Sequence record: OM386662.1 | Strand: one strand, 5' to 3' | From: Escherichia phage vB_EcoM_ESCO47 | Length of the DNA stretch: 64,000 nt | Shown here: positions 1-64,000 of the stretch, one piece after another | Position numbering within the stretch: position 1 is the first letter of the stretch | Layout of the letters: the number at the start of each line of letters is the position of its first letter | The notes under the pieces: generated by a model | Told to the model about the DNA's origin: nothing | Databases searched by the model: none | What the model saw: only the letters and a program-made list of their open reading frames with translations | Position numbers and translations under genes: made by a program

Positions 1-1
1 G

Positions 2-334
2 TCAGCAGGTATAAATGTCAAAGACAAAAAGGGACACCATTCTTATGGTATGTTTCAAAATTATTTACCGACAATGAAATCAAGAACAAAGGAACTCGGA
101 TATAATATGTCCGATTCTCAAATTAAGAAAATGCTATCTAAGCGGTCTAATTCAGCAAGATGGGCTTATATCGAATTTTCTTATTGGTTAAATATACATA
201 ATGGGGATATAAGAAAAGCTATATCTTCGTATAATGCGGGATGGAACCAAAAAGCAGGCCAGAAATATGCTAGTGAAGTCCTGGAAAAGGCTAATTACCT
301 TAAATCGCATAAACTACTGGAAACACACGAATGA
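2..334 (+). CDS. 5'-truncated CDS, open to window start; possible lytic-transglycosylase-like protein (vs.1 position)
   Basis: Reading frame has no stop back to base 2; YNAGW motif resembles SLT-domain signature; lies upstream of vs/tk as in T4. Confidence 0.4.
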   Translation, partial: SAGINVKDKKGHHSYGMFQNYLPTMKSRTKELGYNMSDSQIKKMLSKRSNSARWAYIEFSYWLNIHNGDIRKAISSYNAGWNQKAGQKYASEVLEKANYLKSHKLLETHE

Positions 335-675
335 CCAAAATATTGCTTTTATTGGTTAGTATAGCTTCATTTGCAGCAAACGCAGTCACCAAATATGCGG
401 AAGTTGTGGAGTATACAAATAGAACGTCTTCTGATTATTGTGGTAAAAACAAAGCGTGCCAGGTGGATTTTGCACAAAAACTTTTATATGCATACAAAGA
501 TGGAGAAAAAGACGGAATGTCTCCCTATAAGTCAGAGACATTAATTAAACGATACAATAAAAAATGGCAAGTACTAGAATGTTCGGCAGCGGCACCAAAG
601 GATAAAGCATTATGTGATTCTATGGTAGACCGCTTAGTTGATTCATATACAAGAGGACTAACTTCTTGTGATTAA
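331..675 (+). CDS. Small secreted protein, 114 aa, in the T4 vs position
   Basis: N-terminal signal-peptide-like hydrophobic segment; size and position match T4 vs (positional only). Confidence 0.45.
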   Translation: MTKILLLLVSIASFAANAVTKYAEVVEYTNRTSSDYCGKNKACQVDFAQKLLYAYKDGEKDGMSPYKSETLIKRYNKKWQVLECSAAAPKDKALCDSMVDRLVDSYTRGLTSCD

Positions 676-1135
676 AAACTATATCAAGGGCGATATCGTC
701 GCCCTGTTTTCTGAAGGTAAAAATATTGCTCATGGGTGCAATTGTTTCCATACAATGGCTGCCGGTGTAGCAGGTCAATTGGCTAAAGCTTTTCCTAAAA
801 TATTAGAAGCTGATAAGCTTCAAACCGAATGGGGTGATGAGACTAAACTTGGTTCATTTTCTGTTTACGAAAAGTATTTTAAAACTCATAAGGCATATTG
901 CTTTAATCTTTATACACAGTTTGAGCCGGGACCTAATTTTGAGTACTCTGCTTTAATGAATTGTATGTTAGAATTAAATGACTTCGGTAAAAATAAATTA
1001 GCTAAACCGGTAATTTATATGCCACGAATTGGAGCCGGAATTGGTGGTGGAAATTGGGATGTCATCGAAGAGATTTTAGATACGTATTCCACTAAACTAG
1101 AAATTGTGATTGTTGATTGGGAACCGTTATTATGA
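668..1135 (+). CDS. Macro-domain-like protein (candidate ADP-ribose binding/hydrolase), tk.4 position
   Basis: GDI...HGCNCFHTMAAGVAGQL and C-terminal IGAGIGGGNW glycine-rich loops resemble macro domain motifs; GTG start overlapping upstream stop. Confidence 0.45.
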   Translation: MIKNYIKGDIVALFSEGKNIAHGCNCFHTMAAGVAGQLAKAFPKILEADKLQTEWGDETKLGSFSVYEKYFKTHKAYCFNLYTQFEPGPNFEYSALMNCMLELNDFGKNKLAKPVIYMPRIGAGIGGGNWDVIEEILDTYSTKLEIVIVDWEPLL

Positions 1136-1344
1136 ATATACATTATCCACATCCATATGACCCAAAGAATAAGGCAGTAATTATTCGTCAATGGGAACGC
1201 ATTTGTCGTACCAAATGTCCAATTAATAGTCCACATGATGTAGATAAAGACTACATCGGAACATTAGTTGAATATACCTTTATTGATAAGAAAGGCCGTA
1301 AACAACATGTAGAAGAATATTGCTTAAAGGTGACATGGCTATGA
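1117..1344 (+). CDS. Hypothetical protein (tk.3 position)
   Basis: 75-aa ORF, same strand, overlapping junctions typical of T4 early operons. Confidence 0.35.
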   Translation: MGTVIMNIHYPHPYDPKNKAVIIRQWERICRTKCPINSPHDVDKDYIGTLVEYTFIDKKGRKQHVEEYCLKVTWL

Positions 1345-1547
1345 GTCAAACAAAAATTCTTACAGGTGCTAAATGCGAAAAATGCGAATGGCCTGTAGTT
1401 TTTGCTTTATGCAATGACGAAATGGCTTGTGATTTTGATTATTGGTGTTACTGTTCGAACAAAGGTTGTAGCAATCATAAAGGTGAAGGTTTTTACTCAG
1501 GATTTTACCCTTACCCAGATTTCGTTAAAGAAGGTGAACCTAAATGA
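1320..1547 (+). CDS. Cys-rich small protein (putative zinc-binding)
   Basis: CEKCEW...CNDEMAC...CYCSNKGC cysteine clusters. Confidence 0.4.
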   Translation: MLKGDMAMSQTKILTGAKCEKCEWPVVFALCNDEMACDFDYWCYCSNKGCSNHKGEGFYSGFYPYPDFVKEGEPK

Positions 1548-1726
1548 AATTAACTAAAGAAGAGAAAGCTAAACTGTTCGAACTTATCCATGACCTATTG
1601 GATGAGCAAGCAGCCACCAATGCGTACGATGAATATGCTCCTTTAACAGATGAAGAATATCAAGCATTGATGGAATCATTTGACAGGAAAGAACAAGAAC
1701 TCATTGACTACGTGAATTCACTATAA
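1544..1726 (+). CDS. Hypothetical acidic small protein
   Basis: 60-aa ORF translationally coupled (ATGA overlap) to neighbours. Confidence 0.4.
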   Translation: MKLTKEEKAKLFELIHDLLDEQAATNAYDEYAPLTDEEYQALMESFDRKEQELIDYVNSL

Positions 1727-1735
1727 GGGACTCTT

Positions 1736-2317
1736 ATGGCTAGTTTAATTTTTACATATGCCGCTATGAACGCTGGTAAGTCTGCTTCATTACTTACTGC
1801 CGCACACAACTATAAAGAACGTGGCATGGGTGTATTAGTTCTTAAACCGGCTATTGATACTCGCGATTCAAAAGGTGAAATAGTCTCTCGTATTGGTATT
1901 CGTCAGGATGCCAATATAATTACAAAAGACATGGATATCTTTGAATTCTATAAATGGGCTGCAGCACAAAAGGATATTCATTGTGTATTTGTTGATGAAG
2001 CTCAGTTCTTAACTACTGAAAAGGTGTATCAACTTAGTCGTATTGTTGACGTGTACAATGTGCCGGTAATGGCATATGGACTACGAACAGATTTTAAAGG
2101 TAATCTATTTGAAGGTTCTCAAGCATTAATGGCTATTGCCGATAAGCTTGTTGAACTTAAAGGTGTCTGTCATTGTGGTAAAAAGGCCACAATGGTAGCT
2201 AGAGTCACGGAAGACGGACTTCCAATTACAGACGGCAGTCAAATTGAAATTGGTGATACCGATAGATATGTGTCATTATGCCGGAAGCATTGGAACGATT
2301 TGACAGGATTGTTATAA
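1736..2317 (+). CDS. tk: Thymidine kinase
   Basis: 193 aa; P-loop AAMNAGKS, DEAQF, C-terminal CxxC...C zinc motif; same length as T4 Tk. Confidence 0.9.
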   Translation: MASLIFTYAAMNAGKSASLLTAAHNYKERGMGVLVLKPAIDTRDSKGEIVSRIGIRQDANIITKDMDIFEFYKWAAAQKDIHCVFVDEAQFLTTEKVYQLSRIVDVYNVPVMAYGLRTDFKGNLFEGSQALMAIADKLVELKGVCHCGKKATMVARVTEDGLPITDGSQIEIGDTDRYVSLCRKHWNDLTGLL

Positions 2318-2338
2318 ATACTAATATCTAACTAAGAG

Positions 2339-2557
2339 GTGTATATGCAGCATTTAAACGAAAGACAACTTCGTAATCTTACTGTTAGCCAATTAGATGA
2401 AATTCGAAGAGAGATTGGACATTCAATTTCTCATTTAAAAGAAGATATCCGTCAAACTGGTTCTAAAGCAGATTATACCCGTATGCGTAAGCTGGAAAAA
2501 TACCTCACAGATGTTAAGGCCGTCCAAAGGCGTAAAATTAATACAGGTCAAAAATAA
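2339..2557 (+). CDS. Hypothetical protein (rI.-1 position)
   Basis: 72-aa ORF with RBS AGGAGG upstream. Confidence 0.45.
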
Positions 2558-2569
2558 CAGGAGGCCGTT

Positions 2570-2869
2570 ATGGCCTTAAGAGCAATGGCCTTATTGGCAA
2601 TGCTTGGGTTGTTTGTAGCAACTACACCTTTTGTAAGTACTGCATATGTTGACCCACATTTTGATAACTATATGGAATCAGGGATTAAAAATGTTTATTC
2701 TCTATTTGAAATCCATAATGTAGAGAATTCTGAAAAATTTTATTCTTATATGGCTAAAAGTTTTAAAGCTAATCCCTGTCAAGATGCATTTGAATGCCAT
2801 GAACAAGGAACCAGAACCGCTAGACAGTTCGCAGAGTTTATGAATATAAAATTAAACGACTCATTCTGA
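2570..2869 (+). CDS. rI: Lysis-inhibition regulator rI
   Basis: 99 aa; N-terminal signal-anchor MALRAMALLAMLGL and VDPHFDNYMESGI region match my recollection of T4 RI; adjacent to tk as in T4. Confidence 0.65.
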   Translation: MALRAMALLAMLGLFVATTPFVSTAYVDPHFDNYMESGIKNVYSLFEIHNVENSEKFYSYMAKSFKANPCQDAFECHEQGTRTARQFAEFMNIKLNDSF

Positions 2870-2892
2870 TGCATTTTAAATGCGACATAATC

Positions 2893-2920
2893 AAAGTCCC
2901 TTCCGAAAGGTTGGGACTTT
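2893..2920 (+). terminator. Rho-independent terminator
   Basis: AAAGTCCC...GGGACTTT stem followed by T-run. Confidence 0.55.
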
Positions 2921-2933
2921 TTGGCATTTAGCA

Positions 2934-2963
2934 GTTTACATCTCGGTAAAATGGTGTTATAGT
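2934..2963 (+). promoter_or_regulatory. T4-type early promoter (-35 GTTTAC, -10 TATAGT, conserved downstream box)
   Basis: GTTTACA, 18-nt spacer, TATAGT, then AGTCCTATCAA box and AGGAG RBS. Confidence 0.55.
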
Positions 2964-2991
2964 AGTCCTATCAAATAAAGAGGAGAACAAA

Positions 2992-3099
2992 ATGAAACTT
3001 TTGCTTATTGTATATGTTGTGATACAATACAACTATCCGATGTTCACATTCAATATGGTGAACAATATAATAAATCTTATTGAGAAGAGCATACAATGA
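2992..3099 (+). CDS. Small hydrophobic ORF (35 aa)
   Basis: ATG 7 nt after AGGAG; below ORF-track cutoff; ATGA overlap with next gene. Confidence 0.3.
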   Translation: MKLLLIVYVVIQYNYPMFTFNMVNNIINLIEKSIQ

Positions 3100-3305
3100 G
3101 TTTATACGATCCTAGCGGTGATTCTGAAAATGGCGTTATCCTTTTAAAAGGTGAACGAACCAAAGAAATGGATATTGATGATGTTGAAGTGTCAAGTTGG
3201 ACCTTGATACCTGGTGGGATTTGTCTTGAACAGGACGATAACTTCATTTGCCTAGACGCTGGCCAAGTAGAAGCTCTCTATAGTATTTTAAAACATAACC
3301 GTTAA
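3096..3305 (+). CDS. Hypothetical protein
   Basis: 69-aa ORF. Confidence 0.4.
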   Translation: MSLYDPSGDSENGVILLKGERTKEMDIDDVEVSSWTLIPGGICLEQDDNFICLDAGQVEALYSILKHNR

Positions 3306-3317
3306 GAGGAAATTATT

Positions 3318-3872
3318 ATGATTATTGAAACATCTGTTCTGTTTGGCGACCTGACAGCCGATGTAATTGATAATGCAATCGTGCTTAAACAAGAAGATGA
3401 TACAGTTGTTCTGACCATCCGGGATATTCAGAGTCTGTACGACTTGTCTATTATTGACACAGAGCAATATATTAGAGCGAACAGTCGACTTTTTAAAATC
3501 AATGATGAAGTCGTTGCCCGGTTACATCGTGGTGAAAACGGTTTTAATCTGGAAACCGAATGGGTTTGTTTATCCATTAATAACCGTTCAGAATTTTTAG
3601 AGAAAATTTTTAAACTGTTCCAAGAAGAGTGTGTACCTGAGCTTGAGTGGAAAGTCCCGGGTTGTGATGCAGTTATGCATTCAAGCGAAACCTTTGAAGG
3701 TGATGAAGAAGGTGATTATAATACTGAATTCAGTGTCCACCAACATCAAGGTCGCGATATGTTATCTATCATCCAAACCCACGATGGTGAAGCTGAAGTA
3801 GTATTCACTAAAGACGAATTGAAAGTTCTGGTAAAATACCTGAACACTATTATCCCAACTATGAACGCGTAA
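3318..3872 (+). CDS. Hypothetical protein
   Basis: 184-aa ORF with GAGG RBS. Confidence 0.5.
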   Translation: MIIETSVLFGDLTADVIDNAIVLKQEDDTVVLTIRDIQSLYDLSIIDTEQYIRANSRLFKINDEVVARLHRGENGFNLETEWVCLSINNRSEFLEKIFKLFQEECVPELEWKVPGCDAVMHSSETFEGDEEGDYNTEFSVHQHQGRDMLSIIQTHDGEAEVVFTKDELKVLVKYLNTIIPTMNA

Positions 3873-3881
3873 GGAATTATT

Positions 3882-4322
3882 ATGATTATTAATACAAACT
3901 CTTGGCACGCTAAATTACACGACCATTTTTATGACTGTCATTCTCGACCACACTCTTTATGTGCTTACTTCTGGAAAATTGTATGGGTCTGCTTTATTTG
4001 TTCTGTGCTTGCAGGCAGTACAGTCTTCGGTTTAACTGTTGCAGGTGCTGGTGTATTAGAGCATTTCTTTGTATTAAGTACTCCTGTTAGTTTGAGTCTT
4101 GGGTTTGTTTTAGGGCTGGCTATACTAGCGGTAGCATTTGGTTTAATGTACAGTCTAATGAATTTATGGTCCTGGTACGATTTACGTAAAGAAGAAAAAG
4201 AATTAGAACGAATTAAAGCCAAGCGTGAAGGCCGAGAAACTAAAGAAAACGTTTTCATTCAATATATCAAAGCTTGTAAATCTAAGATGTGTCCGGTAAT
4301 CCACTTCGAGGACATTAAATGA
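3882..4322 (+). CDS. Integral membrane protein
   Basis: Several hydrophobic helices (VWVCFICSVLAGSTVFGL..., LGFVLGLAILAVAFGLMY). Confidence 0.5.
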   Translation: MIINTNSWHAKLHDHFYDCHSRPHSLCAYFWKIVWVCFICSVLAGSTVFGLTVAGAGVLEHFFVLSTPVSLSLGFVLGLAILAVAFGLMYSLMNLWSWYDLRKEEKELERIKAKREGRETKENVFIQYIKACKSKMCPVIHFEDIK

Positions 4323-5305
4323 GAACTGTTATGAAGGGCTATTTTGGCTCACATCTTTATGGAACTAGTACGCCAGAATCTGACGTTGATTTTAAAGAAA
4401 TTTATGTCCCTCATGCTCGTGATATCTTGACCGGTAACGTTAAAGAACATATGAGCAAGAACACGAATAACACATCTTCTAAGAACACAAAAGACGACGT
4501 GGACCATGAGTTGTATAGTCTCAAATATTTCTTTAAACTAGCTGCGGACGGCGAAACCGTCGCATTAGATATGCTTCACACTCCACAAAGTCTAGTAGTT
4601 AAATCTGATTTGCCTGATGTATGGAAGTATATTCAAGATAACAGGTCTCGTTTCTATACAACTAACATGAAATCTTATTTAGGGTATGTCCGTAAGCAAG
4701 CTTCCAAATATGGTGTTAAGGGTTCTCGATTGGCTGTTCTTCGTCAAGCCCTTAAACGTTCTAATGAACGGGGACAATACTTTGATAATGGTGCAGTAAT
4801 TCGTTTATCACATATGAAGAATGTTCTGCCTGTAGGTGAATTTGCTTCGTGGGTTGAAACCGAAAACGAGAAAACAGGTAAGCAAACATTCTATAATCTG
4901 TTAGACCGTAAATTCCAAGACACGTTAACCAATAAAGAGTTCAATGCCATCCTGGTTAAACTGGAAGAGAACTATGGTGAACGTGCTCGTAAGGCGGAAG
5001 CCAACGAAGGTATTGACTGGAAAGCATTGAGTCATGCATGTCGTGGTGGACTTCAACTATTGGAAATTTACAAAACCGGCGACCTGGTTTACCCACTTCA
5101 GGATGCTCCATTTATTCTCGATGTTAAGCTTGGTAAACATACATTTAAAACTGTACAAGAATTCCTAGAAGATATCGTTGACCAAGTTGAACAAGCATCA
5201 GAACAAGCCGCTAAGAACGGTATGCAACAAAAAGTAGATATGAGTTTCTGGGATGATTTCCTTGAGCAAGTCTATCTCGAAAATCATAATTCTTACTATA
5301 AATAG
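4319..5305 (+). CDS. Predicted Pol-beta-fold nucleotidyltransferase-like protein
   Basis: GSHLYGTSTPESDVDF matches the hG[GS]...D.D minimal nucleotidyltransferase motif. Confidence 0.45.
   Translation: MRTVMKGYFGSHLYGTSTPESDVDFKEIYVPHARDILTGNVKEHMSKNTNNTSSKNTKDDVDHELYSLKYFFKLAADGETVALDMLHTPQSLVVKSDLPDVWKYIQDNRSRFYTTNMKSYLGYVRKQASKYGVKGSRLAVLRQALKRSNERGQYFDNGAVIRLSHMKNVLPVGEFASWVETENEKTGKQTFYNLLDRKFQDTLTNKEFNAILVKLEENYGERARKAEANEGIDWKALSHACRGGLQLLEIYKTGDLVYPLQDAPFILDVKLGKHTFKTVQEFLEDIVDQVEQASEQAAKNGMQQKVDMSFWDDFLEQVYLENHNSYYK
5297..5304 (+). promoter_or_regulatory. Late-promoter-like TATAAATA box
   Basis: Exact TATAAATA about 29 nt upstream of ATG 5333. Confidence 0.3.
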
Positions 5306-5332
5306 ATAAATAACTCTTAACTTGAGGTAAAT

Positions 5333-5614
5333 ATGAAAAAATTAGTAATTGGTTTATTTGCAGTAATGATGGCGTTCTCTGTTGGTGCTACCACGGGTGC
5401 TACCAGCGGTAGTGCAGGCGCTGGTGGTAACCAGTCTTCTGGGCCTTCCAATGGTTCGGTAAATGCGTCACATTCTCAGGGTATTGAGAACATTAAATCA
5501 AGCTATATTAATAGCACGGCCGGACAAGCAACTGAAGCATGGTCAAAGGGTCGAGTAGTTACTCGCTCCGTATTCTGTGATATGCCTAATTATGTTGCTA
5601 AGTGCGATAAGTAA
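5333..5614 (+). CDS. Secreted Gly/Ser/Asn-rich small protein
   Basis: Signal peptide MKKLVIGLFAVMMAFSVGA then low-complexity G/S/N stretch; two C-terminal Cys. Confidence 0.5.
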   Translation: MKKLVIGLFAVMMAFSVGATTGATSGSAGAGGNQSSGPSNGSVNASHSQGIENIKSSYINSTAGQATEAWSKGRVVTRSVFCDMPNYVAKCDK

Positions 5615-5619
5615 ATGTG

Positions 5620-5638
5620 GGGACCTTCGGGTCCCTTT
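5620..5638 (+). terminator. Rho-independent terminator with TTCG tetraloop
   Basis: GGGACC-TTCG-GGTCCC followed by TTT. Confidence 0.6.
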
Positions 5639-5666
5639 AGGGGGTTAAAATATTTTTAAAAAAGTA

Positions 5667-5695
5667 GTGTACATGCTTTTAGGATATGTTATTAT
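5667..5695 (+). promoter_or_regulatory. T4-type early promoter
   Basis: GTGTAC -35, 17-nt spacer, TATTAT -10, then AGACCTATC box. Confidence 0.5.
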
Positions 5696-5712
5696 AGACC
5701 TATCGAAACGAA

Positions 5713-6714
5713 ATGAGTAAATTGGAGAATAAAATGTTCAACGTTCAAATCAAAAAAGGTATCTATCGTAATAACGAAATCTCTGGTTCTTATGTCGCCA
5801 CAAAGACCTGGTTCCCGGCAAAGCTTAATCCTGAGTGTTCTCACCTCGGTGATGGTAAAGTTTTCATTATGATTGATGGTTCTGAACGTGGAGTATGGGT
5901 CTTTAAATCAGATATCGTTATGGAAGGAGTTGAGACCTCTCCAGTTACAGTTGTTGAAAGCAACGAAGACATGAAAACTCGTATCAATAAACGCTTTAAA
6001 GTAATGAATATGATGACGAATGGCATTATCAATGGCAAAATTCGTTCACTCATTATTTCAGGTGCAGCTGGTATTGGTAAAACGTATTCTCTGGATAAAG
6101 CACTTAATAACGCTAATGATAATGGTTTCATCAAATACAAAAGCATTAATGGTAAAATCTCTGGTATTGGCCTTTACGAACAACTTTGGCTCAACCGTGA
6201 TGCAGACAGCGTTCTCTTAATCGACGACGTTGATGTATTCTCAGATATGGACATCTTGAACCTTCTTAAAGCAGCATTAGATACTGGTGATAAACGCAAA
6301 GTTTGTTGGAGCACTGCGTCATCTTATCTCGATGATAAGGGTATTGATAAAGAATTTGAGTTTGAAGGTACTATCGTTTTCATTACAAACGTTGATATCG
6401 ATAAAGAGTTAGAACGCGGTTCGAAACTTGCTCCACACCTTCAGGCTTTAGTATCTCGTTCAGTGTATCTTGACCTTGGAGTACACTCTAATGAAGAGAT
6501 TATGGTTCGAGTTGAAGATGTAATATTATCTACTGACATGATGCAGAAACGTGGTCTGACTGATGCAGAAACGTATAAAGCATTATCTTGGATGAAGGCT
6601 AACGTATCTCGTCTTCGCAATGTATCATTACGTACGGCTCTTTATGTAGCAGATTTTATTTCAACTGATAAAGATGGTTGGGAGGAAATCTCTGAAGTAA
6701 CTTTACTGAAATAA
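5713..6714 (+). CDS. P-loop ATPase (AAA-like)
   Basis: Walker A GAAGIGKT and Walker-B-like LLIDDVD. Confidence 0.55.
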   Translation: MSKLENKMFNVQIKKGIYRNNEISGSYVATKTWFPAKLNPECSHLGDGKVFIMIDGSERGVWVFKSDIVMEGVETSPVTVVESNEDMKTRINKRFKVMNMMTNGIINGKIRSLIISGAAGIGKTYSLDKALNNANDNGFIKYKSINGKISGIGLYEQLWLNRDADSVLLIDDVDVFSDMDILNLLKAALDTGDKRKVCWSTASSYLDDKGIDKEFEFEGTIVFITNVDIDKELERGSKLAPHLQALVSRSVYLDLGVHSNEEIMVRVEDVILSTDMMQKRGLTDAETYKALSWMKANVSRLRNVSLRTALYVADFISTDKDGWEEISEVTLLK

Positions 6715-6852
6715 GCTTATAGGAAGTTCTGAGATAACAAAAGCCATAAAGATGAATAATCATATGGCTTACCTCAAAGAAGGACACCAGGAACCTACTG
6801 AGGGCATAGAAATATTTAAAAATAATGATGTACAAATCAAAGAGGATATGTT

Positions 6853-7140
6853 ATGGATTTTATGCAAAAAATTAAAGCCGCAGTCGAACTCTATGCTCAT
6901 CGTATGGTTAGTTCTACGATGCAATATAGCGAGGAGGTTCGCCAGGACTCTTCCTTGAAAGGAAAAACTAAAGCCTTAATTACCTTAGATCGTTTGCAAA
7001 AGAATGCCGTAGAGATGCTCCAGTACGACAAGGGTGTATATAAGAAAGAACAGGAAGAGAAACTTAAATCTGAAAAATTAAAGAAAATCCCGAAGTCGGT
7101 TTGGTTCAGTGGAAAAAATACCGAAAAAAGTTTCTTTTAG
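6853..7140 (+). CDS. Hypothetical protein
   Basis: 95-aa ORF; overlapping alternative ORF 6752..6958 is less likely. Confidence 0.35.
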   Translation: MDFMQKIKAAVELYAHRMVSSTMQYSEEVRQDSSLKGKTKALITLDRLQKNAVEMLQYDKGVYKKEQEEKLKSEKLKKIPKSVWFSGKNTEKSFF

Positions 7141-7142
7141 TT

Positions 7143-7171
7143 GTTTACAAGGTCTATGGTTATGTTATTAT
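7143..7171 (+). promoter_or_regulatory. T4-type early promoter
   Basis: GTTTAC, 17-nt spacer, TATTAT, AGACCTATCAA box, GGAGG RBS. Confidence 0.55.
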
Positions 7172-7198
7172 AGACCTATCAACTACTGGAGGTAAAAC

Positions 7199-7723
7199 AT
7201 GAACGCTAAAGATATTTTCAATCTGGTAAATTATAACGACGGTAAATTTAAATCTGAAGCACAAAGCAAGTTCTTTAATGATGTTGCTTATGGTAACGAG
7301 ATTACCGTAGACGGAGGTCAGATTTTCAAATCTCGCTGGAATTGGATTGTTATCATCGATTCAGTTGGAATTGTGGAAGTCTACAAAAACACCAACAAAA
7401 AACGTACTCTTCACTGGAGTCGTGCTACAAACGCAGAGTATCAGGCAAAACGTAAAGCACATAACATGCCTACTGAGTCTGATATCCAAAACATTAAATC
7501 AGATATCGAATACTACGACAGTCTGATTGCAGAACAACAAGCAGTTATTGACAAGTTCGACGAAATCAAAGCTTGTAAAGAAATTCCTGAATTTATGCGG
7601 GAATCAGTAAACGAACAGTACGCCCTCACTTCAGGTCGTATCGAGCAGTACAAATCACAACGAGCAGAACGCCAAGCACTTCTTCGGAAATTTGAAGAAC
7701 GTTTAAAGACGGTTCACGCATAA
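7199..7723 (+). CDS. Hypothetical protein
   Basis: 174-aa ORF after early promoter and RBS. Confidence 0.5.
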   Translation: MNAKDIFNLVNYNDGKFKSEAQSKFFNDVAYGNEITVDGGQIFKSRWNWIVIIDSVGIVEVYKNTNKKRTLHWSRATNAEYQAKRKAHNMPTESDIQNIKSDIEYYDSLIAEQQAVIDKFDEIKACKEIPEFMRESVNEQYALTSGRIEQYKSQRAERQALLRKFEERLKTVHA

Positions 7724-7785
7724 ACGCTTTACCCAAGGATGGGTTATAATGGTTTTGAGTTCCAATTCAATCTGAGGAAATAGAT

Positions 7786-8763
7786 ATGAGTATTACATCA
7801 AACGCAGTAAAACATGAAATCAATGTATTATGCTCCAAACAACTTCCGATTTGGTTTGCTACCAGCAATCGTCGCGAATCTCTTAATTATGAAGCGATCG
7901 CTGTTCAAGTTCATCAACTGTTAATTACTAAATTTGATTTCCATGTACCGTCAGAAATCTATATTAAGTTGGCTATTACGTTGCTTAAAGAGTGCAAAAA
8001 TTATGGTCGCTCTATGGCAGACGGTATTTTCAACGCGTTGAACAAGCTTAATGTTCTGTCAATGGTTAACTCAAACAATATTTTGCGTAATCTCGGACGT
8101 ACTGATCTGTTCTGTCGTGAAAAAGGTAAAATGACACTCAAACAGATCGCCCATCATCTCAACCAGAACCAGTCTAGGTTTATCGCAGTATCGGCACGGT
8201 TACAGACTGGTCTGAATCGTCAGATGAATTTTAAAACGTTTTCAAAATATCCGGGTTATAACGAATTCTTTAAATGCGAAGTCCAGAACATTGGTGGTAA
8301 AACCGTGTTGGTTGTTCGTGTAACATTTGAAGGACGTCGTCAGCATTATTTTAATATTATCGGGTCCGGCCTTCAACATTTAGGTTTTATCGACGAAGTT
8401 AAGATTTTACGTCAACCGAACGGATTCTCGATTGGGTACGAATGCACGTTAAAAGATGAGTTTTTAGAAAAAGCTCCTCCTAAATTCGTTGAAGCACCGC
8501 CGATTATGGCAACACGTGATATTGCCGAAGAAGACAAGCTTCAAGAGCTTATCGACAATCTTGAATCAGGATTTGATCAACCTGTACAGAAATTTAAATC
8601 AAAACATGCTGAACAAATCAAATATTTTGAAGAACTGATTAATGAGCTTAATGTAACTATTCAACAGACTGACGATGAAATCTCTCGATTAGCCGGTATG
8701 AATGGTAAAAATAAAACCGAACGAGCTAATCTTATTCAGGTTGTAAAACTTCTTAAGGAATGA
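7786..8763 (+). CDS. Hypothetical protein
   Basis: 325-aa ORF. Confidence 0.5.
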   Translation: MSITSNAVKHEINVLCSKQLPIWFATSNRRESLNYEAIAVQVHQLLITKFDFHVPSEIYIKLAITLLKECKNYGRSMADGIFNALNKLNVLSMVNSNNILRNLGRTDLFCREKGKMTLKQIAHHLNQNQSRFIAVSARLQTGLNRQMNFKTFSKYPGYNEFFKCEVQNIGGKTVLVVRVTFEGRRQHYFNIIGSGLQHLGFIDEVKILRQPNGFSIGYECTLKDEFLEKAPPKFVEAPPIMATRDIAEEDKLQELIDNLESGFDQPVQKFKSKHAEQIKYFEELINELNVTIQQTDDEISRLAGMNGKNKTERANLIQVVKLLKE

Positions 8764-8821
8764 TGTACAACCAAGGACGGATGGAGTATAATCATTCTAT
8801 CTTAACCAAGAGGAGAACATT

Positions 8822-9775
8822 ATGAAAACTCGTTCACATTACATTGATTACTTTGCAGGTCTTATCGCTAACGTTCATGCCCAACGTGCTTCTGGTGTAC
8901 TAGGATTTGATGTTCCACACCGAGATGTAGTAAGTGGTATTCTTCGAGATTTTGGTACATACATAGGCCAAGAAAATCATATCTGTAAAGATACTCAAAA
9001 TGCATATTCTCATTCATTAGGGACACTGCTTCAATGGTTCAAACGTTCTCGTTTATTATCTTCTACTGTAGCTCGCGATAACATTAAAAACTTTATGAAG
9101 CCGAGCTTTATTAAATCTGTGACATCTAAAACCGATTTGGTTGAATTCACTATTGTTAATGATGTTAAAAAGACTCGTTTGGCTGATTGGTTAACTACCA
9201 TTCCTGAAACTAAATTTGCTGATAAATTTGCTTGTGAATTCAATAACCAAGTGAATATGCTTTTTAAACATTCTCGTAAATTATTCACAGGCGGCGATGA
9301 TCGTACAAATACAGTTCATGCTAAAGATTGGGTTACTGCAGTGTTCAAACCAACCGGTAATGGTACCGCATCATTATCAATTGATATTCAGGTTCCTTAT
9401 TATTACTCACGTAATCTCGGCACCATGAAAGCTGAAGAAATTAAGAAGCACAATAAAACCATTCGTTCGCTGACTTATAAACTTCGCATGATGTTAAGAA
9501 TCATGGACGTGGTAGAAATGTATGATGAAACCGAAGATAACGGTTCAATGTTATTCAGTTCTCGTATTCAAATTAAGCTGAAGAACCCTAATACGTATAA
9601 ACCTAAGCCTATTAAAGAACCTAAAGTAGAAAAAGTTGATAATTTAAGAGAAGAACGCGAATATCTCAAATCTCGTCTGAAAGAAGTCGAAGCCCAGATT
9701 GCAGAACAAACTAAATCGTTAAAAGCTCTGAATGCGAAAGCGGATGGTTTACGAAATGCCATTGAGGTTTTATAA
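8822..9775 (+). CDS. Hypothetical protein with C-terminal coiled coil
   Basis: 317-aa ORF; AGGAG RBS; heptad-like charged C-terminus. Confidence 0.5.
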   Translation: MKTRSHYIDYFAGLIANVHAQRASGVLGFDVPHRDVVSGILRDFGTYIGQENHICKDTQNAYSHSLGTLLQWFKRSRLLSSTVARDNIKNFMKPSFIKSVTSKTDLVEFTIVNDVKKTRLADWLTTIPETKFADKFACEFNNQVNMLFKHSRKLFTGGDDRTNTVHAKDWVTAVFKPTGNGTASLSIDIQVPYYYSRNLGTMKAEEIKKHNKTIRSLTYKLRMMLRIMDVVEMYDETEDNGSMLFSSRIQIKLKNPNTYKPKPIKEPKVEKVDNLREEREYLKSRLKEVEAQIAEQTKSLKALNAKADGLRNAIEVL

Positions 9776-10080
9776 TGAAACTACGTCTTTTAGAGGATAT
9801 TGATATGAACACTAATCACCGCTTGGTTAAGTTTATTGACGATAGTTCAAAGATTGAATTTGTTCAGCGAGATAAAATCCACGGTGAAGAAGAGTTCGTT
9901 CCTCCGGCATGGAACGAAATAATGAAAATGGTTGAACGACGTGAAAATGCTGCCAAATCGGCAGCAAAACATCCATGCCCGGAATGTGGAACTATCCAAG
10001 TCCAACTGGTTAACTGGACCACTGATAACTTGAAATTGAAATGTCGTAAATGCTTCCACAAATTTGAGAGAACATTATAA
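9775..10080 (+). CDS. Zinc-ribbon protein
   Basis: CPECG...CRKC motif; ATGA coupling to upstream gene. Confidence 0.45.
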   Translation: MKLRLLEDIDMNTNHRLVKFIDDSSKIEFVQRDKIHGEEEFVPPAWNEIMKMVERRENAAKSAAKHPCPECGTIQVQLVNWTTDNLKLKCRKCFHKFERTL

Positions 10081-10493
10081 TGAGATATAGCCTTCGTTGT
10101 TTTATTGCAGCTTTAGTTTTTGTCATCATTCCATTCATTTGGAGCAGCCAGAATACTTACATGGAAACTAAAGTAATTCCTGTGGAGGTAGTGGAATTAA
10201 TCTCAGGCCAATCTACAGGAAAATATTCTAAATTGGAATTTATTGCAGTTTATAAAGATGAACAAGGTCGAGTTTTTGACAGGCATGTATCTCCATCATT
10301 TTATACGCTTCTGAATAAAGGTGATACGATAGCTATAGAAATTCGTGAGATGGATATCAAACAAACTACTAAAGATAACCTGATTTGGTTCTTTGGTACA
10401 GTGTTGATGTTCTCTATCGGTATCACAGGTTTTATTACATGTATTGTATTTGGTGTTGCATATTTAATCGATGAAAGGAAAAATAATGTTTAA
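10080..10493 (+). CDS. Membrane protein
   Basis: N- and C-terminal hydrophobic helices. Confidence 0.45.
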   Translation: MRYSLRCFIAALVFVIIPFIWSSQNTYMETKVIPVEVVELISGQSTGKYSKLEFIAVYKDEQGRVFDRHVSPSFYTLLNKGDTIAIEIREMDIKQTTKDNLIWFFGTVLMFSIGITGFITCIVFGVAYLIDERKNNV

Positions 10494-10749
10494 AGTGTAT
10501 GGTTATGACTCTACTATTCATAAATGCATTTATTGTGATAATGCGAAACGATTGCTGACTGTTAAGAAACAGCCATTCGAATTCATTAATGTTATGCCAG
10601 AAAAAGGTGTGTTCGACGATGAGAAAATTGCTGAGCTTCTGGTTAAGCTTGGACGTGAATCACAAGTCGGATTGACTATGCCTCAAGTGTTTGCTCCTGA
10701 CGGAAGTCACATTGGTGGATTTGACCAACTGCGAGAATATTTTAAATGA
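10486..10749 (+). CDS. nrdC: Glutaredoxin/thioredoxin NrdC
   Basis: 87 aa from MFKVYGYD; CIYC active-site motif; same length as T4 NrdC. Confidence 0.8.
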   Translation: MFKVYGYDSTIHKCIYCDNAKRLLTVKKQPFEFINVMPEKGVFDDEKIAELLVKLGRESQVGLTMPQVFAPDGSHIGGFDQLREYFK

Positions 10750-11081
10750 ACGATATTGATTTCGCCAAAGCATATAAATTTGTAGCAACTCTTCTCGGCC
10801 CTGACGCTCCTACTAAGCTTGAAGTTTTAAATTCGATTCCGACTTCATTGGTTCGAGATGCTGAAATATGGACATGGGACGACCCGGCTGTTTGTGAAGA
10901 CCTGTATATTCTGATGAATGACTTGATGGTTAAAAAGCCTGAAACAATGGTTACTATTACTGCTGAAGAATATAATCGCCTACAAGCCATAGAAGAGCTT
11001 CTGTGGAACATTGAATCAGCTTTGCCGTCTGGACTAGAATCCTGGATTGATTATGAAGAGCTCAATAAACTCCGCGGTTAA
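10746..11081 (+). CDS. Hypothetical acidic protein
   Basis: 111-aa ORF, ATGA coupled to nrdC. Confidence 0.45.
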   Translation: MNDIDFAKAYKFVATLLGPDAPTKLEVLNSIPTSLVRDAEIWTWDDPAVCEDLYILMNDLMVKKPETMVTITAEEYNRLQAIEELLWNIESALPSGLESWIDYEELNKLRG

Positions 11082-11130
11082 ACCGTGGTATTCGGCTCGA
11101 TGGGAGACTGTCGAGCCGGACGTCGAAACA

Positions 11131-11160
11131 GTTTACAACGACGAAGAAACATGTTATGAT
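11131..11160 (+). promoter_or_regulatory. T4-type early promoter
   Basis: GTTTAC, 18-nt spacer, TATGAT; preceded by an 8-bp inverted repeat at about 11092-11117. Confidence 0.45.
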
Positions 11161-11200
11161 GAACCTTCAATAAATGAATTAATTGATATGGAGTATGGTT

Positions 11201-11614
11201 ATGAATATTTCTGAAACTCGCGGTAAATGGTTCAAGATTGTTAAAGAAGATGAAGAACTACAAGCCAAGTTTCCTGAATTAAAGAAAGGAACAATCATCA
11301 AGGTAATTGGTATTTCAACAACGGCTGACCTGTCTGGTGGCATCGTTGAAGTGATGTTGTCTACTGGCGAGAAACTTTGCATCAACGACCGTGATATTGG
11401 TTTTTGGTGTTTCTGGGAATCTGATTCAATAGATGAACTCGAAGAAATTGACCAAGTAGTTCGTGACAGTGAACTACTTGGTGAATTCGAAGGGGAACGT
11501 ATTTCTTATGCTTTAGCTAAATTAGCCGCACAAGAAAATAATGACGGCTATGAAGGTAATCTGATGCAAGCCGCAGCGGAATACATTGAATATTTAGAAA
11601 GACGTTTAAGTTAA
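11201..11614 (+). CDS. Hypothetical acidic protein
   Basis: ORF-track 11183 start is TTG; ATG at 11201 has GGAG at good spacing. Confidence 0.45.
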   Translation: MNISETRGKWFKIVKEDEELQAKFPELKKGTIIKVIGISTTADLSGGIVEVMLSTGEKLCINDRDIGFWCFWESDSIDELEEIDQVVRDSELLGEFEGERISYALAKLAAQENNDGYEGNLMQAAAEYIEYLERRLS

Positions 11615-11623
11615 AGGTTTATT

Positions 11624-11803
11624 ATGAAAACTGAATTATTTTATGGCGAAAGAAAAAATGGACAAAAATCCTGGAAATTTGTTATGACTGGGGCTCCAAA
11701 CAATCCGACTATGGCTACTTCAATTATTTCAGTAACACGTCCTACTAAGAAAATGATTCGTCAATATAAACGTTTTCATCGAGACTTTTATAACGTTTAC
11801 TAA
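11624..11803 (+). CDS. Small ORF (59 aa)
   Basis: Just below ORF-track cutoff; fills gap before gene 49. Confidence 0.3.
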   Translation: MKTELFYGERKNGQKSWKFVMTGAPNNPTMATSIISVTRPTKKMIRQYKRFHRDFYNVY

Positions 11804-11805
11804 AT

Positions 11806-11837
11806 TATAAATACCCTTATCTATTTAAGGTAAGGGT
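11806..11837 (+). promoter_or_regulatory. Late-promoter-like TATAAATA box plus hairpin covering the gene 49 ribosome-binding site
   Basis: TATAAATA 11806-11813; ACCCTTA/TAAGGGT stem 11813-11837 spans the AAGG/AGGG upstream of ATG 11843. Confidence 0.45.
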
Positions 11838-11842
11838 TTATC

Positions 11843-12316
11843 ATGTTATTATCAGGCGCAAAATATAAAGAAGAAAAACAAAAATTTTATGATGCACAGA
11901 ATGGTAAGTGTCCTATTTGCCACCGTGAATTAGACCCTGATGTTCAAGGTAACCATCTTGACCACGACCACGAATTAAACGGGCCAAAAGCCGGTAGAGT
12001 TCGTGGATTACTCTGTAATCTGTGCAACGCAGCAGAAGGTCAAATGAAGCATAAGTTCAACCGTTCCGGTCTTAAAGGCTGTGATGTCGACTACCTAGAA
12101 TGGCTTGAAGCTCTTCTTGCTTATTTGAAACAAGATTATTCTGATAATAATATCCATCCTAATTTTGTTCCAGACAAAACTAAAGAGTTCTCAAGACTAT
12201 GTAAAGAGGAAATGATGGCTGAGATGCTTCAAAGAGGATTTGAATATAATGAATCTGATACTAAAACACAATTAATAGCTTCATTCAAAAAGCAGCTTAG
12301 AAAGAGTTTAAAATGA
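11843..12316 (+). CDS. 49: Endonuclease VII (Holliday-junction resolvase)
   Basis: 157 aa; CPICHREL...HLDHDHEL...CNLCN zinc/HNH-like motifs as in T4 gp49. Confidence 0.85.
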   Translation: MLLSGAKYKEEKQKFYDAQNGKCPICHRELDPDVQGNHLDHDHELNGPKAGRVRGLLCNLCNAAEGQMKHKFNRSGLKGCDVDYLEWLEALLAYLKQDYSDNNIHPNFVPDKTKEFSRLCKEEMMAEMLQRGFEYNESDTKTQLIASFKKQLRKSLK

Positions 12317-14130
12317 AAATCGAAAAAGAAATTGAAGGATTAATTCATAAAACTAATAAAGATCTTTTGAACGAGAATGCTAATAAAGATTCTCGTGTTT
12401 TTCCAACTCAACGGGACCTTATGGCTGGTATTGTGTCTAAGCACATTGCCAAAAATATGGTCCCGTCTTTTATTATGAATGCGCATGAAAGCGGAATCAT
12501 TCACATGCATGATATTGATTATTCTCCTGCTCTTCCGTTTACTAATTGCTGTTTAGTCGATTTAAAGGGGATGCTTGAGAATGGATTTAAATTAGGCAAT
12601 GCTCAAATTGAAACGCCTAAATCTATTGGCGTTGCTACTGCAATTATGGCACAAATTACTGCACAAGTTGCTTCACACCAGTATGGCGGAACTACATTTG
12701 CGAATGTTGATAAAGTTCTTTCTCCTTATGTTAAACGCACATACGCTAAACATGTTGAAGATGCAGAAAAATGGCAAATACCAGACATTCTGAATTATGC
12801 TCAATCCAAAACAGAAAAAGATGTCTATGACGCATTCCAAGCTTACGAATATGAAGTGAACACGTTATTCAGTTCAAACGGACAAACTCCTTTTGTTACT
12901 ATAACATTTGGAACAGGAACTGATTGGACTGAACGAATGATTCAGAAGGCAATTCTTAAAAACCGCATTAAAGGCCTTGGTCGTGATGGAATAACTCCTA
13001 TTTTTCCTAAACTTGTTATGTTTGTTGAAGAAGGTGTTAATCTTTATAAAGATGATCCGAACTATGATATTAAACAGCTTGCTCTAGAGTGCGCAAGCAA
13101 AAGAATGTATCCTGATATTATTTCAGCTAAGAACAATAAAGCTATCACTGGCTCATCTATTCCTGTTTCTCCAATGGGTTGCCGCAGTTTCTTGAGTGTG
13201 TGGAAAGATTCAACCTGTAATGAAATTCTTGACGGACGTAATAATCTCGGTGTTGTAACACTGAATCTTCCTCGTATCGCATTGGATTCTTATATTGGAA
13301 CACAGTTCAATGAACAGAAATTTATCGAATTATTTAATGAACGAATGGATTTATGTTTTGAAGCTTTGATGTGTAGAATTAGTTCCTTAAAAGGAGTTAA
13401 AGCGACTGTTGCTCCTATTCTTTATCAAGAAGGTGCATTCGGGGTTCGTCTTAAACCTGATGACGACATAATTGAGTTATTTAAAAACGGTAGAAGTTCA
13501 GTGTCTTTGGGATACATTGGTATTCACGAATTGAATATTCTTGTTGGACGCGATATTGGGCAAGAAATTTTAACTAAAATGAATGCTCATCTTAAACAGT
13601 GGACTGAAAGAACTGGATTTGCTTTTAGTTTATATTCTACTCCTGCTGAAAACCTTTGTTATCGCTTCTGTAAACTCGATACAGAAAAATATGGAAGTGT
13701 AAAAGATGTTACCGATAAAGGTTGGTACACTAACAGTTTCCATGTTTCAGTAGAAGAAAATATTACTCCATTTGAAAAGATTTCTCGTGAAGCGCCATAT
13801 CATTTCATTGCGACAGGTGGTCACATTTCTTATGTCGAACTTCCTGATATGAAAAATAACTTAAAAGGACTTGAGGCTGTGTGGGATTATGCTGTACAAC
13901 ATTTAGATTATTTTGGTGTTAATATGCCAGTAGATAAATGTTTTACATGTGGAAGTACCCATGAAATGACTCCTACTGAAAACGGATTTGTTTGTTCAGT
14001 TTGTGGAGAAACTGATCCTAAAAAGATGAATACCATAAGAAGAACATGTGGTTATTTGGGAAATCCGAACGAACGCGGATTTAATCTAGGTAAAAATAAA
14101 GAAATCATGCATAGGGTTAAACACCAATGA
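12313..14130 (+). CDS. nrdD: Anaerobic ribonucleoside-triphosphate reductase
   Basis: 605 aa; C-terminal glycyl-radical region and CxxC...CxxC zinc ribbon; uninterrupted. Confidence 0.9.
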   Translation: MKIEKEIEGLIHKTNKDLLNENANKDSRVFPTQRDLMAGIVSKHIAKNMVPSFIMNAHESGIIHMHDIDYSPALPFTNCCLVDLKGMLENGFKLGNAQIETPKSIGVATAIMAQITAQVASHQYGGTTFANVDKVLSPYVKRTYAKHVEDAEKWQIPDILNYAQSKTEKDVYDAFQAYEYEVNTLFSSNGQTPFVTITFGTGTDWTERMIQKAILKNRIKGLGRDGITPIFPKLVMFVEEGVNLYKDDPNYDIKQLALECASKRMYPDIISAKNNKAITGSSIPVSPMGCRSFLSVWKDSTCNEILDGRNNLGVVTLNLPRIALDSYIGTQFNEQKFIELFNERMDLCFEALMCRISSLKGVKATVAPILYQEGAFGVRLKPDDDIIELFKNGRSSVSLGYIGIHELNILVGRDIGQEILTKMNAHLKQWTERTGFAFSLYSTPAENLCYRFCKLDTEKYGSVKDVTDKGWYTNSFHVSVEENITPFEKISREAPYHFIATGGHISYVELPDMKNNLKGLEAVWDYAVQHLDYFGVNMPVDKCFTCGSTHEMTPTENGFVCSVCGETDPKKMNTIRRTCGYLGNPNERGFNLGKNKEIMHRVKHQ

Positions 14131-14597
14131 ATTATGATAGATTTTATCCTTGTGATTTTGTGAATGGCCCTGGTTGCAGGGTCGTTCTTTTCGTTACAGG
14201 TTGTTTGCATAAATGCGAAGGGTGTTATAATAAATCAACATGGAATGCTAGAAATGGTATTCCATTCACTGGTGAAACACTAGAACAATTAATTGAATGT
14301 TTGAATAATGATTATATAGAAGGATTGACTATAACCGGAGGTGACCCTCTCTATCCTGATAACAGAGATGTGATTCACTCCGTGGTTCAAACTATTAAAA
14401 ATCTTTATCCAAATAAAAGCATTTGGTTGTGGACAGGATATAAGTTTGAAGATATTAAACAACTAGAAATGCTTAAATATGTTGATGTTATTATTGATGG
14501 GAAGTATGAGAAAAATCTTCCGACCAAAAAACTGTGGCGAGGATCAGATAATCAGCGACTTTGGTCAAATACCGATGGGGTGTGGAAACATGATTAA
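14127..14597 (+). CDS. nrdG: Anaerobic RNR activating enzyme (radical SAM)
   Basis: 156 aa; CDFVNGPGCRVVLFVTGCLHKCEGC radical-SAM cysteine motif. Confidence 0.85.
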   Translation: MNYDRFYPCDFVNGPGCRVVLFVTGCLHKCEGCYNKSTWNARNGIPFTGETLEQLIECLNNDYIEGLTITGGDPLYPDNRDVIHSVVQTIKNLYPNKSIWLWTGYKFEDIKQLEMLKYVDVIIDGKYEKNLPTKKLWRGSDNQRLWSNTDGVWKHD

Positions 14598-14712
14598 ATT
14601 GAATTACATTATGGATACTATAAATGGTATGATTTTTAATTTTGGTCCAGAATTTTATTCGCAATACAGTTTAGTGCTTATCAATGCTTGGTTAATCAAT
14701 TAAGGGTAAAAT

Positions 14713-14928
14713 ATGTATAAATTTCGTAAAGGTTTAGCTGATTTTCTTACAACTGTAACGTTCTTTTTGTTTATGGCAGTTGGAGCTATTTTTCTTATTC
14801 CTTTTACTGTTGTATTTTTCATGATTAGTTTAATTTCTCCGGAAAAGGGTTTATCCTCCAGCGAATTCAATGAACGTTTGGACAAAATTACTAATAAACT
14901 GAATTCTGTTCTTGATAAAAAGGCTTAA
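14713..14928 (+). CDS. Small membrane protein
   Basis: Hydrophobic segment TVTFFLFMAVGAIFLIPFTVVFFMISLI. Confidence 0.4.
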   Translation: MYKFRKGLADFLTTVTFFLFMAVGAIFLIPFTVVFFMISLISPEKGLSSSEFNERLDKITNKLNSVLDKKA

Positions 14929-14930
14929 TT

Positions 14931-15242
14931 ATGATTAGTTTTGAGCGGTATGTGGTGGAGAGATGGAATGGGTTTGATATGTTCGGTAATGACTATTATT
15001 TCTATGAATGTAGTCTAAATCCTAGTTTCTGGGCCGGACGTGAATCTGATCTCGAAGAAATTAATGCTCGCGCCGACCTGTTAGGTGAACTCCCTACAGT
15101 ATACTTTAGCTTTGACGAGTCAGGTTTCGTTATCCAAGTTTATTTTCCTGAAGAAAATTCAGGTGATGATTCTGTTAACCCGCCTTATTGGGCTTACCAG
15201 GGGATTATTTCTCGTGGAACAAAACAAGAACCTACAGAATAA
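14931..15242 (+). CDS. Hypothetical acidic protein
   Basis: 103-aa ORF, ATTATG coupling. Confidence 0.45.
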   Translation: MISFERYVVERWNGFDMFGNDYYFYECSLNPSFWAGRESDLEEINARADLLGELPTVYFSFDESGFVIQVYFPEENSGDDSVNPPYWAYQGIISRGTKQEPTE

Positions 15243-15243
15243 A

Positions 15244-15537
15244 ATTGAAATCTACGGTATCCCTGAAGAAGTTGGTCGTTGTCCTGGATGCCATATGGTC
15301 ACAAAACTTTTAAAGGAACTCAATGCTCCTTTTACCTTTTATAAAGTCCTCACTAATAATGGTAAGATTGAATATGACCGTCCTTTAATCGTATCTCTTG
15401 CTAAACGTGCAGGATTCACTTCACTTAATATTCGTTATCCTGTCATATTTTTAAATGATAAGAAACAAAAGAATATTGCAGAGTTTAAAGAGTCTCTAAT
15501 TTCATTAGGATATGACTCTGATATAATCGAAGATTGA
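15244..15537 (+). CDS. nrdH: NrdH-like glutaredoxin (start codon uncertain)
   Basis: IEIYGIPEEVGRCPGCHMV with CPGC redox motif; no in-frame ATG/GTG/TTG between upstream stop (15240-15242) and the motif. Confidence 0.4.
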   Translation: MEIYGIPEEVGRCPGCHMVTKLLKELNAPFTFYKVLTNNGKIEYDRPLIVSLAKRAGFTSLNIRYPVIFLNDKKQKNIAEFKESLISLGYDSDIIED

Positions 15538-15645
15538 CCAGGAGCCGTCTGGTCTTCTTTAACCCACTTCCTATATAATCTATTAGATTTCTTTCCTCTT
15601 TATCACAGTGTGCCCCTCTCAAATCAAAAATATTTTCATAAAGCA

Positions 15646-15674
15646 GTTTACTTTTGCCTATGGTGTGATACAGT
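15646..15674 (+). promoter_or_regulatory. T4-type early promoter
   Basis: GTTTAC, 17-nt spacer, TACAGT. Confidence 0.4.
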
Positions 15675-15702
15675 AGTATTAACAACGTGTAAAGGAGCTC
15701 GT

Positions 15703-16113
15703 ATGAAGATACAAACTGATTCTACCCTAACCGAGCTCCATGAGCAAATAGAAGAACTCGGACTACCATGGTTTGAAGTTCCAATTTATGATTTCACAAT
15801 AGTGCCCTTGACTCCTGAAGATGAGGATGTCGCATCAGAGATATTTGAAGATGTTGAAATCGGTGATTCGTATGGTGTGACTCTTTCGTACAGTTCTGTT
15901 ATAGTTCTTACGATAAACTTGAATGAATCATGGGTGAACACCTTAGCGCATGAAATCGTTCATATCAAAAACAGTATTGCGGCGCATAAAGGGATAAAGT
16001 GGTGTGTAAACAATGACGAGGCTGAAGCCTACCTAGTCGGATGGTTATCTGAACAACTTTTTAAATTTTACACAAATCGTTTAAAAACAGTTTACACACC
16101 AAATGATAAGTGA
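15703..16113 (+). CDS. HExxH-motif protein (possible small metallopeptidase)
   Basis: ATG after AGGAG; LAHEIVHIKNS contains HExxH. Confidence 0.4.
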   Translation: MKIQTDSTLTELHEQIEELGLPWFEVPIYDFTIVPLTPEDEDVASEIFEDVEIGDSYGVTLSYSSVIVLTINLNESWVNTLAHEIVHIKNSIAAHKGIKWCVNNDEAEAYLVGWLSEQLFKFYTNRLKTVYTPNDK

Positions 16114-16119
16114 TACTAT
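16090..16119 (+). promoter_or_regulatory. T4-type early promoter overlapping end of upstream CDS
   Basis: GTTTACA ... GATACTATCGACCTATCAA box. Confidence 0.4.
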
Positions 16120-16330
16120 CGACCTATCAACTACCGATGAGAACATTATGCTTATCAAAGATAAAGAAATTAAAGTTGACTGGTATTATTCGGTAAATGG
16201 CTATCCTGTACAGGTAACCAAAGTGACTGACCAAGATGTATGGTATCGTCCTTTGAAACGGCCTGACTCACCATTAATGGTATGTAATCATTCGGTGTTT
16301 TGTTCGGTAGCAAAGGAAATTAAATCATGA
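16103..16330 (+). CDS. Hypothetical protein (start may be ATG 16148)
   Basis: 75-aa ORF; first 45 nt lie inside predicted promoter. Confidence 0.35.
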   Translation: MISDTIDLSTTDENIMLIKDKEIKVDWYYSVNGYPVQVTKVTDQDVWYRPLKRPDSPLMVCNHSVFCSVAKEIKS

Positions 16331-16575
16331 GCCTGAAAATACACGCAAAGAGAAATGTTATTACCCTGAATCTTGACGACGAACGTTTGATTTTTATTAC
16401 TATCACAGATAAAAATATTGAAATTGCTAATGGTCCTAAGGCTTATTGCTGTCCTGTTAAGAATTGGAAACACGTAACATTTCTTACTTTAGGCGACCTC
16501 CTTGAAGATATTAAATTGGATTTAGGAATTCGAGATATCCAATACATTAAAAATATTATTGATGCTAACTGCTGA
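16327..16575 (+). CDS. Hypothetical protein
   Basis: 82-aa ORF, ATGA coupling. Confidence 0.4.
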   Translation: MSLKIHAKRNVITLNLDDERLIFITITDKNIEIANGPKAYCCPVKNWKHVTFLTLGDLLEDIKLDLGIRDIQYIKNIIDANC

Positions 16576-16582
16576 GGTAACT

Positions 16583-16876
16583 ATGGGTAAAACTATCCGT
16601 CGTAAAGAATTGACTGTAAAAGATTTTTATTATTCAGGACGCCGTAAAGCACCTGACGGTGTAAGTCAGGATCAAGTTGAAGAAAATATCTTCCGTTCCG
16701 ATAAGTGGAAACGTATGCGCGGAACCAGTTCTGAAGTTAAAAAGCATCAAAGCAGCCTTTTACGAGGCGAAGTAAGAAAATTGAAAAAAGATGTTTACAG
16801 TAAAGAGGATTATGATTATAATACTTCTCATACTGAAGCCAAACGTAAAGCCAATGAATGTTTCAAATACAGTTGA
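16583..16876 (+). CDS. Basic small protein
   Basis: Start MGKTIRRKEL after GAGG; Lys/Arg-rich. Confidence 0.4.
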   Translation: MGKTIRRKELTVKDFYYSGRRKAPDGVSQDQVEENIFRSDKWKRMRGTSSEVKKHQSSLLRGEVRKLKKDVYSKEDYDYNTSHTEAKRKANECFKYS

Positions 16877-16886
16877 GGAAATTGAT

Positions 16887-17036
16887 ATGACTATTTTAAC
16901 AGAATCCGTAAAACGCACTCTCTACAAGCAAGGTCTTTATTCACTGCCACGTGCTCCTAAAGCAGATTCAAGCAAATGGACCCTGGCAAAGTGGATTAAG
17001 TTTATTGACGAAAATGGGACTTGGAACACAAAATGA
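16887..17036 (+). CDS. Small ORF (49 aa)
   Basis: ATG preceded by GAGGAAATTGAT, the same 15-mer that precedes ATG 17309. Confidence 0.3.
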   Translation: MTILTESVKRTLYKQGLYSLPRAPKADSSKWTLAKWIKFIDENGTWNTK

Positions 17037-17233
17037 ACACTGAAAATATTGTGTCATGGCAACTTCGTGAAGAACGCGCCGAATTCTTTGCCAACATGAA
17101 ACTCAACGGTGTTGAGGACGAAGACTTTTTACGCTGGTTCTGGATTTACAAATATAAAGAATGCCAACATGCCGTGCTATTGACTTGCGCAGTTATGTAC
17201 GAAGGCTGGAAAGGTGCCAAAAAGTTCGGATAA
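17033..17233 (+). CDS. Hypothetical protein
   Basis: ATGA coupling; 66 aa. Confidence 0.4.
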   Translation: MNTENIVSWQLREERAEFFANMKLNGVEDEDFLRWFWIYKYKECQHAVLLTCAVMYEGWKGAKKFG

Positions 17234-17308
17234 CGATTTACAAACTCTTGGGAGTAGAGTATAATACTCCCAATGGATAATAAAATTTTAATTACCGAGG
17301 AAATTGAT

Positions 17309-17641
17309 ATGTCTACTGAAATCAAAAATGTTGTTAACTCCTTTGCCTACGATAAAGTTGTAGATCTGATGGAAAAAGGCAATTCTGTTACTCCTCAAAT
17401 TCTTGATGCATGGGAAGCGCGCCTTTATGAAATCATGCAGAAACATGATCAAAAAATCGGACGTAATTCAATTCGTGAAATTCTGGTTCAGTACATTCTC
17501 TCTGAATTTGATGTTGCAGCATTTGGTGTTGAATCAAAAGCTTACCAGAAACATGAAATCTCTGAAACGACTATCCGTCGTATGAAGAATCAGCGTAAGA
17601 AAAAATTCGTTGACCTGAAAATTGTTAAGGCGGCAAAATGA
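17309..17641 (+). CDS. Hypothetical protein
   Basis: Start MSTEIKNV after GAGGAAATTGAT. Confidence 0.45.
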   Translation: MSTEIKNVVNSFAYDKVVDLMEKGNSVTPQILDAWEARLYEIMQKHDQKIGRNSIREILVQYILSEFDVAAFGVESKAYQKHEISETTIRRMKNQRKKKFVDLKIVKAAK

Positions 17642-17865
17642 GCTTAAACGAAACTTTGATTAATGACCTTCGTTTAGCTGGTTATGAAGTAAACACCAAT
17701 AACATTGGTTTGATTCAGATCGAAGGTCCTGGATTTATTTTAGAACATGAATTCAATCAGTGGTGGTTATATGAATCATATGACGATTCACTGCATTTTG
17801 AATACGTCGACCAGTTTGATCGTTTAGATGATGCTCTGGAAGCGGCTAAGTCGATGAGTCTATAG
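17638..17865 (+). CDS. Hypothetical acidic protein
   Basis: 75-aa ORF, ATGA coupling. Confidence 0.4.
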   Translation: MSLNETLINDLRLAGYEVNTNNIGLIQIEGPGFILEHEFNQWWLYESYDDSLHFEYVDQFDRLDDALEAAKSMSL

Positions 17866-17879
17866 TCGATAGTATCTCG

Positions 17880-17915
17880 TGCTTTAAGACGGGTCTTCAA
17901 ATATTATGATATAAT
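17880..17915 (+). promoter_or_regulatory. Putative promoter upstream of gene 55 (atypical)
   Basis: TGCTTTA box 17880-17886; TATAAT 17910-17915 followed by AGACCTATGAA box; no clear -35. Confidence 0.3.
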
Positions 17916-17944
17916 AGACCTATGAATTGAGCCAAGAGGTACTT

Positions 17945-18505
17945 ATGACTAATGTAAAGTTAACCAAAAATAACTATGTAAATAACAAAGAGCTTCTCGC
18001 TGCTATAACGGAGTGGAAAAAGGAGCTCCTAAATAATAAAGACCATAATAAAATTGTTCGACAGAATGATACAATAGGGTTGGCAATTATGCTAATTGCT
18101 GAAGGTCTCTCTAAACGTTTTAACTTTTCAGGATACACCCAGTCTTGGAAACAAGAAATGATTGCCGACGGAATTGAAGCTTCTATTAAAGGACTTCATA
18201 ATTTTGATGAGACTAAATACACTAACCCACATGCATACATAACTCAAGCTTGTTTTAATGCTTTTGTCCAACGTATCAAAAAAGAGCGTAAGGAAGTTGC
18301 AAAGAAATATAGTTACTTCGTTCATAATGTCTATGACAGCCATGACGATGATATGGTAGCGTTGGTAGATGAAACCTTTATTCAGGACATTTACGATAAA
18401 ATGACGCATTACGAAGAATCTGCTTATAAAGCTCCTGGGGCTGAAAAGAAGGAAACTGTTCGCGATTCACCAAGTTTGGATTTTTTATATGAGGACGACA
18501 ATTGA
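17945..18505 (+). CDS. 55: Late-transcription sigma factor gp55
   Basis: 186 aa from MTNVKL after GAGGT; [12 protein letters not shown]...EWKKEL region matches my recollection of T4 gp55. Confidence 0.8.
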
Positions 18506-18707
18506 CATCTCTAATTTTTTAGAAGAACCATTTGATGAAGCATTACCTTATTCCGTAAAAATGTTGGGTCGAGAAGCATTTAAAATTAATTTCGATATCG
18601 ACCCTTTAAATCCACATGACGTATCCTTTTCAATTAATGGACAAGAAGTTGAGTACACGTTTAGTATTGAAGAGGATGGACGTTTTTATTTTAATTTGAT
18701 GAGATAA
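18489..18707 (+). CDS. Hypothetical protein
   Basis: 72-aa ORF overlapping end of gene 55. Confidence 0.35.
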
Positions 18708-18708
18708 T

Positions 18709-19074
18709 ATGAATACCGAGATTATTGAAAGCGCTGAACATAAATTGGCTAAAGAATTTGAAGAAATTCGTGAAGCCGAAAACAAAGAAGCCGAAGATAA
18801 AGTAGCCAAAATGCTACAAGAAATCCAAAAGAAAAATGAAGCTGAAGCCGCTAAGAAAGCCGAAAAGATTCTTAAAAAGAATCGCGGTGAACTCAACCGT
18901 CTTTATGCTCATGCGCAAGAAGCTGCAATTCAAAATAACTTCGAAGCTTATGAATACGCTATTAAAAAATCTCGTGATATTCTGCGTCAACCTTACACCG
19001 ACGAATTGATTAAAATTCAGTGGGTTACCACTCGTCAGGCTATTGAGGATATCATTAATGGCATTAGTAAATAA
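18709..19074 (+). CDS. Coiled-coil protein
   Basis: 121 aa, charged E/K/A-rich. Confidence 0.45.
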   Translation: MNTEIIESAEHKLAKEFEEIREAENKEAEDKVAKMLQEIQKKNEAEAAKKAEKILKKNRGELNRLYAHAQEAAIQNNFEAYEYAIKKSRDILRQPYTDELIKIQWVTTRQAIEDIINGISK

Positions 19075-19258
19075 ACCATTTAAACGGCTTCTAGTAGGAG
19101 CCGCTTTTAGACTTCGCTCTTATGGTGATATTTGTATCAAGCAGTCCGAAACCGAATACAAAATGATTGGACGTACGTCTGATGGTATTTTTCAGATTGA
19201 GCCTGTAGCGAAGGTATGGGTAGATTCACATCAACTTAAAAAATGGTGGCAGCGTTGA
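19058..19258 (+). CDS. Hypothetical protein
   Basis: ORF-track 19043..19258; internal ATG 19058 more plausible. Confidence 0.3.
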   Translation: MALVNKPFKRLLVGAAFRLRSYGDICIKQSETEYKMIGRTSDGIFQIEPVAKVWVDSHQLKKWWQR

Positions 19259-19267
19259 ATAATTTAA

Positions 19268-19293
19268 AGGAAGCACTAGTGCTTCCTTTTTTT
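19268..19293 (+). terminator. Rho-independent terminator
   Basis: AGGAAGCAC-TA-GTGCTTCCT then TTTTTT. Confidence 0.6.
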
Positions 19294-19317
19294 GCTTTCT
19301 ATACGGGATGATAGAAT
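19293..19317 (+). promoter_or_regulatory. MotA-box middle promoter upstream of gene 47
   Basis: TGCTTTC then 19 nt to TAGAAT; shares GGATGATAGAAT with the gene 39 promoter. Confidence 0.45.
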
Positions 19318-19341
19318 GAATTATCTTAATGAGGAAATGAT

Positions 19342-20361
19342 ATGAAAATTTTGCAATTAGGTGACTTCCATATCGGGGTCAAACAAGACGACCCATGGGT
19401 TCAAGATATTCAGCGTGACGGCATTCGACAAGCAATTGAGTATTCTAAGAAAAACGGAATTAACACATGGATTCAATATGGTGATTGGTTTGATGTCCGT
19501 AAAGCAATAACACATCGCACAATGGAATTTAACCGTGAACTGGTCAACATGATTACTAAAGCTGGTATTCGTGTCCATGTAACTATCGGGAATCATGACA
19601 TTGCGTTCAAGAATACAATAACACCAAATACGGTTTCTGAACTACTTACCCAATTTGAAAACTTTACAATCTATGAACATCCAACTACAGTAGATTTCGA
19701 CGGTTGTCTTATTGATATTATTCCATGGATGTGTGAAGAGAATACAGGCGAAATCTTAGAACATATCAAAACGAGTTCAGCCGCGTATTGTGTTGGGCAC
19801 TGGGAACTGAATGGCTTTTATTTCTATAAAGGAATGAAGTCTCATGGGCTTGAACCTGATTTCTTAAAGACTTATAAACAAGTCTGGTCCGGCCACTTCC
19901 ACACAATCTCTGAAGCTGCTAACGTCAAATATATTGGGACACCATGGACCCTTACTGCAGGTGATGAGAATGATCCTCGCGGATTCTGGGTATTTGACAC
20001 TGATGTTGAACGTATGGAATTTATTCCTAATGAAACAACATGGCATCGACGAATCACTTATCCGTTTAAAGGCAAAATCAATTATTCTGATTATACTAAT
20101 CTAGCCGTACGTGTTATAGTATCAGAAATTGATTCAGAGTTGACTAAGTTTGAATCTGAACTTGAAAAAGTAGTTCACTCTCTTCGTATGGTTTCTAAAG
20201 TTGATAACAGTGTTGAATCTGATGACGACCAGGAAATCGAGATTAAATCACTTCAAGATATCATTAAAGAATATATTGACGCGATTCCAGATATCTCGGA
20301 CGAAGACAGAGAAGCGCTGGTCAAATATTCCAACGAACTTTATATTGAGGCAACACAATGA
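19342..20361 (+). CDS. 47: Recombination nuclease subunit gp47 (Mre11-like)
   Basis: 339 aa; MKILQLGDFH, GNHD phosphoesterase motifs. Confidence 0.85.
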   Translation: MKILQLGDFHIGVKQDDPWVQDIQRDGIRQAIEYSKKNGINTWIQYGDWFDVRKAITHRTMEFNRELVNMITKAGIRVHVTIGNHDIAFKNTITPNTVSELLTQFENFTIYEHPTTVDFDGCLIDIIPWMCEENTGEILEHIKTSSAAYCVGHWELNGFYFYKGMKSHGLEPDFLKTYKQVWSGHFHTISEAANVKYIGTPWTLTAGDENDPRGFWVFDTDVERMEFIPNETTWHRRITYPFKGKINYSDYTNLAVRVIVSEIDSELTKFESELEKVVHSLRMVSKVDNSVESDDDQEIEIKSLQDIIKEYIDAIPDISDEDREALVKYSNELYIEATQ

Positions 20362-20615
20362 CTTTAGATGAATTTAACAATGCTGGACTCAGGCTTGAAG
20401 TTGAAATGGACGTTAAAGATGATGATGGATTCGAGAACACTATCAAGTATTGGATTGAGCCATTACGCGTTGAAGGCAATGAAGTTAAAGCAGTTCATGT
20501 CTGCACCGACTGGGCTATTGAATTTAGCTTTAATATAATGGACGACGATACTCCTGGCTCTATTCTTAAAATGGCTGAAGCATGTATCAAGGATGCGTAT
20601 AATGACGAAGACTGA
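20358..20615 (+). CDS. Hypothetical acidic protein
   Basis: 85-aa ORF, ATGA coupling. Confidence 0.45.
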   Translation: MTLDEFNNAGLRLEVEMDVKDDDGFENTIKYWIEPLRVEGNEVKAVHVCTDWAIEFSFNIMDDDTPGSILKMAEACIKDAYNDED

Positions 20616-20841
20616 TTATGAAATCCATCGTCATGAATTTAGTATTGATGACGGTTATATTGGTGTCGTTGAATGGACTGAGAATTACGAGGAGACAACT
20701 CCTCGTTTCTTTGGAACAATGTATGTTACCTGTGAGTACGCACCGGGTGTTGTTATGTATGCAGAACTAGATGAATATTTTGCTGATAGAGATGACATGT
20801 TAAAATATGTAGAGGACTTCATTCGAAGAGAATACATATGA
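20593..20841 (+). CDS. Hypothetical protein
   Basis: 82-aa ORF. Confidence 0.45.
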   Translation: MRIMTKTDYEIHRHEFSIDDGYIGVVEWTENYEETTPRFFGTMYVTCEYAPGVVMYAELDEYFADRDDMLKYVEDFIRREYI

Positions 20842-22526
20842 AATCATTTAAATTAAATCGTGTTCGTTATAAAAATATAATGTCTGTTGGGCAAAATTTT
20901 ATCGATATCCAATTAGATAAAGTCCAAAAGACCTTAATCACAGGTAAAAATGGTGGTGGTAAATCTACGATGTTAGAAGCCATCACTTTTGGACTTTTCG
21001 GCAAACCATTTCGTGATGTTAAGAAAGGACAAATCATTAATAGCACGAACAAGAAAGAGCTCTTAGTTGAGCTTTGGATGGAATTCGATGATAAAAAATA
21101 CTTCATCAAACGAGGTCAAAAGCCCAATATTTTCGAAATCTCCGTTGACGGTGTTCGTCTCGATGAATCTGCCAGCAGTCGTGACTTCCAAGAAGAATTT
21201 GAACGTAGCATCGGAATGTCCTATGCGTCTTTTAAACAAATCGTCGTTCTTGGTACAGCAGGGTATACCCCTTTCATGGCTCTTAGCACCCCAGCTCGTA
21301 GAAAACTTGTCGAAGACCTTTTAGAAGTCGGCACACTCGCTGAAATGGATAAAATCAATAAGTCTCAAGTTCGCGAACTTAATTCCCGGGGGCAAGTTCT
21401 CGATGCCAAGAAAGATGGTGTTATCCAACAAATTAAGATTTATAATGAGAATATCGAACGTCAAAAGAAATTATCCGGTGATAATGTAGCTCGTCTACAG
21501 AATATGTATGATGACCTGGCTAAAGAAGCTCGGTCATTAAAAGCAGAAATCGAAGAAGCTAATGAGCGACTACTTAATATCGTTCTTGACGAAGACCCTA
21601 CTGAGGCATTCAACAAGATAGGACAAGAAGCATTATTGATTAAATCTAAAATTGACTCATATAACAAAGTTATTAAGATGTATCATGACGGCGGTACATG
21701 TCCTACTTGTGCATCACAGTTGCACCAGGGTGATCCTATTGTCTCTAAGATTACCGATAAGCTTCATGAATGTAATCACTCATTCGAGCAACTTACCTGT
21801 CACAGAGATAATCTGAGTGTCCTAGTGGACGAATATAGAGCTAATGTTAAGACTAAACAGGACCTTGCATCTGATATTCGTACCAAGAAACAAGCAATGA
21901 TTGCCACTATTGATAAAGCTAAGAAAGTTAAAGCTGCAATAGAGCAAGCCTCAGCAGAATTTATCGACCATGCCGATGAGATAGCTTTGCTTCAAAAAGA
22001 ACTTGATAAAATCATTAAAACAAAATCGGATATCGTTCTTGAAAAATACCATCGTGGTATTATCACAGATATGTTAAAAGATTCTGGTATTAAAGGTGCT
22101 ATCATTAAAAAATATGTGCCTCTGTTCAACAAGCAGATTAACCATTACCTTAAAATCATGGAAGCTGATTACGTGTTTTCTATTGATGAAGAATTCAATG
22201 AATCTATAAAATCCCGTGGTCGTGAAGATTTTAGTTATGCTTCATTTAGCCAAGGTGAAAAAGCACGTATTGATATCGCTTTATTGTTCACATGGCGAGA
22301 TATTGCTGAAAAGGTTTCTGGTGTTAGAATCAATACATTAATTATGGACGAAGTCATGGATTCCGCGACTGATTCTGAAGGTATTAAAGCTATTTCAACA
22401 ATTCTTAACTCTCTAACCGATGCAAACGTGTTTATAATTAGTCACAGAGACCATGACCCACAAGCTTATGGACAACATCTTCAAATGAGCAAAGTTGGAC
22501 GATTTACTGTAATGAAAGCCTCTTAA
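20838..22526 (+). CDS. 46: Recombination ATPase gp46 (Rad50/SbcC-like)
   Basis: 562 aa; Walker A GKNGGGKST, CPTC zinc hook, C-terminal LIMDEV Walker B. Confidence 0.9.
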   Translation: MKSFKLNRVRYKNIMSVGQNFIDIQLDKVQKTLITGKNGGGKSTMLEAITFGLFGKPFRDVKKGQIINSTNKKELLVELWMEFDDKKYFIKRGQKPNIFEISVDGVRLDESASSRDFQEEFERSIGMSYASFKQIVVLGTAGYTPFMALSTPARRKLVEDLLEVGTLAEMDKINKSQVRELNSRGQVLDAKKDGVIQQIKIYNENIERQKKLSGDNVARLQNMYDDLAKEARSLKAEIEEANERLLNIVLDEDPTEAFNKIGQEALLIKSKIDSYNKVIKMYHDGGTCPTCASQLHQGDPIVSKITDKLHECNHSFEQLTCHRDNLSVLVDEYRANVKTKQDLASDIRTKKQAMIATIDKAKKVKAAIEQASAEFIDHADEIALLQKELDKIIKTKSDIVLEKYHRGIITDMLKDSGIKGAIIKKYVPLFNKQINHYLKIMEADYVFSIDEEFNESIKSRGREDFSYASFSQGEKARIDIALLFTWRDIAEKVSGVRINTLIMDEVMDSATDSEGIKAISTILNSLTDANVFIISHRDHDPQAYGQHLQMSKVGRFTVMKAS

Positions 22527-23239
22527 TGAGGCTTATGTTTACAGTTATCAAAATGCCAACGATGCATATTAGCAGGGATCCCTATTTTATCGCAATGAGG
22601 ACATTTAATTTTCTTGTCCTCTTTTTTCTTTCTGTTAGGATTTGATTTACAGAATTTTATATGCGGCTTTAACGCCGATAACTTAGTAGTTAAGCCACAA
22701 AACGGGCAAGAATCTTCTTTCCAAATTTTCGTGGCCATGGTTTTAATTATTTTATCCTTTGTTTCTTGATCAAGTTTTACTATTTTAGGCGTAGGGCCTT
22801 GTTTACAGTTATCAAAATGCCAACGTCTCATGTTTCCTTCAGTGCCAGTTAAACCGCAGTGTGGACATGTAATCTTTGGTTTATTTTTTGCAGACTCGGA
22901 CATTTTCTTACGAGTTTCAGCAGTGAATTCTTTGTTCTTTTGAACTTCTTGATTCTTACGTCGAAGCCATCCAAATAATTTGTTTTTGCTTCTATCTGCT
23001 TTAGGAGATGAGATAGTCATCATACGAGCAGCATATATTAAAGAGGCATTATCTGGATGGATTTTTACTAGCAGTTGATGTGCCAAATAATGTTCTTCTG
23101 GTGTTAAATCTACTAAGTTTAAAGCATCATCACTTCCACCTAAACATTGTGGTATAATGTAATGACGTTCTGTATAACCATCTAAACTTCTTGATTTAGC
23201 ATTGGTGATAAGCTTTTCGTATATTGAGTTATAATTCAT
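22523..23239 (-). CDS. Free-standing HNH homing endonuclease with three C-terminal zinc-finger-like repeats
   Basis: HYIIPQCLGGSDDALNLVDLTPEEHYLAHQL HNH motif; three CP(H/F)CG...H(F/I)...CK repeats; only sizeable minus-strand gene in the block. Confidence 0.65.
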   Translation of the reverse strand: MNYNSIYEKLITNAKSRSLDGYTERHYIIPQCLGGSDDALNLVDLTPEEHYLAHQLLVKIHPDNASLIYAARMMTISSPKADRSKNKLFGWLRRKNQEVQKNKEFTAETRKKMSESAKNKPKITCPHCGLTGTEGNMRRWHFDNCKQGPTPKIVKLDQETKDKIIKTMATKIWKEDSCPFCGLTTKLSALKPHIKFCKSNPNRKKKEDKKIKCPHCDKIGIPANMHRWHFDNCKHKPH

Positions 23240-23293
23240 TTACTAAATCCTTATTTGATACAGCAACAGATAAATTGATAAACCTATTTATAT

Positions 23294-23318
23294 TGCTTTA
23301 AACACGGAGATTTATAAT
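23294..23318 (+). promoter_or_regulatory. MotA-box middle promoter upstream of rpbA/45
   Basis: TGCTTTA then 19 nt to TATAAT (23313-23318). Confidence 0.4.
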
Positions 23319-23508
23319 GGCTGAATTTTCAACCGGACAACAACTTCTAGCTGTTCCAGAAATTAAAAAATATGTTCTGACTAATACCTTTTCAGGTGAA
23401 GAACATATTGTTACTGAAGAAATGCTCAAAAATGCTTTTAAAAATGAGTATTATAAAATAATGTCTAATCGTTCAAATGCTTTTATTGTTAGCGACTACT
23501 ATGACTAA
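23317..23508 (+). CDS. Hypothetical protein (45.2 position)
   Basis: 63-aa ORF with GGAGA RBS; its ATG overlaps the predicted -10. Confidence 0.35.
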   Translation: MAEFSTGQQLLAVPEIKKYVLTNTFSGEEHIVTEEMLKNAFKNEYYKIMSNRSNAFIVSDYYD

Positions 23509-23521
23509 AGAGAGAAATAAT

Positions 23522-23938
23522 ATGTTTACTACTGCTAAAGGTTTTACTGCTGCTGATCTGAAAGTTACTTCTATTCGTACTGACGCTAACCCACATAACC
23601 GGAATCGTGTTCGTAAAGCATGGGTCCTGCATTGTGATGATGTAAGCGCTAAGAAACTTCAGTCTCTGCCACAAGAAATTAAATTCATGCTGTATGGTTT
23701 CATTGATAATGATGTTTCCGATAAGTGGATCGAACTAATGCGCAAACATCGTGAAAATGCTATCGCAGCTGGTGGTAAAATGATTCTAGATAAAGATGGT
23801 TCAGAACGATTGGAAGACTTCTATTGTGTAGACTCAAATGACCAACTTATTGCAGCCGGTGAAATTGTAGCTGCTAAGATTCCAGAATATATTGAAACAC
23901 TGCCTGAAGCTATTAAAAAGCAAATGGTTGCTGCATAA
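23522..23938 (+). CDS. rpbA: RNA polymerase-binding protein RpbA
   Basis: Position between 46 and 45 and size as in T4; start chosen at MFTTAKGF. Confidence 0.55.
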   Translation: MFTTAKGFTAADLKVTSIRTDANPHNRNRVRKAWVLHCDDVSAKKLQSLPQEIKFMLYGFIDNDVSDKWIELMRKHRENAIAAGGKMILDKDGSERLEDFYCVDSNDQLIAAGEIVAAKIPEYIETLPEAIKKQMVAA

Positions 23939-23987
23939 TATTTTTGATATAAAATAAACTTCTTGATTTGAATTGAAAGGAAATAAA

Positions 23988-24674
23988 ATGAAACTGACTA
24001 AAGACACCATCGCTATTCTTAAAAACTTTGCTTCCATTAACTCTGGTGTCATGCTTACTCCAGGTAAGTTTATTATGACTCGGGCTATTAACGGAACCAC
24101 ATATGCTGAAGCAACTATTACTGACGAAATTGATTTTGAAGTTGCTCTTTATGACCTTAACAGTTTTTTAAGTATTCTGAGTCTTGTTTCTGATGATGCA
24201 GAAATTTCTATGAATGAAGACGGTAATATTAAAATCGCCGACACTCGTTCTACTGTTTACTGGCCAGCCGCAGACAAGAGTACAATCGTATTCCCTAACA
24301 AACCAATTCAGTTCCCGGTAGCATCGGTTATCACTGAAATTAAAGCTGAAGACCTTCAGCAATTGCTTCGAGTTTCACGTGGACTCCAGATCGATACAAT
24401 TGCTATCACTAATAAAGATGGTAAAATCGTTGTAAATGGTTATAACAAAGTTGAAGACTCTGGTCTTACTCGTCCTAAGTATTCTTTGACTCTGACTGAT
24501 TATGATGGTTCTAATAACTTCAACTTTGTAATCAATATGGCTAACATGAAAATTCAACCAGGCAATTACAAAGTTATGCTCTGGGGAGCTGGTGATAAAG
24601 TTGCAGCCAAGTTCGAAAGCTCTCAAGTTAGTTATGTTATTGCAATGGAAGCTGATTCCACTCACGATTTCTAA
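23988..24674 (+). CDS. 45: Sliding clamp gp45
   Basis: 228 aa from MKLTKDT; same length as T4 gp45. Confidence 0.85.
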   Translation: MKLTKDTIAILKNFASINSGVMLTPGKFIMTRAINGTTYAEATITDEIDFEVALYDLNSFLSILSLVSDDAEISMNEDGNIKIADTRSTVYWPAADKSTIVFPNKPIQFPVASVITEIKAEDLQQLLRVSRGLQIDTIAITNKDGKIVVNGYNKVEDSGLTRPKYSLTLTDYDGSNNFNFVINMANMKIQPGNYKVMLWGAGDKVAAKFESSQVSYVIAMEADSTHDF

Positions 24675-24741
24675 GCTTTACGTTTAATATGTTATGATTT
24701 GGAGGAGAAATCCTCCACTTTTTGATAATGAGGAAAATTAT

Positions 24742-25704
24742 ATGATTACCATCAATTCCAAAGAACACATTCTAGAACAGAAATATCGTCCTTCTTCCAT
24801 TGACGAATGTATTCTGCCTGCGTATGACCATGAAACATTCAAGTCTTTAGTATCTAAAGGAAAACTTCCTCATATTATTTTGCACTCTCCTTCTCCTGGC
24901 ACAGGTAAAACAACCGTAGCAAAAGCATTATGTAATGATATCAATGCAGAAATGATGTTCGTCAACGGTTCTGATTGTAAGATTGATTTTGTGCGTGGCC
25001 CGTTAACTGCATTCGCTCGTTCAGTCTCAATGGAAGGCAAGCCTAAAGTTATTGTTATTGATGAATTTGACCGTAGTGGCCTCGCCGAATCACAACGTCA
25101 CCTTCGTACGTTTATGGAAGAATTCTCTAGTAACTGCTCTATTGTTATTACTGCTAACAACATCGATGGAATTATTGAACCATTACGTAGTCGTTGTCGA
25201 GTTATCGAATTCGGACGTCCAACCGAAGAAGATAAAATCTCAATGATGAAGAAAATGATTCATCGTATGGTTGAAATCTGTAAGAATGAAAATATCGAAA
25301 TCGCTGATATGAAAGTTGTTGCAGCTCTGGTTAAAAAGAACTTCCCGGACTTTCGTCGTACAATCGGTCAATTAGACCAGTACTCGTCTAAAGGTGTTCT
25401 TGATGCTGGTATTTTGTCTATCGTAACTAATGACCGTGGCACGGTCTCTGATGTTATCGAAGCAATGAAGAACAAAGATATCAAACAGCTTCGTGCATTA
25501 GCTCCAAAATACGCTGCAGATTATTCATGGTTCATCGATAAATTAGTTTCAGAATGTTATGACCAAGTTGCACCTGGTAAAAGTATTATTTCGCTTTATG
25601 AAATCGCAGGCGAAAATAATAAGTTTCATGGATTAGCAAGTAATATTGAATTACATGTTATGTATATGCTTCTTCAACTGACCTGTGAACTGACTTGGAA
25701 ATAA
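24742..25704 (+). CDS. 44: Clamp-loader large subunit gp44
   Basis: 320 aa from MITINSKE; Walker [18 protein letters not shown] motif. Confidence 0.85.
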
Positions 25705-25705
25705 T

Positions 25706-26269
25706 ATGAACTTATTCGATGATGACGTCCGGCTTAACGAGCACCAAATTGCATGGAAGTCTAATGACGCTGATGCGATTCAAAAATGTGCTGATATGTT
25801 TAAAGAAAAACCTGAGAATGAATTCTTTAAAATCATTAATGCTATTAATGAAAAGAAATCTATGTCAATTGCTCAGGTCGACTACTCAAAATTTATGGTT
25901 GAGAACTCATTATCCCAGTTCCCAGAATGTATGCCAGCTGTTTACATGATGAACTTAGTCGGTTCTGAATTAAGTGATGAAGCGCACTTCAACTATATGA
26001 TGGCGGCAATTCCGCGCGGTCGTCGATTCTCTAAATGGGCTAAACTAGTCGAAGACACTTCAGAGTTACTAGTTATCAAACTGTTGATGAAACATTACAC
26101 AATCAACATGAATGATGCTACAGAGTATAAGCGGCTCCTTGAAAAAAATAACAAGTTGCCAATAGTCCTTAAAGAACTGAAGGCCATGGTCACTGATGAA
26201 TTTCTCAAAGAAGTTACCAAAAACGTGAAAGAACAAAAACAATTTAAAAAAATAGCATTGGAATGGTAA
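25706..26269 (+). CDS. 62: Clamp-loader small subunit gp62
   Basis: 187 aa, same as T4 gp62; immediately downstream of 44. Confidence 0.8.
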
Positions 26270-26271
26270 AA

Positions 26272-26640
26272 ATGATTGAAATTAAATTGAAGAACCCTGA
26301 AGATTTTCTGAAAGTCAAAGAGACTTTGACCCGTATGGGCATCGCTAATAACAAGGATAAAGTCCTTTACCAGTCTTGTCATATCCTCCAAAAGCAAGGT
26401 AAGTATTATATCGTCCACTTTAAAGAAATGTTGCGTATGGATGGACGTCAGGTTGATATTGACGGTGAAGACTATCAGCGACGTGATTCGATTGCCCAGT
26501 TGCTTGAAGACTGGGGATTGATTGTTATTGAAGACTCTGCTCGTGAAGATCTATTTAGCCTGACTAATAACTTCCGAGTTATCTCTTTTAAACAGAAAGA
26601 TGACTGGACTTTGAAAGCAAAATATACAATTGGTAATTAA
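26272..26640 (+). CDS. regA: Translational repressor RegA
   Basis: 122 aa from MIEIKLKNPEDFLKVKETLTRMGIANNKD, closely matching T4 RegA as I recall it. Confidence 0.85.
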   Translation: MIEIKLKNPEDFLKVKETLTRMGIANNKDKVLYQSCHILQKQGKYYIVHFKEMLRMDGRQVDIDGEDYQRRDSIAQLLEDWGLIVIEDSAREDLFSLTNNFRVISFKQKDDWTLKAKYTIGN

Positions 26641-26645
26641 AGCAA

Positions 26646-26664
26646 TGGGACTTCGGTCCCATTT
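26646..26664 (+). terminator. Rho-independent terminator with TTCG tetraloop
   Basis: TGGGAC-TTCG-GTCCCA then TTT. Confidence 0.55.
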
Positions 26665-26722
26665 GGAGTATAATGTCTATAACAACAAACAAAGACAATA
26701 ACTCGTCTATAAAGGAAAAATA

Positions 26723-29434
26723 ATGCAAGAATTTTATTTGACAGTAGAACAGATTGGTGACTCAATTTTCGAACGTTATATCGATTCTAACGGTCGTGAA
26801 CGTGTTCGTGAAGTAGAGTATAAGCCATCATTGTTTGCACATTGTCCCGAAAGTCAGGCTACAAAATATTTTGATATCTATGGTAAACCATGTACTCGTA
26901 AGTTATTCGCTAATATGCGTGACGCATCTCAGTGGATTAAACGCATGGAAGATATCGGTCTTGAAGCATTAGGTATGGACGATTTTAAATTGTCTTATAT
27001 CAGTGATACGTATCCGGTTGATATCAAATACGACCATACTAAAATTCGTGTAGCGAACTTTGACATCGAAGTAACATCTCCTGACGGGTTCCCTGAGCCG
27101 TCACAAGCAAAACATCCTATTGATGCTATCACTCATTATGACTCAATTGATGACAGGTTTTATGTATTTGACCTTTTGAATTCTCCATATGGTAATGTAG
27201 AAGAATGGTCTATCGAAATTGCGGCTAAGCTTCAAGAACAAGGCGGTGATGAAGTTCCATCCGAAATTATCGACAAAATTGTTTATATGCCGTTTGATAA
27301 TGAAAAAGAATTATTGATGGAATATCTCAATTTCTGGCAACAGAAAACTCCTGTCATTTTAACCGGATGGAACGTTGAGACATTTGATATTCCATATGTG
27401 TATAACAGAATCAAGAATATTTTTGGTGAATCCACAGCAAAACGGTTGTCACCACATCGCAAGACTCGTGTTAAAGTTATTGAAAACATGTATGGTTCAC
27501 GAGAAATCATTACATTGTTTGGTATCTCTGTTCTTGATTATATCGACCTTTACAAAAAGTTCTCTTTCACGAACCAACCGTCATATTCTCTGGACTATGT
27601 TTCAGAATTTGAATTGAATGTTGGTAAACTGAAATACGACGGTCCTATTTCTAAACTTCGCGAAAGTAATCATCAACGATATATAAGCTATAACATCATC
27701 GACGTATATCGTGTATTGCAAATTGATGCTAAACGCCAGTTCATTAACTTGAGCTTGGACATGGGTTATTATGCTAAAATTCAGATTCAATCTGTGTTCA
27801 GTCCAATTAAAACTTGGGACGCTATTATTTTTAATAGCCTTAAAGAACAAAACAAGGTGATTCCACAAGGTCGTTCGCATCCAGTTCAACCTTACCCGGG
27901 TGCTTTTGTTAAGGAACCTATTCCAAATCGATACAAATATGTGATGAGCTTCGACCTCACATCTCTGTATCCAAGCATCATTCGCCAAGTGAATATTAGC
28001 CCAGAAACAATAGCAGGAACGTTTAAAGTAGCTCCATTACATGATTATATTAACGCTGTTGCTGAACGTCCTTCTGATGTGTACAGTTGTTCTCCTAACG
28101 GCATGATGTATTATAAAGACCGTGACGGTGTTGTTCCAACTGAAATCACTAAAGTCTTTAATCAACGTAAAGAACATAAAGGTTATATGCTTGCGGCTCA
28201 ACGTAATGGTGAAATAATTAAAGAGGCCTTACATAATCCTAATCTTTCTGTTGATGAACCATTAGATGTTGATTATCGTTTTGACTTCACTGACGAGATT
28301 AAAGAAAAGATTAAAAAGTTGTCTGCTAAATCTCTTAATGAAATGTTGTTTAGAGCTCAACGTACTGAAGTTGCAGGTATGACTGCACAAATTAACCGTA
28401 AATTGCTCATCAACTCGCTTTATGGTGCACTTGGAAACGTTTGGTTCCGTTATTACGATTTGCGTAATGCAACTGCAATCACAACATTCGGTCAAATGGC
28501 TTTACAATGGATTGAACGTAAAGTTAATGAATATCTTAACGAAGTTTGTGGTACACAAGGCGAAGCTTTCGTTCTATATGGTGATACAGACTCCATTTAC
28601 GTATCTGTAGATAAAATTATTGATAAGGTTGGTGAATCTAAATTCCGCGATACTAACCATTGGGTAGACTTCTTAGATAAGTTCGCTCGTGAACGTATGG
28701 AACCTGCTATTGATAGAGGTTTCCGTGAAATGTGCGAATACATGAATAATAAGCAACATTTGATGTTCATGGACCGAGAAGCTATCGCTGGGCCTCCGCT
28801 TGGTTCTAAAGGTATTGGTGGATTCTGGACTGGTAAGAAACGTTATGCATTAAACGTGTGGGATATGGAAGGAACCAGATACGCTGAACCTAAGCTTAAA
28901 ATCATGGGTCTCGAAACACAGAAATCTTCGACTCCTAAAGCAGTACAGAAAGCTCTTAAGGAATGTATTCGTCGTATGCTTCAGGAAGGCGAAGAATCAT
29001 TACAAGAATATTTTAAAGAGTTTGAAAAAGAGTTCCGTCAGCTGGATTATATTAGCATCTCATCAGTGTCATCGGCAAATAACATTGCTAAATATGATGT
29101 CGGTGGATTCCCAGGTCCTAAATGTCCATTCCATATTCGTGGAATTCTGACATATAACCGAGCTATCAAAGGTAATATTGATGCTCCACAAGTTGTAGAA
29201 GGTGAAAAGGTATACGTTCTGCCTTTACGTGATGGAAACCCGTTCGGTGATAAATGTATCGCATGGCCATCTGGTACAGAAATCACTGATTTGATTAAAG
29301 ACGACGTGCTTCGTTGGATGGACTACACTGTTCTCCTTGAGAAGACATTTATTAACCCACTTGAAGGATTCACGTCAGCAGCGAAACTCGATTATGAGAA
29401 GAAAGCATCTCTGTTCGATATGTTCGATTTTTGA
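26723..29434 (+). CDS. 43: DNA polymerase gp43 (family B)
   Basis: 903 aa; exonuclease FDIE and polymerase YGDTDS motifs; near-identical to my recollection of RB69 gp43. Confidence 0.95.
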   Translation: MQEFYLTVEQIGDSIFERYIDSNGRERVREVEYKPSLFAHCPESQATKYFDIYGKPCTRKLFANMRDASQWIKRMEDIGLEALGMDDFKLSYISDTYPVDIKYDHTKIRVANFDIEVTSPDGFPEPSQAKHPIDAITHYDSIDDRFYVFDLLNSPYGNVEEWSIEIAAKLQEQGGDEVPSEIIDKIVYMPFDNEKELLMEYLNFWQQKTPVILTGWNVETFDIPYVYNRIKNIFGESTAKRLSPHRKTRVKVIENMYGSREIITLFGISVLDYIDLYKKFSFTNQPSYSLDYVSEFELNVGKLKYDGPISKLRESNHQRYISYNIIDVYRVLQIDAKRQFINLSLDMGYYAKIQIQSVFSPIKTWDAIIFNSLKEQNKVIPQGRSHPVQPYPGAFVKEPIPNRYKYVMSFDLTSLYPSIIRQVNISPETIAGTFKVAPLHDYINAVAERPSDVYSCSPNGMMYYKDRDGVVPTEITKVFNQRKEHKGYMLAAQRNGEIIKEALHNPNLSVDEPLDVDYRFDFTDEIKEKIKKLSAKSLNEMLFRAQRTEVAGMTAQINRKLLINSLYGALGNVWFRYYDLRNATAITTFGQMALQWIERKVNEYLNEVCGTQGEAFVLYGDTDSIYVSVDKIIDKVGESKFRDTNHWVDFLDKFARERMEPAIDRGFREMCEYMNNKQHLMFMDREAIAGPPLGSKGIGGFWTGKKRYALNVWDMEGTRYAEPKLKIMGLETQKSSTPKAVQKALKECIRRMLQEGEESLQEYFKEFEKEFRQLDYISISSVSSANNIAKYDVGGFPGPKCPFHIRGILTYNRAIKGNIDAPQVVEGEKVYVLPLRDGNPFGDKCIAWPSGTEITDLIKDDVLRWMDYTVLLEKTFINPLEGFTSAAKLDYEKKASLFDMFDF

Positions 29435-29475
29435 TATAATGCCATGGACGGCAAACTAACCTAAATGAGAGAAAT

Positions 29476-30108
29476 ATGAAAACCACTCCTATTACTATCG
29501 CAATTGACGCAATCGTAAAGCAAGCTTCATCTCTGGCTACTATGGCTAAAGTAATTAGTCAAAATTCAGCTCGATACAATGCCATTCTTGAAACCTTGCG
29601 ACGTCCTGGTCTGAGTAATTATGAAAGTCGTGTAATTATTACCGGTGTCGGTAAAAATGCTAATATCGCAACTAAAGCTTCTGAAACATTTGCTTCACTC
29701 GGTATCCCGAGTATGTACTTGAACACTGGGCATTATTCTCACGGTGATGCAGGATTCATTGCGCCTAATGATGTGTTGATTCATATTAGTCGTTCTGGTA
29801 AAACTGAAGAAATGATTGGCGTGGCTAAGCATCTTAAAATGATTCGTCCGAACGTCAAACAGATTCTGTTGCATTGTAACCCGGACATTCCACAAGAAAA
29901 TGAAGCCCTTTTTGATTACTCTTTCTGTACAGGCATCGCAGTAGAGGTTGATGAGAATTCTCTGGCTCCGACTATGTCAACTACATTGTTGTTAGCGCTT
30001 ATCGATACGTTTGCTATCAACCTTTCATCTGAACGTGGATTTACCTCTAATGACTTCCTTAAGTTCCACCCTGGTGGTGCACTAGGTGCCATGTTACGAG
30101 GCGAATAA
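29476..30108 (+). CDS. SIS-domain sugar-phosphate isomerase, KdsD/GutQ-like (putative arabinose-5-phosphate isomerase)
   Basis: VIITGVGKNANIATKASETFASLG...HGDAGFI...ISRSGKTEE...LAPT.STT...HPGGALG parallels the KdsD SIS domain; no CBS domains. Confidence 0.65.
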   Translation: MKTTPITIAIDAIVKQASSLATMAKVISQNSARYNAILETLRRPGLSNYESRVIITGVGKNANIATKASETFASLGIPSMYLNTGHYSHGDAGFIAPNDVLIHISRSGKTEEMIGVAKHLKMIRPNVKQILLHCNPDIPQENEALFDYSFCTGIAVEVDENSLAPTMSTTLLLALIDTFAINLSSERGFTSNDFLKFHPGGALGAMLRGE

Positions 30109-30251
30109 TGAAAGCAATAGCAATAGGACTTTTACTATTGATGCTTGTTATGACTATCTACTGGAGCTTAACTGCTCCAGTAATGGTTCCGACTCTTATA
30201 ATCGGATGGATTATGATTGGACTACAAGCAAAGTATGAATGCTTTAACTAG
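30108..30251 (+). CDS. Small membrane ORF (47 aa)
   Basis: TAATG coupling to SIS gene; two hydrophobic segments; below ORF-track cutoff. Confidence 0.3.
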   Translation: MKAIAIGLLLLMLVMTIYWSLTAPVMVPTLIIGWIMIGLQAKYECFN

Positions 30252-30292
30252 AATAGTGTACAATACTCCTACTTACCAATGAGGACCACAAC

Positions 30293-31978
30293 ATGAAAAA
30301 AGCTGTTATTCTTGGTGCTGGACTGGCAACTCGTTTGTATCCAATAACGCATCATATTCCTAAGGTGCTTGTTAACTATAAACAAGACACTATTCTGAGC
30401 AATTTGTATACAATTTATTCTGATCTTGGCGCAGACGAAATTATTGTAGTAGTTCATTCAAAATTTGCTGAAACTGTTCGAGCTTATTGTGAGCAAGAAG
30501 GGTTCAATGTGACTATTCGTACAGTTGATGAAGCGTATGGATCTGCTTATGCTCTTGCTAAATTACACAAAGATTTAGACGGCCATAATGTAATTGTTAA
30601 CTGGTGTGATATTATTCCTGATTTTGGTTCATGGTCATGGAATGTTAACGCAATCTATGTTAAGGGCGACGAATGTCGATATAATTTCGACGGTGAAAAT
30701 ATCACTAACGTAGGTTCAACAGGTGGTAATGTTGTAGGAATTTATCAGTTCAAAGACTGGGAATTCTATATGGGTTCTACCGATGAGGAAATTCATGAAT
30801 ACTGCAAAGGACGTGATTTCGTAGAATTCCTTTACGGCAGCGCATTCAATAAATCAGAGCTTATGAATCTAATTGATTTAGGTGATATGCCTAAACTTGA
30901 AAAAGCTCATGAAGTTCGTGAACTTAATCGTAGTTTTAATGCAGTTGAAATTGGTGAAGAAACTGTAACTAAATTCGCATTAACCGAACAGGGTCGAGCT
31001 CTTCAGAAAGATGAGATTTCATGGTATCTTAAAGTGAAATCAGATTCAGTTCCTCAGTTAGTTTCTGTTAATGAAAATAACTTTGAAATGGAACGCATTA
31101 AAGGTAGGCCGGCATTTGAATATATTAAATCCAAATCAAGTCTTGCTCGTCCACAAATTGTTGATGCAATTTTAGATGCACTGAAATTCAGCACAGACAC
31201 TTATTTTGTAAGTCCTGAAACTGTTCGTCGTGATTTCACTAAAGAATTCTATACTAAAGTTATTGATCGTTGTGAAAGCATTCAACCATTGATTGATTCA
31301 TTTGGTAAAATCACACATGTGAACTACACCAAGATTGGACGTCTGAAGCCAATGCTGAAACAAGCTTTAGAACACCTTATTCGTTATCATAACCGTTCTC
31401 AGGGACAGTACTCTGTTATTCATGGTGACCCGAACTTCAGTAATACTATGATTACTGATAACGGCGAAGTCAAGTTTATCGACCCTCGTGGATATTTTGG
31501 CGAAACCAAGATTTACGGCCCGAAATTGTATGATGAAGCTAAAGTGCTTTATGCTGTTTCAGGTTATGATGAATTCAATGCTAATCCGACCTGGGGGCAG
31601 TTTACTATTGATGAAACAACTTGTAATGTGTCTATTAACATCAATCCATTAGTTTACAAATATGGAAAGATGAGTTCGTTTAACGAGTATCATCATTTGG
31701 CAGTGGCAATTATCTGGATTGCATTAGGTGGTTATTTCAAGAATAATCCACTTAAAGCGGTAGCCGCATATTATAAAGGTATGGAACTTCTGACTAAGCA
31801 ATTACGTAACATGGGCCGTGTACTTCAGGACGGCTCTATTAGTTATGACGTAGCAGAACCTGTAACGGCTACACTGATTACAAAAAATCCTGGTAAATGG
31901 GTACTAACTGATAAAGAAACTGGTGTTTCCTATCGTCCAATCGGTGGCGATATCACTCATCAATGGGAACGAATCTAA
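30293..31978 (+). CDS. Bifunctional sugar-1-phosphate nucleotidyltransferase (N-terminal) / kinase-like (C-terminal) protein
   Basis: N-terminal AVILGAGLATRLYPIT...PKVLV nucleotidyltransferase signature; C-terminal HGDPNFSNTMI...FIDPRGYF resembles the APH/choline-kinase catalytic loop. Confidence 0.6.
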   Translation: MKKAVILGAGLATRLYPITHHIPKVLVNYKQDTILSNLYTIYSDLGADEIIVVVHSKFAETVRAYCEQEGFNVTIRTVDEAYGSAYALAKLHKDLDGHNVIVNWCDIIPDFGSWSWNVNAIYVKGDECRYNFDGENITNVGSTGGNVVGIYQFKDWEFYMGSTDEEIHEYCKGRDFVEFLYGSAFNKSELMNLIDLGDMPKLEKAHEVRELNRSFNAVEIGEETVTKFALTEQGRALQKDEISWYLKVKSDSVPQLVSVNENNFEMERIKGRPAFEYIKSKSSLARPQIVDAILDALKFSTDTYFVSPETVRRDFTKEFYTKVIDRCESIQPLIDSFGKITHVNYTKIGRLKPMLKQALEHLIRYHNRSQGQYSVIHGDPNFSNTMITDNGEVKFIDPRGYFGETKIYGPKLYDEAKVLYAVSGYDEFNANPTWGQFTIDETTCNVSININPLVYKYGKMSSFNEYHHLAVAIIWIALGGYFKNNPLKAVAAYYKGMELLTKQLRNMGRVLQDGSISYDVAEPVTATLITKNPGKWVLTDKETGVSYRPIGGDITHQWERI

Positions 31979-32364
31979 TGCACCGTGTAGAAAACATGCT
32001 TAATCTTTGTTTTGATGTCGATGATTGCATCACGGAATGGAATAACACTCGTGATTACGTGAACTTCAAGCCAGACAGCGAAATGGTGTCTGCTATTAAT
32101 GCCTTGTATGATGCAGGGCATACCATAACGCTTTACACTGCTCGCGGTATGAAGTCGGTAGGTCCTGGTCGTATAGCAATTGACATTCTCCCAAGTCTGA
32201 TTCAGAACTTGGAAAACATTGGTTTGAAGTACCATAATTTGCTAACACATAAACCAGTATATGATTGGATTATCGACGACAAAGCTATGCGTCCTGACGA
32301 ATTCAAAGCTCTTATGAATAAAGGCGAATTCGAAACATTTAAATCATATAAACCTAATCTATAA
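31978..32364 (+). CDS. Small HAD-like phosphatase (putative)
   Basis: LCFDVDDCIT (motif I-like), HTITLYTARG (motif II), YDWIIDDKA (motif IV-like); TAATG coupling. Confidence 0.45.
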   Translation: MHRVENMLNLCFDVDDCITEWNNTRDYVNFKPDSEMVSAINALYDAGHTITLYTARGMKSVGPGRIAIDILPSLIQNLENIGLKYHNLLTHKPVYDWIIDDKAMRPDEFKALMNKGEFETFKSYKPNL

Positions 32365-32421
32365 TAATTTAAGTAAGACCTGCAAAAACCATCGCGTCAA
32401 TTAACGTGAGATGCAAAAAAA

Positions 32422-33582
32422 ATGAATACTTTTAAAATCGGAACGAATTTTGATTTAGCTCTTCTTGATAAAATCGTAGAGCTCAATAAAACTTATCCTA
32501 ATAGCTTAATAAACGAAGTATACGGCTCTACAAGAGAAATGGCTTTTGTAGCAGCCAGACCTGATTTTAGGCTTCCTGACGTTGACAAAAAGATGTTAGA
32601 AGATTACGTTAAACGTTGTAACGAATTAGGTATTTGCTTTAACTATACACTCAACACGATAAATCCTGGTTCAAAAAGAGAACTAGTTGAGTGGAAGAAG
32701 AAAGCTATTCAGGATTATGTTCAGTATCTTTGGTCAATAGGCGTATGGCGTATTACTATCGCTAACCCTGTTGTTATGGAAATTGTTCGTGAAGTCAATA
32801 AAGACATTGAGATTGAAGTTTCAACAATTCTACATGTCGATGCTGTAACTCAAATCAAATACTTGCATGACCAATATAATATTAAAAAGGTCTGTTGCGG
32901 AATTCATAAGAACCGTTCAGTTTCTTTCCTGAAGCGTGCAGCAGAGTTTTGCAATAAGAACAATATAATATTTGAAGTTCTTGTAAATGAGTTCTGTTCT
33001 AATGCTGGTAAAGGGTATACAACACATTGTAGTTATCGTGACTCTTGCTATATTTTCCATAGTACTGATGTTACAGTTGATGATGCTAAATCCTTAAACG
33101 GATATCCAATGCAACACTGCATTAAAGCTCGTGATACAGACCCATTTAACTGGTTGAGAACTCGTTTTGTTCGTCCTCAAGATTTGAAACTTTATAATGA
33201 TATTGGTATCACTCAATTCAAAGTTTCAGGACGTACAGGTAGCACAGACTACATTTTGAAAGTTCTTGAAGCATACGCTTCTGAAAAGTTTGAAGGTAAT
33301 TTGTTAGAACTGTGGAAGCCTTTAGAGACTATTTTCACTCTTGAAAATGAAACTGAGTTTTCACATACAGTAAATATTGAAACCTCTTTGTTAGATGGCT
33401 TTTTAGAAAAAAGGTGGTTCAGACATCCAGATTTCGATTGTGCTAATGAAATCTGCGGGACGACGTGTACATATTGTGAAAGATATTATAAACGTCAATT
33501 ATCTAAAAACGGGTTATCAGAAAATTCTATATCTATTATTGATATAACTAACTCTGATGACGCTTTGAGGTACCCGGAATGA
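32422..33582 (+). CDS. Peptidase-U32-family protein (PrtC/RlhA/TrhP/UbiU-like putative Fe-S enzyme)
   Basis: Architecture and blocks ITIANPVVMEIVRE, IEIEVST, IFEVLVNEFCSNAGKGYTTHCSYRDSC parallel the U32 core as I recall it. Confidence 0.5.
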   Translation: MNTFKIGTNFDLALLDKIVELNKTYPNSLINEVYGSTREMAFVAARPDFRLPDVDKKMLEDYVKRCNELGICFNYTLNTINPGSKRELVEWKKKAIQDYVQYLWSIGVWRITIANPVVMEIVREVNKDIEIEVSTILHVDAVTQIKYLHDQYNIKKVCCGIHKNRSVSFLKRAAEFCNKNNIIFEVLVNEFCSNAGKGYTTHCSYRDSCYIFHSTDVTVDDAKSLNGYPMQHCIKARDTDPFNWLRTRFVRPQDLKLYNDIGITQFKVSGRTGSTDYILKVLEAYASEKFEGNLLELWKPLETIFTLENETEFSHTVNIETSLLDGFLEKRWFRHPDFDCANEICGTTCTYCERYYKRQLSKNGLSENSISIIDITNSDDALRYPE

Positions 33583-33818
33583 TTTCTAGAAAAACTTTTA
33601 ACCACCAACTTAATGAAGAGATTTTGACTATGAAAATTAACAGCATCGAACAAATTCTTAAAAAGGCCCTTATGGGCCTGTTTGAAACTAAAGCGGCTAA
33701 AGTGATTAAAGAACCTGTTCAACTAGAATATTACGCTGATGCATTTCTTCATAGTGTTCTTGGAAGTATCGATGCTGAAGCTTTACGTTATATCAACATC
33801 GCTAAGAAATTCAAATAA
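33579..33818 (+). CDS. Hypothetical protein
   Basis: 79-aa ORF (alternative start ATG 33630). Confidence 0.35.
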   Translation: MISRKTFNHQLNEEILTMKINSIEQILKKALMGLFETKAAKVIKEPVQLEYYADAFLHSVLGSIDAEALRYINIAKKFK

Positions 33819-33860
33819 GCTTTATGAATTGAGTATATAATAAATTGTATTGAGGTAAAC

Positions 33861-34577
33861 ATGGGAAAACATAACACAATGAAATATATCAAAGCCGCAG
33901 ATTTTCAAGCCGCATTTAAAGCAGTCAATCGTGAAATTTTAGAAAACCCGGAATTCGTAACTGATTCTCGTATTGGTCGTTGTAATGAAATTGGGTCTAT
34001 GACAGTAGTTGTTGACACTCCATCATCATTCAAAATGACCGACCCACGTATTAACCGCATCTCTTATGAATATGCCGAAGACTTCTGGAAATTTATGATT
34101 TCTGGTGGTACTGATGCAGAAGAAGCATTTAAGGCATATCCTAACGTTGCTAAATTTATTTCTAAACCAAAATCAGATGCTTTGCCTGCGAACTTCAACA
34201 CTTTCTATGGTCCTCGCATTGCGGCCCAATTACCAACTCTTCTAAAAGAACTTAAAGAGAAGCCTAACTCTCGAAGAGTTGTGTTCCAAATTCTAGAAAG
34301 TTCTGATCAGGCTTTGCTTGATTCGGACGAAACACTTGAATATCCATGTACTGACTCGGTGACTTATTATATTCGCGATGGTAAGCTTTATACCCACTGT
34401 CATATGCGTTCTCAGAACTGTGCTGTTGTTATGCAGTTGGATTTTTATCTCCAAGGAAAATTACTTCATTATATCGCTAACGAATGTGGTGTAGAAGTTG
34501 GTGATTATACTCATACCATGGTAAGTGCCCATGTGTTTGAACGTGATTTTGATTATGTTAAAGGATTCCTTGACTAA
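33861..34577 (+). CDS. 42: dCMP hydroxymethylase gp42 (thymidylate-synthase family)
   Basis: 238 aa; EYPCTDSVTYYIRDGKLY...HMRSQN thymidylate-synthase-like catalytic Cys region; position as in T4. Confidence 0.8.
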   Translation: MGKHNTMKYIKAADFQAAFKAVNREILENPEFVTDSRIGRCNEIGSMTVVVDTPSSFKMTDPRINRISYEYAEDFWKFMISGGTDAEEAFKAYPNVAKFISKPKSDALPANFNTFYGPRIAAQLPTLLKELKEKPNSRRVVFQILESSDQALLDSDETLEYPCTDSVTYYIRDGKLYTHCHMRSQNCAVVMQLDFYLQGKLLHYIANECGVEVGDYTHTMVSAHVFERDFDYVKGFLD

Positions 34578-35476
34578 TGGCTATTTTCCGCGTACCTATC
34601 TTGAGTATGCGGTCTTATGAAACCGGACAGTATGCTATCCTTAAGGATGGCAACTTCCAACTTCATTTGCACCGTGCTAATCCAGGTGATGTGATTACAT
34701 ATCCACGTAATGCATCTGATATTAAAGAATGTGAACGTCTTTTCCCAGAATTTAAGTTTGTTCCATTATGGTATAAAGATAACGCGTATAACACTCGTAA
34801 ATATTTCTGGTCTGAAAATGAATTTGTGGTTGATTCATTAATTGCTTATTATGATTGTGATTTTCTAATCACAGATATCACTGGATATGATGGTGTTTTT
34901 GATGTAGAATTCAATTTCAATATCACTGCAGACCCTAATAAACCACGTTTTTATATTGACGAATTCTTAAAAACCGATATGTTGTCGGTTAATCGTTCAC
35001 TTCAAACTACTGTGTTGAATGAACGTCAAAAAGAAGTGCTGGTTAACGCAGGTGCAGATGGTAATAAGATTATCGTAACGCAGAAAGTTATACGTCCTTC
35101 CATCATGCAGCGTCTTGTAGGTGATTTGGCTCCTATTCATCTAGATGGTATTTTTCATCCATTTCGAATTAGTGACCCGTGCTATCGTTTTGAACAAGTG
35201 GTTGAATGTGCAATTCAATTAGGCCAACCACTTTATATAACCGATCCAAATAATAGCTTCGACAGAAATAAGTATCCTGAAGAAGCGCTGATTCGAATTT
35301 TTAAACCAACTAAAACTGAGTACTATCAAATTCTTAAAGGACGTCCGAAGATTCAATATTTCGAAAATCCTGAAGAAGTATTCCATCCAGGTCTTGGTGA
35401 GTTCATCTACTTTAACGCTTTAATTTCTTCGCCGTATAATATACCTAAATATGAAGATGTCGTAATCGAGGAATAA
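34577..35476 (+). CDS. Unknown 299-aa protein in the T4 beta-glucosyltransferase position (candidate DNA glycosyltransferase)
   Basis: ATGGC overlap with gene 42 stop; no resemblance to T4 beta-gt as I recall it; function inferred from position only. Confidence 0.3.
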   Translation: MAIFRVPILSMRSYETGQYAILKDGNFQLHLHRANPGDVITYPRNASDIKECERLFPEFKFVPLWYKDNAYNTRKYFWSENEFVVDSLIAYYDCDFLITDITGYDGVFDVEFNFNITADPNKPRFYIDEFLKTDMLSVNRSLQTTVLNERQKEVLVNAGADGNKIIVTQKVIRPSIMQRLVGDLAPIHLDGIFHPFRISDPCYRFEQVVECAIQLGQPLYITDPNNSFDRNKYPEEALIRIFKPTKTEYYQILKGRPKIQYFENPEEVFHPGLGEFIYFNALISSPYNIPKYEDVVIEE

Positions 35477-35477
35477 A

Positions 35478-36026
35478 ATGGCTAAAATTATTTTAGTAGA
35501 TGGCCCAGATAATGCTGGTAAAACAACTTTCATTAATGACATAATGGAAATTAGTGAAAGATATGTAAAGATTGATTTCCCTAAACGAACTGTAGATGGA
35601 CGCTTTGATGTTAAGTCTCGAAATGAAGTAGGCTGTTTCGAAACAATGCTAAATTATTTAGACCCTACTAAGATTTATCTGTTAGACCGTGGATATATTA
35701 GTAACTGGGTTTACGGACGTATTCGACAAGATGCGGACTCGGTTCTTGACGTTTATGAACAGGATTATGTTCGTCTTTGCCAAAACCATGATGTGTTCAC
35801 AATTATTTTAACACGTAACGAAATGACTGAAAGTTTTGAAGACGACCTTATCACGTTGTCTGCTCATGGCTTTAATTTTGTTATCTCACTTTTTGAAGAG
35901 TTTGCTGCTCATAATGGAATACAATCTTATCAGTTATTAAACCATGATGGTGCTAACAAAGTTATAGGATTTAATGTAAGTGAACGCAATGCATTGATTG
36001 CAGAAATTATCAAATGGGCTCGTTAA
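35478..36026 (+). CDS. P-loop nucleotide kinase, thymidylate-kinase-like
   Basis: Walker A ILVDGPDNAGKTT and LDRGYISNWVYG resembling the TMK DRY motif. Confidence 0.5.
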   Translation: MAKIILVDGPDNAGKTTFINDIMEISERYVKIDFPKRTVDGRFDVKSRNEVGCFETMLNYLDPTKIYLLDRGYISNWVYGRIRQDADSVLDVYEQDYVRLCQNHDVFTIILTRNEMTESFEDDLITLSAHGFNFVISLFEEFAAHNGIQSYQLLNHDGANKVIGFNVSERNALIAEIIKWAR

Positions 36027-36047
36027 GAGCCTATTTAAAGTTTAAAA

Positions 36048-36072
36048 TGCTGTATAACCTGTAGTATATAAT
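36048..36072 (+). promoter_or_regulatory. MotA-box middle promoter upstream of uvsX
   Basis: TGCTGTA then 19 nt to TATAAT. Confidence 0.45.
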
Positions 36073-36126
36073 CATCCTATCTTTTAAACGTGAGTAAAAT
36101 ATAATGACGCCTATGGAAAAAATACA

Positions 36127-37299
36127 ATGTCTGATTTAAAATCTCGTCTGATTAAAGCTTCTACTTCCAAAATGACCGCTGACTTGACTAAGTCTAAGCT
36201 CTTTAATAATCGTGATGAAGTCCCTACTCGTATTCCTATGTTGAATATTGCATTAGGTGGTGCATTGAATGCTGGTTTGCAGTCTGGTTTGACTATTTTT
36301 GCTGCCCCGTCTAAACACTTTAAAACATTGTTTGGGTTGACAATGGTTGCCGCATATATGAAGAAATACCCAGATGCGATCTGTTTGTTCTATGATTCAG
36401 AATTTGGTGCTTCAGAATCTTATTTCCGTTCAATGGGTGTTGATTTGGACCGCGTAGTTCACACTCCAATCCAATCAGTAGAACAACTTAAAGTTGATAT
36501 GACTAATCAGCTTGATGCAATCGAACGCGGTGAAAAGGTTATCATCTTTATTGACTCAATCGGTAACACAGCGTCTAAGAAAGAAACTGAAGATGCATTG
36601 AACGAAAAAGTTGTTGGTGATATGTCTCGTGCTAAGGCACTTAAATCTCTGTTCCGCATTGTGACCCCGTATCTGACTATTAAAGATATTCCGTGTGTTG
36701 CAATTAACCATACAGCAATGGAAATCGGCGGATTGTATCCTAAAGAGATTATGGGCGGCGGTACAGGTATTCTTTATTCTGCCAACACGGTATTTTTTAT
36801 CTCTAAACGTCAGGTTAAAGAAGGTACAGAATTGGCCGGTTATGACTTCACGTTGAAAGCAGAAAAATCTCGCACAGTTAAAGAGAAATCTACATTCCCG
36901 ATCACTGTTAATTTTGATGGTGGTATCGACCCATTCAGTGGCTTGTTAGAAATGGCAACTGAAATTGGTTTTGTAGTTAAGCCTAAAGCAGGTTGGTATG
37001 CTCGTGAATTCCTTGACGAAGAAACCGGTGAAATGGTTCGTGAAGAAAAATCCTGGCGAGCTAAAGCCACAGATTGCGTAGAATTCTGGGGACCTTTGTT
37101 TAAACACAAACCTTTCCGAGATGCAATTGAAACTAAATATAAACTAGGTGCTATCTCTTCTATTAAAGAAGTTGACGACGCAGTTAACGAATTAATCAAT
37201 GCTAAAACGTCTTCGAAAATTCCGGTAAAAGCTTCTGGTGCTCCATCTGCAGCTGATATCGAAAATGATTTAGACGATATGGAAGATTTTGATGAATAA
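36127..37299 (+). CDS. uvsX: RecA-like recombinase UvsX
   Basis: 390 aa; RecA-fold Walker A region; acidic C-terminus. Confidence 0.9.
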   Translation: MSDLKSRLIKASTSKMTADLTKSKLFNNRDEVPTRIPMLNIALGGALNAGLQSGLTIFAAPSKHFKTLFGLTMVAAYMKKYPDAICLFYDSEFGASESYFRSMGVDLDRVVHTPIQSVEQLKVDMTNQLDAIERGEKVIIFIDSIGNTASKKETEDALNEKVVGDMSRAKALKSLFRIVTPYLTIKDIPCVAINHTAMEIGGLYPKEIMGGGTGILYSANTVFFISKRQVKEGTELAGYDFTLKAEKSRTVKEKSTFPITVNFDGGIDPFSGLLEMATEIGFVVKPKAGWYAREFLDEETGEMVREEKSWRAKATDCVEFWGPLFKHKPFRDAIETKYKLGAISSIKEVDDAVNELINAKTSSKIPVKASGAPSAADIENDLDDMEDFDE

Positions 37300-37633
37300 T
37301 CTTGATGATTTGAATCTAGAAATCGTTGATGAATCCCCTTCTTCGGAAGGGGAGGACATTCGCAAAGAACGTGTGTTTAATGAATCTCTTAAAGTTATCC
37401 AATCGGCAATGGAGAACGTCATTCAAGAGATTCTTATTACACTTGAAGATGGTTCTCATCATATAGTCTATATTACAAAATTAGACTGGGTTGATGGAAA
37501 AATCGTAATGGACTTTGCAGTTCTTGATCAGGACAGAAAAGCAGAACTTGTGCCGCATGTTGAAAAGTGTGTTACAATGCAAGTACAACAAGCTTTTAAT
37601 GAACGAACCAAGAAAAAATTTAAATTCTTTTAA
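37289..37633 (+). CDS. 40: gp40-position protein (head-vertex assembly chaperone in T4)
   Basis: 114 aa between uvsX and 41 as in T4; positional. Confidence 0.5.
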   Translation: MMNNLDDLNLEIVDESPSSEGEDIRKERVFNESLKVIQSAMENVIQEILITLEDGSHHIVYITKLDWVDGKIVMDFAVLDQDRKAELVPHVEKCVTMQVQQAFNERTKKKFKFF

Positions 37634-37642
37634 GGAGTTATC

Positions 37643-39085
37643 GTGGTAGAAATTATTTTGTCTCATCTTGTATATGACCAGACTTATTTTTCTAAAGTCT
37701 GGCCGTATATGGATTCTGAGTATTTTGAGCGTGGACCGGCAAAAAATGTCTTTAAAATTATAAAGAACCACGTTAACGAATACAGTGCTATGCCATCTAT
37801 TAACGCATTAAAGGTGGCTTTAGATAATAGTTCTTTAACCGAAAACGAGTATAAAGGAACTTCCGATTTAATCGATAAATTGGTCGATTCTCCTGAAGAC
37901 CCTGATTGGTTGGTTAAAGAAACCGAGAAATATGTCCAGCAAAAAGCAATGTATAATGCTACGTCTAAAATCATTGAGATTCAGACTAATGCTGAACTTC
38001 CACCTGAACAACGTAATAAGAAAATGCCTGACGTAGGAGCTATTCCAGACATTATGCGTCAAGCACTTTCAATCTCATTTGATAGTTATGTCGGTCATGA
38101 CTGGATGGATGACTATGAAGCTCGTTGGTTATCTTATCAGAATAAAGCACGTAAGGTCCCGTTCAAATTAAACATTTTGAATAAAATCACTAAAGGTGGT
38201 GCTGAAACCGGTACACTGAATGTTTTAATGGCTGGTGTTAACGTCGGTAAATCTTTAGGCCTTTGTTCACTTGCTGCAGATTATCTTCAAACAGGTCATA
38301 ATGTTCTTTATATTTCCATGGAAATGGCTGAAGAAGTTTGTGCTAAGCGTATAGATGCAAACATGCTTGACGTATCACTTGATGATATCGATGATGGTAA
38401 TGTATCTTATGCTGAATATAAAGCCAAGATGGAAAAATGGCGTTCAAAATCCACATTAGGACGTTTAGTAGTTAAACAGTATCCTACCGGCGGAGCTAAT
38501 GCTAATACATTCCGTGCATTACTTAACGAATTAAAACTCAAGAAGAACTTCGTTCCTTCTGTAATCATGATTGACTACTTGGGTATTTGTGGGTCTTGTC
38601 GTATCAGAGTTTACACTGAAAATAGCTACACATTAGTTAAAGCTATCGCAGAAGAACTTCGTGCTTTAGCGGTAGAATCTGAAACTGTTCTATGGACTGC
38701 AGCTCAGGTTGGTCGAGCAGCATGGGACGCTTCTGATATGAACATGAGTGATATCGCAGAATCAGCAGGTTTACCGGCGACAGCAGACTTCATGTTAGCA
38801 GTAATTGAGACCGAAGAACTTGCTCAAGCAGAACAGCAGCTCATTAAACAAATCAAATCACGGTATGGTGATAAGAACAAATGGAATAAATTCCTGATGG
38901 GTGTACGTAAAGGCAATCAGAAGTGGGTTGAAATTGAACAAGAAGGTATGAACACCACAAACACGGTAAATGAAAACGCAGGTGCTCAGATGCGTCACGC
39001 GGAAGCGAATCGTACGGAACGCGTAGGAAAAGCTAAAGCGACTAGAGCAGATTTAGACAATCTAGCCAATGAATTAAAATTTTAA
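37643..39085 (+). CDS. 41: Replicative helicase gp41 (DnaB-like)
   Basis: 480 aa; GTG start after AGGAG; Walker A GVNVGKS. Confidence 0.9.
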   Translation: MVEIILSHLVYDQTYFSKVWPYMDSEYFERGPAKNVFKIIKNHVNEYSAMPSINALKVALDNSSLTENEYKGTSDLIDKLVDSPEDPDWLVKETEKYVQQKAMYNATSKIIEIQTNAELPPEQRNKKMPDVGAIPDIMRQALSISFDSYVGHDWMDDYEARWLSYQNKARKVPFKLNILNKITKGGAETGTLNVLMAGVNVGKSLGLCSLAADYLQTGHNVLYISMEMAEEVCAKRIDANMLDVSLDDIDDGNVSYAEYKAKMEKWRSKSTLGRLVVKQYPTGGANANTFRALLNELKLKKNFVPSVIMIDYLGICGSCRIRVYTENSYTLVKAIAEELRALAVESETVLWTAAQVGRAAWDASDMNMSDIAESAGLPATADFMLAVIETEELAQAEQQLIKQIKSRYGDKNKWNKFLMGVRKGNQKWVEIEQEGMNTTNTVNENAGAQMRHAEANRTERVGKAKATRADLDNLANELKF

Positions 39086-39090
39086 TAAAA

Positions 39091-39108
39091 AGGAGACTTC
39101 GGTCTCCT
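39091..39108 (+). terminator. Putative terminator hairpin with TTCG tetraloop
   Basis: AGGAGAC-TTCG-GTCTCCT then TTTCGGGG (weak T-run). Confidence 0.45.
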
Positions 39109-39114
39109 TTCGGG

Positions 39115-39144
39115 GTTTACACCGCTCTTAAATCATGTTACTAT
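39115..39144 (+). promoter_or_regulatory. T4-type early promoter
   Basis: GTTTAC, 18-nt spacer, TACTAT, AGACCTATCAA box, GGAG RBS. Confidence 0.55.
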
Positions 39145-39170
39145 AGACCTATCAACTACTGGAGAACAAA

Positions 39171-39488
39171 ATGAAAACTATCGATTGCAAAGCAGAGTTT
39201 AAAGTTTTTTACCATGGCTCAAGCAGTGCAGCAAACATCGAAAACATGCTTTGTCCTCCTGAAGAAACAGGTGTACTGTCTGAAACCGGACGTAAGAAAA
39301 ACCTAAATCGAGTATTCTTTACTGAAGACATTGGTTTAGCAAAGATTTATGCAGGACGAGCAGCACGATCCTATGGAGGTGAACCACGTCTTTATCGAGT
39401 AATCACTCCGGTAGACGTAGTTCAAATGAATGATACTAAAGGTGCTACGGTATATCACGCCGAATGGGCCTTCTGTGAGGAAATATGA
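39171..39488 (+). CDS. Hypothetical protein
   Basis: 105-aa ORF. Confidence 0.45.
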   Translation: MKTIDCKAEFKVFYHGSSSAANIENMLCPPEETGVLSETGRKKNLNRVFFTEDIGLAKIYAGRAARSYGGEPRLYRVITPVDVVQMNDTKGATVYHAEWAFCEEI

Positions 39489-39673
39489 GCAAATTAACTA
39501 AAGTTACTTTTATCGGTTGGTTTAAAAGCGGTGAGATGTTCACTAAAGATATCATGTTATCAGGTGATCGCGAAGAAATCGAGTGGGTTACGGTACAACT
39601 TGCTGAAGTGAACAACGCATTAGTTAAAGCATTTGTTAATGACGAGAAAGTTTTCGAAGCAGATTTTCGATAA
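39485..39673 (+). CDS. Hypothetical protein
   Basis: 62-aa ORF, ATGA coupling. Confidence 0.4.
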   Translation: MSKLTKVTFIGWFKSGEMFTKDIMLSGDREEIEWVTVQLAEVNNALVKAFVNDEKVFEADFR

Positions 39674-39686
39674 TTTTAAAATAACT

Positions 39687-39716
39687 GTTTACAGGCCCCA
39701 CATACTGTGTTACTAT
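39687..39716 (+). promoter_or_regulatory. T4-type early promoter
   Basis: GTTTAC, 18-nt spacer, TACTAT, TCTATCAACTACAGAGG box. Confidence 0.5.
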
Positions 39717-39744
39717 CTTTCTATCAACTACAGAGGAAATTGAA

Positions 39745-40113
39745 ATGAAAAAATTAATCGCTTTAGCAATGGTATTTGGATTAACCGGATGTGGTGCCCA
39801 TGGCTTTATCCCTAATAACGTCGGCCAATTGATTTACAATCCGAATGTTAAACAGTATGACCAACCTAAAGTTGAAGTGGAAGACCCAGTTACTGTAGGT
39901 AATCGAATGATTCAAGCTGATGCTCATGCTCAACGTTATCGTGATTCTGATACTGTAGCTGTGTCAAAAGAACAGCGCGTTAAAGAACATTGCTTACAGG
40001 CTACTGAAATCGCATTCATTCGCTATGTTGAAACAACTGGTAAAGAGCCTTCCCAGAAACAAATCGCGAATAACTACGTCCAGTGTATTGAACGTTTAAA
40101 CAAATTTAATTAA
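39745..40113 (+). CDS. Putative lipoprotein
   Basis: MKKLIALAMVFGLTGCG lipobox-like signal. Confidence 0.5.
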   Translation: MKKLIALAMVFGLTGCGAHGFIPNNVGQLIYNPNVKQYDQPKVEVEDPVTVGNRMIQADAHAQRYRDSDTVAVSKEQRVKEHCLQATEIAFIRYVETTGKEPSQKQIANNYVQCIERLNKFN

Positions 40114-40174
40114 TTGGTTTACGCCAAAGTTAAAACAAGATACTATAAACATAACAAATCAAGAGGAAATTAAC

Positions 40175-40423
40175 ATGGAATTATTCGTAGCTAGTTCAGT
40201 AGCAGTTTTAATCGCAGGTATTGGTTCAATCATCATTTACATGTTGCCTTGGGTAATCGCACTTATTCGTGGCACAAAAAGCACAACAGCAATCTTCTTT
40301 GTATCTTTACTCTTTAACTGGACGATGGTTGGTTGGATTGGAACTTTAATTTGGTCTATCGTTGCCAAAAAGAAATCGGCTCAGCAGCCTCAACAAGTAA
40401 TTATTATTCGAGAAAAAGAATAA
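40175..40423 (+). CDS. Small membrane protein
   Basis: Two hydrophobic helices. Confidence 0.45.
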   Translation: MELFVASSVAVLIAGIGSIIIYMLPWVIALIRGTKSTTAIFFVSLLFNWTMVGWIGTLIWSIVAKKKSAQQPQQVIIIREKE

Positions 40424-40427
40424 ACTT

Positions 40428-40458
40428 GTTTACATTATAGATGGACTATAGTATAGTA
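40428..40458 (+). promoter_or_regulatory. T4-type early promoter
   Basis: GTTTAC ... TATAGTAGTCCTATCAA box. Confidence 0.5.
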
Positions 40459-40486
40459 GTCCTATCAAATCAACTAAGGAGATAAA

Positions 40487-40780
40487 ATGAAAAAGTTATC
40501 ATTGGCAGCAATCTTACTTGCAGTATCATGCGCACCGGCTCCAGTTACGGCAGGTTATGATAAAGACCTCTGTGAGTGGTCAATGACTGCAAATCAAGAA
40601 GATGTTGAACAACAAATCTTCTCTGATATCATGAACATCACTAAACGAGACCGTCCTAATATGGTTAATAAAGTTGTTGAACAACTTAAGTCTGGCGGTA
40701 TCATGCAGTACAATTATGTTTTGTATTGTGACCCTAATTTTGATAACAAAGATATCGTAACCGAAATCACAGGTGAATAA
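40487..40780 (+). CDS. sp: Spackle-like periplasmic protein
   Basis: 97 aa with signal peptide; GYDKDLCEWSM segment matches my recollection of T4 Sp; 61.x position. Confidence 0.55.
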   Translation: MKKLSLAAILLAVSCAPAPVTAGYDKDLCEWSMTANQEDVEQQIFSDIMNITKRDRPNMVNKVVEQLKSGGIMQYNYVLYCDPNFDNKDIVTEITGE

Positions 40781-40781
40781 T

Positions 40782-41432
40782 ATGATTTATTATATGCACA
40801 AAAATGCGCCATTTAAATATGGTAAATTTCCTAATGCACAATGTTATAATATAACGCCGAATGAAAATAATAACGGATATCATCTCGGTGTAATTTTTGT
40901 AATTGTTAAAGATAACGAAATCGTCGCCTGGGCGGATTTTAAAGGTACAACATATGATGTTAATCCTGTGCCTTTCACATATTACAATATAACGGATTTG
41001 GCATATGATTATAATTGGTTTAATCATGACACGTTGGCTCATATTGAAGGTGTAGGATTTGACATCTCTTATTCTAGCTATTCATTATGTCCTATGAGCC
41101 GAGCTCACGGTAAAGATGCATCATATCTTTCAATTCGTAAACGTGTAAACTTCAAACGTAGTACAGATTATGTTGGTGGTCTCTTTGTTAAAGATAATAA
41201 AATAACCCGTATTAGTTATCCTTTAAGTGTAGGTCAAAAAGATGTTGATGTTGATTTAGACTTAACTGAAAATAACATTAATCGTATTGCTTCTGTATAT
41301 TTTGATATCGATGAAAAAATTGTAGTGTGTGGATACGAATTACCACCTGAAGAAAAGGCTGAAGCAATTGAAGTCGAATTAGAAATTTCTGTTGATGACC
41401 AAATATTTAATGCATTTATGAATCGAGGTTAA
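40782..41432 (+). CDS. Hypothetical protein
   Basis: ORF-track start 40773 is GTG; ATG 40782 follows upstream stop. Confidence 0.45.
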   Translation: MIYYMHKNAPFKYGKFPNAQCYNITPNENNNGYHLGVIFVIVKDNEIVAWADFKGTTYDVNPVPFTYYNITDLAYDYNWFNHDTLAHIEGVGFDISYSSYSLCPMSRAHGKDASYLSIRKRVNFKRSTDYVGGLFVKDNKITRISYPLSVGQKDVDVDLDLTENNINRIASVYFDIDEKIVVCGYELPPEEKAEAIEVELEISVDDQIFNAFMNRG

Positions 41433-41433
41433 A

Positions 41434-41631
41434 ATGGCTACTGCAATTTGCACTGGTTCTAAAATTAGTGTTTTTACAAGTTTTGAAGATTATGAAGTTG
41501 TTTCAAAACACCAATGCCATATTAGCGTAAAAGCTAATGACGGTGTAATTTGGAATATTCCACAGTATGAAGGCACTACATATGAAGTCACAGATATAAA
41601 TGGTGACAAAGCAATCTTTGTAATTGATTAA
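41434..41631 (+). CDS. Hypothetical small protein
   Basis: 65-aa ORF. Confidence 0.4.
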   Translation: MATAICTGSKISVFTSFEDYEVVSKHQCHISVKANDGVIWNIPQYEGTTYEVTDINGDKAIFVID

Positions 41632-41650
41632 ATATACTCAGGAGGTACCT

Positions 41651-42118
41651 ATGGGTATTATTAACACCGCAATAGATTCTGTTTACGCATATAAGTTTAT
41701 TCGACTAATGCAAAAACCTTTTACCGAATGGAAAGCATACGAAGCCAAAATTATCGATGAACGTGGAAGTGTTCTTAAACGTCCTTCTACTCCCGAAGAA
41801 AAAGCGGCGTATACACCTTTTCATGCTTCAGTTCGTTCAATGAAGCGAATGATGAGCACTGTTCCGGGTCTTAATGGAATGGCCTCAATGATGTCTGCCT
41901 GGAGTGCTGTAGCTTCACGCTATAACATTACGGAAGAACAACAGAAAGAAATATTTAAAGAACTCCCTTTATTTGAGGATATGGTTGCTGGTGATTCAGG
42001 CGGCAGTCCTCAAGCTATTGCATCAGGAACAACTACAGGTGCAGTCGTAAATAAAGGTCCAGACCAAATTCCTTCCAAGAAAAGAAAGCGAATTAAAGTA
42101 AATATTAATAAGTTGTGA
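41651..42118 (+). CDS. Hypothetical protein
   Basis: ATG after AGGAGGT. Confidence 0.45.
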   Translation: MGIINTAIDSVYAYKFIRLMQKPFTEWKAYEAKIIDERGSVLKRPSTPEEKAAYTPFHASVRSMKRMMSTVPGLNGMASMMSAWSAVASRYNITEEQQKEIFKELPLFEDMVAGDSGGSPQAIASGTTTGAVVNKGPDQIPSKKRKRIKVNINKL

Positions 42119-42157
42119 TAAGATGGCCTTATTAATTTAAGGCCTCTGGAGAATACT

Positions 42158-43180
42158 ATGGCTGAATGGATAGATAATGAATTTGCTTATCGTGCGTTTT
42201 CTCACCTACCTCGTTTTAGACAAATCAATAATTCAAGCACATTTAAATTAACATTTCGTTGTCCAGTTTGTGGCGACTCCCAGACAGATGCAATGAAAGC
42301 CCGCGGTTGGTATTATGGCGGTACTCCTGGCAATGTACATTGTTATAACTGTCAATATCATAATACAATTTCTGGATACTTAAAAGAGTATGATGAAGAG
42401 CTTTATCGCGAATATCTAATGGAAGTTCGTAAAGAAAAAGCTAGAATGGAACCAAAGATTGAAAAGTTTCCTGAAGCTAAGCCGGAACCAGAGAAAAAGA
42501 CTATAAATTCTTTGCCGTCTTGTTCTCGTCTGGACAAGTTGCCTGAAGAGCATCCTATTGTGAAATATGTTAAGTCTCGATGCATTCCTAAAGAATCATG
42601 GAATAGACTATGGTTCACATTAGAATGGCCTAAATTGGTCAACAAGATTCAACCAGGGACATACAAGAAAGAGATTCCTGAACCACGTTTAGTGATTCCT
42701 ATTTTTAATAAAGATGGGAAGGCCGAGTCATTCCAAGGACGTGCACTTCGTAAAGATGCTCCTCAGAAATATATCACTATTAAAGCGTTTGAGACGGCAA
42801 CGAAAATATACGGTGTTGAACGTGTTAAGGAAGGAGATGTCTGGGTAATGGAAGGTCCTATTGATAGTTTATTCATACCCAATTCAATAGCTATTACAGG
42901 CGGCTCGATAGATTTAGATATGGTACCATTTAAAGAACGTCGGGTATGGGTAATGGATAATGAACCTAGGCATCCGGATACTATAGCTCGTATGAAACGT
43001 TTGGTAGATGCAGGCGAACGTGTCATGTTCTGGGATAAAGCTCCATGGAGATCAAAGGATGTGAATGATATGGTAATGAAAGAAAATGCAACACCAAATG
43101 AAATCCTTGAATATATGAAACAGAATATTTCAAGTGGGTTGCATGCTAAAATGAGATTATCTAAATATTCTAAAATTTAG
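42158..43180 (+). CDS. 61: DNA primase gp61
   Basis: 340 aa; N-terminal zinc ribbon CPVCGDS...CYNC; TOPRIM-like core. Confidence 0.85.
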   Translation: MAEWIDNEFAYRAFSHLPRFRQINNSSTFKLTFRCPVCGDSQTDAMKARGWYYGGTPGNVHCYNCQYHNTISGYLKEYDEELYREYLMEVRKEKARMEPKIEKFPEAKPEPEKKTINSLPSCSRLDKLPEEHPIVKYVKSRCIPKESWNRLWFTLEWPKLVNKIQPGTYKKEIPEPRLVIPIFNKDGKAESFQGRALRKDAPQKYITIKAFETATKIYGVERVKEGDVWVMEGPIDSLFIPNSIAITGGSIDLDMVPFKERRVWVMDNEPRHPDTIARMKRLVDAGERVMFWDKAPWRSKDVNDMVMKENATPNEILEYMKQNISSGLHAKMRLSKYSKI

Positions 43181-43374
43181 ACCAATCCTACTAGTGCAAA
43201 AGCAATATCAACTACTGTGTCAAGAGGCACAGAAGGAACGATAATACCGTTAGCAACTAGCAATGGAGCAATACCGAAATTCCAAGAAATGATTCCACCA
43301 ATAACAACAGCGGCTAAAATCGTTTTCTTTTTATGTCCTTTGATAGCGGCGATTAACAACGGTAACTTAAGCAT
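43177..43374 (-). CDS. Small hydrophobic membrane protein (paralog of 43367..43570)
   Basis: Minus-strand ORF with GGAG upstream; sits between 61 and 56 where T4 has dam. Confidence 0.4.
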   Translation of the reverse strand: MLKLPLLIAAIKGHKKKTILAAVVIGGIISWNFGIAPLLVANGIIVPSVPLDTVVDIAFALVGLV

Positions 43375-43570
43375 GCAAATTAACTCCGATTGCTTTGATT
43401 ATTGAAAGTATATGCTGTAACTCCACTTGTGGTAATATAATAGCTTGAGTTGCGGCCAATGGAACTATTACTAGATTCCATACTAAAACGTCCACAGCAA
43501 GAAAAAAGAATATCAACTTACGTGATTCTTTATTTGTTAACTTCCAGATTTGATAGAACACAGTTCCCAT
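43367..43570 (-). CDS. Small hydrophobic membrane protein (paralog of 43177..43374)
   Basis: Strong AGGAGG 5 nt upstream of ATG on minus strand; shares W-N-x-x-I-x-P-L...I-I-x-P-x-V pattern with its neighbour. Confidence 0.45.
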   Translation of the reverse strand: MGTVFYQIWKLTNKESRKLIFFFLAVDVLVWNLVIVPLAATQAIILPQVELQHILSIIKAIGVNLHA

Positions 43571-43658
43571 AAATCCTCCTACGTTATAGGTTTATTTATG
43601 CTTTTTATCAGGTTTGGTATAATTAACATCTCTTAAACATGAATTGAAAGGAAATAAA

Positions 43659-44180
43659 ATGGCGCACTTTAACGAATGTTCACAACTGATTGCTGGTGTT
43701 GATAAAGCTGAAGAAGCTTATTTTAATGCTCTTATTCACGAAGATAAAGACCCGTTGCAGGTAATGCTTGATATGCAGAAATCTTTACAGGTTCGTCTGG
43801 CAAATGACAAGCCTGAACATAACAAACATCCTGATGAATTGGCCACTGCTGGTGAAGTCGTTGATTGGCTACGCAATCAGAAAGATTATATTGACGATGA
43901 ATTCCGTGAACTTCTGACTTCTCTTGGTGGTATGAGCAATGGTGAAAAAGCCGCCAGCAGTGTATGGAAGCCGTGGAAGGCGCAACATGCTGAATATCGA
44001 AATCGTCGTATCGATGAACTGTCTCCTGAAGACCAGCTTGAAATCAAATTTGAAATGATTGATATTCTCCATTTCGTTCTGAATATGTTCCAAGGTCTTG
44101 GTCTTACTGCTGAAGAAATCTTTAAATTGTACTACCTGAAGAACAAACATAATTTTGAACGCCAGGATAATGGATATTAA
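43659..44180 (+). CDS. 56: dCTPase/dUTPase gp56 (MazG-like)
   Basis: 173 aa from MAHFNEC; position between 61 and soc as in T4. Confidence 0.75.
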   Translation: MAHFNECSQLIAGVDKAEEAYFNALIHEDKDPLQVMLDMQKSLQVRLANDKPEHNKHPDELATAGEVVDWLRNQKDYIDDEFRELLTSLGGMSNGEKAASSVWKPWKAQHAEYRNRRIDELSPEDQLEIKFEMIDILHFVLNMFQGLGLTAEEIFKLYYLKNKHNFERQDNGY

Positions 44181-44182
44181 GA

Positions 44183-44190
44183 TATAAATA
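44183..44190 (+). promoter_or_regulatory. Late-promoter TATAAATA box upstream of soc
   Basis: Exact TATAAATA about 29 nt upstream of soc ATG. Confidence 0.4.
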
Positions 44191-44218
44191 CACCTGTAAT
44201 TAACTAAAGGAGTAAATT

Positions 44219-44470
44219 ATGGGTGGATATGTAAATATCAAAACGTTCGACCATGAAGTAGCAGGTGGTACAGTAGAAGGTACCGAGGTTTCTGTTGCAT
44301 TTGAAGTTTATTCTAATGCTCATCGAATCTCAGGTGCGCACTATCAGACTTTCCCGTCTGAAGAACCAGCCTATGATACTGTGGTTGACACCGCAGATGA
44401 TTGGGCAACAGCAAATGAAGCTATGTTTACCCCAGAACCTGCACCGGTTCCTCCAGGACCCGGTGCATAA
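44219..44470 (+). CDS. soc: Small outer capsid protein Soc
   Basis: 83 aa; GYVNIKTF...ISGAHYQTFPSE matches my recollection of T4 Soc. Confidence 0.8.
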   Translation: MGGYVNIKTFDHEVAGGTVEGTEVSVAFEVYSNAHRISGAHYQTFPSEEPAYDTVVDTADDWATANEAMFTPEPAPVPPGPGA

Positions 44471-44480
44471 GTTAATTATA

Positions 44481-44505
44481 AGGAATCCTTCGGGATTCCT
44501 TTTTT
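44481..44505 (+). terminator. Rho-independent terminator with TTCG tetraloop
   Basis: AGGAATCC-TTCG-GGATTCCT then TTTTT. Confidence 0.6.
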
Positions 44506-44515
44506 CGTTTCTACA

Positions 44516-44545
44516 GTTTACATCCTTGTAAAACAGTGTTATAGT
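44516..44545 (+). promoter_or_regulatory. T4-type early promoter
   Basis: GTTTAC, 18-nt spacer, TATAGT, AGTCCTATCAA box, GAGGAG RBS. Confidence 0.55.
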
Positions 44546-44573
44546 AGTCCTATCAAAACAAGAGGAGAACACT

Positions 44574-44789
44574 ATGTTAAATCGTTGGATTAAACCTAAT
44601 CAAACCTTAGATGAAGTTATTGCTCGTCAGGTTATACAGAAATATGATCTTCAACTATGGTATGCTGAAGTTGTTGTGCATTCATTCATGATGCATGCTG
44701 ATGGCTCAGTCGAATTTAATGCAGAAATCCGTAATGATTTTGAAGATGAAGGCCTGCCTAAAGTTGCATTTGTAAGAGGGTTCTTATAA
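44574..44789 (+). CDS. Hypothetical protein
   Basis: 71-aa ORF. Confidence 0.4.
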   Translation: MLNRWIKPNQTLDEVIARQVIQKYDLQLWYAEVVVHSFMMHADGSVEFNAEIRNDFEDEGLPKVAFVRGFL

Positions 44790-45130
44790 TGTTTAAGTGG
44801 TTTAAAGAATTGTTTGCTTCCACCCCAGGACAAGGAATGGTTCCTATTGATACCCATGCACCTAAAAAAGAGTATATCTACGCGGGTGATGGTATGATGG
44901 AAGAAGTGGTTTGTCCGGCTGAAAAAGCAGATAATGTTGGACAGGTGGCATCTAGTTTAAACGCGTCAGAGTTAAAGTCTCAATTAGAAAAATTAAAAGA
45001 AGAACGTTCTCAAAGGCAAACATACATAGACGCTGCGGCAATAACGACAGTAGCTTCTGTAAGCTCATGGTCTGGGGATTCCTGTTCAAGTTCTTCTGAT
45101 TGTAGTTCAAGCTCTGGGAGCTGCGACTAA
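44789..45130 (+). CDS. Hypothetical protein with Ser/Cys-rich low-complexity C-terminus
   Basis: C-terminal SVSSWSGDSCSSSSDCSSSSGSCD. Confidence 0.4.
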   Translation: MFKWFKELFASTPGQGMVPIDTHAPKKEYIYAGDGMMEEVVCPAEKADNVGQVASSLNASELKSQLEKLKEERSQRQTYIDAAAITTVASVSSWSGDSCSSSSDCSSSSGSCD

Positions 45131-45309
45131 TGAATAAAATTGTCAAGTGGTTTAAAAGTTGGAACGATGGTATTGAGCATAAAGACTGGCTTGATGTTCT
45201 TGATGAGAATTTATCTAAAGAGATTCAAGAACACGAAAAGAAGCAAGTTGAAGCCGAAGGTATCCGTCTTGTGAAACTTTATATGGGCGAACCTAGGAGA
45301 ACATTATGA
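45130..45309 (+). CDS. Small ORF (59 aa)
   Basis: TAATG coupling; N-terminus [11 protein letters not shown] resembles MFKWFKELF of upstream ORF. Confidence 0.3.
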
Positions 45310-45455
45310 CGTGTACCAAAGAAGCTGAAGCCAGAGCAAAGGAAGCTTTAGATTTGCTTCTCAAAATCGGTAGTAAAATGATGGAAGAGAACGAAAAATA
45401 CATCCAAGAAAATAAAACTCCGGATGGTCCATTAGTTGGTAAGAGGAAATCATAA
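45306..45455 (+). CDS. Small ORF (49 aa)
   Basis: ATGA coupling on both sides. Confidence 0.3.
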
Positions 45456-45853
45456 TGAAAGCTAATTTATACCACATACATATCGACGGTCAAAAATTCC
45501 CTATTGAAGTATTGATCCCTAGTGAGTGGTCAGCGTATAACACTGAAATGTACCGGCGCATTGAAGAACAGTTTTTAACGAGTATTTCTCCTAAAGGTTA
45601 CGAAGTAGAAATCCGACTGGCCGGTGAATTCCACTATGACCCATCTTCGCCATTTGACGTAAGTGAAATCATCATTAATAAAGGATTCGTTAGTCCTGGC
45701 AATAGTTCGTCTCTTTATGGTTACATAAACGATATCATTATCTGCGGAAATAAATTCAGTATATTCCATGAAGAAGACTTGAGAGAGTTCAAAAAGTTGG
45801 TATGGAACTACTTCGGTGAAACCGGGTTTAATTTTATTAAGGCGCCTAAATGA
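45455..45853 (+). CDS. Hypothetical protein
   Basis: 132-aa ORF. Confidence 0.4.
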   Translation: MKANLYHIHIDGQKFPIEVLIPSEWSAYNTEMYRRIEEQFLTSISPKGYEVEIRLAGEFHYDPSSPFDVSEIIINKGFVSPGNSSSLYGYINDIIICGNKFSIFHEEDLREFKKLVWNYFGETGFNFIKAPK

Positions 45854-46332
45854 TGGCTAAAATACTCGAATTAGAATTTTATATTCGTGATAACCGTGGC
45901 CAAACTCGTCCTTATGATGACACAGTTTGCGTTATCTTAGTACCATCTGACACTAGTAACAGTTCATCTGAAAGCCTCGAAAAGGCTATTAATAGTATGG
46001 CTCTTCCTGAAAACGTTATGCTTAAAATAAAGCATAATAAAAATGTTGAGATGCAACCAGGTAGCCCATTTACAGTAGTAGAAGCATTGCTGATTAAAGG
46101 TTATAGTTATCCTAACAACAGATCAGAAGGCGAGAACTCTAAAGAAATTTTCTTTACAACTCCTGATAAAGACTGTCTCGAAGGACGAAGCTATCTTGTA
46201 GGAAGCACTTCTGACGTACTCGAAATCCAACGTCAGATCTGGACGCATTTTGATATCGGACTTCGCTTTACGTTAACAGAGTCAGCCCTTCTAGAACAAT
46301 CTCTTCGTCGACGCATGTACGGTGGTTTCTAA
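45850..46332 (+). CDS. Hypothetical protein
   Basis: 160-aa ORF. Confidence 0.4.
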   Translation: MMAKILELEFYIRDNRGQTRPYDDTVCVILVPSDTSNSSSESLEKAINSMALPENVMLKIKHNKNVEMQPGSPFTVVEALLIKGYSYPNNRSEGENSKEIFFTTPDKDCLEGRSYLVGSTSDVLEIQRQIWTHFDIGLRFTLTESALLEQSLRRRMYGGF

Positions 46333-46511
46333 TGGATTTAATGAGCATGTTTGATGAGCCTGAAGTTGAGGCTCCTAAAGCACAACGTGGAGAACTCGTT
46401 GACGAACTGGACATTATTATACAGCGTCACGGGTTTAATCTTCCTATAGAAGTCCTGAAAGACCTAGCGTCTTACTACGATGATCCACCTCCTTGGGCCC
46501 CTTGGTCATAA
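46332..46511 (+). CDS. Small acidic ORF (59 aa)
   Basis: TAATG coupling; below ORF-track cutoff. Confidence 0.3.
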   Translation: MDLMSMFDEPEVEAPKAQRGELVDELDIIIQRHGFNLPIEVLKDLASYYDDPPPWAPWS

Positions 46512-46596
46512 CAGTTATCCCTCCTTAACGACGTGGTATCCAACTATCACGTCGCCTCTTAGAGTATACATCACTCACAATTTAGCCGAATTTTTA

Positions 46597-46626
46597 GTGT
46601 ACATCCTTAAAGAACAGTGTTACTAT
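46597..46626 (+). promoter_or_regulatory. T4-type early promoter
   Basis: GTGTAC, 18-nt spacer, TACTAT, TCTCCTATCAA box. Confidence 0.5.
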
Positions 46627-46654
46627 TCTCCTATCAACTTCAGGAGAAATCAAA

Positions 46655-47266
46655 ATGTTTTTACCTTATAATGAATGTGAAATTGAAGAAATGGTTCGCC
46701 GAGCACAAGACCCTGTGTTCCAAGAAGACCTGCAATACAAAATTGATGAAGTGTTCAGTGATTCTGAGCAGAGCACTCTTTGGCAGTGCATGGAAAATAA
46801 ACCGGATTGCATTCAACAAGAGTTGGATTCAATCATTCGTAAAAATTGGTCATCTTCTGTGCCAACGGTCCTTTATCGTGGAATTTCTAAGAAAACTCTA
46901 AAAATGTTAGATTCTGTAGGATGTGTAGGAGCTACTATCAAGTTTGACCGAGTAATGAGCTTTAGTTCAGTATTTGGTGTAGCACGTAATTTTGCTTCAC
47001 ACAATTTTTATGGAACTAAACAAATATTCTGTGTTAAGAATGCTCCATTCGCTTTTAACTTCAGAGAAACAATGCTTGACATGATTTTGGCTGCGCCATC
47101 TTGCGAGTTCAGCGGAGCTTTCCCTGAAGCGACTAGACGGTCTAATGTTCGTTTAGTATCTGATGAGTGTGAATTTATGTTCCCGATCGGGACTACACTA
47201 CGTGTAGATTCTGTTACTGAAGAAGGAACTTATCGGATATGGAATCTGTCTATTATCGGTTACTGA
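46655..47266 (+). CDS. ADP-ribosyltransferase, ModA/ModB-like
   Basis: 203 aa; LYRG (Arg motif), FSS, and ECEFMF (ExE) in the order expected for R-S-E ADP-ribosyltransferases; mod position. Confidence 0.55.
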   Translation: MFLPYNECEIEEMVRRAQDPVFQEDLQYKIDEVFSDSEQSTLWQCMENKPDCIQQELDSIIRKNWSSSVPTVLYRGISKKTLKMLDSVGCVGATIKFDRVMSFSSVFGVARNFASHNFYGTKQIFCVKNAPFAFNFRETMLDMILAAPSCEFSGAFPEATRRSNVRLVSDECEFMFPIGTTLRVDSVTEEGTYRIWNLSIIGY

Positions 47267-47339
47267 CCGGATTGGAATAACCGGAAGGAACTCAGAACCA
47301 TTATAATACATAAATTTTTAAAGCATTTTACGAAAAAGA

Positions 47340-47368
47340 GTGTACAATACCTGAGAACATGATACTAC
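47340..47368 (+). promoter_or_regulatory. T4-type early promoter
   Basis: GTGTAC, 17-nt spacer, TACTAC, AGACTTATCAG box. Confidence 0.4.
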
Positions 47369-47417
47369 AGACTTATCAGCTAAATGCCCCAACGTCCGTA
47401 AGACGGAAGAAAATATT

Positions 47418-48170
47418 ATGAAATTATCAAACATCCAAATCAAGAAAATCGAACGTCGTTTAGATCACACCAGAGCTTCTGCAAAGAGGCGCTCTAAGGA
47501 TTTTAACTTAGACTTTAATTACCTTAAAAACATTCTTGATCAAAAGGTCTGCGCTTACTCAGGTGAAACCTTTGATAACAAGGTTGAAGGTGAGAAATTA
47601 TCCTTAGAACGTTTTAATAACGATATCGGTTACATTAAAGGTAACGTTATTCCTGTCAAGAAAAAATATAACGCAGCACGTTCAGATTTTACTTTAGCCG
47701 AACTCATCGAGAAACGTGAAATAATCGCTGGACGTATCGCTACTCCTAGCGCAAAGAAAGTTGAAAAGCTTAATCTCGATGAAAAGAAATGGGCTGAAAT
47801 CAAACACACTTATACACAAATTAAAAATATCCAAAACAAACGTAAGAGCCGTATCGATCATATTGAAAAAATGACTAAAGGTAAAAGCACCTTATCTAAA
47901 GAAGACCAATTAAAAGTTGTCGGATTAAAAGCCCGCATCGATGGTTCCAGAGTTGCCGAAGGACGTGAAGTAACAAAGTTAAATGTTCTTCTTAAAGGTT
48001 CTGATTGGAAAACTAAAACCAAGTTATCCGACGCAGAAACGCTTTTTGATACATATGATAAAGTTATCCAAGGATTACAACGTTTCGAAAAGATTGGTTT
48101 CATCGGTAAATTAAAATTGAAACGTGGTTTACCACTTAACACTTCTATCTTTAAATTGATTAAAGGTTGA
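47418..48170 (+). CDS. Basic 250-aa protein in the T4 srd position
   Basis: Positional only; Lys/Arg-rich. Confidence 0.35.
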   Translation: MKLSNIQIKKIERRLDHTRASAKRRSKDFNLDFNYLKNILDQKVCAYSGETFDNKVEGEKLSLERFNNDIGYIKGNVIPVKKKYNAARSDFTLAELIEKREIIAGRIATPSAKKVEKLNLDEKKWAEIKHTYTQIKNIQNKRKSRIDHIEKMTKGKSTLSKEDQLKVVGLKARIDGSRVAEGREVTKLNVLLKGSDWKTKTKLSDAETLFDTYDKVIQGLQRFEKIGFIGKLKLKRGLPLNTSIFKLIKG

Positions 48171-48171
48171 T

Positions 48172-48483
48172 ATGATGTATTATGCTTATTCAATAGCTTA
48201 TCGGGATTTCGAAGGATTCGTCCAACCGGTTCAGCTAGACTCTGAAAAACCGGCAATATTTTTTAAAAAGGAAGTTGCTGACAAAGTTTTCGATTATATT
48301 AAAAAGGAATACAAACAGGCTTTACGCATGGGAAGAATGAAAATGGTGGTTACACCTCGTAAGTTTTGGTTTGATAAAGTCGAAATGAAACATATAAAAT
48401 TAGATGAGGAGACTGAAAAATTATACCGACGAATTCTTGAAACAGGACGAGTCATTCGTGTACAGGTGGCAGGATTATTATGA
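48172..48483 (+). CDS. Hypothetical protein (dda.1 position)
   Basis: 103-aa ORF, ATGA coupling to dda. Confidence 0.4.
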   Translation: MMYYAYSIAYRDFEGFVQPVQLDSEKPAIFFKKEVADKVFDYIKKEYKQALRMGRMKMVVTPRKFWFDKVEMKHIKLDEETEKLYRRILETGRVIRVQVAGLL

Positions 48484-49793
48484 AATTTGATGATTTGACG
48501 GACGGCCAGAAAAACGCCTTTAATGTTGTTATGAAGGCAATCAAAGAAAAGAAACACCATGTAACTATTAATGGTCCGGCTGGTACAGGTAAAACAACAC
48601 TCACACGGTTTATTGTTGAAGCTCTTATTTCAGCAGGTGAATCAGGTGTTATCTTAGCAGCCCCGACTCACGCCGCCAAAAAGGTTCTAAGTAAATTGGC
48701 CGGACAAGAAGCATCTACTATCCATAGTATTCTTAAAATCAACCCAACAACATACGAAGAAAACGTGTTATTTGAACAGAAACAGGCTCCTGATCTGGCA
48801 CTATGTCGAGTATTAGTGTTTGATGAAGCATCGATGTGTGATCGAAAACTTTTCCAGATTATGTTGGCAAGTATTCCAAAATGGTGTACAGTAATTGGCG
48901 TAGGTGACAGATGTCAGATTCGTCCTGTTGACCCAGGTGAAACAACAGCATATTTGAGCCCATTCTTTACGCATAAAGATTTTGTCCAATGTGACCTTAC
49001 AGAAGTCAAACGTAGTAATGCACCAATTATTGATGTTGCTACCGATATTCGTAATGGTAAATGGATTTATGATAAAATTGTTGACGGACATGGCGTTCAT
49101 GGCTACACTGATTTAAAATCATATATGATGAACTATTTTAATATCGTCAAAACGCCGGAAGACCTTTTCGAAAATCGAATGATGGCCTTCACAAATAAAT
49201 CTGTGGATAAATTAAATTCTGTTATTCGACGTAAGCTTTATCAAACAGAAGCTCCATTTATTAAAGATGAAGTTATTGTCCTTCAAGAACCTGTCACCAA
49301 GTCGTATAAACTCGATGGCAAAAATATGACTGAAATGCTTTTCAATAATGGCCAATTCGTTCGTATTAGAGACGCAGTTGAAACGTCCACATTTGTTAAA
49401 GCAAAGGGTGTTCCAGGCGAATATATGATACGATACTGGAATCTTAGTATTGAAACCTACGGTGATGATGAAGAATATAACAGAGAAGATATAAAGGTTA
49501 TTTCTTCGGATGAAGAGCTTTACAAATTTAATCTATTTTTAGCAAAAACAGCTGAAACGTATAAGTTCTGGAATAAAGGCGGTAAAGCTCCTTGGAATGA
49601 TTTCTGGGATGCTAAGCGAATGTTCACAAAGGTTAAAGCCCTTCCGGTATCAACCTTCCATAAAGCACAAGGTATGTCTGTTGATACGGCCTTTGTTTAT
49701 ACACCGTGTATCCATTACGCTGATTCTGAATTAGCAAAACAACTTCTGTACGTCGGTGCCACTCGTGGACGATTTGACGTCCATTATATTTGA
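48480..49793 (+). CDS. dda: DNA helicase Dda (SF1)
   Basis: 437 aa; MKFDDLTDGQKNAFNVVMKAIKEKKHHVTINGPAGTGKTT matches my recollection of T4 Dda. Confidence 0.9.
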   Translation: MKFDDLTDGQKNAFNVVMKAIKEKKHHVTINGPAGTGKTTLTRFIVEALISAGESGVILAAPTHAAKKVLSKLAGQEASTIHSILKINPTTYEENVLFEQKQAPDLALCRVLVFDEASMCDRKLFQIMLASIPKWCTVIGVGDRCQIRPVDPGETTAYLSPFFTHKDFVQCDLTEVKRSNAPIIDVATDIRNGKWIYDKIVDGHGVHGYTDLKSYMMNYFNIVKTPEDLFENRMMAFTNKSVDKLNSVIRRKLYQTEAPFIKDEVIVLQEPVTKSYKLDGKNMTEMLFNNGQFVRIRDAVETSTFVKAKGVPGEYMIRYWNLSIETYGDDEEYNREDIKVISSDEELYKFNLFLAKTAETYKFWNKGGKAPWNDFWDAKRMFTKVKALPVSTFHKAQGMSVDTAFVYTPCIHYADSELAKQLLYVGATRGRFDVHYI

Positions 49794-49804
49794 TTGAGGA
49801 AATT

Positions 49805-50482
49805 ATGAATAATGATGTTATTATAGACTTTGAAACATTCGGTAATACGTCTAAAGCTGCGGTTATTGACCTTGCAGTTATTGCGTATAATTCCAACCCT
49901 GAAGTCGTAGAGACGTTTGAAGAACTCGTTCAACGTGGTAAACGAATTAAATTTAATCTTGCTTCACAGAAAGGAAAACGTGTTTTTGCTAAGACTACTA
50001 TGAAATGGTGGAAAGAGCAGTCAGATGAAGCTCGCAAAAACTTGGCACCAACTGAAGACGATGTTACCACTTTAGAGGGTATTAAAATCTTTTTGGACTA
50101 TTGCCGAGATAATAAAGTGGACCAATGGAAATCACAGATGTGGTGTCGTGGTATGAGCTTTGACTTTCCGATTCTGGTTGATTTAATTCGAGATCTTTAT
50201 CGTGACGAAGGTGTCCCAGAAGCAGAAATCGATACTGATAAACTTGAACCGGTTAAATTCTGGGCTCAACGTGACATCCGTACTGCAATTGAAGCTTACT
50301 CGTTGACGCGTGGATTAAGTATGTGTCCATTGCCAATGGGTACATTAAAAGGATTCGTTGCCCACGACAGTATTCATGATTGTGCTAAAGATATTTTGAT
50401 GTTAAAATATGCTCAACGTTATGCACTTGGACTTGAAGATGTGCCCGAGAATCCAGACCCATTAAGTGTAAAACAACGATAA
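49805..50482 (+). CDS. dexA: Exonuclease A (DEDD 3'-5' exonuclease)
   Basis: VIIDFETFGN exo I motif, HDSIHDCAKD exo III-like; position after dda. Confidence 0.7.
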   Translation: MNNDVIIDFETFGNTSKAAVIDLAVIAYNSNPEVVETFEELVQRGKRIKFNLASQKGKRVFAKTTMKWWKEQSDEARKNLAPTEDDVTTLEGIKIFLDYCRDNKVDQWKSQMWCRGMSFDFPILVDLIRDLYRDEGVPEAEIDTDKLEPVKFWAQRDIRTAIEAYSLTRGLSMCPLPMGTLKGFVAHDSIHDCAKDILMLKYAQRYALGLEDVPENPDPLSVKQR

Positions 50483-50486
50483 AACA

Positions 50487-50515
50487 GTTTACATCCTCTG
50501 TAGATATGTTATAAT
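50487..50515 (+). promoter_or_regulatory. T4-type early promoter
   Basis: GTTTAC, 17-nt spacer, TATAAT, TCTATCAACTACAGAGG box. Confidence 0.55.
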
Positions 50516-50556
50516 TCGTTCTATCAACTACAGAGGTAAGTAATACGATTACTGAT

Positions 50557-51048
50557 ATGGATCTAGCAAGTATGTACGGCACTCTTATTAAACCATTAAA
50601 AATTAAGGAACCAAAAATGGCTATCAAAATCGGCAAAACCTACAAACTGGTTGAACCTGAAATTAAAACTCCTGTACTGGTCGCTTCATATCATACTTTA
50701 AGCCTCCTTTTAGGTGATGAAGATTTCGAAATCGTATCTTTTAAAAGACATGTTTGGTTTGAAGGTTATGAAATAACGACTCGTCATCGTTCTTCAGGCC
50801 GAGTGGAAAATATTACTGTTTATACACACGAACTCGAGTTGTTTGAAGAATTGGTTCAAAAAGTTGTTGAAGACCCCACCGATCTTCTGTGTAAAGCAGT
50901 AAGCATTCGTCGTCCATTTGATAATCGTCGGATTTGTGGATGGGTAACTGATCAGTGGATTGAAGATGGTGTTGAGCTCTTGAACGTGGTCCATGATGGT
51001 GATTTTACTGTATGTCCACGTAGTGCAGTGGTTAATGTATTGAATTAA
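50557..51048 (+). CDS. Hypothetical protein in motB position (start may be ATG 50617)
   Basis: 163-aa ORF; positional. Confidence 0.4.
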   Translation: MDLASMYGTLIKPLKIKEPKMAIKIGKTYKLVEPEIKTPVLVASYHTLSLLLGDEDFEIVSFKRHVWFEGYEITTRHRSSGRVENITVYTHELELFEELVQKVVEDPTDLLCKAVSIRRPFDNRRICGWVTDQWIEDGVELLNVVHDGDFTVCPRSAVVNVLN

Positions 51049-51051
51049 TAG

Positions 51052-51080
51052 TTTTACTTCTCCTCTAGACATGATACTAT
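51052..51080 (+). promoter_or_regulatory. T4-type early promoter
   Basis: TTTTAC, 17-nt spacer, TACTAT, AACTTATCAACTAGAGGAG box. Confidence 0.45.
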
Positions 51081-51106
51081 AAACTTATCAACTAGAGGAG
51101 AATAAT

Positions 51107-51634
51107 ATGTTAGTTTATCGAGTAGAACGTAGTTTTTGTACCCAAAGAGAATATTTGCCTTCAGTCGGATACGAAAACGGTGAAATGGTTCGTACCTGGG
51201 AGATATCCTGGAATAAAGAACCACGCTCACCTTACGGATGGTCTGGCACCGACAACTCTGAAGAAACCTGGGAATTCCTTGATAAACACGGGATATTGTC
51301 AGGCAACTTCTATCATAACGACGGCAATATAAACGCCCCTAATCGTCCTACAATCAAAAATGATCACCTCTTATCAAAAAATATTTTAAAACAAAATAAC
51401 CTTGATTTCATAGACCAAATAGCTGATTGGTTAGAGACAGGTGAATTTTACTTTGCGTTTGATACGGTCGACACGGTGTACCGATGGTTTGATAACTCCG
51501 ATGACATAGAACTCTTGAAGGCTAAAGGTTACTACATCGCGGTCTATGATGCTCCTGACGTCATTTTAGGCGACTCTCAACTTTTGTTCAAACGTTCTTC
51601 GGCAGAACAAGTTGATTTTATTTTAATAAAATGA
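51107..51634 (+). CDS. Hypothetical protein
   Basis: 175-aa ORF. Confidence 0.45.
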   Translation: MLVYRVERSFCTQREYLPSVGYENGEMVRTWEISWNKEPRSPYGWSGTDNSEETWEFLDKHGILSGNFYHNDGNINAPNRPTIKNDHLLSKNILKQNNLDFIDQIADWLETGEFYFAFDTVDTVYRWFDNSDDIELLKAKGYYIAVYDAPDVILGDSQLLFKRSSAEQVDFILIK

Positions 51635-51663
51635 TGTACAAACTGATAGTATTTTGTTACTAT
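51635..51663 (+). promoter_or_regulatory. T4-type early promoter
   Basis: TGTACA, 17-nt spacer, TACTAT, AGACCTATCAA box, GAGGAG RBS. Confidence 0.5.
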
Positions 51664-51691
51664 AGACCTATCAAAACAAGAGGAGAACATT

Positions 51692-51886
51692 ATGAAAACT
51701 TTATTAACTCAAGATCAATTTGAAGATATCCTTTTCGACCCAGAATTAGTTGTTGTTCAAAAAGAAATTACTAGTGGTCTTGAACACCATTCTTACGTAT
51801 ACGTTTATGAAAATGACAAACCAGTTATGGTTGCAGTACGTCACATCACAGGCGAAGGCACAACTTACTGGAAGGAAGCAATCTAA
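51692..51886 (+). CDS. Hypothetical protein
   Basis: 64-aa ORF. Confidence 0.4.
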
Positions 51887-52308
51887 TGGCTATTAAATTT
51901 GAAGTTAACAAATGGTACCAATTTAAAGATAAACGTGCCCAAGAAGAGTTTATTAAAGACCACACTGATAATGGGATTTATGCACGACGTCTTGGCATGG
52001 AACCATTTAAAGTATTAGATGTTGACCATCTTGGTCGTCCTACTAAAATTGTGACATCTACTGGCATGGTTGGATACGCAACAGGCGGTGATATCCTTGA
52101 TGAAAACTTTATCTGGCTCTCCACGAATGAAGCAGAGTTCTTTGTCGAAGTTGGAAATCCATACCAGGCAGCTGAAGAACAAGAACATGAAGAGCAAGAA
52201 CCAATGCCAGAATTGACTGAGTTCCCTTTACTGAAAGTTACTATTGAAAATAATGAACAAGCATGGTCTTTGTATCAAATGTTGAAAGCTCACTTTAAGG
52301 AACAATAA
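51886..52308 (+). CDS. Hypothetical acidic protein
   Basis: 140-aa ORF, TAATG coupling. Confidence 0.45.
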
Positions 52309-52487
52309 TGCCGTTATACGACTATAAATGCCAATCTGAAGATTGTGGTCATGAATATGAAAAAATTAAAAGAATTTCTGAACGAGAAAACGATGTTTGC
52401 CCTGAATGTCATCGTCTGTCTACTCGTCGGGTTTCTGCTCCTAAACATGTGAACGGTGGTTTTTACGACTTACTTAAGAAGGATTGA
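52308..52487 (+). CDS. FmdB-like zinc-ribbon small protein (59 aa)
   Basis: [18 protein letters not shown]...CPECH; below ORF-track cutoff. Confidence 0.4.
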   Translation: MPLYDYKCQSEDCGHEYEKIKRISERENDVCPECHRLSTRRVSAPKHVNGGFYDLLKKD

Positions 52488-52489
52488 TT

Positions 52490-52915
52490 ATGGCTTTTAA
52501 AGGTTTTGAAGTTGGTAAGAAATATCGTATTATCAAAGGACAGGAAGATAATTTCTTGAGAATTCTTAATACGACTGGTAAACGTCTTAATACTAATCTG
52601 CATACTACTTTATTGTCCAAAGATTTTATTGTGGAAGAGATGATTGGTTATGGTGTTTCGATTATTGCTGTAGAAGCTGTAGGCGATTACGGCCGAACTA
52701 TTCATAGTATGCAAGGTGATATTCTGCTTTATGGTGCAGAATTTAAATTCTTTGAAGAAGTTCCGGAACCAGATACAGCTGTCGATTTCAAAAAAGGCTC
52801 TATAGAATTTGTTGATGGTTCGGTGATCGTATCAGGCGATGTGGTCATTACAGTTAAAAGTGAACAAGGGCGTTTGGCTGCAATTGATGCACTTCAGAAA
52901 ATTAAATTTAAATAA
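52490..52915 (+). CDS. Hypothetical protein
   Basis: ORF-track start 52484 is TTG; ATG 52490 more plausible. Confidence 0.45.
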   Translation: MAFKGFEVGKKYRIIKGQEDNFLRILNTTGKRLNTNLHTTLLSKDFIVEEMIGYGVSIIAVEAVGDYGRTIHSMQGDILLYGAEFKFFEEVPEPDTAVDFKKGSIEFVDGSVIVSGDVVITVKSEQGRLAAIDALQKIKFK

Positions 52916-52932
52916 GGGCTTCGGCCCTTTTT
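52915..52932 (+). terminator. Rho-independent terminator with TTCG tetraloop
   Basis: AGGGC-TTCG-GCCCT then TTTTT. Confidence 0.55.
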
Positions 52933-52956
52933 GCTTTAGATTTCGGATGATAGAAT
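52932..52956 (+). promoter_or_regulatory. MotA-box middle promoter upstream of gene 39
   Basis: TGCTTTA then 19 nt to TAGAAT; GGATGATAGAAT shared with the gene 47 promoter. Confidence 0.45.
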
Positions 52957-52978
52957 ACCTTCATAACGAGGAGACAAC

Positions 52979-54796
52979 ATGATTAAAAATGAAATTAAAG
53001 TATTATCAGACGTAGAACATATTAAGAAACGTAGTGGTATGTATATTGGTTCTTCGGCTAAAGAAGCACATGAGCGTTTTTTGTTTGGTAAATATCAACA
53101 AGTTGAATATGTTCCTGGTCTGGTTAAATTAATCGATGAGATTATTGACAACTCGGTTGATGAAGCTATTCGTACATCATTTAAGTTCGCAAATAAAATT
53201 GATGTGCAAATTAAAAATAATCAAGTTTCGGTGGAAGATAACGGACGTGGTATTCCTCAAGGTTTAGTTACCGACCAAACAGGTGAACAAATTCCTGGGC
53301 CTGTAGCAGCCTGGACTATTCCAAAGGCCGGCGGTAACTTTGGCGATGACTCTGAACGCAAGACCGGTGGTATGAACGGCGTCGGGAGTAGTTTAACTAA
53401 TATCTTCTCTACGTTGTTTACAGGCATCACGTCAGATGGCGAAAATGAAATCACTGTTAATTGTTCAAACGGAATGGAAAACAAATCATGGTCTTCTAAG
53501 AAATCTAAAGGTAAAGGAACTAAAGTAATCTTCACTCCTGATTTCTCTTCATTTGAAGAGCATAATTTATCTCAAATTTATTTAGATATTACTTTAGACC
53601 GACTTCAAACATTGGCAGTCGTTTATCCTGATATCAAGTTCACATTTAATGGTAAAAAGGTTGATGGTAATTTTAAACGATTTGCTAAACAATTTGGCGA
53701 AGATAACATCATTCAAGAAAACGATAAAGTGTCAATCGCATTCACAACATCGCCTGACGGTTTTCGACATTTGACGTATGTGAACAACATTCATACTAAA
53801 AATGGTGGACATCATGTTGAATGTGTAATGGATGATATCTGCGAACATCTTTTGCCCGGTATTAAAAAGAAATATAAGGGTATTGAGGTAACTAAAGCTC
53901 GTGTTAAAGAATGTCTCACGATGCTGATGTTTATTCGTGATATGAGCAACATGCGTTTTGATTCTCAGACTAAAGAACGTTTAACGTCAACGTATGGTGA
54001 TATTCGTAATCATATCCAATTAGATGCTAAGAAAATTGCTCAGTCACTTCTTAAAAATGAAGCTCTGATTATGCCTATTGTTGAAGCAGCATTAGCTCGT
54101 AAATTAGCAGCAGAAAAGGCCGCCGAAACTAAAGCAGCTAAAAAGGCCACTAAAGCAAAAGTTCATAAGCATATTAAAGCTAATCAATGTGGTAAAGATG
54201 CAGATACGACATTGTTCTTAACAGAAGGTGATTCGGCAATTGGTTATCTCATTGATGTTCGTGACCGTGAACTACACGGCGGATTCCCATTACGTGGTAA
54301 GGTGATGAATAGCTGGGGTATGTCATATGCTGATATGATGAAGAACAAAGAGCTCTTTGATATCTGTGCTATCACAGGTCTTATTCTCGGTGAAAAGGCA
54401 GAGAACACGAACTATCGTAATATCGCAATTATGACCGATGCCGATCATGACGGTCTTGGAAGTATCTATCCGGCTTTGCTTGCTTTCTTTAGTAATTGGC
54501 CTGAATTGTTTGAACAAGGACGTATTCGCTTTGTTAAAACTCCGGTAATTATTGCACAAATTGGCAAAACACAAAAATGGTTTTATACTGTAGCTGAGTA
54601 TGAAGAAGCTAAAGAATCATTACCAAAACACGGTATTCGATATATTAAAGGACTTGGTTCACTTGAAAAATCCGAATACCGTGAAATGATTCAGAATCCA
54701 GTTTATGACGTAGTTAAATTGCCTGAAAACTGGAAAGAGTTGTTTGAAATGTTGATGGGTAATGACCCGGATCTTCGTAAAGAATGGATGTCCTAA
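52979..54796 (+). CDS. 39: Topoisomerase II large subunit gp39 (GyrB-like), single uninterrupted ORF covering the gene 60 region
   Basis: 605 aa; GHKL ATPase motifs (ELIDNSVDE, GRGIP) and TOPRIM-like C-terminus in one frame. Confidence 0.9.
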   Translation: MIKNEIKVLSDVEHIKKRSGMYIGSSAKEAHERFLFGKYQQVEYVPGLVKLIDEIIDNSVDEAIRTSFKFANKIDVQIKNNQVSVEDNGRGIPQGLVTDQTGEQIPGPVAAWTIPKAGGNFGDDSERKTGGMNGVGSSLTNIFSTLFTGITSDGENEITVNCSNGMENKSWSSKKSKGKGTKVIFTPDFSSFEEHNLSQIYLDITLDRLQTLAVVYPDIKFTFNGKKVDGNFKRFAKQFGEDNIIQENDKVSIAFTTSPDGFRHLTYVNNIHTKNGGHHVECVMDDICEHLLPGIKKKYKGIEVTKARVKECLTMLMFIRDMSNMRFDSQTKERLTSTYGDIRNHIQLDAKKIAQSLLKNEALIMPIVEAALARKLAAEKAAETKAAKKATKAKVHKHIKANQCGKDADTTLFLTEGDSAIGYLIDVRDRELHGGFPLRGKVMNSWGMSYADMMKNKELFDICAITGLILGEKAENTNYRNIAIMTDADHDGLGSIYPALLAFFSNWPELFEQGRIRFVKTPVIIAQIGKTQKWFYTVAEYEEAKESLPKHGIRYIKGLGSLEKSEYREMIQNPVYDVVKLPENWKELFEMLMGNDPDLRKEWMS

Positions 54797-54818
54797 GCTC
54801 CTTCGGGAGCTTTATTTT
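54796..54818 (+). terminator. Putative terminator with TTCG tetraloop
   Basis: AGCTCC-TTCG-GGAGCT then TTATTTT. Confidence 0.5.
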
Positions 54819-54838
54819 AATTTTAATAAGGCTTAATT

Positions 54839-55939
54839 ATGAAAGTTATGTTTATCCCATCTCGTGCAGTCCCATTTAATCCTGACCGTGTACAAGGTGG
54901 TCTTGAAGCGGTACATTTAAATGTGTTGAAATATTTAGTTTCTATCGGTGCCGATATTGATTATATCGGTTTTGATAACGACACATTTGGTGATTGGAAA
55001 GTTACACACCATCCTGTTGGCCATCTTACTAAATTCAGTCTAGGTATGAGTTATACTATGGCTCGTAAGATTGTTGAACTGGCCGGCATCCATGAATACG
55101 ATTTTGTTGTTACTATGGAACCGACTAAACTAACCGTTCAGGCAATTAAAGACGCAGGTCTCTCTAAAGTTCATAAGAATTTTATGGCAACACCATTTGA
55201 ACCTGTATCTCGTGGCATTGTTCAAATTTGGGACCAGACTATTCAAATTCATAAGAACGGTGGTAAGAGTTATGCTCCTACTAAAGCCTTCCGTGAATTT
55301 GAACGCAAATATTGTCATATGACTTCAGGTCTGACAGACAAAATTGATTATGATTATTGGCGAGCAAATCCGTTGTTTGAAGCCGAAGATTATCCGGTTA
55401 TTTGTTTGAATGAGAAACCTGAAGTTCTTCCAGCAACTGATCTGATTATTAGTGCACAACGTTATGACACTAAAATGCGTCGTACTGATGTTGCTCTTGA
55501 AGCGATTAAAGCGCTCGGCGAAAATGGTGCAGGATACTGTCCTAGTAAATGGGCACCACCGGCTAAGTATCCAGTAACTATTGATGCTCCACATAGTGAA
55601 ATCATGGAACGCCTTAAAACAGCTAAAGCACTTATCAATACGTGTCCTGACACCGGCACGGTAGAGAATAGTTCTATTGAAGCTATTTCTAAAGGTGTAC
55701 CTGTGATTCAGCTAGTCTTTAAAGATTATCCACATGCTACGTTTGAATATGACCCTGACACGGTACGTGTAGAGATTGATGCTTCCACCCCTAAGAAAGA
55801 AGTAGTTATGCTTTACACAAAAGCTGTATTAGAATTCACTGACACATACGAATCACGAGTCAAACGTGCAGAATATGTATGGCAAAAGTATAATCGGGAT
55901 GCAGTTGTAGCGATGTGGGATAAAATCTTCACAGCGTAA
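54839..55939 (+). CDS. GT-B (GT4-like) glycosyltransferase, candidate DNA hmC glycosyl/arabinosyl-transferase
   Basis: N-terminal MKVMFIPSR...GGLEAVHLNVLKYL and C-terminal ENSSIEAISKGVPVI resemble GT4 motifs; lies between 39 and rIIA. Confidence 0.55.
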   Translation: MKVMFIPSRAVPFNPDRVQGGLEAVHLNVLKYLVSIGADIDYIGFDNDTFGDWKVTHHPVGHLTKFSLGMSYTMARKIVELAGIHEYDFVVTMEPTKLTVQAIKDAGLSKVHKNFMATPFEPVSRGIVQIWDQTIQIHKNGGKSYAPTKAFREFERKYCHMTSGLTDKIDYDYWRANPLFEAEDYPVICLNEKPEVLPATDLIISAQRYDTKMRRTDVALEAIKALGENGAGYCPSKWAPPAKYPVTIDAPHSEIMERLKTAKALINTCPDTGTVENSSIEAISKGVPVIQLVFKDYPHATFEYDPDTVRVEIDASTPKKEVVMLYTKAVLEFTDTYESRVKRAEYVWQKYNRDAVVAMWDKIFTA

Positions 55940-56031
55940 ATCCTGAATAGCCTGAGGCACTATTACACATAAGATGATAAATTATATGGTCTTTGGTAAT
56001 AGTGTCATAGGAATCTACTGAAGAGAATATT

Positions 56032-56232
56032 ATGAGAACATATAACGTGGACTTGGAACTTTTTGATAAAGCGGTGCTCCGGGAATTCCGGCTTATCCAA
56101 AGATTTTTTGATATCGAGTCAGCAGAGTCCTTTAAAGAACGCTTTAAAGAAATTCGATATAAAATACAAACCGATACAGCTACTAAAGAAGAACTTCTTG
56201 AAGTAGCAGAAATTTTTAAACGTAACTTGTGA
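56032..56232 (+). CDS. Hypothetical protein (rIIA.1 position)
   Basis: 66-aa ORF. Confidence 0.4.
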   Translation: MRTYNVDLELFDKAVLREFRLIQRFFDIESAESFKERFKEIRYKIQTDTATKEELLEVAEIFKRNL

Positions 56233-56244
56233 CGAGAGAAAAAT

Positions 56245-58458
56245 ATGATTATTGAAACGGCTAAAGAAACGATTATTGGTTCAGGCGGTAAGAGCACAGC
56301 ATTCACTATTCAAGCAAACAGTAAAGTGTATAAGATTCTTTCTAACGATCTTTACACAAACAAAGAACGAGCTTGTGTACGTGAATTAATCACAAACTGT
56401 ATTGATGGGCAAATTCTTAATGGCTGCACTGATAAGTTTATTGTTCAGGCACCAGGTCGTTTAGACCCACGTTTTGTAGTTCGAGACTTTGGTCCTGGTA
56501 TGAGTGATTTCACCATTCGAGGTAATGACGAAGAGCCAGGAATTTATAACTCATATTTTGCTTCAACTAAAACATCGAGTAACGATTTCATTGGTGGATT
56601 CGGACTCGGTTCTAAAGCTCCATTAGCATATACTGATACGTTTAACATTACTTCTTATCATAATGGTGAAGTTCGTGGTTATGTAATTTATCAAGATGAC
56701 AGTGGTCCACAGATTAAGCCAACCTTCGTAGATAAGATGGGTCCTGATGACCGGACCGGTGTTGAAGTAGTTGTGCCTGTTAACCCAGAAGATTTTGAAA
56801 AGTTCGCATCCGAAATTGCTTATGTTATGCGTCCTCTCGGCGATATTGCAGAAGTTCGTGGTGTTAAAGATATCAAATACTTCCCTGATTTCGACGACGT
56901 TTATCTGGCCAAGGATGCTCCATGGGGTGAACGTGGTAACATCATGGCTGTTTATGGTGGTATTGTATATCCTATCAGTGACGCTATTAAAGAACAAACA
57001 TGGATGATGACGCGATGCACTACAGCTTATATTAAATTCCCCATGGGTGAACTAGATGTAGCCCCGTCTCGTGAAGCATTGTCATTTGATAAACGTACAG
57101 TAGCAAATATCCATAAACGTGTTGCAGAAATTGATGCAAAATTATTTGCTGAAGATTCTAAGAAATGGATTGATTGTGAATATCCACGTCATGTATTCCG
57201 TGAAATCGATTCTCTTGGTTACTCTGCTCGTAAATACATGGAAAAAGCTGGTTCTAATATTGAATCACTGAAATATTCTAAAGAACAGCTAACTTATTCT
57301 GAGTTGTACAAACGTTTTAAAATGGGTCCTGAATGGTGCAACCTTGGTGTTGTATACGATATCGTTTCAGACCCACGTCTTCGTCGTATTCGTGAAAGCG
57401 GAAGCTCGTCTGCAACTATTTCAATTAATAGCCTGCTAGGTATTAGCCGTAAGCATATTGATATTGTTATTGACGATGTGAAAGGCCGCGTACCAATGAT
57501 GCGTGCTCTGAACGATGCTTTGACTTCCACTGATGCATCAACACTCGTTGATAAGGTTCCTTCCGGATGGGGTAGTAGCGTATTATTCATTAACCCGGAA
57601 GATGAAGTTGCAATGAAACTTCTAGAACGATTAAAGGTTATTTTCGCTGGGGATAGCCTTAAATTTTATAAGACATCTGAAATTCTTGCATTAGTTAAAC
57701 CGTGGATTGAAGTTAAAGAACGTTCATCGCAGCCTCGTCCTAAATCCCCAAGTGCTCATCGGTTCTTTAAGAATGAAAACGATGTTTGGGTATCAGAAGA
57801 TCTCTTTATTCCAGCGAGTGAAGCTGATGAAATCCAAGGTTATGCTATAGTTCGTAATCGTTCTAATGCTGAATGTCTTGACGCAGATAAAGGTTGGTTG
57901 AACTATGACTCCAATTTCTTGACCCGTATTGCTGATTTGTCAGGTATTAAAGAGTTCACTGTAGTCCGTCCACAGATTGCTAAGAAAGTTCGTAAACTTG
58001 GTGAAGTAGAATGCTTGTTCGAAAAATCAATTAATGACTATATTACGCTAATTGATAAAGTGGATTATGATGAGTATGTATCACCAAGTCGTAGAGCACA
58101 GCCTTATTTGAATCATATTACTCGTAATGAAGAGCTTAACTTCCTTAGTAAGTATTTTAGCTCTAAGAACAAAGAAATCAGTAAAGATTTTGCAAAACTT
58201 TCAACAGTAAATAATCGTTGGGGATGGAATCGATTCTCAGGTGTTACTAACAGAGAACTGAATAAGAAGTTGGAATTGTGTGCTAAAATTTTCGATAAGC
58301 TTAAAGATAATGCTTACGATAATGATGATAAAATGGTTATTGAATTCGAAACCAATTATCATATTGTGTCAGACTACATGGGACGACGTGGTACTCTTTC
58401 CAAAGAACAGGTCGCTCAAATCGTTAAATTCATGAAGGCCGTGGAAGCGGCCAAATAA
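56245..58458 (+). CDS. rIIA: rIIA protein
   Basis: 737 aa; N-terminal VRELITNCIDG...DFGPGMSD...GGFGLGSK GHKL-type ATPase fold. Confidence 0.9.
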   Translation: MIIETAKETIIGSGGKSTAFTIQANSKVYKILSNDLYTNKERACVRELITNCIDGQILNGCTDKFIVQAPGRLDPRFVVRDFGPGMSDFTIRGNDEEPGIYNSYFASTKTSSNDFIGGFGLGSKAPLAYTDTFNITSYHNGEVRGYVIYQDDSGPQIKPTFVDKMGPDDRTGVEVVVPVNPEDFEKFASEIAYVMRPLGDIAEVRGVKDIKYFPDFDDVYLAKDAPWGERGNIMAVYGGIVYPISDAIKEQTWMMTRCTTAYIKFPMGELDVAPSREALSFDKRTVANIHKRVAEIDAKLFAEDSKKWIDCEYPRHVFREIDSLGYSARKYMEKAGSNIESLKYSKEQLTYSELYKRFKMGPEWCNLGVVYDIVSDPRLRRIRESGSSSATISINSLLGISRKHIDIVIDDVKGRVPMMRALNDALTSTDASTLVDKVPSGWGSSVLFINPEDEVAMKLLERLKVIFAGDSLKFYKTSEILALVKPWIEVKERSSQPRPKSPSAHRFFKNENDVWVSEDLFIPASEADEIQGYAIVRNRSNAECLDADKGWLNYDSNFLTRIADLSGIKEFTVVRPQIAKKVRKLGEVECLFEKSINDYITLIDKVDYDEYVSPSRRAQPYLNHITRNEELNFLSKYFSSKNKEISKDFAKLSTVNNRWGWNRFSGVTNRELNKKLELCAKIFDKLKDNAYDNDDKMVIEFETNYHIVSDYMGRRGTLSKEQVAQIVKFMKAVEAAK

Positions 58459-58467
58459 GGAAACATT

Positions 58468-59403
58468 ATGTACAATATCAAATGCTTGTCCCAAGAAGAA
58501 CAGTTAGAAGCTTACGGCCTGGTTGAATCAGGCAAATGGACCCGTAAAGAAATTGCCGATTACTTTGACATTTCAACAGATACTCTTCGTAAGATTGTTA
58601 AGAATTTTAAAGCTGAAGAGAAAGCCTCTGAATTTGAAGACGAAGAACAGGTCCCAGAAAATAATGAACCTATTATTACAGGTCATCGTCCAGAAATCGT
58701 ATGGAACGCGTCGTCTAAATTTATTTCAATTATTGAAGGACGCGATTCATATAATGCGACACCAACAAGCCATGCGAATTTTGAAGAAATTAAAGCTAAT
58801 TTGGTCGCAGGAAACTTTGCTAAAGCTATCGAACTTATTAACCTCAAGAAAGCTATTACTAAGTATGTTGATGGTAATATTATTATTGAAGGTGGTCGCC
58901 TATTTTATCAAGGAATAGAAATTCGTTCAGGACTTGTCGATCGTATTATCGACTCTATGGAAAAAGGCGAAGACTTTAAATTTTATCTGCCATTCCTTGA
59001 AAACTTGTTAGAAAACCCAAGTGAAAAAGCAGTTCAACGCTTATTCGACTTCTTGGTTGCAAACGATATTGAAATCACTGAAGACGGTCATTTCTACGCA
59101 TGGAAAGTAGTTCGTAAAGACTATTTAGATTGCTATAGTGGCACATTTGATAACTCGCCTGGTAAAGTTGTTTCAATGCCTCGTACTCGTGTTAACGATG
59201 ATGATACTCAAACTTGTTCCAGTGGTCTACATGTTTGTGCTAAATCATATATTCGTTACTTTGGTTCTAGCTCAGATAAAGTTGTTAAGGTTAAAGTTCA
59301 TCCACGTGATGTTGTATCCATCCCAGTTGACTACGGTGATGCTAAGATGCGTACTTGTCGTTATGAAGTAATTTCAGACGTTACTGAATTATTTGCAGAA
59401 TAA
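58468..59403 (+). CDS. rIIB: rIIB protein
   Basis: 311 aa; MYNIKCL start and FLENLLENPS...DFLVANDIEITEDG region match my recollection of T4 rIIB. Confidence 0.9.
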   Translation: MYNIKCLSQEEQLEAYGLVESGKWTRKEIADYFDISTDTLRKIVKNFKAEEKASEFEDEEQVPENNEPIITGHRPEIVWNASSKFISIIEGRDSYNATPTSHANFEEIKANLVAGNFAKAIELINLKKAITKYVDGNIIIEGGRLFYQGIEIRSGLVDRIIDSMEKGEDFKFYLPFLENLLENPSEKAVQRLFDFLVANDIEITEDGHFYAWKVVRKDYLDCYSGTFDNSPGKVVSMPRTRVNDDDTQTCSSGLHVCAKSYIRYFGSSSDKVVKVKVHPRDVVSIPVDYGDAKMRTCRYEVISDVTELFAE

Positions 59404-59408
59404 TAATT

Positions 59409-59430
59409 GGGGACTTCGGTCCCCTTTTTT
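59409..59430 (+). terminator. Rho-independent terminator with TTCG tetraloop
   Basis: GGGGAC-TTCG-GTCCCC then TTTTTT. Confidence 0.65.
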
Positions 59431-59444
59431 CTTTAGGGGTAATT

Positions 59445-59732
59445 ATGATTCATCCATTTGACGTATCAGAATCCAAAATTGCTAATCTTCGCGGTCATCA
59501 TAAGTGTAAATCAGTTTATTGTGCTAAATTGGTAAAACATCCTGGCGATGCACACTACGGCTGGTTAGAATGTGACGAAGTTGTTATTGAAATCCCTCCT
59601 GTGGATGCAGAATACCTTGAAGAAGGTGATCGCATTTATTTAGGTGAACTACATATTAGAGGTATCTATGGTAAAGACGAACTTGGGACTACTGAGACTG
59701 AAGAGTCTTCCGACATTTATCCTGTCGAATGA
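59445..59732 (+). CDS. Hypothetical protein
   Basis: 95-aa ORF. Confidence 0.4.
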   Translation: MIHPFDVSESKIANLRGHHKCKSVYCAKLVKHPGDAHYGWLECDEVVIEIPPVDAEYLEEGDRIYLGELHIRGIYGKDELGTTETEESSDIYPVE

Positions 59733-59748
59733 GTTTCTGACTAGCGAA

Positions 59749-60225
59749 ATGAAGGTAAAGATCGCGGATACAGCCAAGTATTCTCTTAGTCAAGACCCTG
59801 ATCAAATCAAAGAAGACGTAGTTCGTCGTTGTAAGGTTGCAGTCTTTGCCGAGTATGTAGTCGCTAATTGGTTAGATGGATATGTTAATAAAGGCATTGA
59901 AGATGTTGAAGACCCTTACACGTATGCATGGGATGTTCTAGCTCATCCTAAATACTGTGGATTGCGTGTAGAAGTCAAGACTCATCAGATGGACTCACGT
60001 TGGATTTCAGTCACTACAGGATATAGTGGCGATTATCCGGGTGGTAATGGAATCAATATAGGGCCCTTCTTGAATCATCGAGTCGCAGATTGCATTATTA
60101 TATTAAATGCCAAAGAAACCTCACCTGACGTCTTCTCTTATTCTATAAAGTTCGCGGGAGACCATGAAGACCTAAAGAAAATCGTCCGCAAGAGCAACTA
60201 CAACGGGTGGTATCTTCATCTTTAA
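59749..60225 (+). CDS. Hypothetical protein in the T4 denB position
   Basis: ATG 59749 follows upstream stop; ORF-track 59644 start overlaps previous gene; positional only. Confidence 0.35.
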   Translation: MKVKIADTAKYSLSQDPDQIKEDVVRRCKVAVFAEYVVANWLDGYVNKGIEDVEDPYTYAWDVLAHPKYCGLRVEVKTHQMDSRWISVTTGYSGDYPGGNGINIGPFLNHRVADCIIILNAKETSPDVFSYSIKFAGDHEDLKKIVRKSNYNGWYLHL

Positions 60226-60237
60226 TTTCATAAAAGT

Positions 60238-60268
60238 GTTTACAGCTAAGTAGGACTATGATATAGTA
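60238..60268 (+). promoter_or_regulatory. T4-type early promoter
   Basis: GTTTAC ... TATAGTAGTCCTATC box, GGAGG RBS. Confidence 0.5.
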
Positions 60269-60293
60269 GTCCTATCTAAAGGAGGATAACATC

Positions 60294-60557
60294 ATGAAAT
60301 TTAAATTTTTCTACGCAAAACATAAAGTGACCGGTGAGTTTGTTTCAATGTACAACACCGCAGATGACGAAGGGATGATTTATACCCATTTGGGTCTATC
60401 TCATTGGGATTCAGACGTGCCTTATATGTCATCTGAAGCCGAAATAACTCGTCTGGTTAATGGACATATGAACGACCATTTTGGTGTTATTCTTTCTAAA
60501 GACCTTAAAGAGGTTATCAACAAAGGATATATGGAACTCGCGGAAGTTGAGATATGA
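60294..60557 (+). CDS. Hypothetical protein
   Basis: 87-aa ORF. Confidence 0.4.
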   Translation: MKFKFFYAKHKVTGEFVSMYNTADDEGMIYTHLGLSHWDSDVPYMSSEAEITRLVNGHMNDHFGVILSKDLKEVINKGYMELAEVEI

Positions 60558-60749
60558 GCTCTAAAATGTGGATAGGAATATGGTTGCTTAGTATCCCAAT
60601 GATTTGTATAATATTTTCAATTGCATTGAGGTACTTATGAAAAATGCACTTCTTATTGTACTAAGAACAATTTGTGATACGGGTTTTTACATTGCATGTT
60701 CGTTCACTGGAACATGGTTGGCTTTAACATATTTTAATGTAATTTAATT

Positions 60750-60780
60750 GTTTACATCAAGGTAGGATTATGGTATAGTA
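60750..60780 (+). promoter_or_regulatory. T4-type early promoter
   Basis: GTTTAC ... TATAGTAGTCCTATCAA box. Confidence 0.5.
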
Positions 60781-60807
60781 GTCCTATCAAAATATGAGGA
60801 ACACAAA

Positions 60808-61008
60808 ATGACTAAGCTTTTTAAAGATGTTGAAATTGGTGAAAAATTTGTCCTGAATAATGGTCAGCAGCTTATTCGTGTAGCTTCTATAGCCGGACAA
60901 ACTCATAACTGCATCGCCCCGACGTATTGGACCCGATTCTTTATTGAGGATGACACCGAATGTTTAACTGTTGAAGAGCTTTTTGAACGTTCTGATATAA
61001 CCGAATAA
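60808..61008 (+). CDS. Hypothetical protein
   Basis: 66-aa ORF. Confidence 0.4.
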   Translation: MTKLFKDVEIGEKFVLNNGQQLIRVASIAGQTHNCIAPTYWTRFFIEDDTECLTVEELFERSDITE

Positions 61009-61084
61009 AATTGTACAAACTCCTGAGAGCAGAGTATAATGCTCTCATGGATTACAAAACATCAACTTACTTGAGGAAATTTAT

Positions 61085-61534
61085 ATGAACAATTACATGA
61101 CTCGTCGCGATATCCTGGCAGCTGGTGGTACTACGGTTGCTTACGTTCAGAATGGTAAATACCAGTCAGGTGAACCATCTAAAGCGGTTGCAGCACAACC
61201 TGGATTCTACTTCTTTGTTAAAGGTTTTAGTAACTCTCGTGTAGTAGCTGCCCGGTTTTATGTAGGTAATCAACGTTCTAAACAGGGACTTGATGGTATT
61301 GTAGCTAATATCCGTAAACAACGTTCTCAAGCTGCTCGCACCATGGCCACCAACAACGTAATTTACGAAGTGTTATACGTCCCAGCATCTAAGATGAAAC
61401 CTCTGACAACCGGCATTGGTAAAAGACAGTTAGTGATGGCTTTCACTCGCAATCACAGTTCAGATCTACAGACACTGGAAGAAATGAACCGAATTCTGGC
61501 CGACAACTTTAAATTCATCTTACAGAGTTACTAA
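61085..61534 (+). CDS. ndd: Ndd-position protein (nucleoid disruption in T4)
   Basis: 149 aa, position between rIIB and 52 as in T4; sequence identity not verifiable from memory. Confidence 0.45.
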
Positions 61535-61576
61535 TCCGGTAATAAAACGGCGTCTTAGGACGCCACTGGGGAAATT

Positions 61577-61741
61577 ATGCAACCGATTTTAACTTTTATC
61601 TGGTTAGTGACTGTTATTGTGTTGGTAACCCTTTTTGCAGCAGGTGTATGGGTTCCAGGTCCTTTTGTTGTTGGATTTATTTGTGTGTGGTTCATACTAG
61701 ACGCAATCGTTAAATTTTTAGTAACGGTATTTAACCGATGA
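61577..61741 (+). CDS. Small membrane ORF (54 aa) in the T4 ac position
   Basis: Hydrophobic; + strand alternative to the antisense ORF 61555..61749. Confidence 0.3.
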   Translation: MQPILTFIWLVTVIVLVTLFAAGVWVPGPFVVGFICVWFILDAIVKFLVTVFNR

Positions 61742-61882
61742 TTAAACAAATCTTTGGCTACTCGATAGCCCTTGCTGCTTTATTAGTGGCATTATATTAT
61801 GGTGTTATGTTCGGGCTAATCCAAGTCGTGCTTTTCATTTCTGATGTTATTATGGCACTACATTCACTAGTATGGTAAATTT

Positions 61883-63208
61883 ATGCAACTGAATAATCGT
61901 GATTTAAAAAGTATTATTGATAATGAAGCACTAGCGTATGCAATGTATACGGTTGAAAACCGTGCAATCCCAAACATGATTGATGGGTTTAAACCGGTTC
62001 AACGATTTGTTATTCATCGTGCATTGGACTTGGCTCGTGGAAACAAAGAAAAATTCCATAAACTGGCTTCAATCGCTGGTGGTGTAGCTGATCTCGGTTA
62101 TCACCACGGTGAATCTTCAGCACAAGATGCCGGTGCTCTGATGGCTAACACATGGAATAACAACTATCCATTATTAGATGGACAAGGCAACTTTGGTTCA
62201 CGAACGGTTCAAAAGGCTGCAGCATCTCGTTATATTTTTGCTCGTATCAGTAAAAATTTCTATAACGTCTATAAAGATTCTGAGTATGCTCCAGAACATG
62301 AAGATAAAGAACACGTTCCACCAAAATTCTATCTTCCAATTATCCCGACGGTTCTATTGAACGGTGTTTCTGGTATCGCAACCGGGTATGCAACAAGCAT
62401 TCTGCCTCATAGTTTTAAATCTGTTAAGAAGGCTGTATTACAAGCTCTTCAAGGTAAAAATATCACTAAGCCTAAAGTTGAATTCCCAGAGTTTCGCGGC
62501 GAAGTGCATGAAGTTGAAGACCGATATGAAATTCACGGCACATATAAATTCACATCTCGGACTCAAATGCAAATCACCGAGATTCCATATAAATTTGATC
62601 GTGAAACGTATGTGAGTAAAGTTCTCGACCCGTTAGAAGATAAAGGGTTGATTACATGGGAAGATGACTGCGGTGAACATGGTTTCGGATTTAAGGTGAA
62701 GTTCCGTAAAGAGTATTCGCTTCCGGACGATGAAGCTCTTCGTCATGAGAAAATCATGAAAGACTTTAGTCTTATTGAACGTCGTTCCCAGAACATTACT
62801 GTTATCAATGAAAAAGGCAAGTTGGCTGTATATGATAACGTTGTTGATTTGATTAAAGATTTTGTTGAAGTCCGTAAGACTTACGTTCAAAAACGTATTG
62901 ACAACAAAATCGTTGAATCAGAAAAAGCTTTTAAACTAGCTTTTGCCAAGGCGCATTTTATCAAGAAAGTTATTGCCGGTGAAATCGTGATTCAAGGCAA
63001 GACTCGTAAAGCTTTGACCGAAGAGTTATCACAAGTGGAAATGTATAAAGAACATGTAGACAAGTTAGTAGGTCTTAACATCTTCCATATCACATCAGAT
63101 GAAGCACGTAAACTAGCAGAAGAAGCTAAAGCTAAGAAAGAAGAAAATGAGTACTGGAAATCTACAGATGTCGTAGCAGAGTACACTAAAGACCTGGAGT
63201 CTCTATGA
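61883..63208 (+). CDS. 52: Topoisomerase II medium subunit gp52 (GyrA-like)
   Basis: 441 aa; N-terminus MQLNNRDLKSIIDNEALAYAMYTVENRAIPNMIDGFKPVQR matches my recollection of T4 gp52. Confidence 0.85.
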   Translation: MQLNNRDLKSIIDNEALAYAMYTVENRAIPNMIDGFKPVQRFVIHRALDLARGNKEKFHKLASIAGGVADLGYHHGESSAQDAGALMANTWNNNYPLLDGQGNFGSRTVQKAAASRYIFARISKNFYNVYKDSEYAPEHEDKEHVPPKFYLPIIPTVLLNGVSGIATGYATSILPHSFKSVKKAVLQALQGKNITKPKVEFPEFRGEVHEVEDRYEIHGTYKFTSRTQMQITEIPYKFDRETYVSKVLDPLEDKGLITWEDDCGEHGFGFKVKFRKEYSLPDDEALRHEKIMKDFSLIERRSQNITVINEKGKLAVYDNVVDLIKDFVEVRKTYVQKRIDNKIVESEKAFKLAFAKAHFIKKVIAGEIVIQGKTRKALTEELSQVEMYKEHVDKLVGLNIFHITSDEARKLAEEAKAKKEENEYWKSTDVVAEYTKDLESL

Positions 63209-63288
63209 GCTTCACAGGCCTAGCCCTCGGGTTCTTGGTCACAGTCACATTGTTAGTCATCTTACTTCTATGGTTAGACCGTGAATGA

Positions 63289-63309
63289 GGAGCCTTCGGG
63301 CTCCTTTTT
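63289..63309 (+). terminator. Rho-independent terminator with TTCG tetraloop
   Basis: GGAGCC-TTCG-GGCTCC then TTTTT. Confidence 0.6.
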
Positions 63310-63329
63310 GTGCATTTTTACACAAAACA

Positions 63330-63358
63330 GTTTACATGCGCGTCAAGCATGATATTAT
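63330..63358 (+). promoter_or_regulatory. T4-type early promoter
   Basis: GTTTAC, 17-nt spacer, TATTAT, AGACCTATCAA box. Confidence 0.55.
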
Positions 63359-63397
63359 AGACCTATCAAAACAAAACAACCATTTGGAGAAATAAAA

Positions 63398-64000
63398 TGT
63401 CTAAAGTTACTTACATCATCAAAGCTTCTGAAAACGTCCTGAATGAAAAAACCGCTGCGATAATGGTTTATATCATTAAGAACAACTTCTGCACCGCTGC
63501 TGATGTCCGTGAAGCCCTGGAAGCAGAATACAATGCATCAATTGTTAACTCTAACATTGGTGTACTGATTAAGAAAGGTTTAATCGAAAAATCAGGTGAT
63601 GGACTTGTAGCAACTGGTGAAGCAATGGATATAGTCCAGAAAGCAGCTGATCTGTTTGCTCAAGAAAATGCACCGGAACTTCTGCGGAAACGTAACACTC
63701 GTAAAGCTCGCGGAGTTACTCCTGAGATGCAAGTTCTTGCAGATTTTGTTTTCGAAAATATTAAAGACAAAGTTGAAGTTAAAGAAATTGGTGAAAACCG
63801 TAGTAACTTAGAAGTTCGATTCGCAAAACGAGTTTTAGGTATTCGTCAAATTGAAATTCGTCGAGATGGATGTCTTCGTATCTTTGCATACAACATGACA
63901 GAAACCGAGTCAAAACTGTTTACTTCTCTTGAAAACGGTGTTAAGATAAAAGTCGGTGGTAAATATACCTACATTGATTTCCCTAATGTAACAAAAGAAA
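63398..64000 (+). CDS. motA: Middle-transcription activator MotA (3'-truncated at window end)
   Basis: MSKVTYIIKASENVLNEKTA...NSNIGVLIKKGLIEKSGDGL matches my recollection of the T4 MotA N-terminal domain. Confidence 0.6.

Follow-up and report, generated by a model that had tools for sequence, protein, structure and literature searches.

Phage T4 tk.4 is the closest described counterpart of the gene studied here, and its function was assigned in a November 2025 preprint (bioRxiv 10.1101/2025.11.20.689424). In a HIDEN-SEQ transposon screen, tk.4 was the sole significant T4 gene in a DarTG2-expressing host, a clean tk.4 knockout was DarTG2-sensitive, and the gene, dispensable on plain E. coli K-12, mattered specifically under DarTG2. 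The authors saw that its product structurally resembles M. tuberculosis DarG and gave tk.4 the new name adfM, for anti-DarT factor Macrodomain; enzymatic removal of ADP-ribose from DNA is put forward there as a proposal only, which "seems likely". In line with this role of adfM, resistance to DarTG2 had earlier been seen to persist in T4 deprived of adfA and adfN (PMC11825919). A second protein, gp104 of the chimallivirus phiKZ, was independently named AdfM in 2026; it is also a stand-alone phage macrodomain countering DarTG2, and in vitro it strips DarT2-made ADP-ribose from DNA (PMC13309987). Among the bacterial macrodomains, SCO6735 from Streptomyces coelicolor frees DNA thymidine of ADP-ribose and rescues E. 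coli from DarT, its substrates including DNA and protein; the Q85A variant is inactive, N27S is almost completely inactive and G128E has substantially reduced activity (PMC9411070). According to the same authors, this Gln sets SCO6735 and the ALC1 homologs apart from DarG and TARG1.

We analyzed a window of 64,000 nucleotides from Escherichia phage vB_EcoM_ESCO47 (OM386662.1), a T-even phage with ~91% DNA identity to Mosigvirus-like phages over 85% of the first 25 kb of the window. The macro gene lies in an array whose other genes were assigned by family searches:

50-334, C-terminal part of vs.1
331-675, vs, valyl-tRNA synthetase modifier
651..657, + strand, Shine-Dalgarno-like AAGAGGA, read from the sequence, 10 nt before the GTG and within the 3' end of vs
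668..1135, + strand, tk.4/adfM ortholog, a 155-aa single-domain macro protein with a GTG start and a TGA stop (1133-1135)
1132-1726, three small conserved phage genes, DUF7202 (tk.3), Phage_zn_bind (tk.2) and DUF7438 (tk.1)
1736..2317, tk, thymidine kinase

The order vs.1-vs-tk.4-tk.3-tk.2-tk.1-tk is the same in the window and in T4. When aligned with T4 Tk.4 (NP_049723), the ESCO47 protein shows 137 of 155 identical residues (88%) without a gap and with an E value of 2e-108. The two proteins have the same length, occupy the same slot of the vs-tk array and have all family-invariant residues in common, none of the 18 substitutions falling at an invariant position. The beginnings of the two genes differ, with a GTG and an overlap of 8 nt with vs in ESCO47, and an ATG and an overlap of 4 nt in T4. 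The macro gene holds the same array position in phages JK36, JK1, MY742, TG1, and Roth66; in the last four, which are more distant, it is located downstream of regB and upstream of tk, and it directly follows vs wherever vs is annotated. The partial phage CEV1 is among the nearest records, with 94% protein identity. For years, the T4 record has annotated Tk.4 as "phosphatase; contains A1pp phosphatase motif", and many related phage records already label the gene "macro domain protein" or "phosphatase". By its sequence conservation, 668..1135 is a conserved gene and not a chance ORF. It is also an already known one, the counterpart of T4 tk.4/adfM with its recently assigned function, and finding it in ESCO47 adds nothing new by itself. 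This identity went unrecognized in the first-pass annotation of the window, which had placed the gene upstream of tk; the placement is right, but the homologs of tk.3, tk.2, and tk.1 (1132-1726) intervene.

The GAGGA core of the 651..657 element is kept in JK36 and T4. The GTG of the macro gene overlaps the end of vs (vs stop, 673-675), and its stop codon shares an ATGA (1132-1135) with the ATG of the gene that follows; these overlaps with both neighbors indicate a tightly packed array that is probably translationally coupled. We found no σ70-like promoter directly upstream of the macro gene, and the base composition around it is unremarkable. A 9-bp hairpin is predicted at 648-670 (+ strand), in which the Shine-Dalgarno region 651-657 pairs with the GUG start codon 668-670, and the 640-730 segment has a fold z-score of -3.1. 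Such a pairing would fit a translation of the macro gene coupled to ribosomes finishing vs; T4 tk.4, with its ATG start, folds differently at this site from the GUG-containing hairpin of ESCO47. A second hairpin, AGGGCGAUAUCGUCGCCCU, with a perfect stem of 8 bp and a U-rich tract behind it, lies at 687-705 (+ strand), inside codons 7-13 of the macro ORF, and is built with GC-rich wobble choices. It is kept, with one loop base differing (C/U), in T4, JK36, and JK1, despite an overall identity of only 57% for the JK1 macro protein; MY742, TG1, and Roth66 lack it. With no covariation and no counterpart in the divergent phages, the 687-705 hairpin may stem from inheritance or mark a recombination boundary rather than act as a functional RNA element.

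The first-pass annotation had proposed a macro domain from glycine-rich motifs and had named a profile search and a structure prediction as checks. The 155-aa ORF at 668-1135 carries all the quoted motifs, GDI, HGCNCFHTMAAGVAGQ, and IGAGIGGGNW, and this motif-based reading proved sound: the Pfam profile PF01661 (Macro) matches the protein at 25.8 bits against a gathering cut-off of 22, with an E value of 1.1e-5 and over 116 of 118 profile positions. An AF2 model built with the 71-sequence family alignment reached a pLDDT of 95.9 and a pTM of 0.91, single-sequence AlphaFold having given a meaningless model with a pLDDT of only 40. The model adopts the three-layer α/β/α macro fold, and its best Foldseek matches are TARG1, Poa1p, BT1257, and DarG, which places the protein in the ALC1/TARG1-like class. 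Its closest structural neighbors belong to this class and are clearly apart from the MacroD and viral classes. Searches of the PDB sequences with phmmer and with profiles recover BT1257, TARG1/OARD1, Poa1p, SCO6735, and three DarG macrodomains, and the PADLOC DarG model matches the protein at 2.6e-7, over the macro part of DarG. The conserved Asn and the two Gly-rich loops are present, with N25, G33, G122, and G124 kept in the family as well as in DarG, TARG1, SCO6735, and BT1257. It is thus nearly certain that the product of 668..1135 is a macro domain and the ortholog of tk.4.

Invariance was judged over 71 family members, and the residues G33, A35, D49, G62, N80, Y82, T83, Q84, P119, I121, G122, and G124 are invariant in all of them. 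The active-site motifs are the following:

731..745, + strand, H22-G23-C24-N25-C26, equivalent to His24-Val25-Cys26-Asn27 (AHVCN) of SCO6735, the Asn being the conserved macro active-site residue
755..778, + strand, Gly-rich loop 1, M30-A-A-G33-V-A35-G-Q37, the ADP-ribose-binding loop, with G33 and A35 invariant
905..919, + strand, N80-L-Y-T-Q84, the catalytic-position motif, with Q84 in the column of TARG1 Lys84, DarG Lys80 and SCO6735 Gln85
1022..1057, + strand, loop 2, diphosphate-binding, P119-R-I-G122-A-G124-I-G-G-G-N-W130, with G122/G124 equivalent to SCO6735 Gly126/Gly128

The residues of the first motif are invariant or nearly so in the family, G33 is common to DarG, TARG1, SCO6735, and BT1257 without exception, and loop 2 aligns to PRIGCGLAGGTW of SCO6735 and PRIGCGLAGGKW of BT1257. 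In the profile alignment, Q84 falls on the catalytic Lys84 of TARG1 and G126 (Ala in the family consensus) on Asp125, so that the Lys84/Asp125 dyad of human TARG1/OARD1 (4J5R) is replaced by Gln84/Gly126 in the ESCO47 protein. When family members were aligned by MAFFT together with BT1257, SCO6735, TARG1, two DarG macrodomains, and phiKZ gp104, the catalytic-column motif read LYTQ in the Tk.4 family, MIGQ in BT1257 and SCO6735, LITK in TARG1, and FPTK in DarG and phiKZ gp104. Pairwise alignment with SCO6735, in which query residues 113-146 were swapped for the SCO6735 segment as an anchor, sets N80-L-Y-T-Q84 on N81-M-I-G-Q85. The N-terminal part of this anchored alignment, including Q84/Q85, compares the window sequence itself with SCO6735 and agrees with the unanchored profile and multiple alignments, and its residue count reproduces the numbering of PMC9411070 for Val25, Gln85, Gly126, and Gly128. 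When query residues 62-155 were used alone, only the C-terminal loop aligned to SCO6735 and DarG, and anchoring to Thermosipho DarG did not extend the alignment; the equivalence of the DarG column rests on the multiple alignment, with TARG1 as a bridge, and on the structure-based statement in PMC9411070.

The pair Q84 and N25 of the ESCO47 protein corresponds to Gln85 and Asn27 of the SCO6735-type Gln DNA thymidine-ADP-ribose hydrolases, both being (nearly) invariant. The overall identity to SCO6735 (PDB 5E3B) and to BT1257 from Bacteroides (2FG1/2AFC) is only 23-30%, and two SCO6735-specific features are lacking in Tk.4. SCO6735 Val25, described as "backbone-catalytic" and considered by the authors an SCO6735-specific Val/Ile, is replaced by Gly23 in Tk.4, which is nearly invariant in the family. 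In addition, the mobile loop of SCO6735 with Lys89, five residues longer than in DarG/TARG1, is missing in Tk.4, where the alignment with SCO6735 and BT1257 leaves a gap of five residues after Q84-F85 of the ESCO47 protein. As judged from these alignments, the ESCO47 protein is SCO6735-like at the catalytic position and yet is no plain member of the SCO6735 family; because of Gly23 in place of Val25 and the absent Lys89 loop, the SCO6735 mechanism cannot simply be transferred to it.

Comparison with the DarG macrodomains from Thermus aquaticus (5M31), M. tuberculosis (5M3I), and Thermosipho (7OMU) shows that the DarG catalytic Lys (TaqDarG Lys80, in FPTK) is absent from the Tk.4 family, which carries the invariant Gln84 (LYTQ) instead. 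DarG proteins comprise ~330-400 aa and include a C-terminal DarT-binding domain, whereas the ESCO47 protein has 155 aa and lacks that domain; the NCBIfam DarG model gives 27.5 bits against a cut-off of 250 and covers only positions 5-146 of 338. The DarG gene adjoins darT, while the ESCO47 gene is flanked by vs and tk.3. The phiKZ gp104 (L083:12518-13006), in contrast, keeps FPTK and matches M. tuberculosis DarG at 9e-25, and with only ~18% identity to the ESCO47 protein it represents another macro lineage. On these sequence relationships, the name AdfM appears to cover two independent recruitments, a T4-type with Gln and a phiKZ-type with Lys; both this name and the wording "DarG homolog" mask the difference. 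Yeast Poa1p (6LFQ) is a metabolite phosphatase; its His23 aligns with the conserved H22 and its Ser30 with T29, which is variable in the family, the offset between chain and native numbering of Poa1p having been deduced from the names of mutant PDB entries.

We propose that this stand-alone ALC1/TARG1-like macrodomain would be made early in infection from the vs-tk array. DarT2, of the host DarTG2 toxin-antitoxin defense, ADP-ribosylates thymidines in single-stranded DNA. The most likely job of the phage macrodomain would be to shield replicating phage DNA from DarTG2: it would bind this ADP-ribose and remove it by cleavage, leaving DNA that can again be replicated. The in vitro activity of phiKZ gp104, a different phage macrodomain, on DarT2-modified DNA speaks for such a reaction (PMC13309987). 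In the SCO6735-type site, which has no DarG/TARG1 catalytic Lys, Q84, held by Asn25, would position the distal ribose. To the fold, orthology, synteny, and conserved residues observed in this analysis, the T4 work adds the anti-DarTG2 phenotype, which comes from T4 tk.4 and hence from a protein that is not identical to that of ESCO47, given the 18 differing positions. By analogy with T4 Tk.4 and SCO6735, we infer a Gln-based mechanism and thymidine-ADP-ribose removal for the ESCO47 protein, and consider it highly probable that it acts against DarTG2 by such removal. Among the roles suggested in the first-pass annotation, countering host ADP-ribosylating defenses is the one backed by the genetics of the T4 ortholog (10.1101/2025.11.20.689424). 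As the T4-type AdfM is devoid of the DarG catalytic Lys and its active site resembles that of SCO6735, the residues to target in catalytic-dead controls are Gln84 and Asn25 rather than a lysine.

Protection could nevertheless be partly non-enzymatic, since the inactive forms of SCO6735 (Q85A), DarG (K80A), and TARG1 (K84A) still inhibit DarT in vitro by binding, SCO6735 most strongly (PMC9411070). A protein that mainly binds or blocks DarT2, or "reads" ADP-ribosylated DNA, rather than hydrolyzing the modification would also be in line with the lack of the canonical catalytic Lys in the Tk.4 family. However, the 155-aa protein has no DarG-like DarT-binding C-terminal domain, and even distant family members share without exception the residues needed for SCO6735 catalysis, the Asn, the Gln, and two Gly, a pattern that points to selection on catalysis; we therefore regard a mainly binding role as unlikely. 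Slightly less probable still is a housekeeping enzyme acting on ADP-ribose metabolites, either an ADP-ribose-1''-phosphate phosphatase or an O-acetyl-ADP-ribose deacetylase, as the old "phosphatase / A1pp motif" label implies. This label is a domain-name carry-over with no assay behind it. As regards T4 RNA repair, no phage pathway is known to make Appr1p. A housekeeping role is also at odds with the dispensability of tk.4 on plain E. coli K-12 and its specific importance under DarTG2 (10.1101/2025.11.20.689424).

Homologs of the protein that would remove thymidine-linked ADP-ribose are widespread: tblastn detects them in 2833 of 50,697 phage records (~5.6%), spanning T4-like, rV5-like, Felix-O1-like, Pseudomonas PAK_P-like, Vi1-like (Salmonella Det7, ~157 kb), and other phages, and 206 cluster representatives of the family are found in a large protein database. 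Such a wide spread suggests that large lytic phages commonly come under pressure from DNA ADP-ribosylation. With large lytic phages of many hosts represented in the 2833 records, the spread also exceeds what one target system alone would lead one to expect, and this, together with the activity of SCO6735 on DNA and protein substrates (PMC9411070), would suit a protein that counters another ADP-ribose-based defense, such as CmdTAC-like RNA ADP-ribosylation or ADP-ribose-derived immune signals, with DarTG2 as one target among several. Against such a role, which we hold to be very improbable, the CmdTAC report describes robust defense against T-even phages despite their tk.4 (PMC11618068).

A scan of bacteria, with one genome per species, yielded 380 confirmed relatives; it used family-specific peptide patterns, which cannot pick up true DarG genes. 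The best 80 of the 380, at 35-44% identity, are all stand-alone proteins of ~150 aa without a DarG-like C-terminal domain, and clustering of their neighbors indicates lineage-specific housekeeping genes. No DarT family occurs among the 25 commonest neighbor Pfams (140 adjacent ORFs at the best 80 bacterial loci), which counts against the proposed anti-DarT role. Six of these 80 loci, which represent at least three lineages (L030, L040, L055 (Ruegeria), L046, L069 (Bacteroidales MAGs), and L082), have a NADAR gene (PF08719, E values as low as 5e-53) immediately adjoining or overlapping the macro gene; it is positioned at ~3450-4010 of the locus, except in L082, where it is downstream, at 4520-4996. 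NUDIX genes adjoin the macro gene in three other loci. NADAR enzymes, of which T4 AdfN is one, remove guanine-linked ADP-ribose from DNA (PMC11825919), and their adjacency supports a role of the macro protein in DNA de-ADP-ribosylation. The NADAR-macro pair looks like a two-gene cassette for ADP-ribose removal from DNA, mirroring the separate AdfN and AdfM of T4.

The Gln-type active site, a putative origin independent of phiKZ AdfM and DarG, and the bacterial NADAR-macro pairing are the modest additions made here. When all parts are joined, the odds appear about even that Tk.4/AdfM is no captured DarG but belongs to a separate Gln-type stand-alone lineage related to SCO6735/BT1257, which would remove dT-linked ADP-ribose by a lysine-independent, water-mediated reaction; that AdfM activity arose at least twice in phages, as a Gln type in many large lytic phages, T4-like ones included, and as a DarG-like Lys type in phiKZ-like phages; and that bacteria pair the Gln-type macro protein with NADAR as a cassette erasing thymine- and guanine-linked DNA ADP-ribosylation.

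In seven Rhodobacterales loci of the bacterial set (L018, L024, L026, L033, L052, L054, and L056), the macro gene is followed, ~11 nt downstream, by a gene of the PF03372 endonuclease/exonuclease/phosphatase family of ~400 aa. This arrangement may be a lineage-specific operon.

The Mod-type ADP-ribosyltransferase reported in the first-pass annotation at 46655..47266 is real: its product, which has no Pfam match, hits PHROG 832, "RNA polymerase ADP-ribosylase", at 3.3e-39, and shares 33% of its residues with T4 ModB and 35% with ModA. As in T4, the gene is flanked by mrh-like genes and srd, but T4 carries a modA-modB pair where ESCO47 has a single Mod-type gene, about equally distant from both. 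The 320 nt upstream of it (46333-46654) contain no ORF of at least 80 aa. The T4 Alt and Mod enzymes modify arginine, and TARG1-class macrodomains are not known to cleave the arginine-ADP-ribose linkage. The idea, implied in the first-pass annotation, that the macro protein reverses or edits the ADP-ribosylation or RNAylation of host proteins by the phage's own Mod/Alt enzymes draws on the presence of this transferase, yet it can be set aside as very unlikely, given that a distance of 45 kb separates the two genes, which are not co-located, that the T4 screen phenotype is DarTG2-specific (10.1101/2025.11.20.689424), and that nothing found here connects them. Two further T4 counterparts are observed in the window:

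39494-39670, homolog of Dmd (antitoxin-like RnlA/LsoA inhibitor), 56% identity
40782-41429, homolog of T4 61.2 (AdfA, anti-DarT factor), 65% identity over its full length

With the AdfA homolog and the macro gene, the window carries at least two anti-DarT genes.

Follow-up and report, generated by a model that had tools for sequence, protein, structure and literature searches.

A conserved box at the predicted transcription start of early promoters in the RB69-like phage vB_EcoM_ESCO47

The early promoters of T4 (Pe) are very strong and have been described as possessing 'additional regions of consensus' (PMC2988021). In RB69, 58 early promoter sites were predicted by Nolan et al. 2006 (Virol J 3:30, Additional file 3; PMC1524935), and a preference for C at positions -3 to -1 was noted in the early promoters of RB69, RB49 and 44RR (PMC1524935). 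A related architecture is the PeSL cassette (Arbiol et al. 2010, PMC2839356; Comeau et al. 2014, PMC4122927), which was described for RB49/phi1, T4/PST and KVP40/nt-1 and not for RB69-like phages. The stem-loops of these cassettes lie between the -35 and -10 or over the -10, and one of them showed terminator-like activity (Arbiol et al., PMC2839356); an attenuator role has also been reported for a PeSL stem-loop in RB49. In addition, mobE of phage Aeh1 is cited in PMC3014915 (from Gibb and Edgell 2009) as a gene whose long transcripts carry a hairpin that hides the ribosome-binding site.

The DNA analysed here is a 64,000-nucleotide stretch of Escherichia phage vB_EcoM_ESCO47 (OM386662.1; hereafter the window), a Mosigvirus and thus an RB69-like phage of the T4 type. 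An initial annotation of the window had listed 18 sites with a shared promoter layout, and all 18 were found to exist on reading. With one further site at 40117, the window contains 19 promoters, all on the + strand and each upstream of a gene (the starts listed are predicted):

2934-2975, + strand, early promoter (-35 to +6): start 2970; box AGTCCTATCAAA; ATG 2992
5667-5707, + strand, early promoter: -35 GTGTAC; start 5702; box AGACCTATCGAA; leader of about 32 nt; nrdC.10 homologue downstream
7143-7183, + strand, early promoter: start 7178; box AGACCTATCAAC; dyad GGTCTAT/ATAGACC around the -10; identical to RB69 Pe:53683 across the compared interval
11131-11172, + strand, early promoter: start 11167; degenerate box GAACCTTCAATA, score -1.8; RB69 orthologue Pe:48639 with the same sequence
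15646-15686, + strand, early promoter: start 15681; weak box AGTATTAACAAC; drives ORF 15703-16113, which has no match in RB69; RB69 alignment ends at the -35 hexamer
16090-16131, + strand, early promoter: start 16126; box CGACCTATCAAC; 55.6 homologue downstream
39115-39156, + strand, early promoter: start 39151; box AGACCTATCAAC; UUCG-loop hairpin upstream
39687-39728, + strand, early promoter: start 39723; partial box CTTTCTATCAAC; imm.1 homologue downstream; RB69 orthologue Pe:19761
40117-40158, + strand, early promoter, added: GTTTAC, 18 nt, TACTAT; start 40153; weak box AAACATAACAAA; imm homologue downstream; RB69 orthologue Pe:19331
40428-40469, + strand, early promoter: start 40464; box AGTCCTATCAAA; dyad GGACTAT/ATAGTCC; sp homologue; RB69 orthologue Pe:19020
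44516-44557, + strand, early promoter: start 44552; box AGTCCTATCAAA; mrh.2 homologue; terminator hairpin at 44480-44501; RB69 counterpart Pe:14950 has another core, TAAGAT ATTCTTACTTAC, within conserved flanks
46597-46638, + strand, early promoter: -35 GTGTAC; start 46633; box TCTCCTATCAAC; modA homologue downstream; TTCTCCT able to pair with the Shine-Dalgarno AGGAGAA; an RB69 alignment block begins 9 nt upstream of the -35
47340-47380, + strand, early promoter: -35 GTGTAC; -10 TACTAC; start 47375; box AGACTTATCAGC; leader of 43 nt; srd homologue downstream; RB69 orthologue Pe:12088
50487-50528, + strand, early promoter: perfect TATAAT; start 50523; box CGTTCTATCAAC, shifted by +1; spacer CCTCTGTAG complementary to CTACAGAGG at the Shine-Dalgarno
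51052-51092, + strand, early promoter: -35 TTTTAC; start 51087; box AAACTTATCAAC; motB.2 homologue downstream; 11-bp spacer/Shine-Dalgarno inverted repeat TTCTCCTCTAG/CTAGAGGAGAA, fold z = -4.7; RB69 counterpart Pe:7443 with the compensatory pair TTCTCCTCTGG/CCAGAGGAGAA
51634-51675, + strand, early promoter: -35 ATGTAC; start 51670; box AGACCTATCAAA; cef homologue; RB69 orthologue Pe:6863
60238-60279, + strand, early promoter: start 60274; box AGTCCTATCTAA; dyad AGGACTA/TAGTCCT; RB69 orthologue Pe:165795
60750-60791, + strand, early promoter: start 60786; box AGTCCTATCAAA; dyad AGGATTA/TAGTCCT, fold z = -3.5; ndd.1 homologue downstream; RB69 orthologue Pe:165283
63330-63370, + strand, early promoter: start 63365; box AGACCTATCAAA; leader of 32 nt; UUCG-loop hairpin upstream; motA homologue downstream; RB69 orthologue Pe:162713

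This list is at the same time a promoter map of the phage in the window, with 19 predicted early transcription units and their predicted starts. The promoters fall into clusters at 2.9-16.1 kb, 39.1-51.7 kb and 60.2-63.4 kb, and none of the 19 was found in the replication gene block at 16.2-39.1 kb.

The layout given in the initial annotation required some revision. The -35 hexamer had been given as GTTTAC or GTGTAC, which holds for 16 of the 18 sites and fails for 51052 (TTTTAC) and for 51634 (ATGTAC), the latter having been placed at 51635. Positions 2, 4, 5 and 6 are T, T, A and C in 18/18, while position 1 is G in 16/18. The annotated spacer of 17-19 nt proved to be 17 nt in 7/19 and 18 nt in 12/19, and 19 nt was seen in none. 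The -10 has the extended form TGnTA(T/C)(T/A)(A/G)T, with TG ahead of it in 17/18 and T and A at its first two positions in 18/18. Its combination with a conserved box was borne out overall, except for a degenerate box at each of 11131 and 15646, a partial one at 39687 and a one-base shift at 50487. As annotated, a Shine-Dalgarno sequence (GAGG or GGAG) and then an ATG are found at every site. The sequences upstream of the -35 are A/T-rich (UP-like), and the base four positions ahead of the hexamer is A in 15/18. The leader measures 20-23 nt in 14/19 promoters, in 11/19 the predicted transcript has its first G at +11, the leaders are A-rich and G-free, and the predicted own transcripts are unstructured (MFE 0 to -3.4 kcal/mol). 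The information content was 14.6 bits for the -35 block, 13.7 bits for the -10 block and 13.9 bits for the 12-nt box. As a unit, the cassette is nearly constant in its geometry: A-rich upstream sequence comes first, followed by the GTTTAC -35, a spacer of 17-18 nt, the TGn-extended -10 and then the box, with the Shine-Dalgarno from about 10 nt into the transcript and the ATG about 22 nt from the start.

Scans of the window confirmed that the family is real. An exact search of the whole window for CCTATCAA returned 10 copies on the + strand and 0 on the - strand, always directly 3' of a -10. When the -10 together with the box (TAYWRTAGWCCTATCAA) was searched with up to 2 mismatches, 16 matches were obtained, 13 of which are listed promoters, against a chance expectation of 0.22 (100 shuffles; maximum in any shuffle, 3). 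A box-independent scan, in which only the -35 and -10 matrices were used, recovered 17 of the 18 listed sites, with 51052 under the cut-off (TTTTAC -35), and added 40117 on the + strand and one weak site on the - strand.

That these are T4-type early promoters, as had been claimed, was supported by the early-gene homologues behind them (motA, srd, modA, imm, imm.1, sp, cef, motB.2, ndd.1, nrdC.8 and nrdC.10) and by their RB69 counterparts, every one of which is in the published list of predicted sites (PMC1524935). The RB69 promoters belong to the same Mosigvirus lineage and agree with those of the window in strand, genes, positions and start base. T4 early promoters (Pe; Hinton 2010, PMC2988021) share the GTTTAC -35, the TGn-extended -10, the A-rich upstream sequence and T(-1)A(+1). 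A MotA-dependent middle promoter, in which a MotA box (TGCTTtA) centred at -30 replaces the -35, does not fit, as the 19 sites have a GTTTAC-type -35. The repeated motif very probably belongs to the known family of strong sigma-70 early promoters of an RB69-like, T4-type phage. Because it matches a known promoter family and the "leader box" is the region around the predicted start, the finding is an ordinary one; the family is already known and no new kind of element is involved.

The box is fixed to the -10, limited to the early promoter class, slower to diverge than its flanks and present in related phage genera. It adjoins the -10 with zero gap in 18/19 promoters and with a one-base gap in the remaining copy (50487), and this fixed offset makes it positions -6 to +6, laid out as a discriminator AG(A/T)CC, then T(-1)A(+1), then TCAA(A/C). 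It had been annotated as a downstream leader box, which is right for +1 to +6, whereas -6 to -1 is untranscribed promoter DNA and is equally conserved. Of the roles then suggested for it, a fixed transcript 5' end is partly supported by the box being tied to the -10 and not to the Shine-Dalgarno, which puts T(-1)A(+1) seven bases downstream of the -10, the start here being inferred and not mapped; nothing points to a protein or RNase site; and a shared translational operator is not supported, given the long leaders (32-43 nt) at 5667, 47340, 50487 and 63330, in which the box is kept at the start site. The predicted start is the A seven bases after the -10. The 51-nt RB69 promoter models of Nolan et al. 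end exactly on the predicted +1 base, and the T4 record name Pe133295 coincides with the predicted +1. T(-1) is found in 36/39 and A(+1) in 31/39 RB69 promoters, and in T4 the corresponding counts are 17/23 and 18/23. Away from promoters, the box exceeded about 12.5 bits in one case, a chance match at 35319. It is absent from the MotA-box middle-promoter candidates, all 14 of which in the window scored <5, and no Rfam covariance model reached its gathering score on either strand of the whole window.

Among 15 orthologous window/RB69 pairs, the box differed at 0.10-0.11 per site, while the spacer, upstream region and later leader differed at 0.21-0.23 per site (Fisher P = 2e-4 vs the box), the box thus diverging at half the pace of the DNA around it. 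Scored with the window box matrix, 14/19 promoters in the window, 19/39 in RB69, 3/10 in JS98 and 0/23 in T4 reached 12 bits or more. Both RB69 and JS98 have the same box, and a weaker form of it is present in T4, where the region after the -10 holds just about 5 bits; several T4 promoters have ACAACTATCAAC or TACCCTATCAAC at the box position, and CTATC is found at the corresponding place in 6/23. The exact composite motif was also found in 78 stretches of IMG/VR viral contigs, most of which measure about 120-172 kb while the others are short fragments; each genome has several copies, and JS98 and IME341 are among these genomes. The conserved +2 to +6 TCAA(A/C) is outside the model of Nolan et al. 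because that model stops at the start base. The degree to which +2 to +6 and the discriminator are retained in RB69- and JS98-like phages is the one point that goes beyond the published accounts examined.

We consider it probable, at roughly 0.75, that the box is the start-site module of the early promoter. AG(A/T)CC would serve as the discriminator (-6 to -2), T(-1)A(+1) would direct initiation to the A that lies seven bases downstream of the -10, and TCAA(A/C) would open a G-free, unstructured leader as its first transcribed bases. Promoters that bind polymerase through four strong elements would be limited by start-site choice and promoter escape, and a single well-performing discriminator plus initial sequence would then be selected, which may be why the box is retained. 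The optimum for polymerase core contacts at +2 is G, and the box does not fit it. The box is dispensable for early promoter activity, since some RB69 orthologues (Pe:14950, Pe:20971) lack it and the very strong T4 early promoters are mostly without it. It offers a simple testable case of the way in which very strong sigma-70 promoters are tuned by their start-site sequence. The same bases are probably subject to two further forces. In roughly one third of the copies, a stem-loop would have the box as its 3' arm and the -10 as its loop, as in the PeSL architecture, and cassette recombination would move gene modules and make the cassettes more alike.

Like PeSLs, the promoters of the window couple a conserved early promoter to a Shine-Dalgarno and an ATG at the 3' end, and stand in variable regions before small ORFs, where indels or replacements between related phages break inside the cassettes. 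Unlike the PeSL description, stem-loops within the promoter, overlapping the -10 or adjacent to it are predicted for only part of them: internal dyads occur at 7143, 40428, 46597, 50487, 51052, 60238 and 60750, terminator-like hairpins stand upstream of 2934, 5667, 11131, 39115, 44516 and 63330, and the remaining window promoters have neither. The hairpin at 2934 lies directly upstream of the promoter. It is possible, if doubtful, that the box has been kept as the 3' arm of a spacer stem-loop which attenuates transcription or blocks translation in read-through RNA; if so, the gene would be expressed solely from its own promoter. Spacers pair better with their own downstream sequence than with that of other promoters (window P = 0.026), and 0/5000 permutations reached the observed value in either RB69 or T4. 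The pairing is kept by different sequences (GGTCTAT/ATAGACC, GGACTAT/ATAGTCC, AGGATGAT/ATCATCCT and GACAAGACTA/TAGTCTTGTC), as it is between the inverted repeat at 51052 and its RB69 counterpart, and stem-loops at the -35/-10, one of them terminator-like, have a precedent in Arbiol et al. (PMC2839356). However, a convincing arm is present in only about 7/19 promoters, and the strongest boxes (2934, 16090, 39115, 44516 and 63330) have none. Moreover, no U-tract follows the hairpin, which is therefore not a canonical intrinsic terminator. At 46597, 50487 and 51052 only read-through RNA could hide the Shine-Dalgarno, because the 5' arm is upstream of the promoter's own predicted start. T4 e, soc and I-TevI are further cases of a hairpin hiding the ribosome-binding site in long transcripts. 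Compared with mobE-type hairpins, those of the window use the early promoter spacer as the 5' arm and concern a minority of the copies, and they leave the box itself unexplained. We consider it rather unlikely that AUCAA(A/C) at the 5' end is an RNA element tuning translation (S1/30S contact) or stability (RNase E/G, RegB access). In most copies the Shine-Dalgarno starts at +10 or +11 and, with leaders of 20-23 nt in 14/19, a bound 30S would reach the transcript 5' end; the leaders are A-rich, G-free and unstructured, RB69 shows the same geometry, and RegB cleavage depends on GGAG and its context (PMC3014915). Against this, the untranscribed -6 to -1 half is conserved equally, the box in long leaders is at the start and not beside the Shine-Dalgarno, CCTATCAA never occurs ahead of genes without their own promoter, and Rfam gave no match.

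Compared with the start-site module, recognition of the box by a phage or host factor that acts on early promoters only, such as one that turns early promoters off some minutes into infection, is highly improbable. Its restriction to the early class and its position over the start site, at which a repressor would act, are in favour of this reading, and early shut-off is explained by neither AsiA nor ModA (PMC2988021; PMC3014915); yet the box is not symmetrical internally, there is no known candidate factor, the box is missing from some orthologous early promoters, and T4, in which shut-off was described, has a weak one. It is equally remote that the box and the spacer dyads flanking the -10 form a cis target for early shut-off through a phage-induced factor or modified polymerase. 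Finally, the copies might be alike through recent cassette duplication or homogenisation by recombination or gene conversion, with no function of the box itself, which we regard as improbable. Several window promoters are recombinant relative to RB69: the 2934 promoter is chimeric, with RB69 Pe:58138 as its upstream part and Pe:57689 as its downstream part, that at 5667 is a chimera of Pe:55296 and Pe:55018, and that at 39115 matches Pe:20971 through the -35 and Pe:20537 from the -10 onward. In addition, near-identical promoter-leaders occur at non-orthologous sites (2934/44516 and 44516/51634), and at 44516 a consensus core replaces a different core found in RB69 and T4. On the other hand, the box is retained although most of the -35/-10 spacers are unrelated, it is still present in Mosigvirus and Dhakavirus and in part in T4, and boxes of orthologous promoters differ at half the rate of their flanks. 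Gene conversion could nevertheless account, more than selection, for the greater uniformity of the box in the window (about 14 bits vs 8.6 in RB69). Where genes have been gained or lost relative to RB69, the breaks fall inside early promoters, which thus double as recombination joints at which gene cassettes have been swapped: 16 alignment block ends between the window and RB69 lie within about 70 nt of a promoter, and synteny with RB69 breaks at the -35 of 51052.

Each of the 18 sites proposed in the initial annotation was checked and is present in the sequence, and the early promoter family that it had rightly recognised is real and statistically overwhelming. Promoters are named here by the first base of their -35 element, and all lie on the + strand. 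The proposed -35 sequence, GTTTAC or GTGTAC, held for 16 of the 18, the exceptions being 51052 (TTTTAC) and 51634 (ATGTAC); spacers of 17 and 18 nt were found, but none of the 19 nt that had also been proposed. The -10 element has the form TA(T/C)(T/A)(A/G)T, preceded by TG in 17 of 18 cases, and a conserved 12-nt box follows it at a fixed position, with no gap other than one extra base at 50487. The information content was 14.6 bits for the -35 element, 13.7 bits for the -10 element and 13.9 bits for the box. There are 10 copies of the sequence CCTATCAA on the + strand, each directly after a -10 element, and none on the - strand, and a combined -10 and box pattern gave 16 matches with at most 2 mismatches, while 0.22 were expected. 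A box-blind scan of the window, which used the -35 and -10 matrices only, recovered 17 of the 18 sites (51052 fell under the cut-off), added a promoter at 40117 and returned one weak site on the - strand; therefore, the box was not created by the way the sites had been selected. A generic sigma-70 consensus scan of 39-52 kb showed no discrimination (51 sites vs. 42.3 expected), and only the family-specific composite is an informative motif. This kind of element has already been described, in the RB69 early promoters and in the promoter-early stem-loop (PeSL) cassettes.

The window has a G+C content of 37%, and nearly all of its long ORFs are on the + strand. The DNA polymerase region shares approximately 95% identity with Escherichia phages ST0, NHEP29, Shf125875 and moha, and the variable region at 39-52 kb aligns in reverse orientation with its best-matching relatives, including RB69 (genus Mosigvirus, Tevenvirinae), at 87% identity and 79% coverage. 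According to the RB69 alignment, the gene content runs from the tk / nrdC region through 55, 47, 46, 45, 44 and 62 to regA, 43, uvsX, 41, 61, dda, 39 and rIIA/B, up to motA. A 238-aa ORF on the - strand (22523-23239), located in a segment without RB69 alignment (22516-23327), may be an inserted gene.

Because the box adjoins the -10 element, it spans -6 to +6 if the start lies 7 bases after the -10, and the predicted start base is the A of T-A-TC. In the RB69 early promoter model of Nolan et al. 2006, sites are 51 nt long and the last base is the putative start; this base was our predicted +1 in every RB69 site checked. For example, the RB69 promoter Pe:6863 occupies 6813-6863, and the start predicted here is 6813. 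Similarly, our prediction for the early promoter Pe133295 of the T4 GenBank record is also 133295. These two independent sources agree on the start base, which we infer for this phage as well. The suggestion that the box marks a fixed transcript 5' end is thus partly supported, by its location over the start-site region, the start base itself being predicted.

Divergence between the window and RB69 revealed that the box is under constraint, with a Fisher P of 2e-4 for box vs. flanks.

Differences per site in 15 pairs of orthologous promoters (window vs. RB69)
-35: 0.01
-10: 0.07
Box, -6 to -1: 0.10
Box, +1 to +6: 0.11
TGn: 0.12
Spacer, upstream region and later leader: 0.21-0.23

The box-blind scan was repeated on RB69, the first 22 kb of JS98 (Dhakavirus) and T4. 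RB69 yielded 39 promoters with the consensus AgaCCTATCAAA after the -10, and the box reached at least 12 bits in 19 of them. CTATC was in place in 6 of the 10 JS98 promoters and in 6 of the 23 T4 promoters, whose consensus is weaker (for example, ACAACTATCAAC in front of motA). The most constant feature in all of the phages compared was T(-1)A(+1).

Predicted T4 starts of promoters carrying CTATCAAC: 27044, 167050, 166771, 163637, 146839, 146107, 6594

The exact composite motif was also found in 78 stretches of IMG/VR viral contigs, mostly contigs of ~120-172 kb with several copies on each large contig, the remainder being short fragments; JS98 and IME341 are among the contigs carrying it. Nolan et al. 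listed 58 RB69 early promoters (57 according to their text) and remarked that RB69, RB49 and 44RR favour C at -3 to -1 (PMC1524935), and Hinton 2010 mentioned 'additional regions of consensus' in T4 early promoters besides UP, -35, TGn and -10 (PMC2988021). Therefore, earlier work already describes the promoter family and the box's upstream half. The RB69 model of Nolan et al. stops at the start base, and the conservation from +2 to +6 lies outside it.

The leader is 20-23 nt long in 14 of the 19 promoters, and in 11 of the 19 the Shine-Dalgarno sequence opens at +11 with the first G of the transcript; the box therefore resembles a leader element. In the leaders of 32-43 nt (5667, 47340, 50487 and 63330), the box keeps to the -10, away from the Shine-Dalgarno, and it is absent from promoterless ribosome-binding sites. 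On these two observations a general translational enhancer was rejected, and the shared translational control element suggested initially is likewise unsupported. Conservation is equally high in the untranscribed and the transcribed half of the box. Away from any promoter, a box above ~12.5 bits was found once, as a chance match at 35319, and the MotA-box middle-promoter candidates of the window have no box, which rules out a feature of any -10. Position, restriction to one promoter class and equally conserved halves thus illustrate that the box is part of the start-site region of the early promoter.

In some promoters, the spacer is complementary to sequence further downstream, and this pairing takes two forms. 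In form 1, the 3' half of the spacer pairs with the box, leaving the -10 as the loop; in form 2, the 5' half pairs with the Shine-Dalgarno of the driven gene.

Pairings at window promoters (+ strand)
7151-7176, promoter 7143, form 1 dyad, GGTCTAT/ATAGACC
40441-40463, promoter 40428, form 1 dyad, GGACTAT/ATAGTCC
60251-60274, promoter 60238, form 1 dyad, GGACTAT/ATAGTCC
60761-60785, promoter 60750, form 1 dyad
51058-51102, promoter 51052, form 2, TTCTCCTCTAG/CTAGAGGAGAA, 11 bp
50493-50536, promoter 50487, form 2, CCTCTGTAG/CTACAGAGG, 9 bp
46626-46647, promoter 46597, Shine-Dalgarno pairing via -10 and discriminator, 7 bp

Form 1 is also common, with different arms, among the early promoters of RB69, JS98 and T4, and the PeSL of Arbiol et al. 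(PMC2839356) has the same architecture as the window promoters with predicted stem-loops. At 50487, 51052 and 46597, the 5' arm precedes the start of the promoter itself; the ribosome-binding site could therefore be hidden only in RNA that reads through from upstream. Pairing is kept by differing sequences across promoters, and in the RB69 orthologue of 51052 the stem is kept by a compensatory change. Spacers paired better with the downstream sequence of their own promoter than with those of the others (P = 0.026 in the window; in RB69 and T4, 0 of 5000 permutations gave a value as high as the one observed). That the box is kept as the 3' arm of such a stem-loop is possible, if doubtful: an arm is present in only ~7 of the 19 window promoters and is therefore not the main reason for conservation, and as a sole explanation the hairpin fails, since a 5' arm is missing from about two in three of the copies in the window.

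Recombination probably also acts around these promoters. Sixteen ends of window/RB69 alignment blocks lie within ~70 nt of one, and three promoters are chimeras at the nucleotide level.

Chimeric window promoters (+ strand)
2934: RB69 Pe:58138 on the upstream side, Pe:57689 on the downstream side
5667: RB69 Pe:55296 joined to Pe:55018
39115: RB69 Pe:20971 joined to Pe:20537

At each of these sites, the two RB69 promoters enclose a small gene cassette (mobD.2a region, ORF102c, ORF041c) that is missing from the window, which has one chimeric promoter instead. Conversely, ~880 bp (15652-16533) have no RB69 match, and an extra ORF (15703-16113) lies between two window promoters where RB69 has the single promoter Pe:43945. 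These losses and this gain fit PeSL-mediated module shuffling, and gene conversion offers a route to cassettes more uniform here than in RB69. That recombination alone made the copies alike is improbable.

With the box placed in the start-site region, we propose that polymerase would be bound through four strong elements and that start choice and escape would therefore become limiting. Selection could then favour a single discriminator that performs well, together with T(-1)A(+1) and an initial sequence rich in A and free of G, and the stem-loop role and recombination would act on the same bases. An RNA 5'-end function, with the AUCAA end playing a secondary role in translation or mRNA stability, seems rather unlikely. 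The predicted transcripts are unstructured, and Rfam gave no family match across the whole window. NAD capping was considered as well; T at -1 is reportedly not its favoured context (Vvedenskaya et al. 2018), and a preprint reported that A at -1 favours it. A DksA/ppGpp reading was dropped, as PMC6024815 reports no discriminator motif tied to the DksA sensitivity of T4 early promoters. According to reviews, neither AsiA nor ModA accounts for the early shut-off (PMC2988021, PMC3014915); we regard the box as a most improbable target of it, because the T4 box is only weak and some orthologous promoters lack it. Binding of the box by a factor acting on early promoters is every bit as improbable.

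Upstream of the gene 55 homologue (17880-17926), TGCTTTA is followed by TGATATAAT and then AGACCTATGAA, a box-like sequence in a promoter without a GTTTAC -35, and the distance from MotA box to -10 is outside the middle-promoter rule. Within the motA coding region (63918-63953), a promoter-like GTTTAC, 18 nt and TAAGAT without the box, also kept in RB69, may be a chance match preserved by coding constraint. Finally, a terminator-like hairpin stands just upstream of the -35 in 5 or 6 promoters (~2890-2925, 5620-5645, 39087-39108, 44480-44501 and 63283-63305). These hairpins are G+C-rich and adjoin the -35; in most of them a TTCG loop and a T-run are present, and they resemble terminators that would end the transcription unit before them.

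Follow-up and report, generated by a model that had tools for sequence, protein, structure and literature searches.

A late promoter box and a ribosome-binding-site hairpin upstream of gene 49 in a T-even-type phage

Gene 49, encoding recombination endonuclease VII, is preceded by co-oriented genes, raising the question of how synthesis of the nuclease is timed if transcripts of those genes run into it. We addressed this question in a 64,000-nt stretch of Escherichia phage vB_EcoM_ESCO47 (OM386662.1), hereafter the window, which comes from a T-even-type phage of the RB69 group (Mosigvirus) and is 98.8% identical to GADS24 over 11600-12000. The 157-aa product of gene 49 (11843..12316, plus strand; Pfam Endonuclease_7, 6e-20, and Endonuc-dimeris, 2e-31) is 88% identical to T4-type gp49, and the gene begins with an ATG at 11843. 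Upstream lie pin and then a co-oriented 59-aa ORF (11624..11803, plus strand; DUF7279, phrog_3272), a homolog of RB69ORF087c, leaving a gap of 39 nt before gene 49. Transcripts crossing the 11624-11803 ORF would include the full hairpin described below. When early and MotA-type middle promoters were sought upstream in the window, only weak sigma-70-like candidates were seen (e.g. 11132-11160), none of which we claim as a promoter; in RB69, an early promoter, Pe:48639, is predicted ~0.9 kb upstream. A scan for plus-strand terminator-like sites between 9545 and 11843 made no calls.

The late promoter box and the hairpin over the Shine-Dalgarno sequence

Beginning 2 nt after the end of the DUF7279 ORF, the gap contains TATAAATA (11806..11813, plus strand), a perfect match to the T4-type late promoter element as defined by the published consensus (Nolan et al., 2006, PMC1524935), which as the -13 to -6 element would be read by gp55-RNA polymerase. 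T4 late promoters do not need a -35 element, and since the published geometry sets the box at -13 to -6 (PMC1524935), this rule predicts a late start at A11819 (plus strand), the sixth nucleotide past the box, within the 5´ arm of a hairpin. The initial annotation had reported both the box and its overlap with the 5´ arm, and both are exact in the sequence: the last A of the box (11813) is the first base of the arm.

On folding, the hairpin consists of a 5´ arm, ACCCUUAUCU (11813..11822), a 5-nt loop, AUUUA (11823..11827), which varies in length and sequence among relatives, and a 3´ arm, AGGUAAGGGU (11828..11837), all on the plus strand. The arm positions of the stem originally proposed at 11813-11837, ACCCTTA (11813-11819) with TAAGGGT (11831-11837), are exact, but its length of 7 bp is not, as U11820.G11830, C11821-G11829 and U11822-A11828 extend the stem to 10 bp. 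The sequestration of the gene 49 Shine-Dalgarno (SD) sequence, also part of the original proposal, holds. The best anti-SD match, UAAGGGU (11831-11837; duplex -4.8 kcal/mol), 5 nt before the AUG, lies entirely in the 3´ arm and is 100% paired in the early-type fold. The stem here covers the SD and not the AUG; in many relatives the AUG is covered as well. The folding energy of the 40-nt element is -12.9 kcal/mol compared to -4.9 ± 2.0 kcal/mol for shuffled sequences (z = -4.1), none of 200 shuffles being as good, and ~1% of 40-nt segments in the 64-kb window fold equally well.

All RNAs with starts at 11783 or farther upstream retained the hairpin. It was lost from a late-type RNA starting at 11819, which would not carry 11813-11818 and whose leader has a minimum free energy of -1.5 kcal/mol. 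The difference between early and late 5´ ends (-12.9 vs -1.5 kcal/mol) agrees with the suggestion in the initial annotation that long RNAs could fold the hairpin whereas RNAs starting in the stem could not. The predicted cost of opening the SD was ~8.7 kcal/mol in early-type RNA compared to ~2.9 kcal/mol with starts at 11818-11821, with modest alternative SD pairing (2.9 kcal/mol) predicted to remain in late-type RNA, and the cost of opening the ribosome site from -15 to +5 was ~14 kcal/mol compared to ~5.3 kcal/mol with the same late starts.

We consider it very probable that gene 49 is controlled by a T4-type translational switch in which a late promoter lies inside a hairpin that sequesters the ribosome-binding site (RBS), with the actual start site, the read-through early RNA and the strength of the effect on translation inferred or carried over by analogy with T4. 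Before replication, early and middle transcripts from upstream promoters would cross the co-oriented pin and ORF087c genes into gene 49. Carrying both arms, these RNAs would form the 10-bp hairpin at 11813-11837, hiding the SD and making 30S binding poor, and little endonuclease VII would be made while replication and recombination intermediates accumulate. Late in infection, RNA polymerase modified by gp55, gp33 and gp45 would be directed by TATAAATA at 11806-11813 to start at about A11819; the resulting RNAs, lacking 11813-11818, would be unable to form the stem and would be translated, such that the nuclease would be ready for debranching DNA before packaging. The putative trans-acting reader of the box, gp55 (17927..18505, plus strand; phrog_234 'late sigma transcription factor', 4e-68), and the gp45 sliding clamp (23973..24674, plus strand; Pfam gp45-slide_C, 3e-43, and DNA_PPF, 5e-24), whose role as a T4-type late transcription co-activator is stated in PMC1524935, are both encoded within the 64-kb window; gp33 is not in it.

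The TATAAATA octamer is not enriched in the 64-kb window, with five copies found and 7.2 ± 2.8 expected from shuffles. All four plus-strand copies are within ~30 nt upstream of an SD-ATG (box end to start codon), and two of the four, at gene 49 and soc, adjoin an RBS-covering hairpin that ranks in the top 1%. The combination of a box with an RBS hairpin exceeds chance, whereas the box alone does not.

Comparison with T4 and RB69

The T4 gene 49 mechanism was reportedly worked out by Barth, Powell, Trupin and Mosig in 1988, at Genetics 120:329. In T4, the SD and/or AUG of genes e, soc, 49 and I-TevI are in a helix that is bypassed by late promoters (PMC3014915, section 29), and the gene 49 precedent named in the initial annotation is real; the class of late promoters in hairpins has been described with citation of Barth et al., 1988 (PMC2988022). 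As for gene 49, longer early or middle RNAs of e, soc and I-TevI fold a helix that hides the SD or AUG, with the late promoter in or at its 5´ strand, and these too are late genes placed in early regions, although their sequences are unrelated to the gene 49 leader. The effects for gene e (100-fold) and I-TevI have been measured, whereas the gene 49 effect here is predicted. Like the members of this class, the locus has a stable helix in which the SD is paired on upstream-initiated RNA. It also shares with them a late start inside the 5´ strand giving helix-free late RNA, as predicted by the start-site rule here and for all 35 leaders described below, and the compensatory maintenance of the helix, with divergent lineages keeping the hairpin with different arms.

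The T4 gene 49 leader has the same hairpin, ACCCUUAUCU-AUUUA-AGGUAAGGGU, with the SD in the 3´ arm, and the same box-to-ATG distance of 37 nt, and the gene there also follows co-oriented early genes. The T4 box, which is the sole box within 700 nt upstream, is AATAAATA compared to TATAAATA here, and the counterpart of the predicted late start would be at ~46879 of NC_000866 (minus strand); T4 start sites from dRNA-seq are reported in a preprint (10.1101/2024.04.04.588121). The 32-nt stretch covering the box and hairpin is the same in the two phages except for the first base of the box, whereas the surrounding alignment is ~81% identical, and the spacer before the AUG ends in C here and in U in T4. 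The 59-aa DUF7279 ORF found here between pin and gene 49 is absent from T4. The end of the 11624-11803 ORF has a homologous counterpart in the last ~15 codons of T4 pin, with the T4 homology starting near 11752. This comparison suggests a deletion or fusion at pin and the DUF7279 ORF in the T4 lineage that may have spared the box and hairpin.

T4 gene 49 also has an internal GUG at codon 53, the start of an annotated nested 105-aa CDS (NC_000866), whereas codon 53 here is GTT (11999-12001), leaving only the hairpin and promoter part of the arrangement conserved. Elsewhere, GTG at this codon was found only in one close relative (L007) and in three Aeh1-like loci, with GTT, GTA, GTC or ATT in most others. 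Because codon 53 is GTT and provides no internal GUG start, the T4 feature of two nested proteins is not carried over, and because the internal start is not conserved, the hairpin is likely conserved to keep the nuclease off early rather than to yield a short isoform.

The 3´ end of gene 49 contains a MotA-type middle promoter (TGCTTCA, 12225-12231; TATAAT, 12245-12250; predicted start A12258), which shares its MotA box, -10 hexamer and start base with T4 PnrdD. In T4, PnrdD is a mapped middle promoter inside gene 49 with a start at 46440 (Hinton review table, where the position is printed as '6440' and was taken to mean 46440 given its order in the list and the T4 sequence). Given the match of these three elements, nrdD appears to have its own promoter in the window.

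RB69 is identical in sequence over the stretch that begins at the upstream ORF end and includes the first codons of gene 49, and it has the same gene order (pin-ORF087c-49-nrdD), with no difference at the element itself. A late promoter, Pl:47792 (47750-47792, minus strand), has been predicted for this phage (Nolan et al., 2006, PMC1524935), and the interval includes the box at 47761-47768, just upstream of the gene 49 start at 47731. The published RB69 promoter and terminator are computational predictions, which were linked neither to each other nor to sequestration of the RBS. With the T4 gene 49 mechanism dating from 1988, a textbook class comprising e, soc and I-TevI, and the RB69 late promoter prediction already published, the gene 49 switch carries little weight as a discovery and is a correct rediscovery of a mechanism already known for T4.

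Conservation and covariation among relatives

Gene 49 loci were collected from IMG/VR (44 loci) and from GenBank (T4, GADS24, RB43, an Acinetobacter phage, a 44RR-like Aeromonas phage and an RB49-like Krischvirus), with gp49 identities from 97% down to 42%. Leaders were counted if they had xxTAAATA within 50 nt of the start codon, which gave 51 sources (the window and 50 loci) and 35 distinct leaders. The TAAATA core was invariant across the 51 gene 49 loci, with variation in the two preceding bases (TA, AA, GA, CA and others); position -13 is also poorly conserved in published late promoter analyses (PMC1524935). At the Aeh1-like loci the box reads CTAAATA, the late consensus motif specific to Aeh1 (Nolan et al., PMC1524935), and the gene 49 box appears to follow the late consensus of each lineage, as in this example.

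The initial annotation would have given up the idea if the hairpin were not conserved in relatives; it is kept, with covariation, across the 35 distinct leaders. In all of them (51 loci) the 5´ arm begins 0-2 nt before the end of the box, and the sixth nucleotide past the box is an A in 32 of the 35. The full leaders fold at -7.7 to -17.8 kcal/mol compared to only -0.6 to -4.3 kcal/mol from the predicted +1, and the 3´ arm covers the SD and/or AUG in every leader. The arms themselves are diverse, with the pairs CCCUUA/UAAGGG, GGUUCA/UGAACC, CUCUUA/UAAGAG, CAUUCA/UGAAUG, GAGUCA/UGACUC, GUCCUA/UAGGGC and CUAUCA/UGAUAG. For the 44RR-like Aeromonas phage L9-6 (L050, 960-1010), the arm AAGAGCAU, located after GTTAAATA, pairs with AUGCUCUU, which comprises the AUG and codons 2-3 and not the SD. 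In Vibrio phage F86 (L052, 900-990), where the gene preceding gene 49 is transcribed divergently, both box and hairpin are missing, a single case that is only suggestive.

In a plain MAFFT alignment of the box-to-ATG leaders, the extra 5-6-nt spacer of the T4/RB69 group put its 3´ arms out of register. For pair counting, the seed was cut at the stem, a covariance model was built from 17 leaders, and the leaders were aligned by fit to the structure. The model retrieved 40 loci (20 distinct rows); L037-L039, L042-L046, RB43, and the 44RR-like and Krischvirus leaders, which it did not reach, were analyzed by single-sequence folding only. Across the 20 distinct rows, 98.5% of cells were paired, with 33 double-change cells in four of the ten pairs. 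None of 500 shuffles reached the observed covariation score, and slid controls were 37-52% paired. The covarying pairs are at the equivalents of 11814-11816 and 11818, i.e. between the box and +1, and the predicted start site and an SD-like motif fall on the conserved AUCU/AGGU part of the stem. At 11820/11830, U.G pairing is invariant. A DNA cruciform or a minus-strand RNA was also considered and rejected, since the invariant U.G and the further wobble pairs in relatives fit a plus-strand RNA.

These comparisons bear on a chance reading, in which an octamer rich in A and T happens to lie next to an ordinary hairpin between two genes and neither serves regulation. Chance could account for an octamer no commoner than in shuffles and for a fold matched by ~68 regions of the window, but not readily for an invariant TAAATA, a fixed box-to-arm offset and 33 compensatory double changes at loci whose gp49 proteins are only 42-97% identical, nor for the near-identity to T4 over 32 nt in far less conserved surroundings. 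RNAalifold predicted the same ten pairs from the sequence-only (MAFFT) alignment of the leaders cut at the stem, which counters the concern that the covariation is an alignment artifact. We regard a chance juxtaposition as extremely improbable.

No Rfam family matches the hairpin, the single hit being a chance match far below threshold. We did not find covariation of the gene 49 hairpin reported, and the review comparison of that kind covers gene e only; the strong family-wide covariation support is a useful comparative by-product of this analysis.

Termination at the hairpin and other boxes in the window

The hairpin might instead be mainly the intrinsic terminator of an early pin/ORF087c unit, with gene 49 a late gene that has its own promoter in the 39-nt gap and the overlap with the RBS incidental. 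TransTerm called a terminator at 47738-47760 of RB69 ('49<--RB69ORF087c', 9 bp, confidence 98), where the sequence is identical to the window (PMC1524935). Phage NBG1 has a 'terminator' annotated at the hairpin, and a terminator feature is listed under the match for PhAPEC2 and G9062. The stem has four G-C pairs among its ten and GGG at its base, followed by UUUAUC; the U-tract, however, is short, with three consecutive U, and our terminator scan of the window made no call here. Across lineages, the 8 nt past the stem hold 0-5 U (only 0-2 in L041, L043, L046, L048 (RB43) and L050 (44RR-like)), such that the U-tract is not conserved with the stem, and RB43-, Aeh1- and 44RR-like phages and L041 keep the stem by compensatory changes without a U-tract. 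Termination also leaves unexplained the fixed box-to-arm offset and the constant coverage of the SD or AUG, and in the T4 literature the early RNA of gene 49 is present but untranslatable (PMC3014915). Efficient termination at the hairpin would let few early RNAs through to the RBS and would make a translational block redundant. Such termination would not starve the downstream genes given the nrdD middle promoter inside gene 49, and we dropped the opposing argument, that nrdD needs read-through of the hairpin, since PnrdD is conserved here. A role mainly as terminator is very unlikely in our estimation, and the automated 'terminator' labels that several GenBank records place on the gene 49 hairpin probably give an incomplete or misleading picture.

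In T-even-type phages the hairpin might serve two functions, as a partial terminator that also blocks translation of read-through RNA, with a late promoter bypassing both; this reading shares the evidence for the switch and for termination. The T4/RB69 group has gained a U-rich spacer of 5-6 nt between stem and AUG (UUUAUC or UUUAUU), which is missing in other lineages and makes the element more terminator-like, but this spacer may equally serve SD-AUG spacing, the SD having moved to the lower 3´ arm in this group. We consider such a dual function rather unlikely.

The translational switch is the reading we favor, and it tentatively extends further. The box and hairpin could possibly be an ancient module that compensatory changes have preserved at gene 49 across seven genera of the Straboviridae (Tequatro-, Mosig-, Krisch-, Pseudoteven- and Biquartavirus, and the Acinetobacter and Aeh1-like phages), with the box co-evolving with the gp55 specificity of each lineage and a U-rich tail gained in T-even-type phages, such that the hairpin there would combine a partial terminator, a translational lock and the housing of a late promoter. 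If so, the nested 12-kDa product would be a side effect peculiar to T4 and not what the hairpin is for.

A second box with an RBS hairpin is at soc. Here, a hairpin of -17 kcal/mol (ACACCUGUAAUU.../...AAAUUAUGGGUG) comes after TATAAATA (44183-44190) and lies over the SD, GGAG, and the AUG, the element as a whole covering 44183-44221. The soc ORF (44219-44470, ATG at 44219; Pfam Soc, 3e-23) is directly after a homolog of the gene 56 dCTPase, and the module matches the known regulation of T4 soc. Plus-strand TATAAATA boxes within 2313-2347 and 5297-5355 also precede an SD-ATG, with no stable hairpin (-3.4 and -2.2 kcal/mol, respectively). The leader at 2313 (TATAAATACTAATATCTAACTAAGAGGTG) resembles the gene 49 leader family, with a weak covariance-model match (23.6 bits, E = 0.65) and without complementary arms. 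On the minus strand, TATAAATA at 23285-23292 is 45 nt upstream of a homing-endonuclease ORF (22523-23239, minus strand; phrog_655, 3e-64). No strong leader hairpin was found at this box, which fits the orientation of the ORF against the direction of early transcription. The ORF is inserted between a large ORF (20838-22526) and the gp45 region.

Follow-up and report, generated by a model that had tools for sequence, protein, structure and literature searches.

The nrdD gene of Escherichia phage vB_EcoM_ESCO47 (OM386662.1) is, as judged from its sequence, almost certainly an ordinary, functional, intron-less gene of a Mosigvirus-like T-even phage, and the position that holds a group I intron in T4 is empty. 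The gene was analyzed within a 64,000-nt stretch of this record, which we call the window and whose numbering is used throughout. The genes of the immediate region and the vacant site are as follows.

11843..12316, plus strand: gene 49 (endonuclease VII), Pfam Endonuclease_7 and Endonuc-dimeris
12313..14130, plus strand: nrdD, large subunit of a class III (anaerobic) ribonucleoside-triphosphate reductase, intact with 605 codons, from the ORF and Pfam
12850..12851, plus strand: empty intron insertion site GAAT/ATGAAG, after base 1 of codon 180, from the single alignment gap, the T4 join and Rfam
14127..14597, plus strand: nrdG (radical-SAM activase), Pfam Fer4_12 (7e-49) and Radical_SAM

The first-pass annotation had described nrdD as uninterrupted, with one 605-aa open reading frame, and this description is borne out by the ORF listing, a full-length Pfam match, a MAFFT alignment and the match to a solved structure. 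The ORF listing of the window holds exactly one frame at 12313..14130 (plus strand), with an ATG start, 605 aa and 0 in-frame stops. Its product matches Pfam NRDD (PF13597) in a single stretch (residues 21-604, profile positions 1-562 of 562, E 7.8e-171) and also matches Gly_radical. Residues 1-605 align to residues 1-605 of the T4 NrdD crystal-structure chain PDB 1H78, and the product differs from T4 NrdD by 12 aa (98.0% aa identity). At the nucleotide level, the gene is 93.8% identical to the spliced T4 gene. The active-site residues Cys79 and Cys290 are unchanged relative to T4 NrdD, the C-terminal Cys4 metal (Zn) site is kept (C543, C546, C561 and C564), and the glycyl-radical motif (Gly580 in RxCGY) is present as RTCGYLG. 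For Cys79, Cys290 and Gly580 we use the residue numbering of the T4 literature. Base composition is even along the whole gene.

We infer the enzymatic function of the product from homology and from its near-identity to the characterized T4 enzyme. Because the ORF is continuous, nrdD would be read directly into a 605-aa glycyl-radical ribonucleotide reductase, and RNA splicing would not be needed. The radical-SAM protein NrdG would activate NrdD by making the glycyl radical on Gly580, and NrdD, if it functions as its homologs do, would reduce NTPs under anaerobiosis. Within the coding sequence, a short haplotype block at 12733-12792 carries non-synonymous differences (aa QIPDI in the window). 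This form of the block is common to the window, AV110, phiC120 and ESh15, and the alternative block is found in T4, T6, RB69, F27, JM10, pEB20 and p000v.

The first-pass annotation had stated that T4 nrdD carries a self-splicing intron with a homing endonuclease. The T4 record (NC_000866) agrees: it lists nrdD as a join of two exons and places I-TevII, of the GIY-YIG family, within a group IA intron, and Rfam Intron_gpI matches this intron with 105 bits. When positions 11843-14130 of the window were aligned by MAFFT to the genomic DNA of T4, F27 and JM10, the window showed one gap, directly after 12850, of 1,033 bp relative to T4 and 1,044-1,045 bp relative to F27 and JM10. No other indels relative to these three phages were seen in the aligned region. 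The last base of the upstream exon is T (U at -1) and that of the intron is G, which is the usual pattern at group I splice sites. After splicing in silico, the nrdD genes of T4, F27 and JM10 are each 1,818 nt long and colinear with the window gene, as are nine naturally uninterrupted genes of 1,818 nt from T6, RB69, pEB20, AV110, AV111, phiC120, ESh15, p000v and SG1. Alignment to both the genomic and the spliced form of T4 nrdD, which is the check that the first-pass annotation had named, therefore yielded that single gap and a colinear spliced coding sequence, with no intron-like insertion within the ORF.

F27 (vB_Eco_F27) and JM10 carry a second, Mosigvirus-type nrdD intron, whose insertion site is identical to that of the T4 intron.

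1509-2552 of the F27 segment and 1509-2553 of the JM10 segment: Mosigvirus-type intron, from alignment

This element is 1,044-1,045 nt long, is 67% identical to the T4 intron, contains an I-TevII-like ORF and is found in ~44 records. Both intron types are inserted at the exact junction that the window has, and the element itself is absent from the window. In the F27 record, the intron-split gene is annotated as two separate nrdD CDSs and a hypothetical protein. In Escherichia phage 215Ecol030PP (PP328843.1, 45902-46162), only the first ~250 nt of the T4 intron, the ribozyme core, are matched inside nrdD, and the 3' junction of this gene is of the Mosigvirus type. This phage may carry a variant of the intron whose endonuclease ORF is another one or is missing.

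Searches for intron sequence agree with the alignment gap. Across the 64-kb window, no Rfam family, RF00028 included, scores at or above its gathering threshold, and a permissive Rfam scan of 11500-15000 returned noise only. However, RF00028 does not pick up the F27/JM10 intron, which is genuine, even at E≤1. The lack of an Rfam match is therefore weak evidence when taken alone, and Rfam was dropped as the only intron test in favor of direct alignment and nhmmer. Because of this failure on the F27/JM10 intron, nhmmer was run with both introns. The T4 and F27 introns and their cores found nothing in the 64-kb window at E≤10, whereas in the positive control the F27 intron was recovered with the whole T4 intron at 4e-87 and with just the core at 9e-32. 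Similarly, tblastn with I-TevII and its JM10 homolog gave noise only against the window (E≥0.86), and a six-frame scan of the window revealed no GIY-YIG motif. The ~1 kb insertion between bases 1 and 2 of codon 180 is absent, and the window is contiguous across 12850 and 12851.

These results also bear on whether the ORF could hide a degenerate intron, an intein or a frameshift, or whether an intron was collapsed during assembly. The blindness of RF00028 to the F27/JM10 intron gives this idea some room, but nhmmer was negative with a strongly positive control, and the gene has exactly 605 codons and lines up end to end with the crystallized T4 protein and with the nrdD genes of 12 other phages, leaving no extra sequence. 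We give such a hidden intron or artefact a negligible chance and regard it as effectively refuted. Nothing contradicts the uninterrupted reading of nrdD.

The intron-free gene is the usual state in T-even-type phages, and in this respect the finding is already known. The collection of phage genomes that we searched holds 50,697 records and includes RefSeq/GenBank duplicates and laboratory T4 variants, so that frequencies drawn from it are approximate. A 120-nt junction probe matched 1,181 of these records and was contiguous in 1,049; for a 60-nt probe, the junction was contiguous in 842 of 874 records. At least 80% of the T4 nrdD intron is held by only 69 records, 25 of them with the T4 type (at least 99% identity) and the rest (~44) with the Mosigvirus type (~66% identical). 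Intron carriers thus come to ~6%, a figure to be read as an order of magnitude. In both T6 and RB69, nrdD is an uninterrupted 1,818 nt. The few T-even coliphage contigs in IMG/VR include seven with the common junction and one of the T4 type. Scans of JGI metagenomes with the junction and the T4 exon-2 tract as probes returned zero matches and, having been run without a positive control, are uninformative.

That the T4 introns are present in some T-even phages and absent from others has served as textbook evidence of their mobility since the late 1980s. Their patchy distribution among the T-even phages has long been known (PMC2988022), and intron-encoded endonucleases are reported for 4 of ~40 sequenced T4-related genomes (T4, T6, RB3 and LZ2) and for none in RB69 (PMC2993671 Table 5). 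The first-pass annotation considered the lack of an intron in this gene relevant to intron mobility among T-even phages. That view stands insofar as one more naturally empty homing site has been recorded; however, absence is common among T-even-type phages, and the window gene is no notable exception. Alone, it carries little weight.

The sequence on either side of the vacant site was also compared. Two short segments define the junction.

12845..12850, plus strand: ACGAAT, the final six bases equivalent to exon 1 and the would-be P1 partner of the intron guide GCUCAU
12851..12884, plus strand: T4-type 3' flank of 34 nt, identical to T4 exon 2 in a base-by-base alignment

Compared with the T4 exon junction, the window is identical from +1 to +34 and differs at -2 and -5. 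Downstream of the site it has the T4 alleles at six positions where most intron-less phages differ, in each case synonymously (+8, +11, +14, +15, +17 and +20). The phages that differ from the window at these positions are T6, RB69 and five of the six sampled intron-less Mosigviruses, AV111 being the sampled intron-less Mosigvirus that shares the window allele, at +11 only. The intron-bearing phages F27 and JM10 differ from the window at +8, +11, +14, +15 and +17. The T4-type tract (at least 95% identity) is present in 26 records of the phage collection, and in 24 of these the 3' end of the T4 intron is attached to it. The lone IMG/VR contig with this tract is also intron-bearing.

Upstream of the site, the relevant feature is the potential for P1 pairing. 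Both intron types have GCUCAU at intron nucleotides 14-19, complementary to the exon sequence AUGAGU at -6 to -1, with a U.G pair at the splice site. All six positions pair in intron carriers and in Salmonella phage SG1, five of six pair in other intron-less phages (A at -2), and only four of six pair in the window, where a C at -5 that is private to the window is mismatched in addition to the A at -2.

In the studies of Bell-Pedersen et al. (1990) and of Loizos et al. (1996), I-TevII is reported to cut 13-15 nt downstream of the insertion site and to tolerate sequence changes in its binding. If the cut site at +13 to +15 and the tolerant binding hold, the window junction should be cleavable. 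From its identity to T4 exon 2, we infer that the site would be susceptible to I-TevII, and the window nrdD would then be a potential recipient for the nrdD intron in a mixed infection. The unusual mix of an intron-less-type 5' flank and a 3' flank linked to the T4 intron could make it a natural substrate for the study of flank effects on I-TevII cleavage and homing.

The window was considered as the sole empty site with a T4-type 3' flank, and this was ruled out by phage SG1. The SG1 gene (1482-3299 of the SG1 segment) carries alleles associated with the intron on either side of its empty site: it has G at -2 and, as in F27 and JM10, at -8 and -11, and it is of the T4 type from +1 to +37. SG1 may be a case in which the intron was lost precisely and recently.

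The window nrdD is a recombinant mosaic that changes from the intron-less Mosigvirus type to an F27/SG1/T4 type at the site, and this contrast is real. Over CDS positions 1-538, AV110 is nearest to the window with 10 differences, and T4 has 52. Over positions 539-1000, the nearest relatives are F27 (24 differences), SG1 (30) and T4 (34), and the intron-less Mosigviruses differ at 40-44. At sites that distinguish T4 from AV110, the window is T4-type at 4 of 50 upstream and at 45 of 68 downstream (Fisher p 4.5e-11). When a three-phage consensus replaces AV110, the counts are 2 of 41 and 17 of 31 (p 1.9e-6). Relative to the empty site, the nearest relative changes between -2 and +8. By itself, the short T4-type tract is not significant. 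With a strict consensus of seven phages, the run of T4-type alleles next to the site comprises 4 informative sites, and the probability of a maximal run of at least 4 is 0.12 by shuffling. The match between breakpoint and insertion site is moreover a post hoc observation, in a gene patched from several donors. The breakpoint could contribute one data point to a test, across the whole population, for clustering of breakpoints at homing sites.

One explanation for this arrangement is that the empty site is the scar of an endonuclease-initiated gene conversion at the nrdD homing site, or of a precise intron loss. Such a scar could arise if an intron was gained with co-conversion of its 3' flank and was then lost precisely, or if a break was repaired from a T4-type donor and the intron was not kept. 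Either route would explain both the T4-type tract and the breakpoint at the site. The identity to T4 exon 2 from +1 to +34, the linkage of this tract to the intron in 24 of 26 phage records and in the single IMG/VR match, and the switch in informative sites (4/50 to 45/68, and 2/41 to 17/31) at -2 to +8 are all in keeping with a scar. Furthermore, homing is known to co-convert the exons that flank the intron (PMC2988022), and boundaries of genetic exchange between phages are reported to hold nuclease genes (PMC10448857). However, the 5' flank shows no intron history, since the P1 pairing that is complete in carriers and in SG1 is disrupted in the window by the A at -2 and by its private C at -5. 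The strict T4-type run reaches only P = 0.12, and the region downstream is pieced together from several donors, a pattern typical of T-even mosaicism. We also estimate, roughly and without computation, that in a gene that has several breakpoints one of them would fall within 10 nt of any chosen site ~5-10% of the time by chance, and the test is post hoc. Because an intron-less donor with the same flank exists in the form of SG1, ordinary recombination is enough, and exchange with an SG1-like donor whose endpoint fell at the site by chance could equally account for the data. On balance, a scar seems rather unlikely. If true, it would provide natural evidence for a cycle of gain and loss of group I introns in T-even phages.

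A further possibility is that selection has favored the T4-type 3' flank as an allele resistant to cleavage, which would protect the phage against the endonuclease of the Mosigvirus-type intron found in F27 and JM10 and circulating among its nearest relatives. The five positions at which the window differs from the exon 2 of these phages (+8, +11, +14, +15 and +17) lie in the reported cut region of I-TevII, and the ~44 related records with a Mosigvirus-type intron include close relatives such as G2285. However, the differences are all synonymous and also fit neutral mosaicism, and most intron-less relatives lack the allele and are still intron-free. We consider selection for resistance improbable, more so than a scar.

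The wider window supports the assignment to a Mosigvirus-like phage. For positions 1-25000, the best matches in the phage collection are NHEP10, G2285, JK36, ST0 and ATK47, all of the Mosigvirus group. Since these reach only ~91% identity over ~85% coverage, the collection holds no species-level relative of the window. Elsewhere in the window there is an ORF that resembles mobC.

22523-23239, minus strand: mobC-like ORF of 238 aa, matching the N-terminal part of T4 MobC with 35% identity (tblastn 4e-16)

This ORF is antisense to the neighboring plus-strand genes and lies between gene 46 (20838-22526) and rpbA (23477-23938). A Pfam search of its product gave no HNH match above threshold. Of 160 related records, only 13 have the ORF, and they label it a homing endonuclease or an HNH nuclease. 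Some T4-related phages have group I introns in the gene that lies at 26723-29434 (plus strand) of the window (PMC2993671).

Around nrdD itself, the genes are tightly packed. The junction sequences show that the 3' end of gene 49 overlaps the start of nrdD by 4 nt and that the start of nrdG overlaps the stop of nrdD via ATGA. They contain no homing endonuclease gene between gene 49 and nrdD, and no gene of the mobC or segH type between nrdD and nrdG.

This arrangement can be compared with those of well-studied relatives. In T4, nrdD (sunY; PDB 1H78 and 1HK8) is split by a 1,033-nt group I intron that encodes I-TevII, whereas the window gene is unsplit. Gene 49 lies upstream of nrdD in T4 as in the window, but in T4 mobC separates nrdD from nrdG, and the window has no mobC in that slot. 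T6 has an endonuclease gene in the nrdD-nrdG slot, which is empty in the window. AV111 has one in the slot between gene 49 and nrdD, which is also empty in the window. In AV111, this free-standing homing endonuclease gene occupies 670-1491 of the compared segment, beside nrdD at 1482-3299. The first ~330 nt of AV111 nrdD, next to the endonuclease gene, are massively diverged from all other phages, and over CDS positions 1-538 AV111 differs from the window at 110 positions, mostly at the 5' end. This pattern suggests an endonuclease-associated replacement of sequence.

Another phage with a vacant junction is SG1, an intron-less Tequatrovirus in which, as in the window, a 3' flank of the T4 type follows the empty site immediately. 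However, its nrdD is T4-like throughout (97% identical to T4), with G at -2, whereas the window gene is of the Mosigvirus type upstream of the site. In gene order, the window matches RB69. The 49-nrdD-nrdG cluster of RB69 has the arrangement of the window, with an uninterrupted nrdD of 1,818 nt, direct overlaps and no homing endonuclease genes, and the two nrdD genes are 93.4% identical at the nucleotide level. At +8 to +20, RB69 has the common intron-less allele, in contrast to the T4 allele of the window. RB69 is recorded without any homing endonuclease genes (PMC2993671 Table 5); the window, unlike RB69, has its mobC-like ORF at a distance from the cluster.
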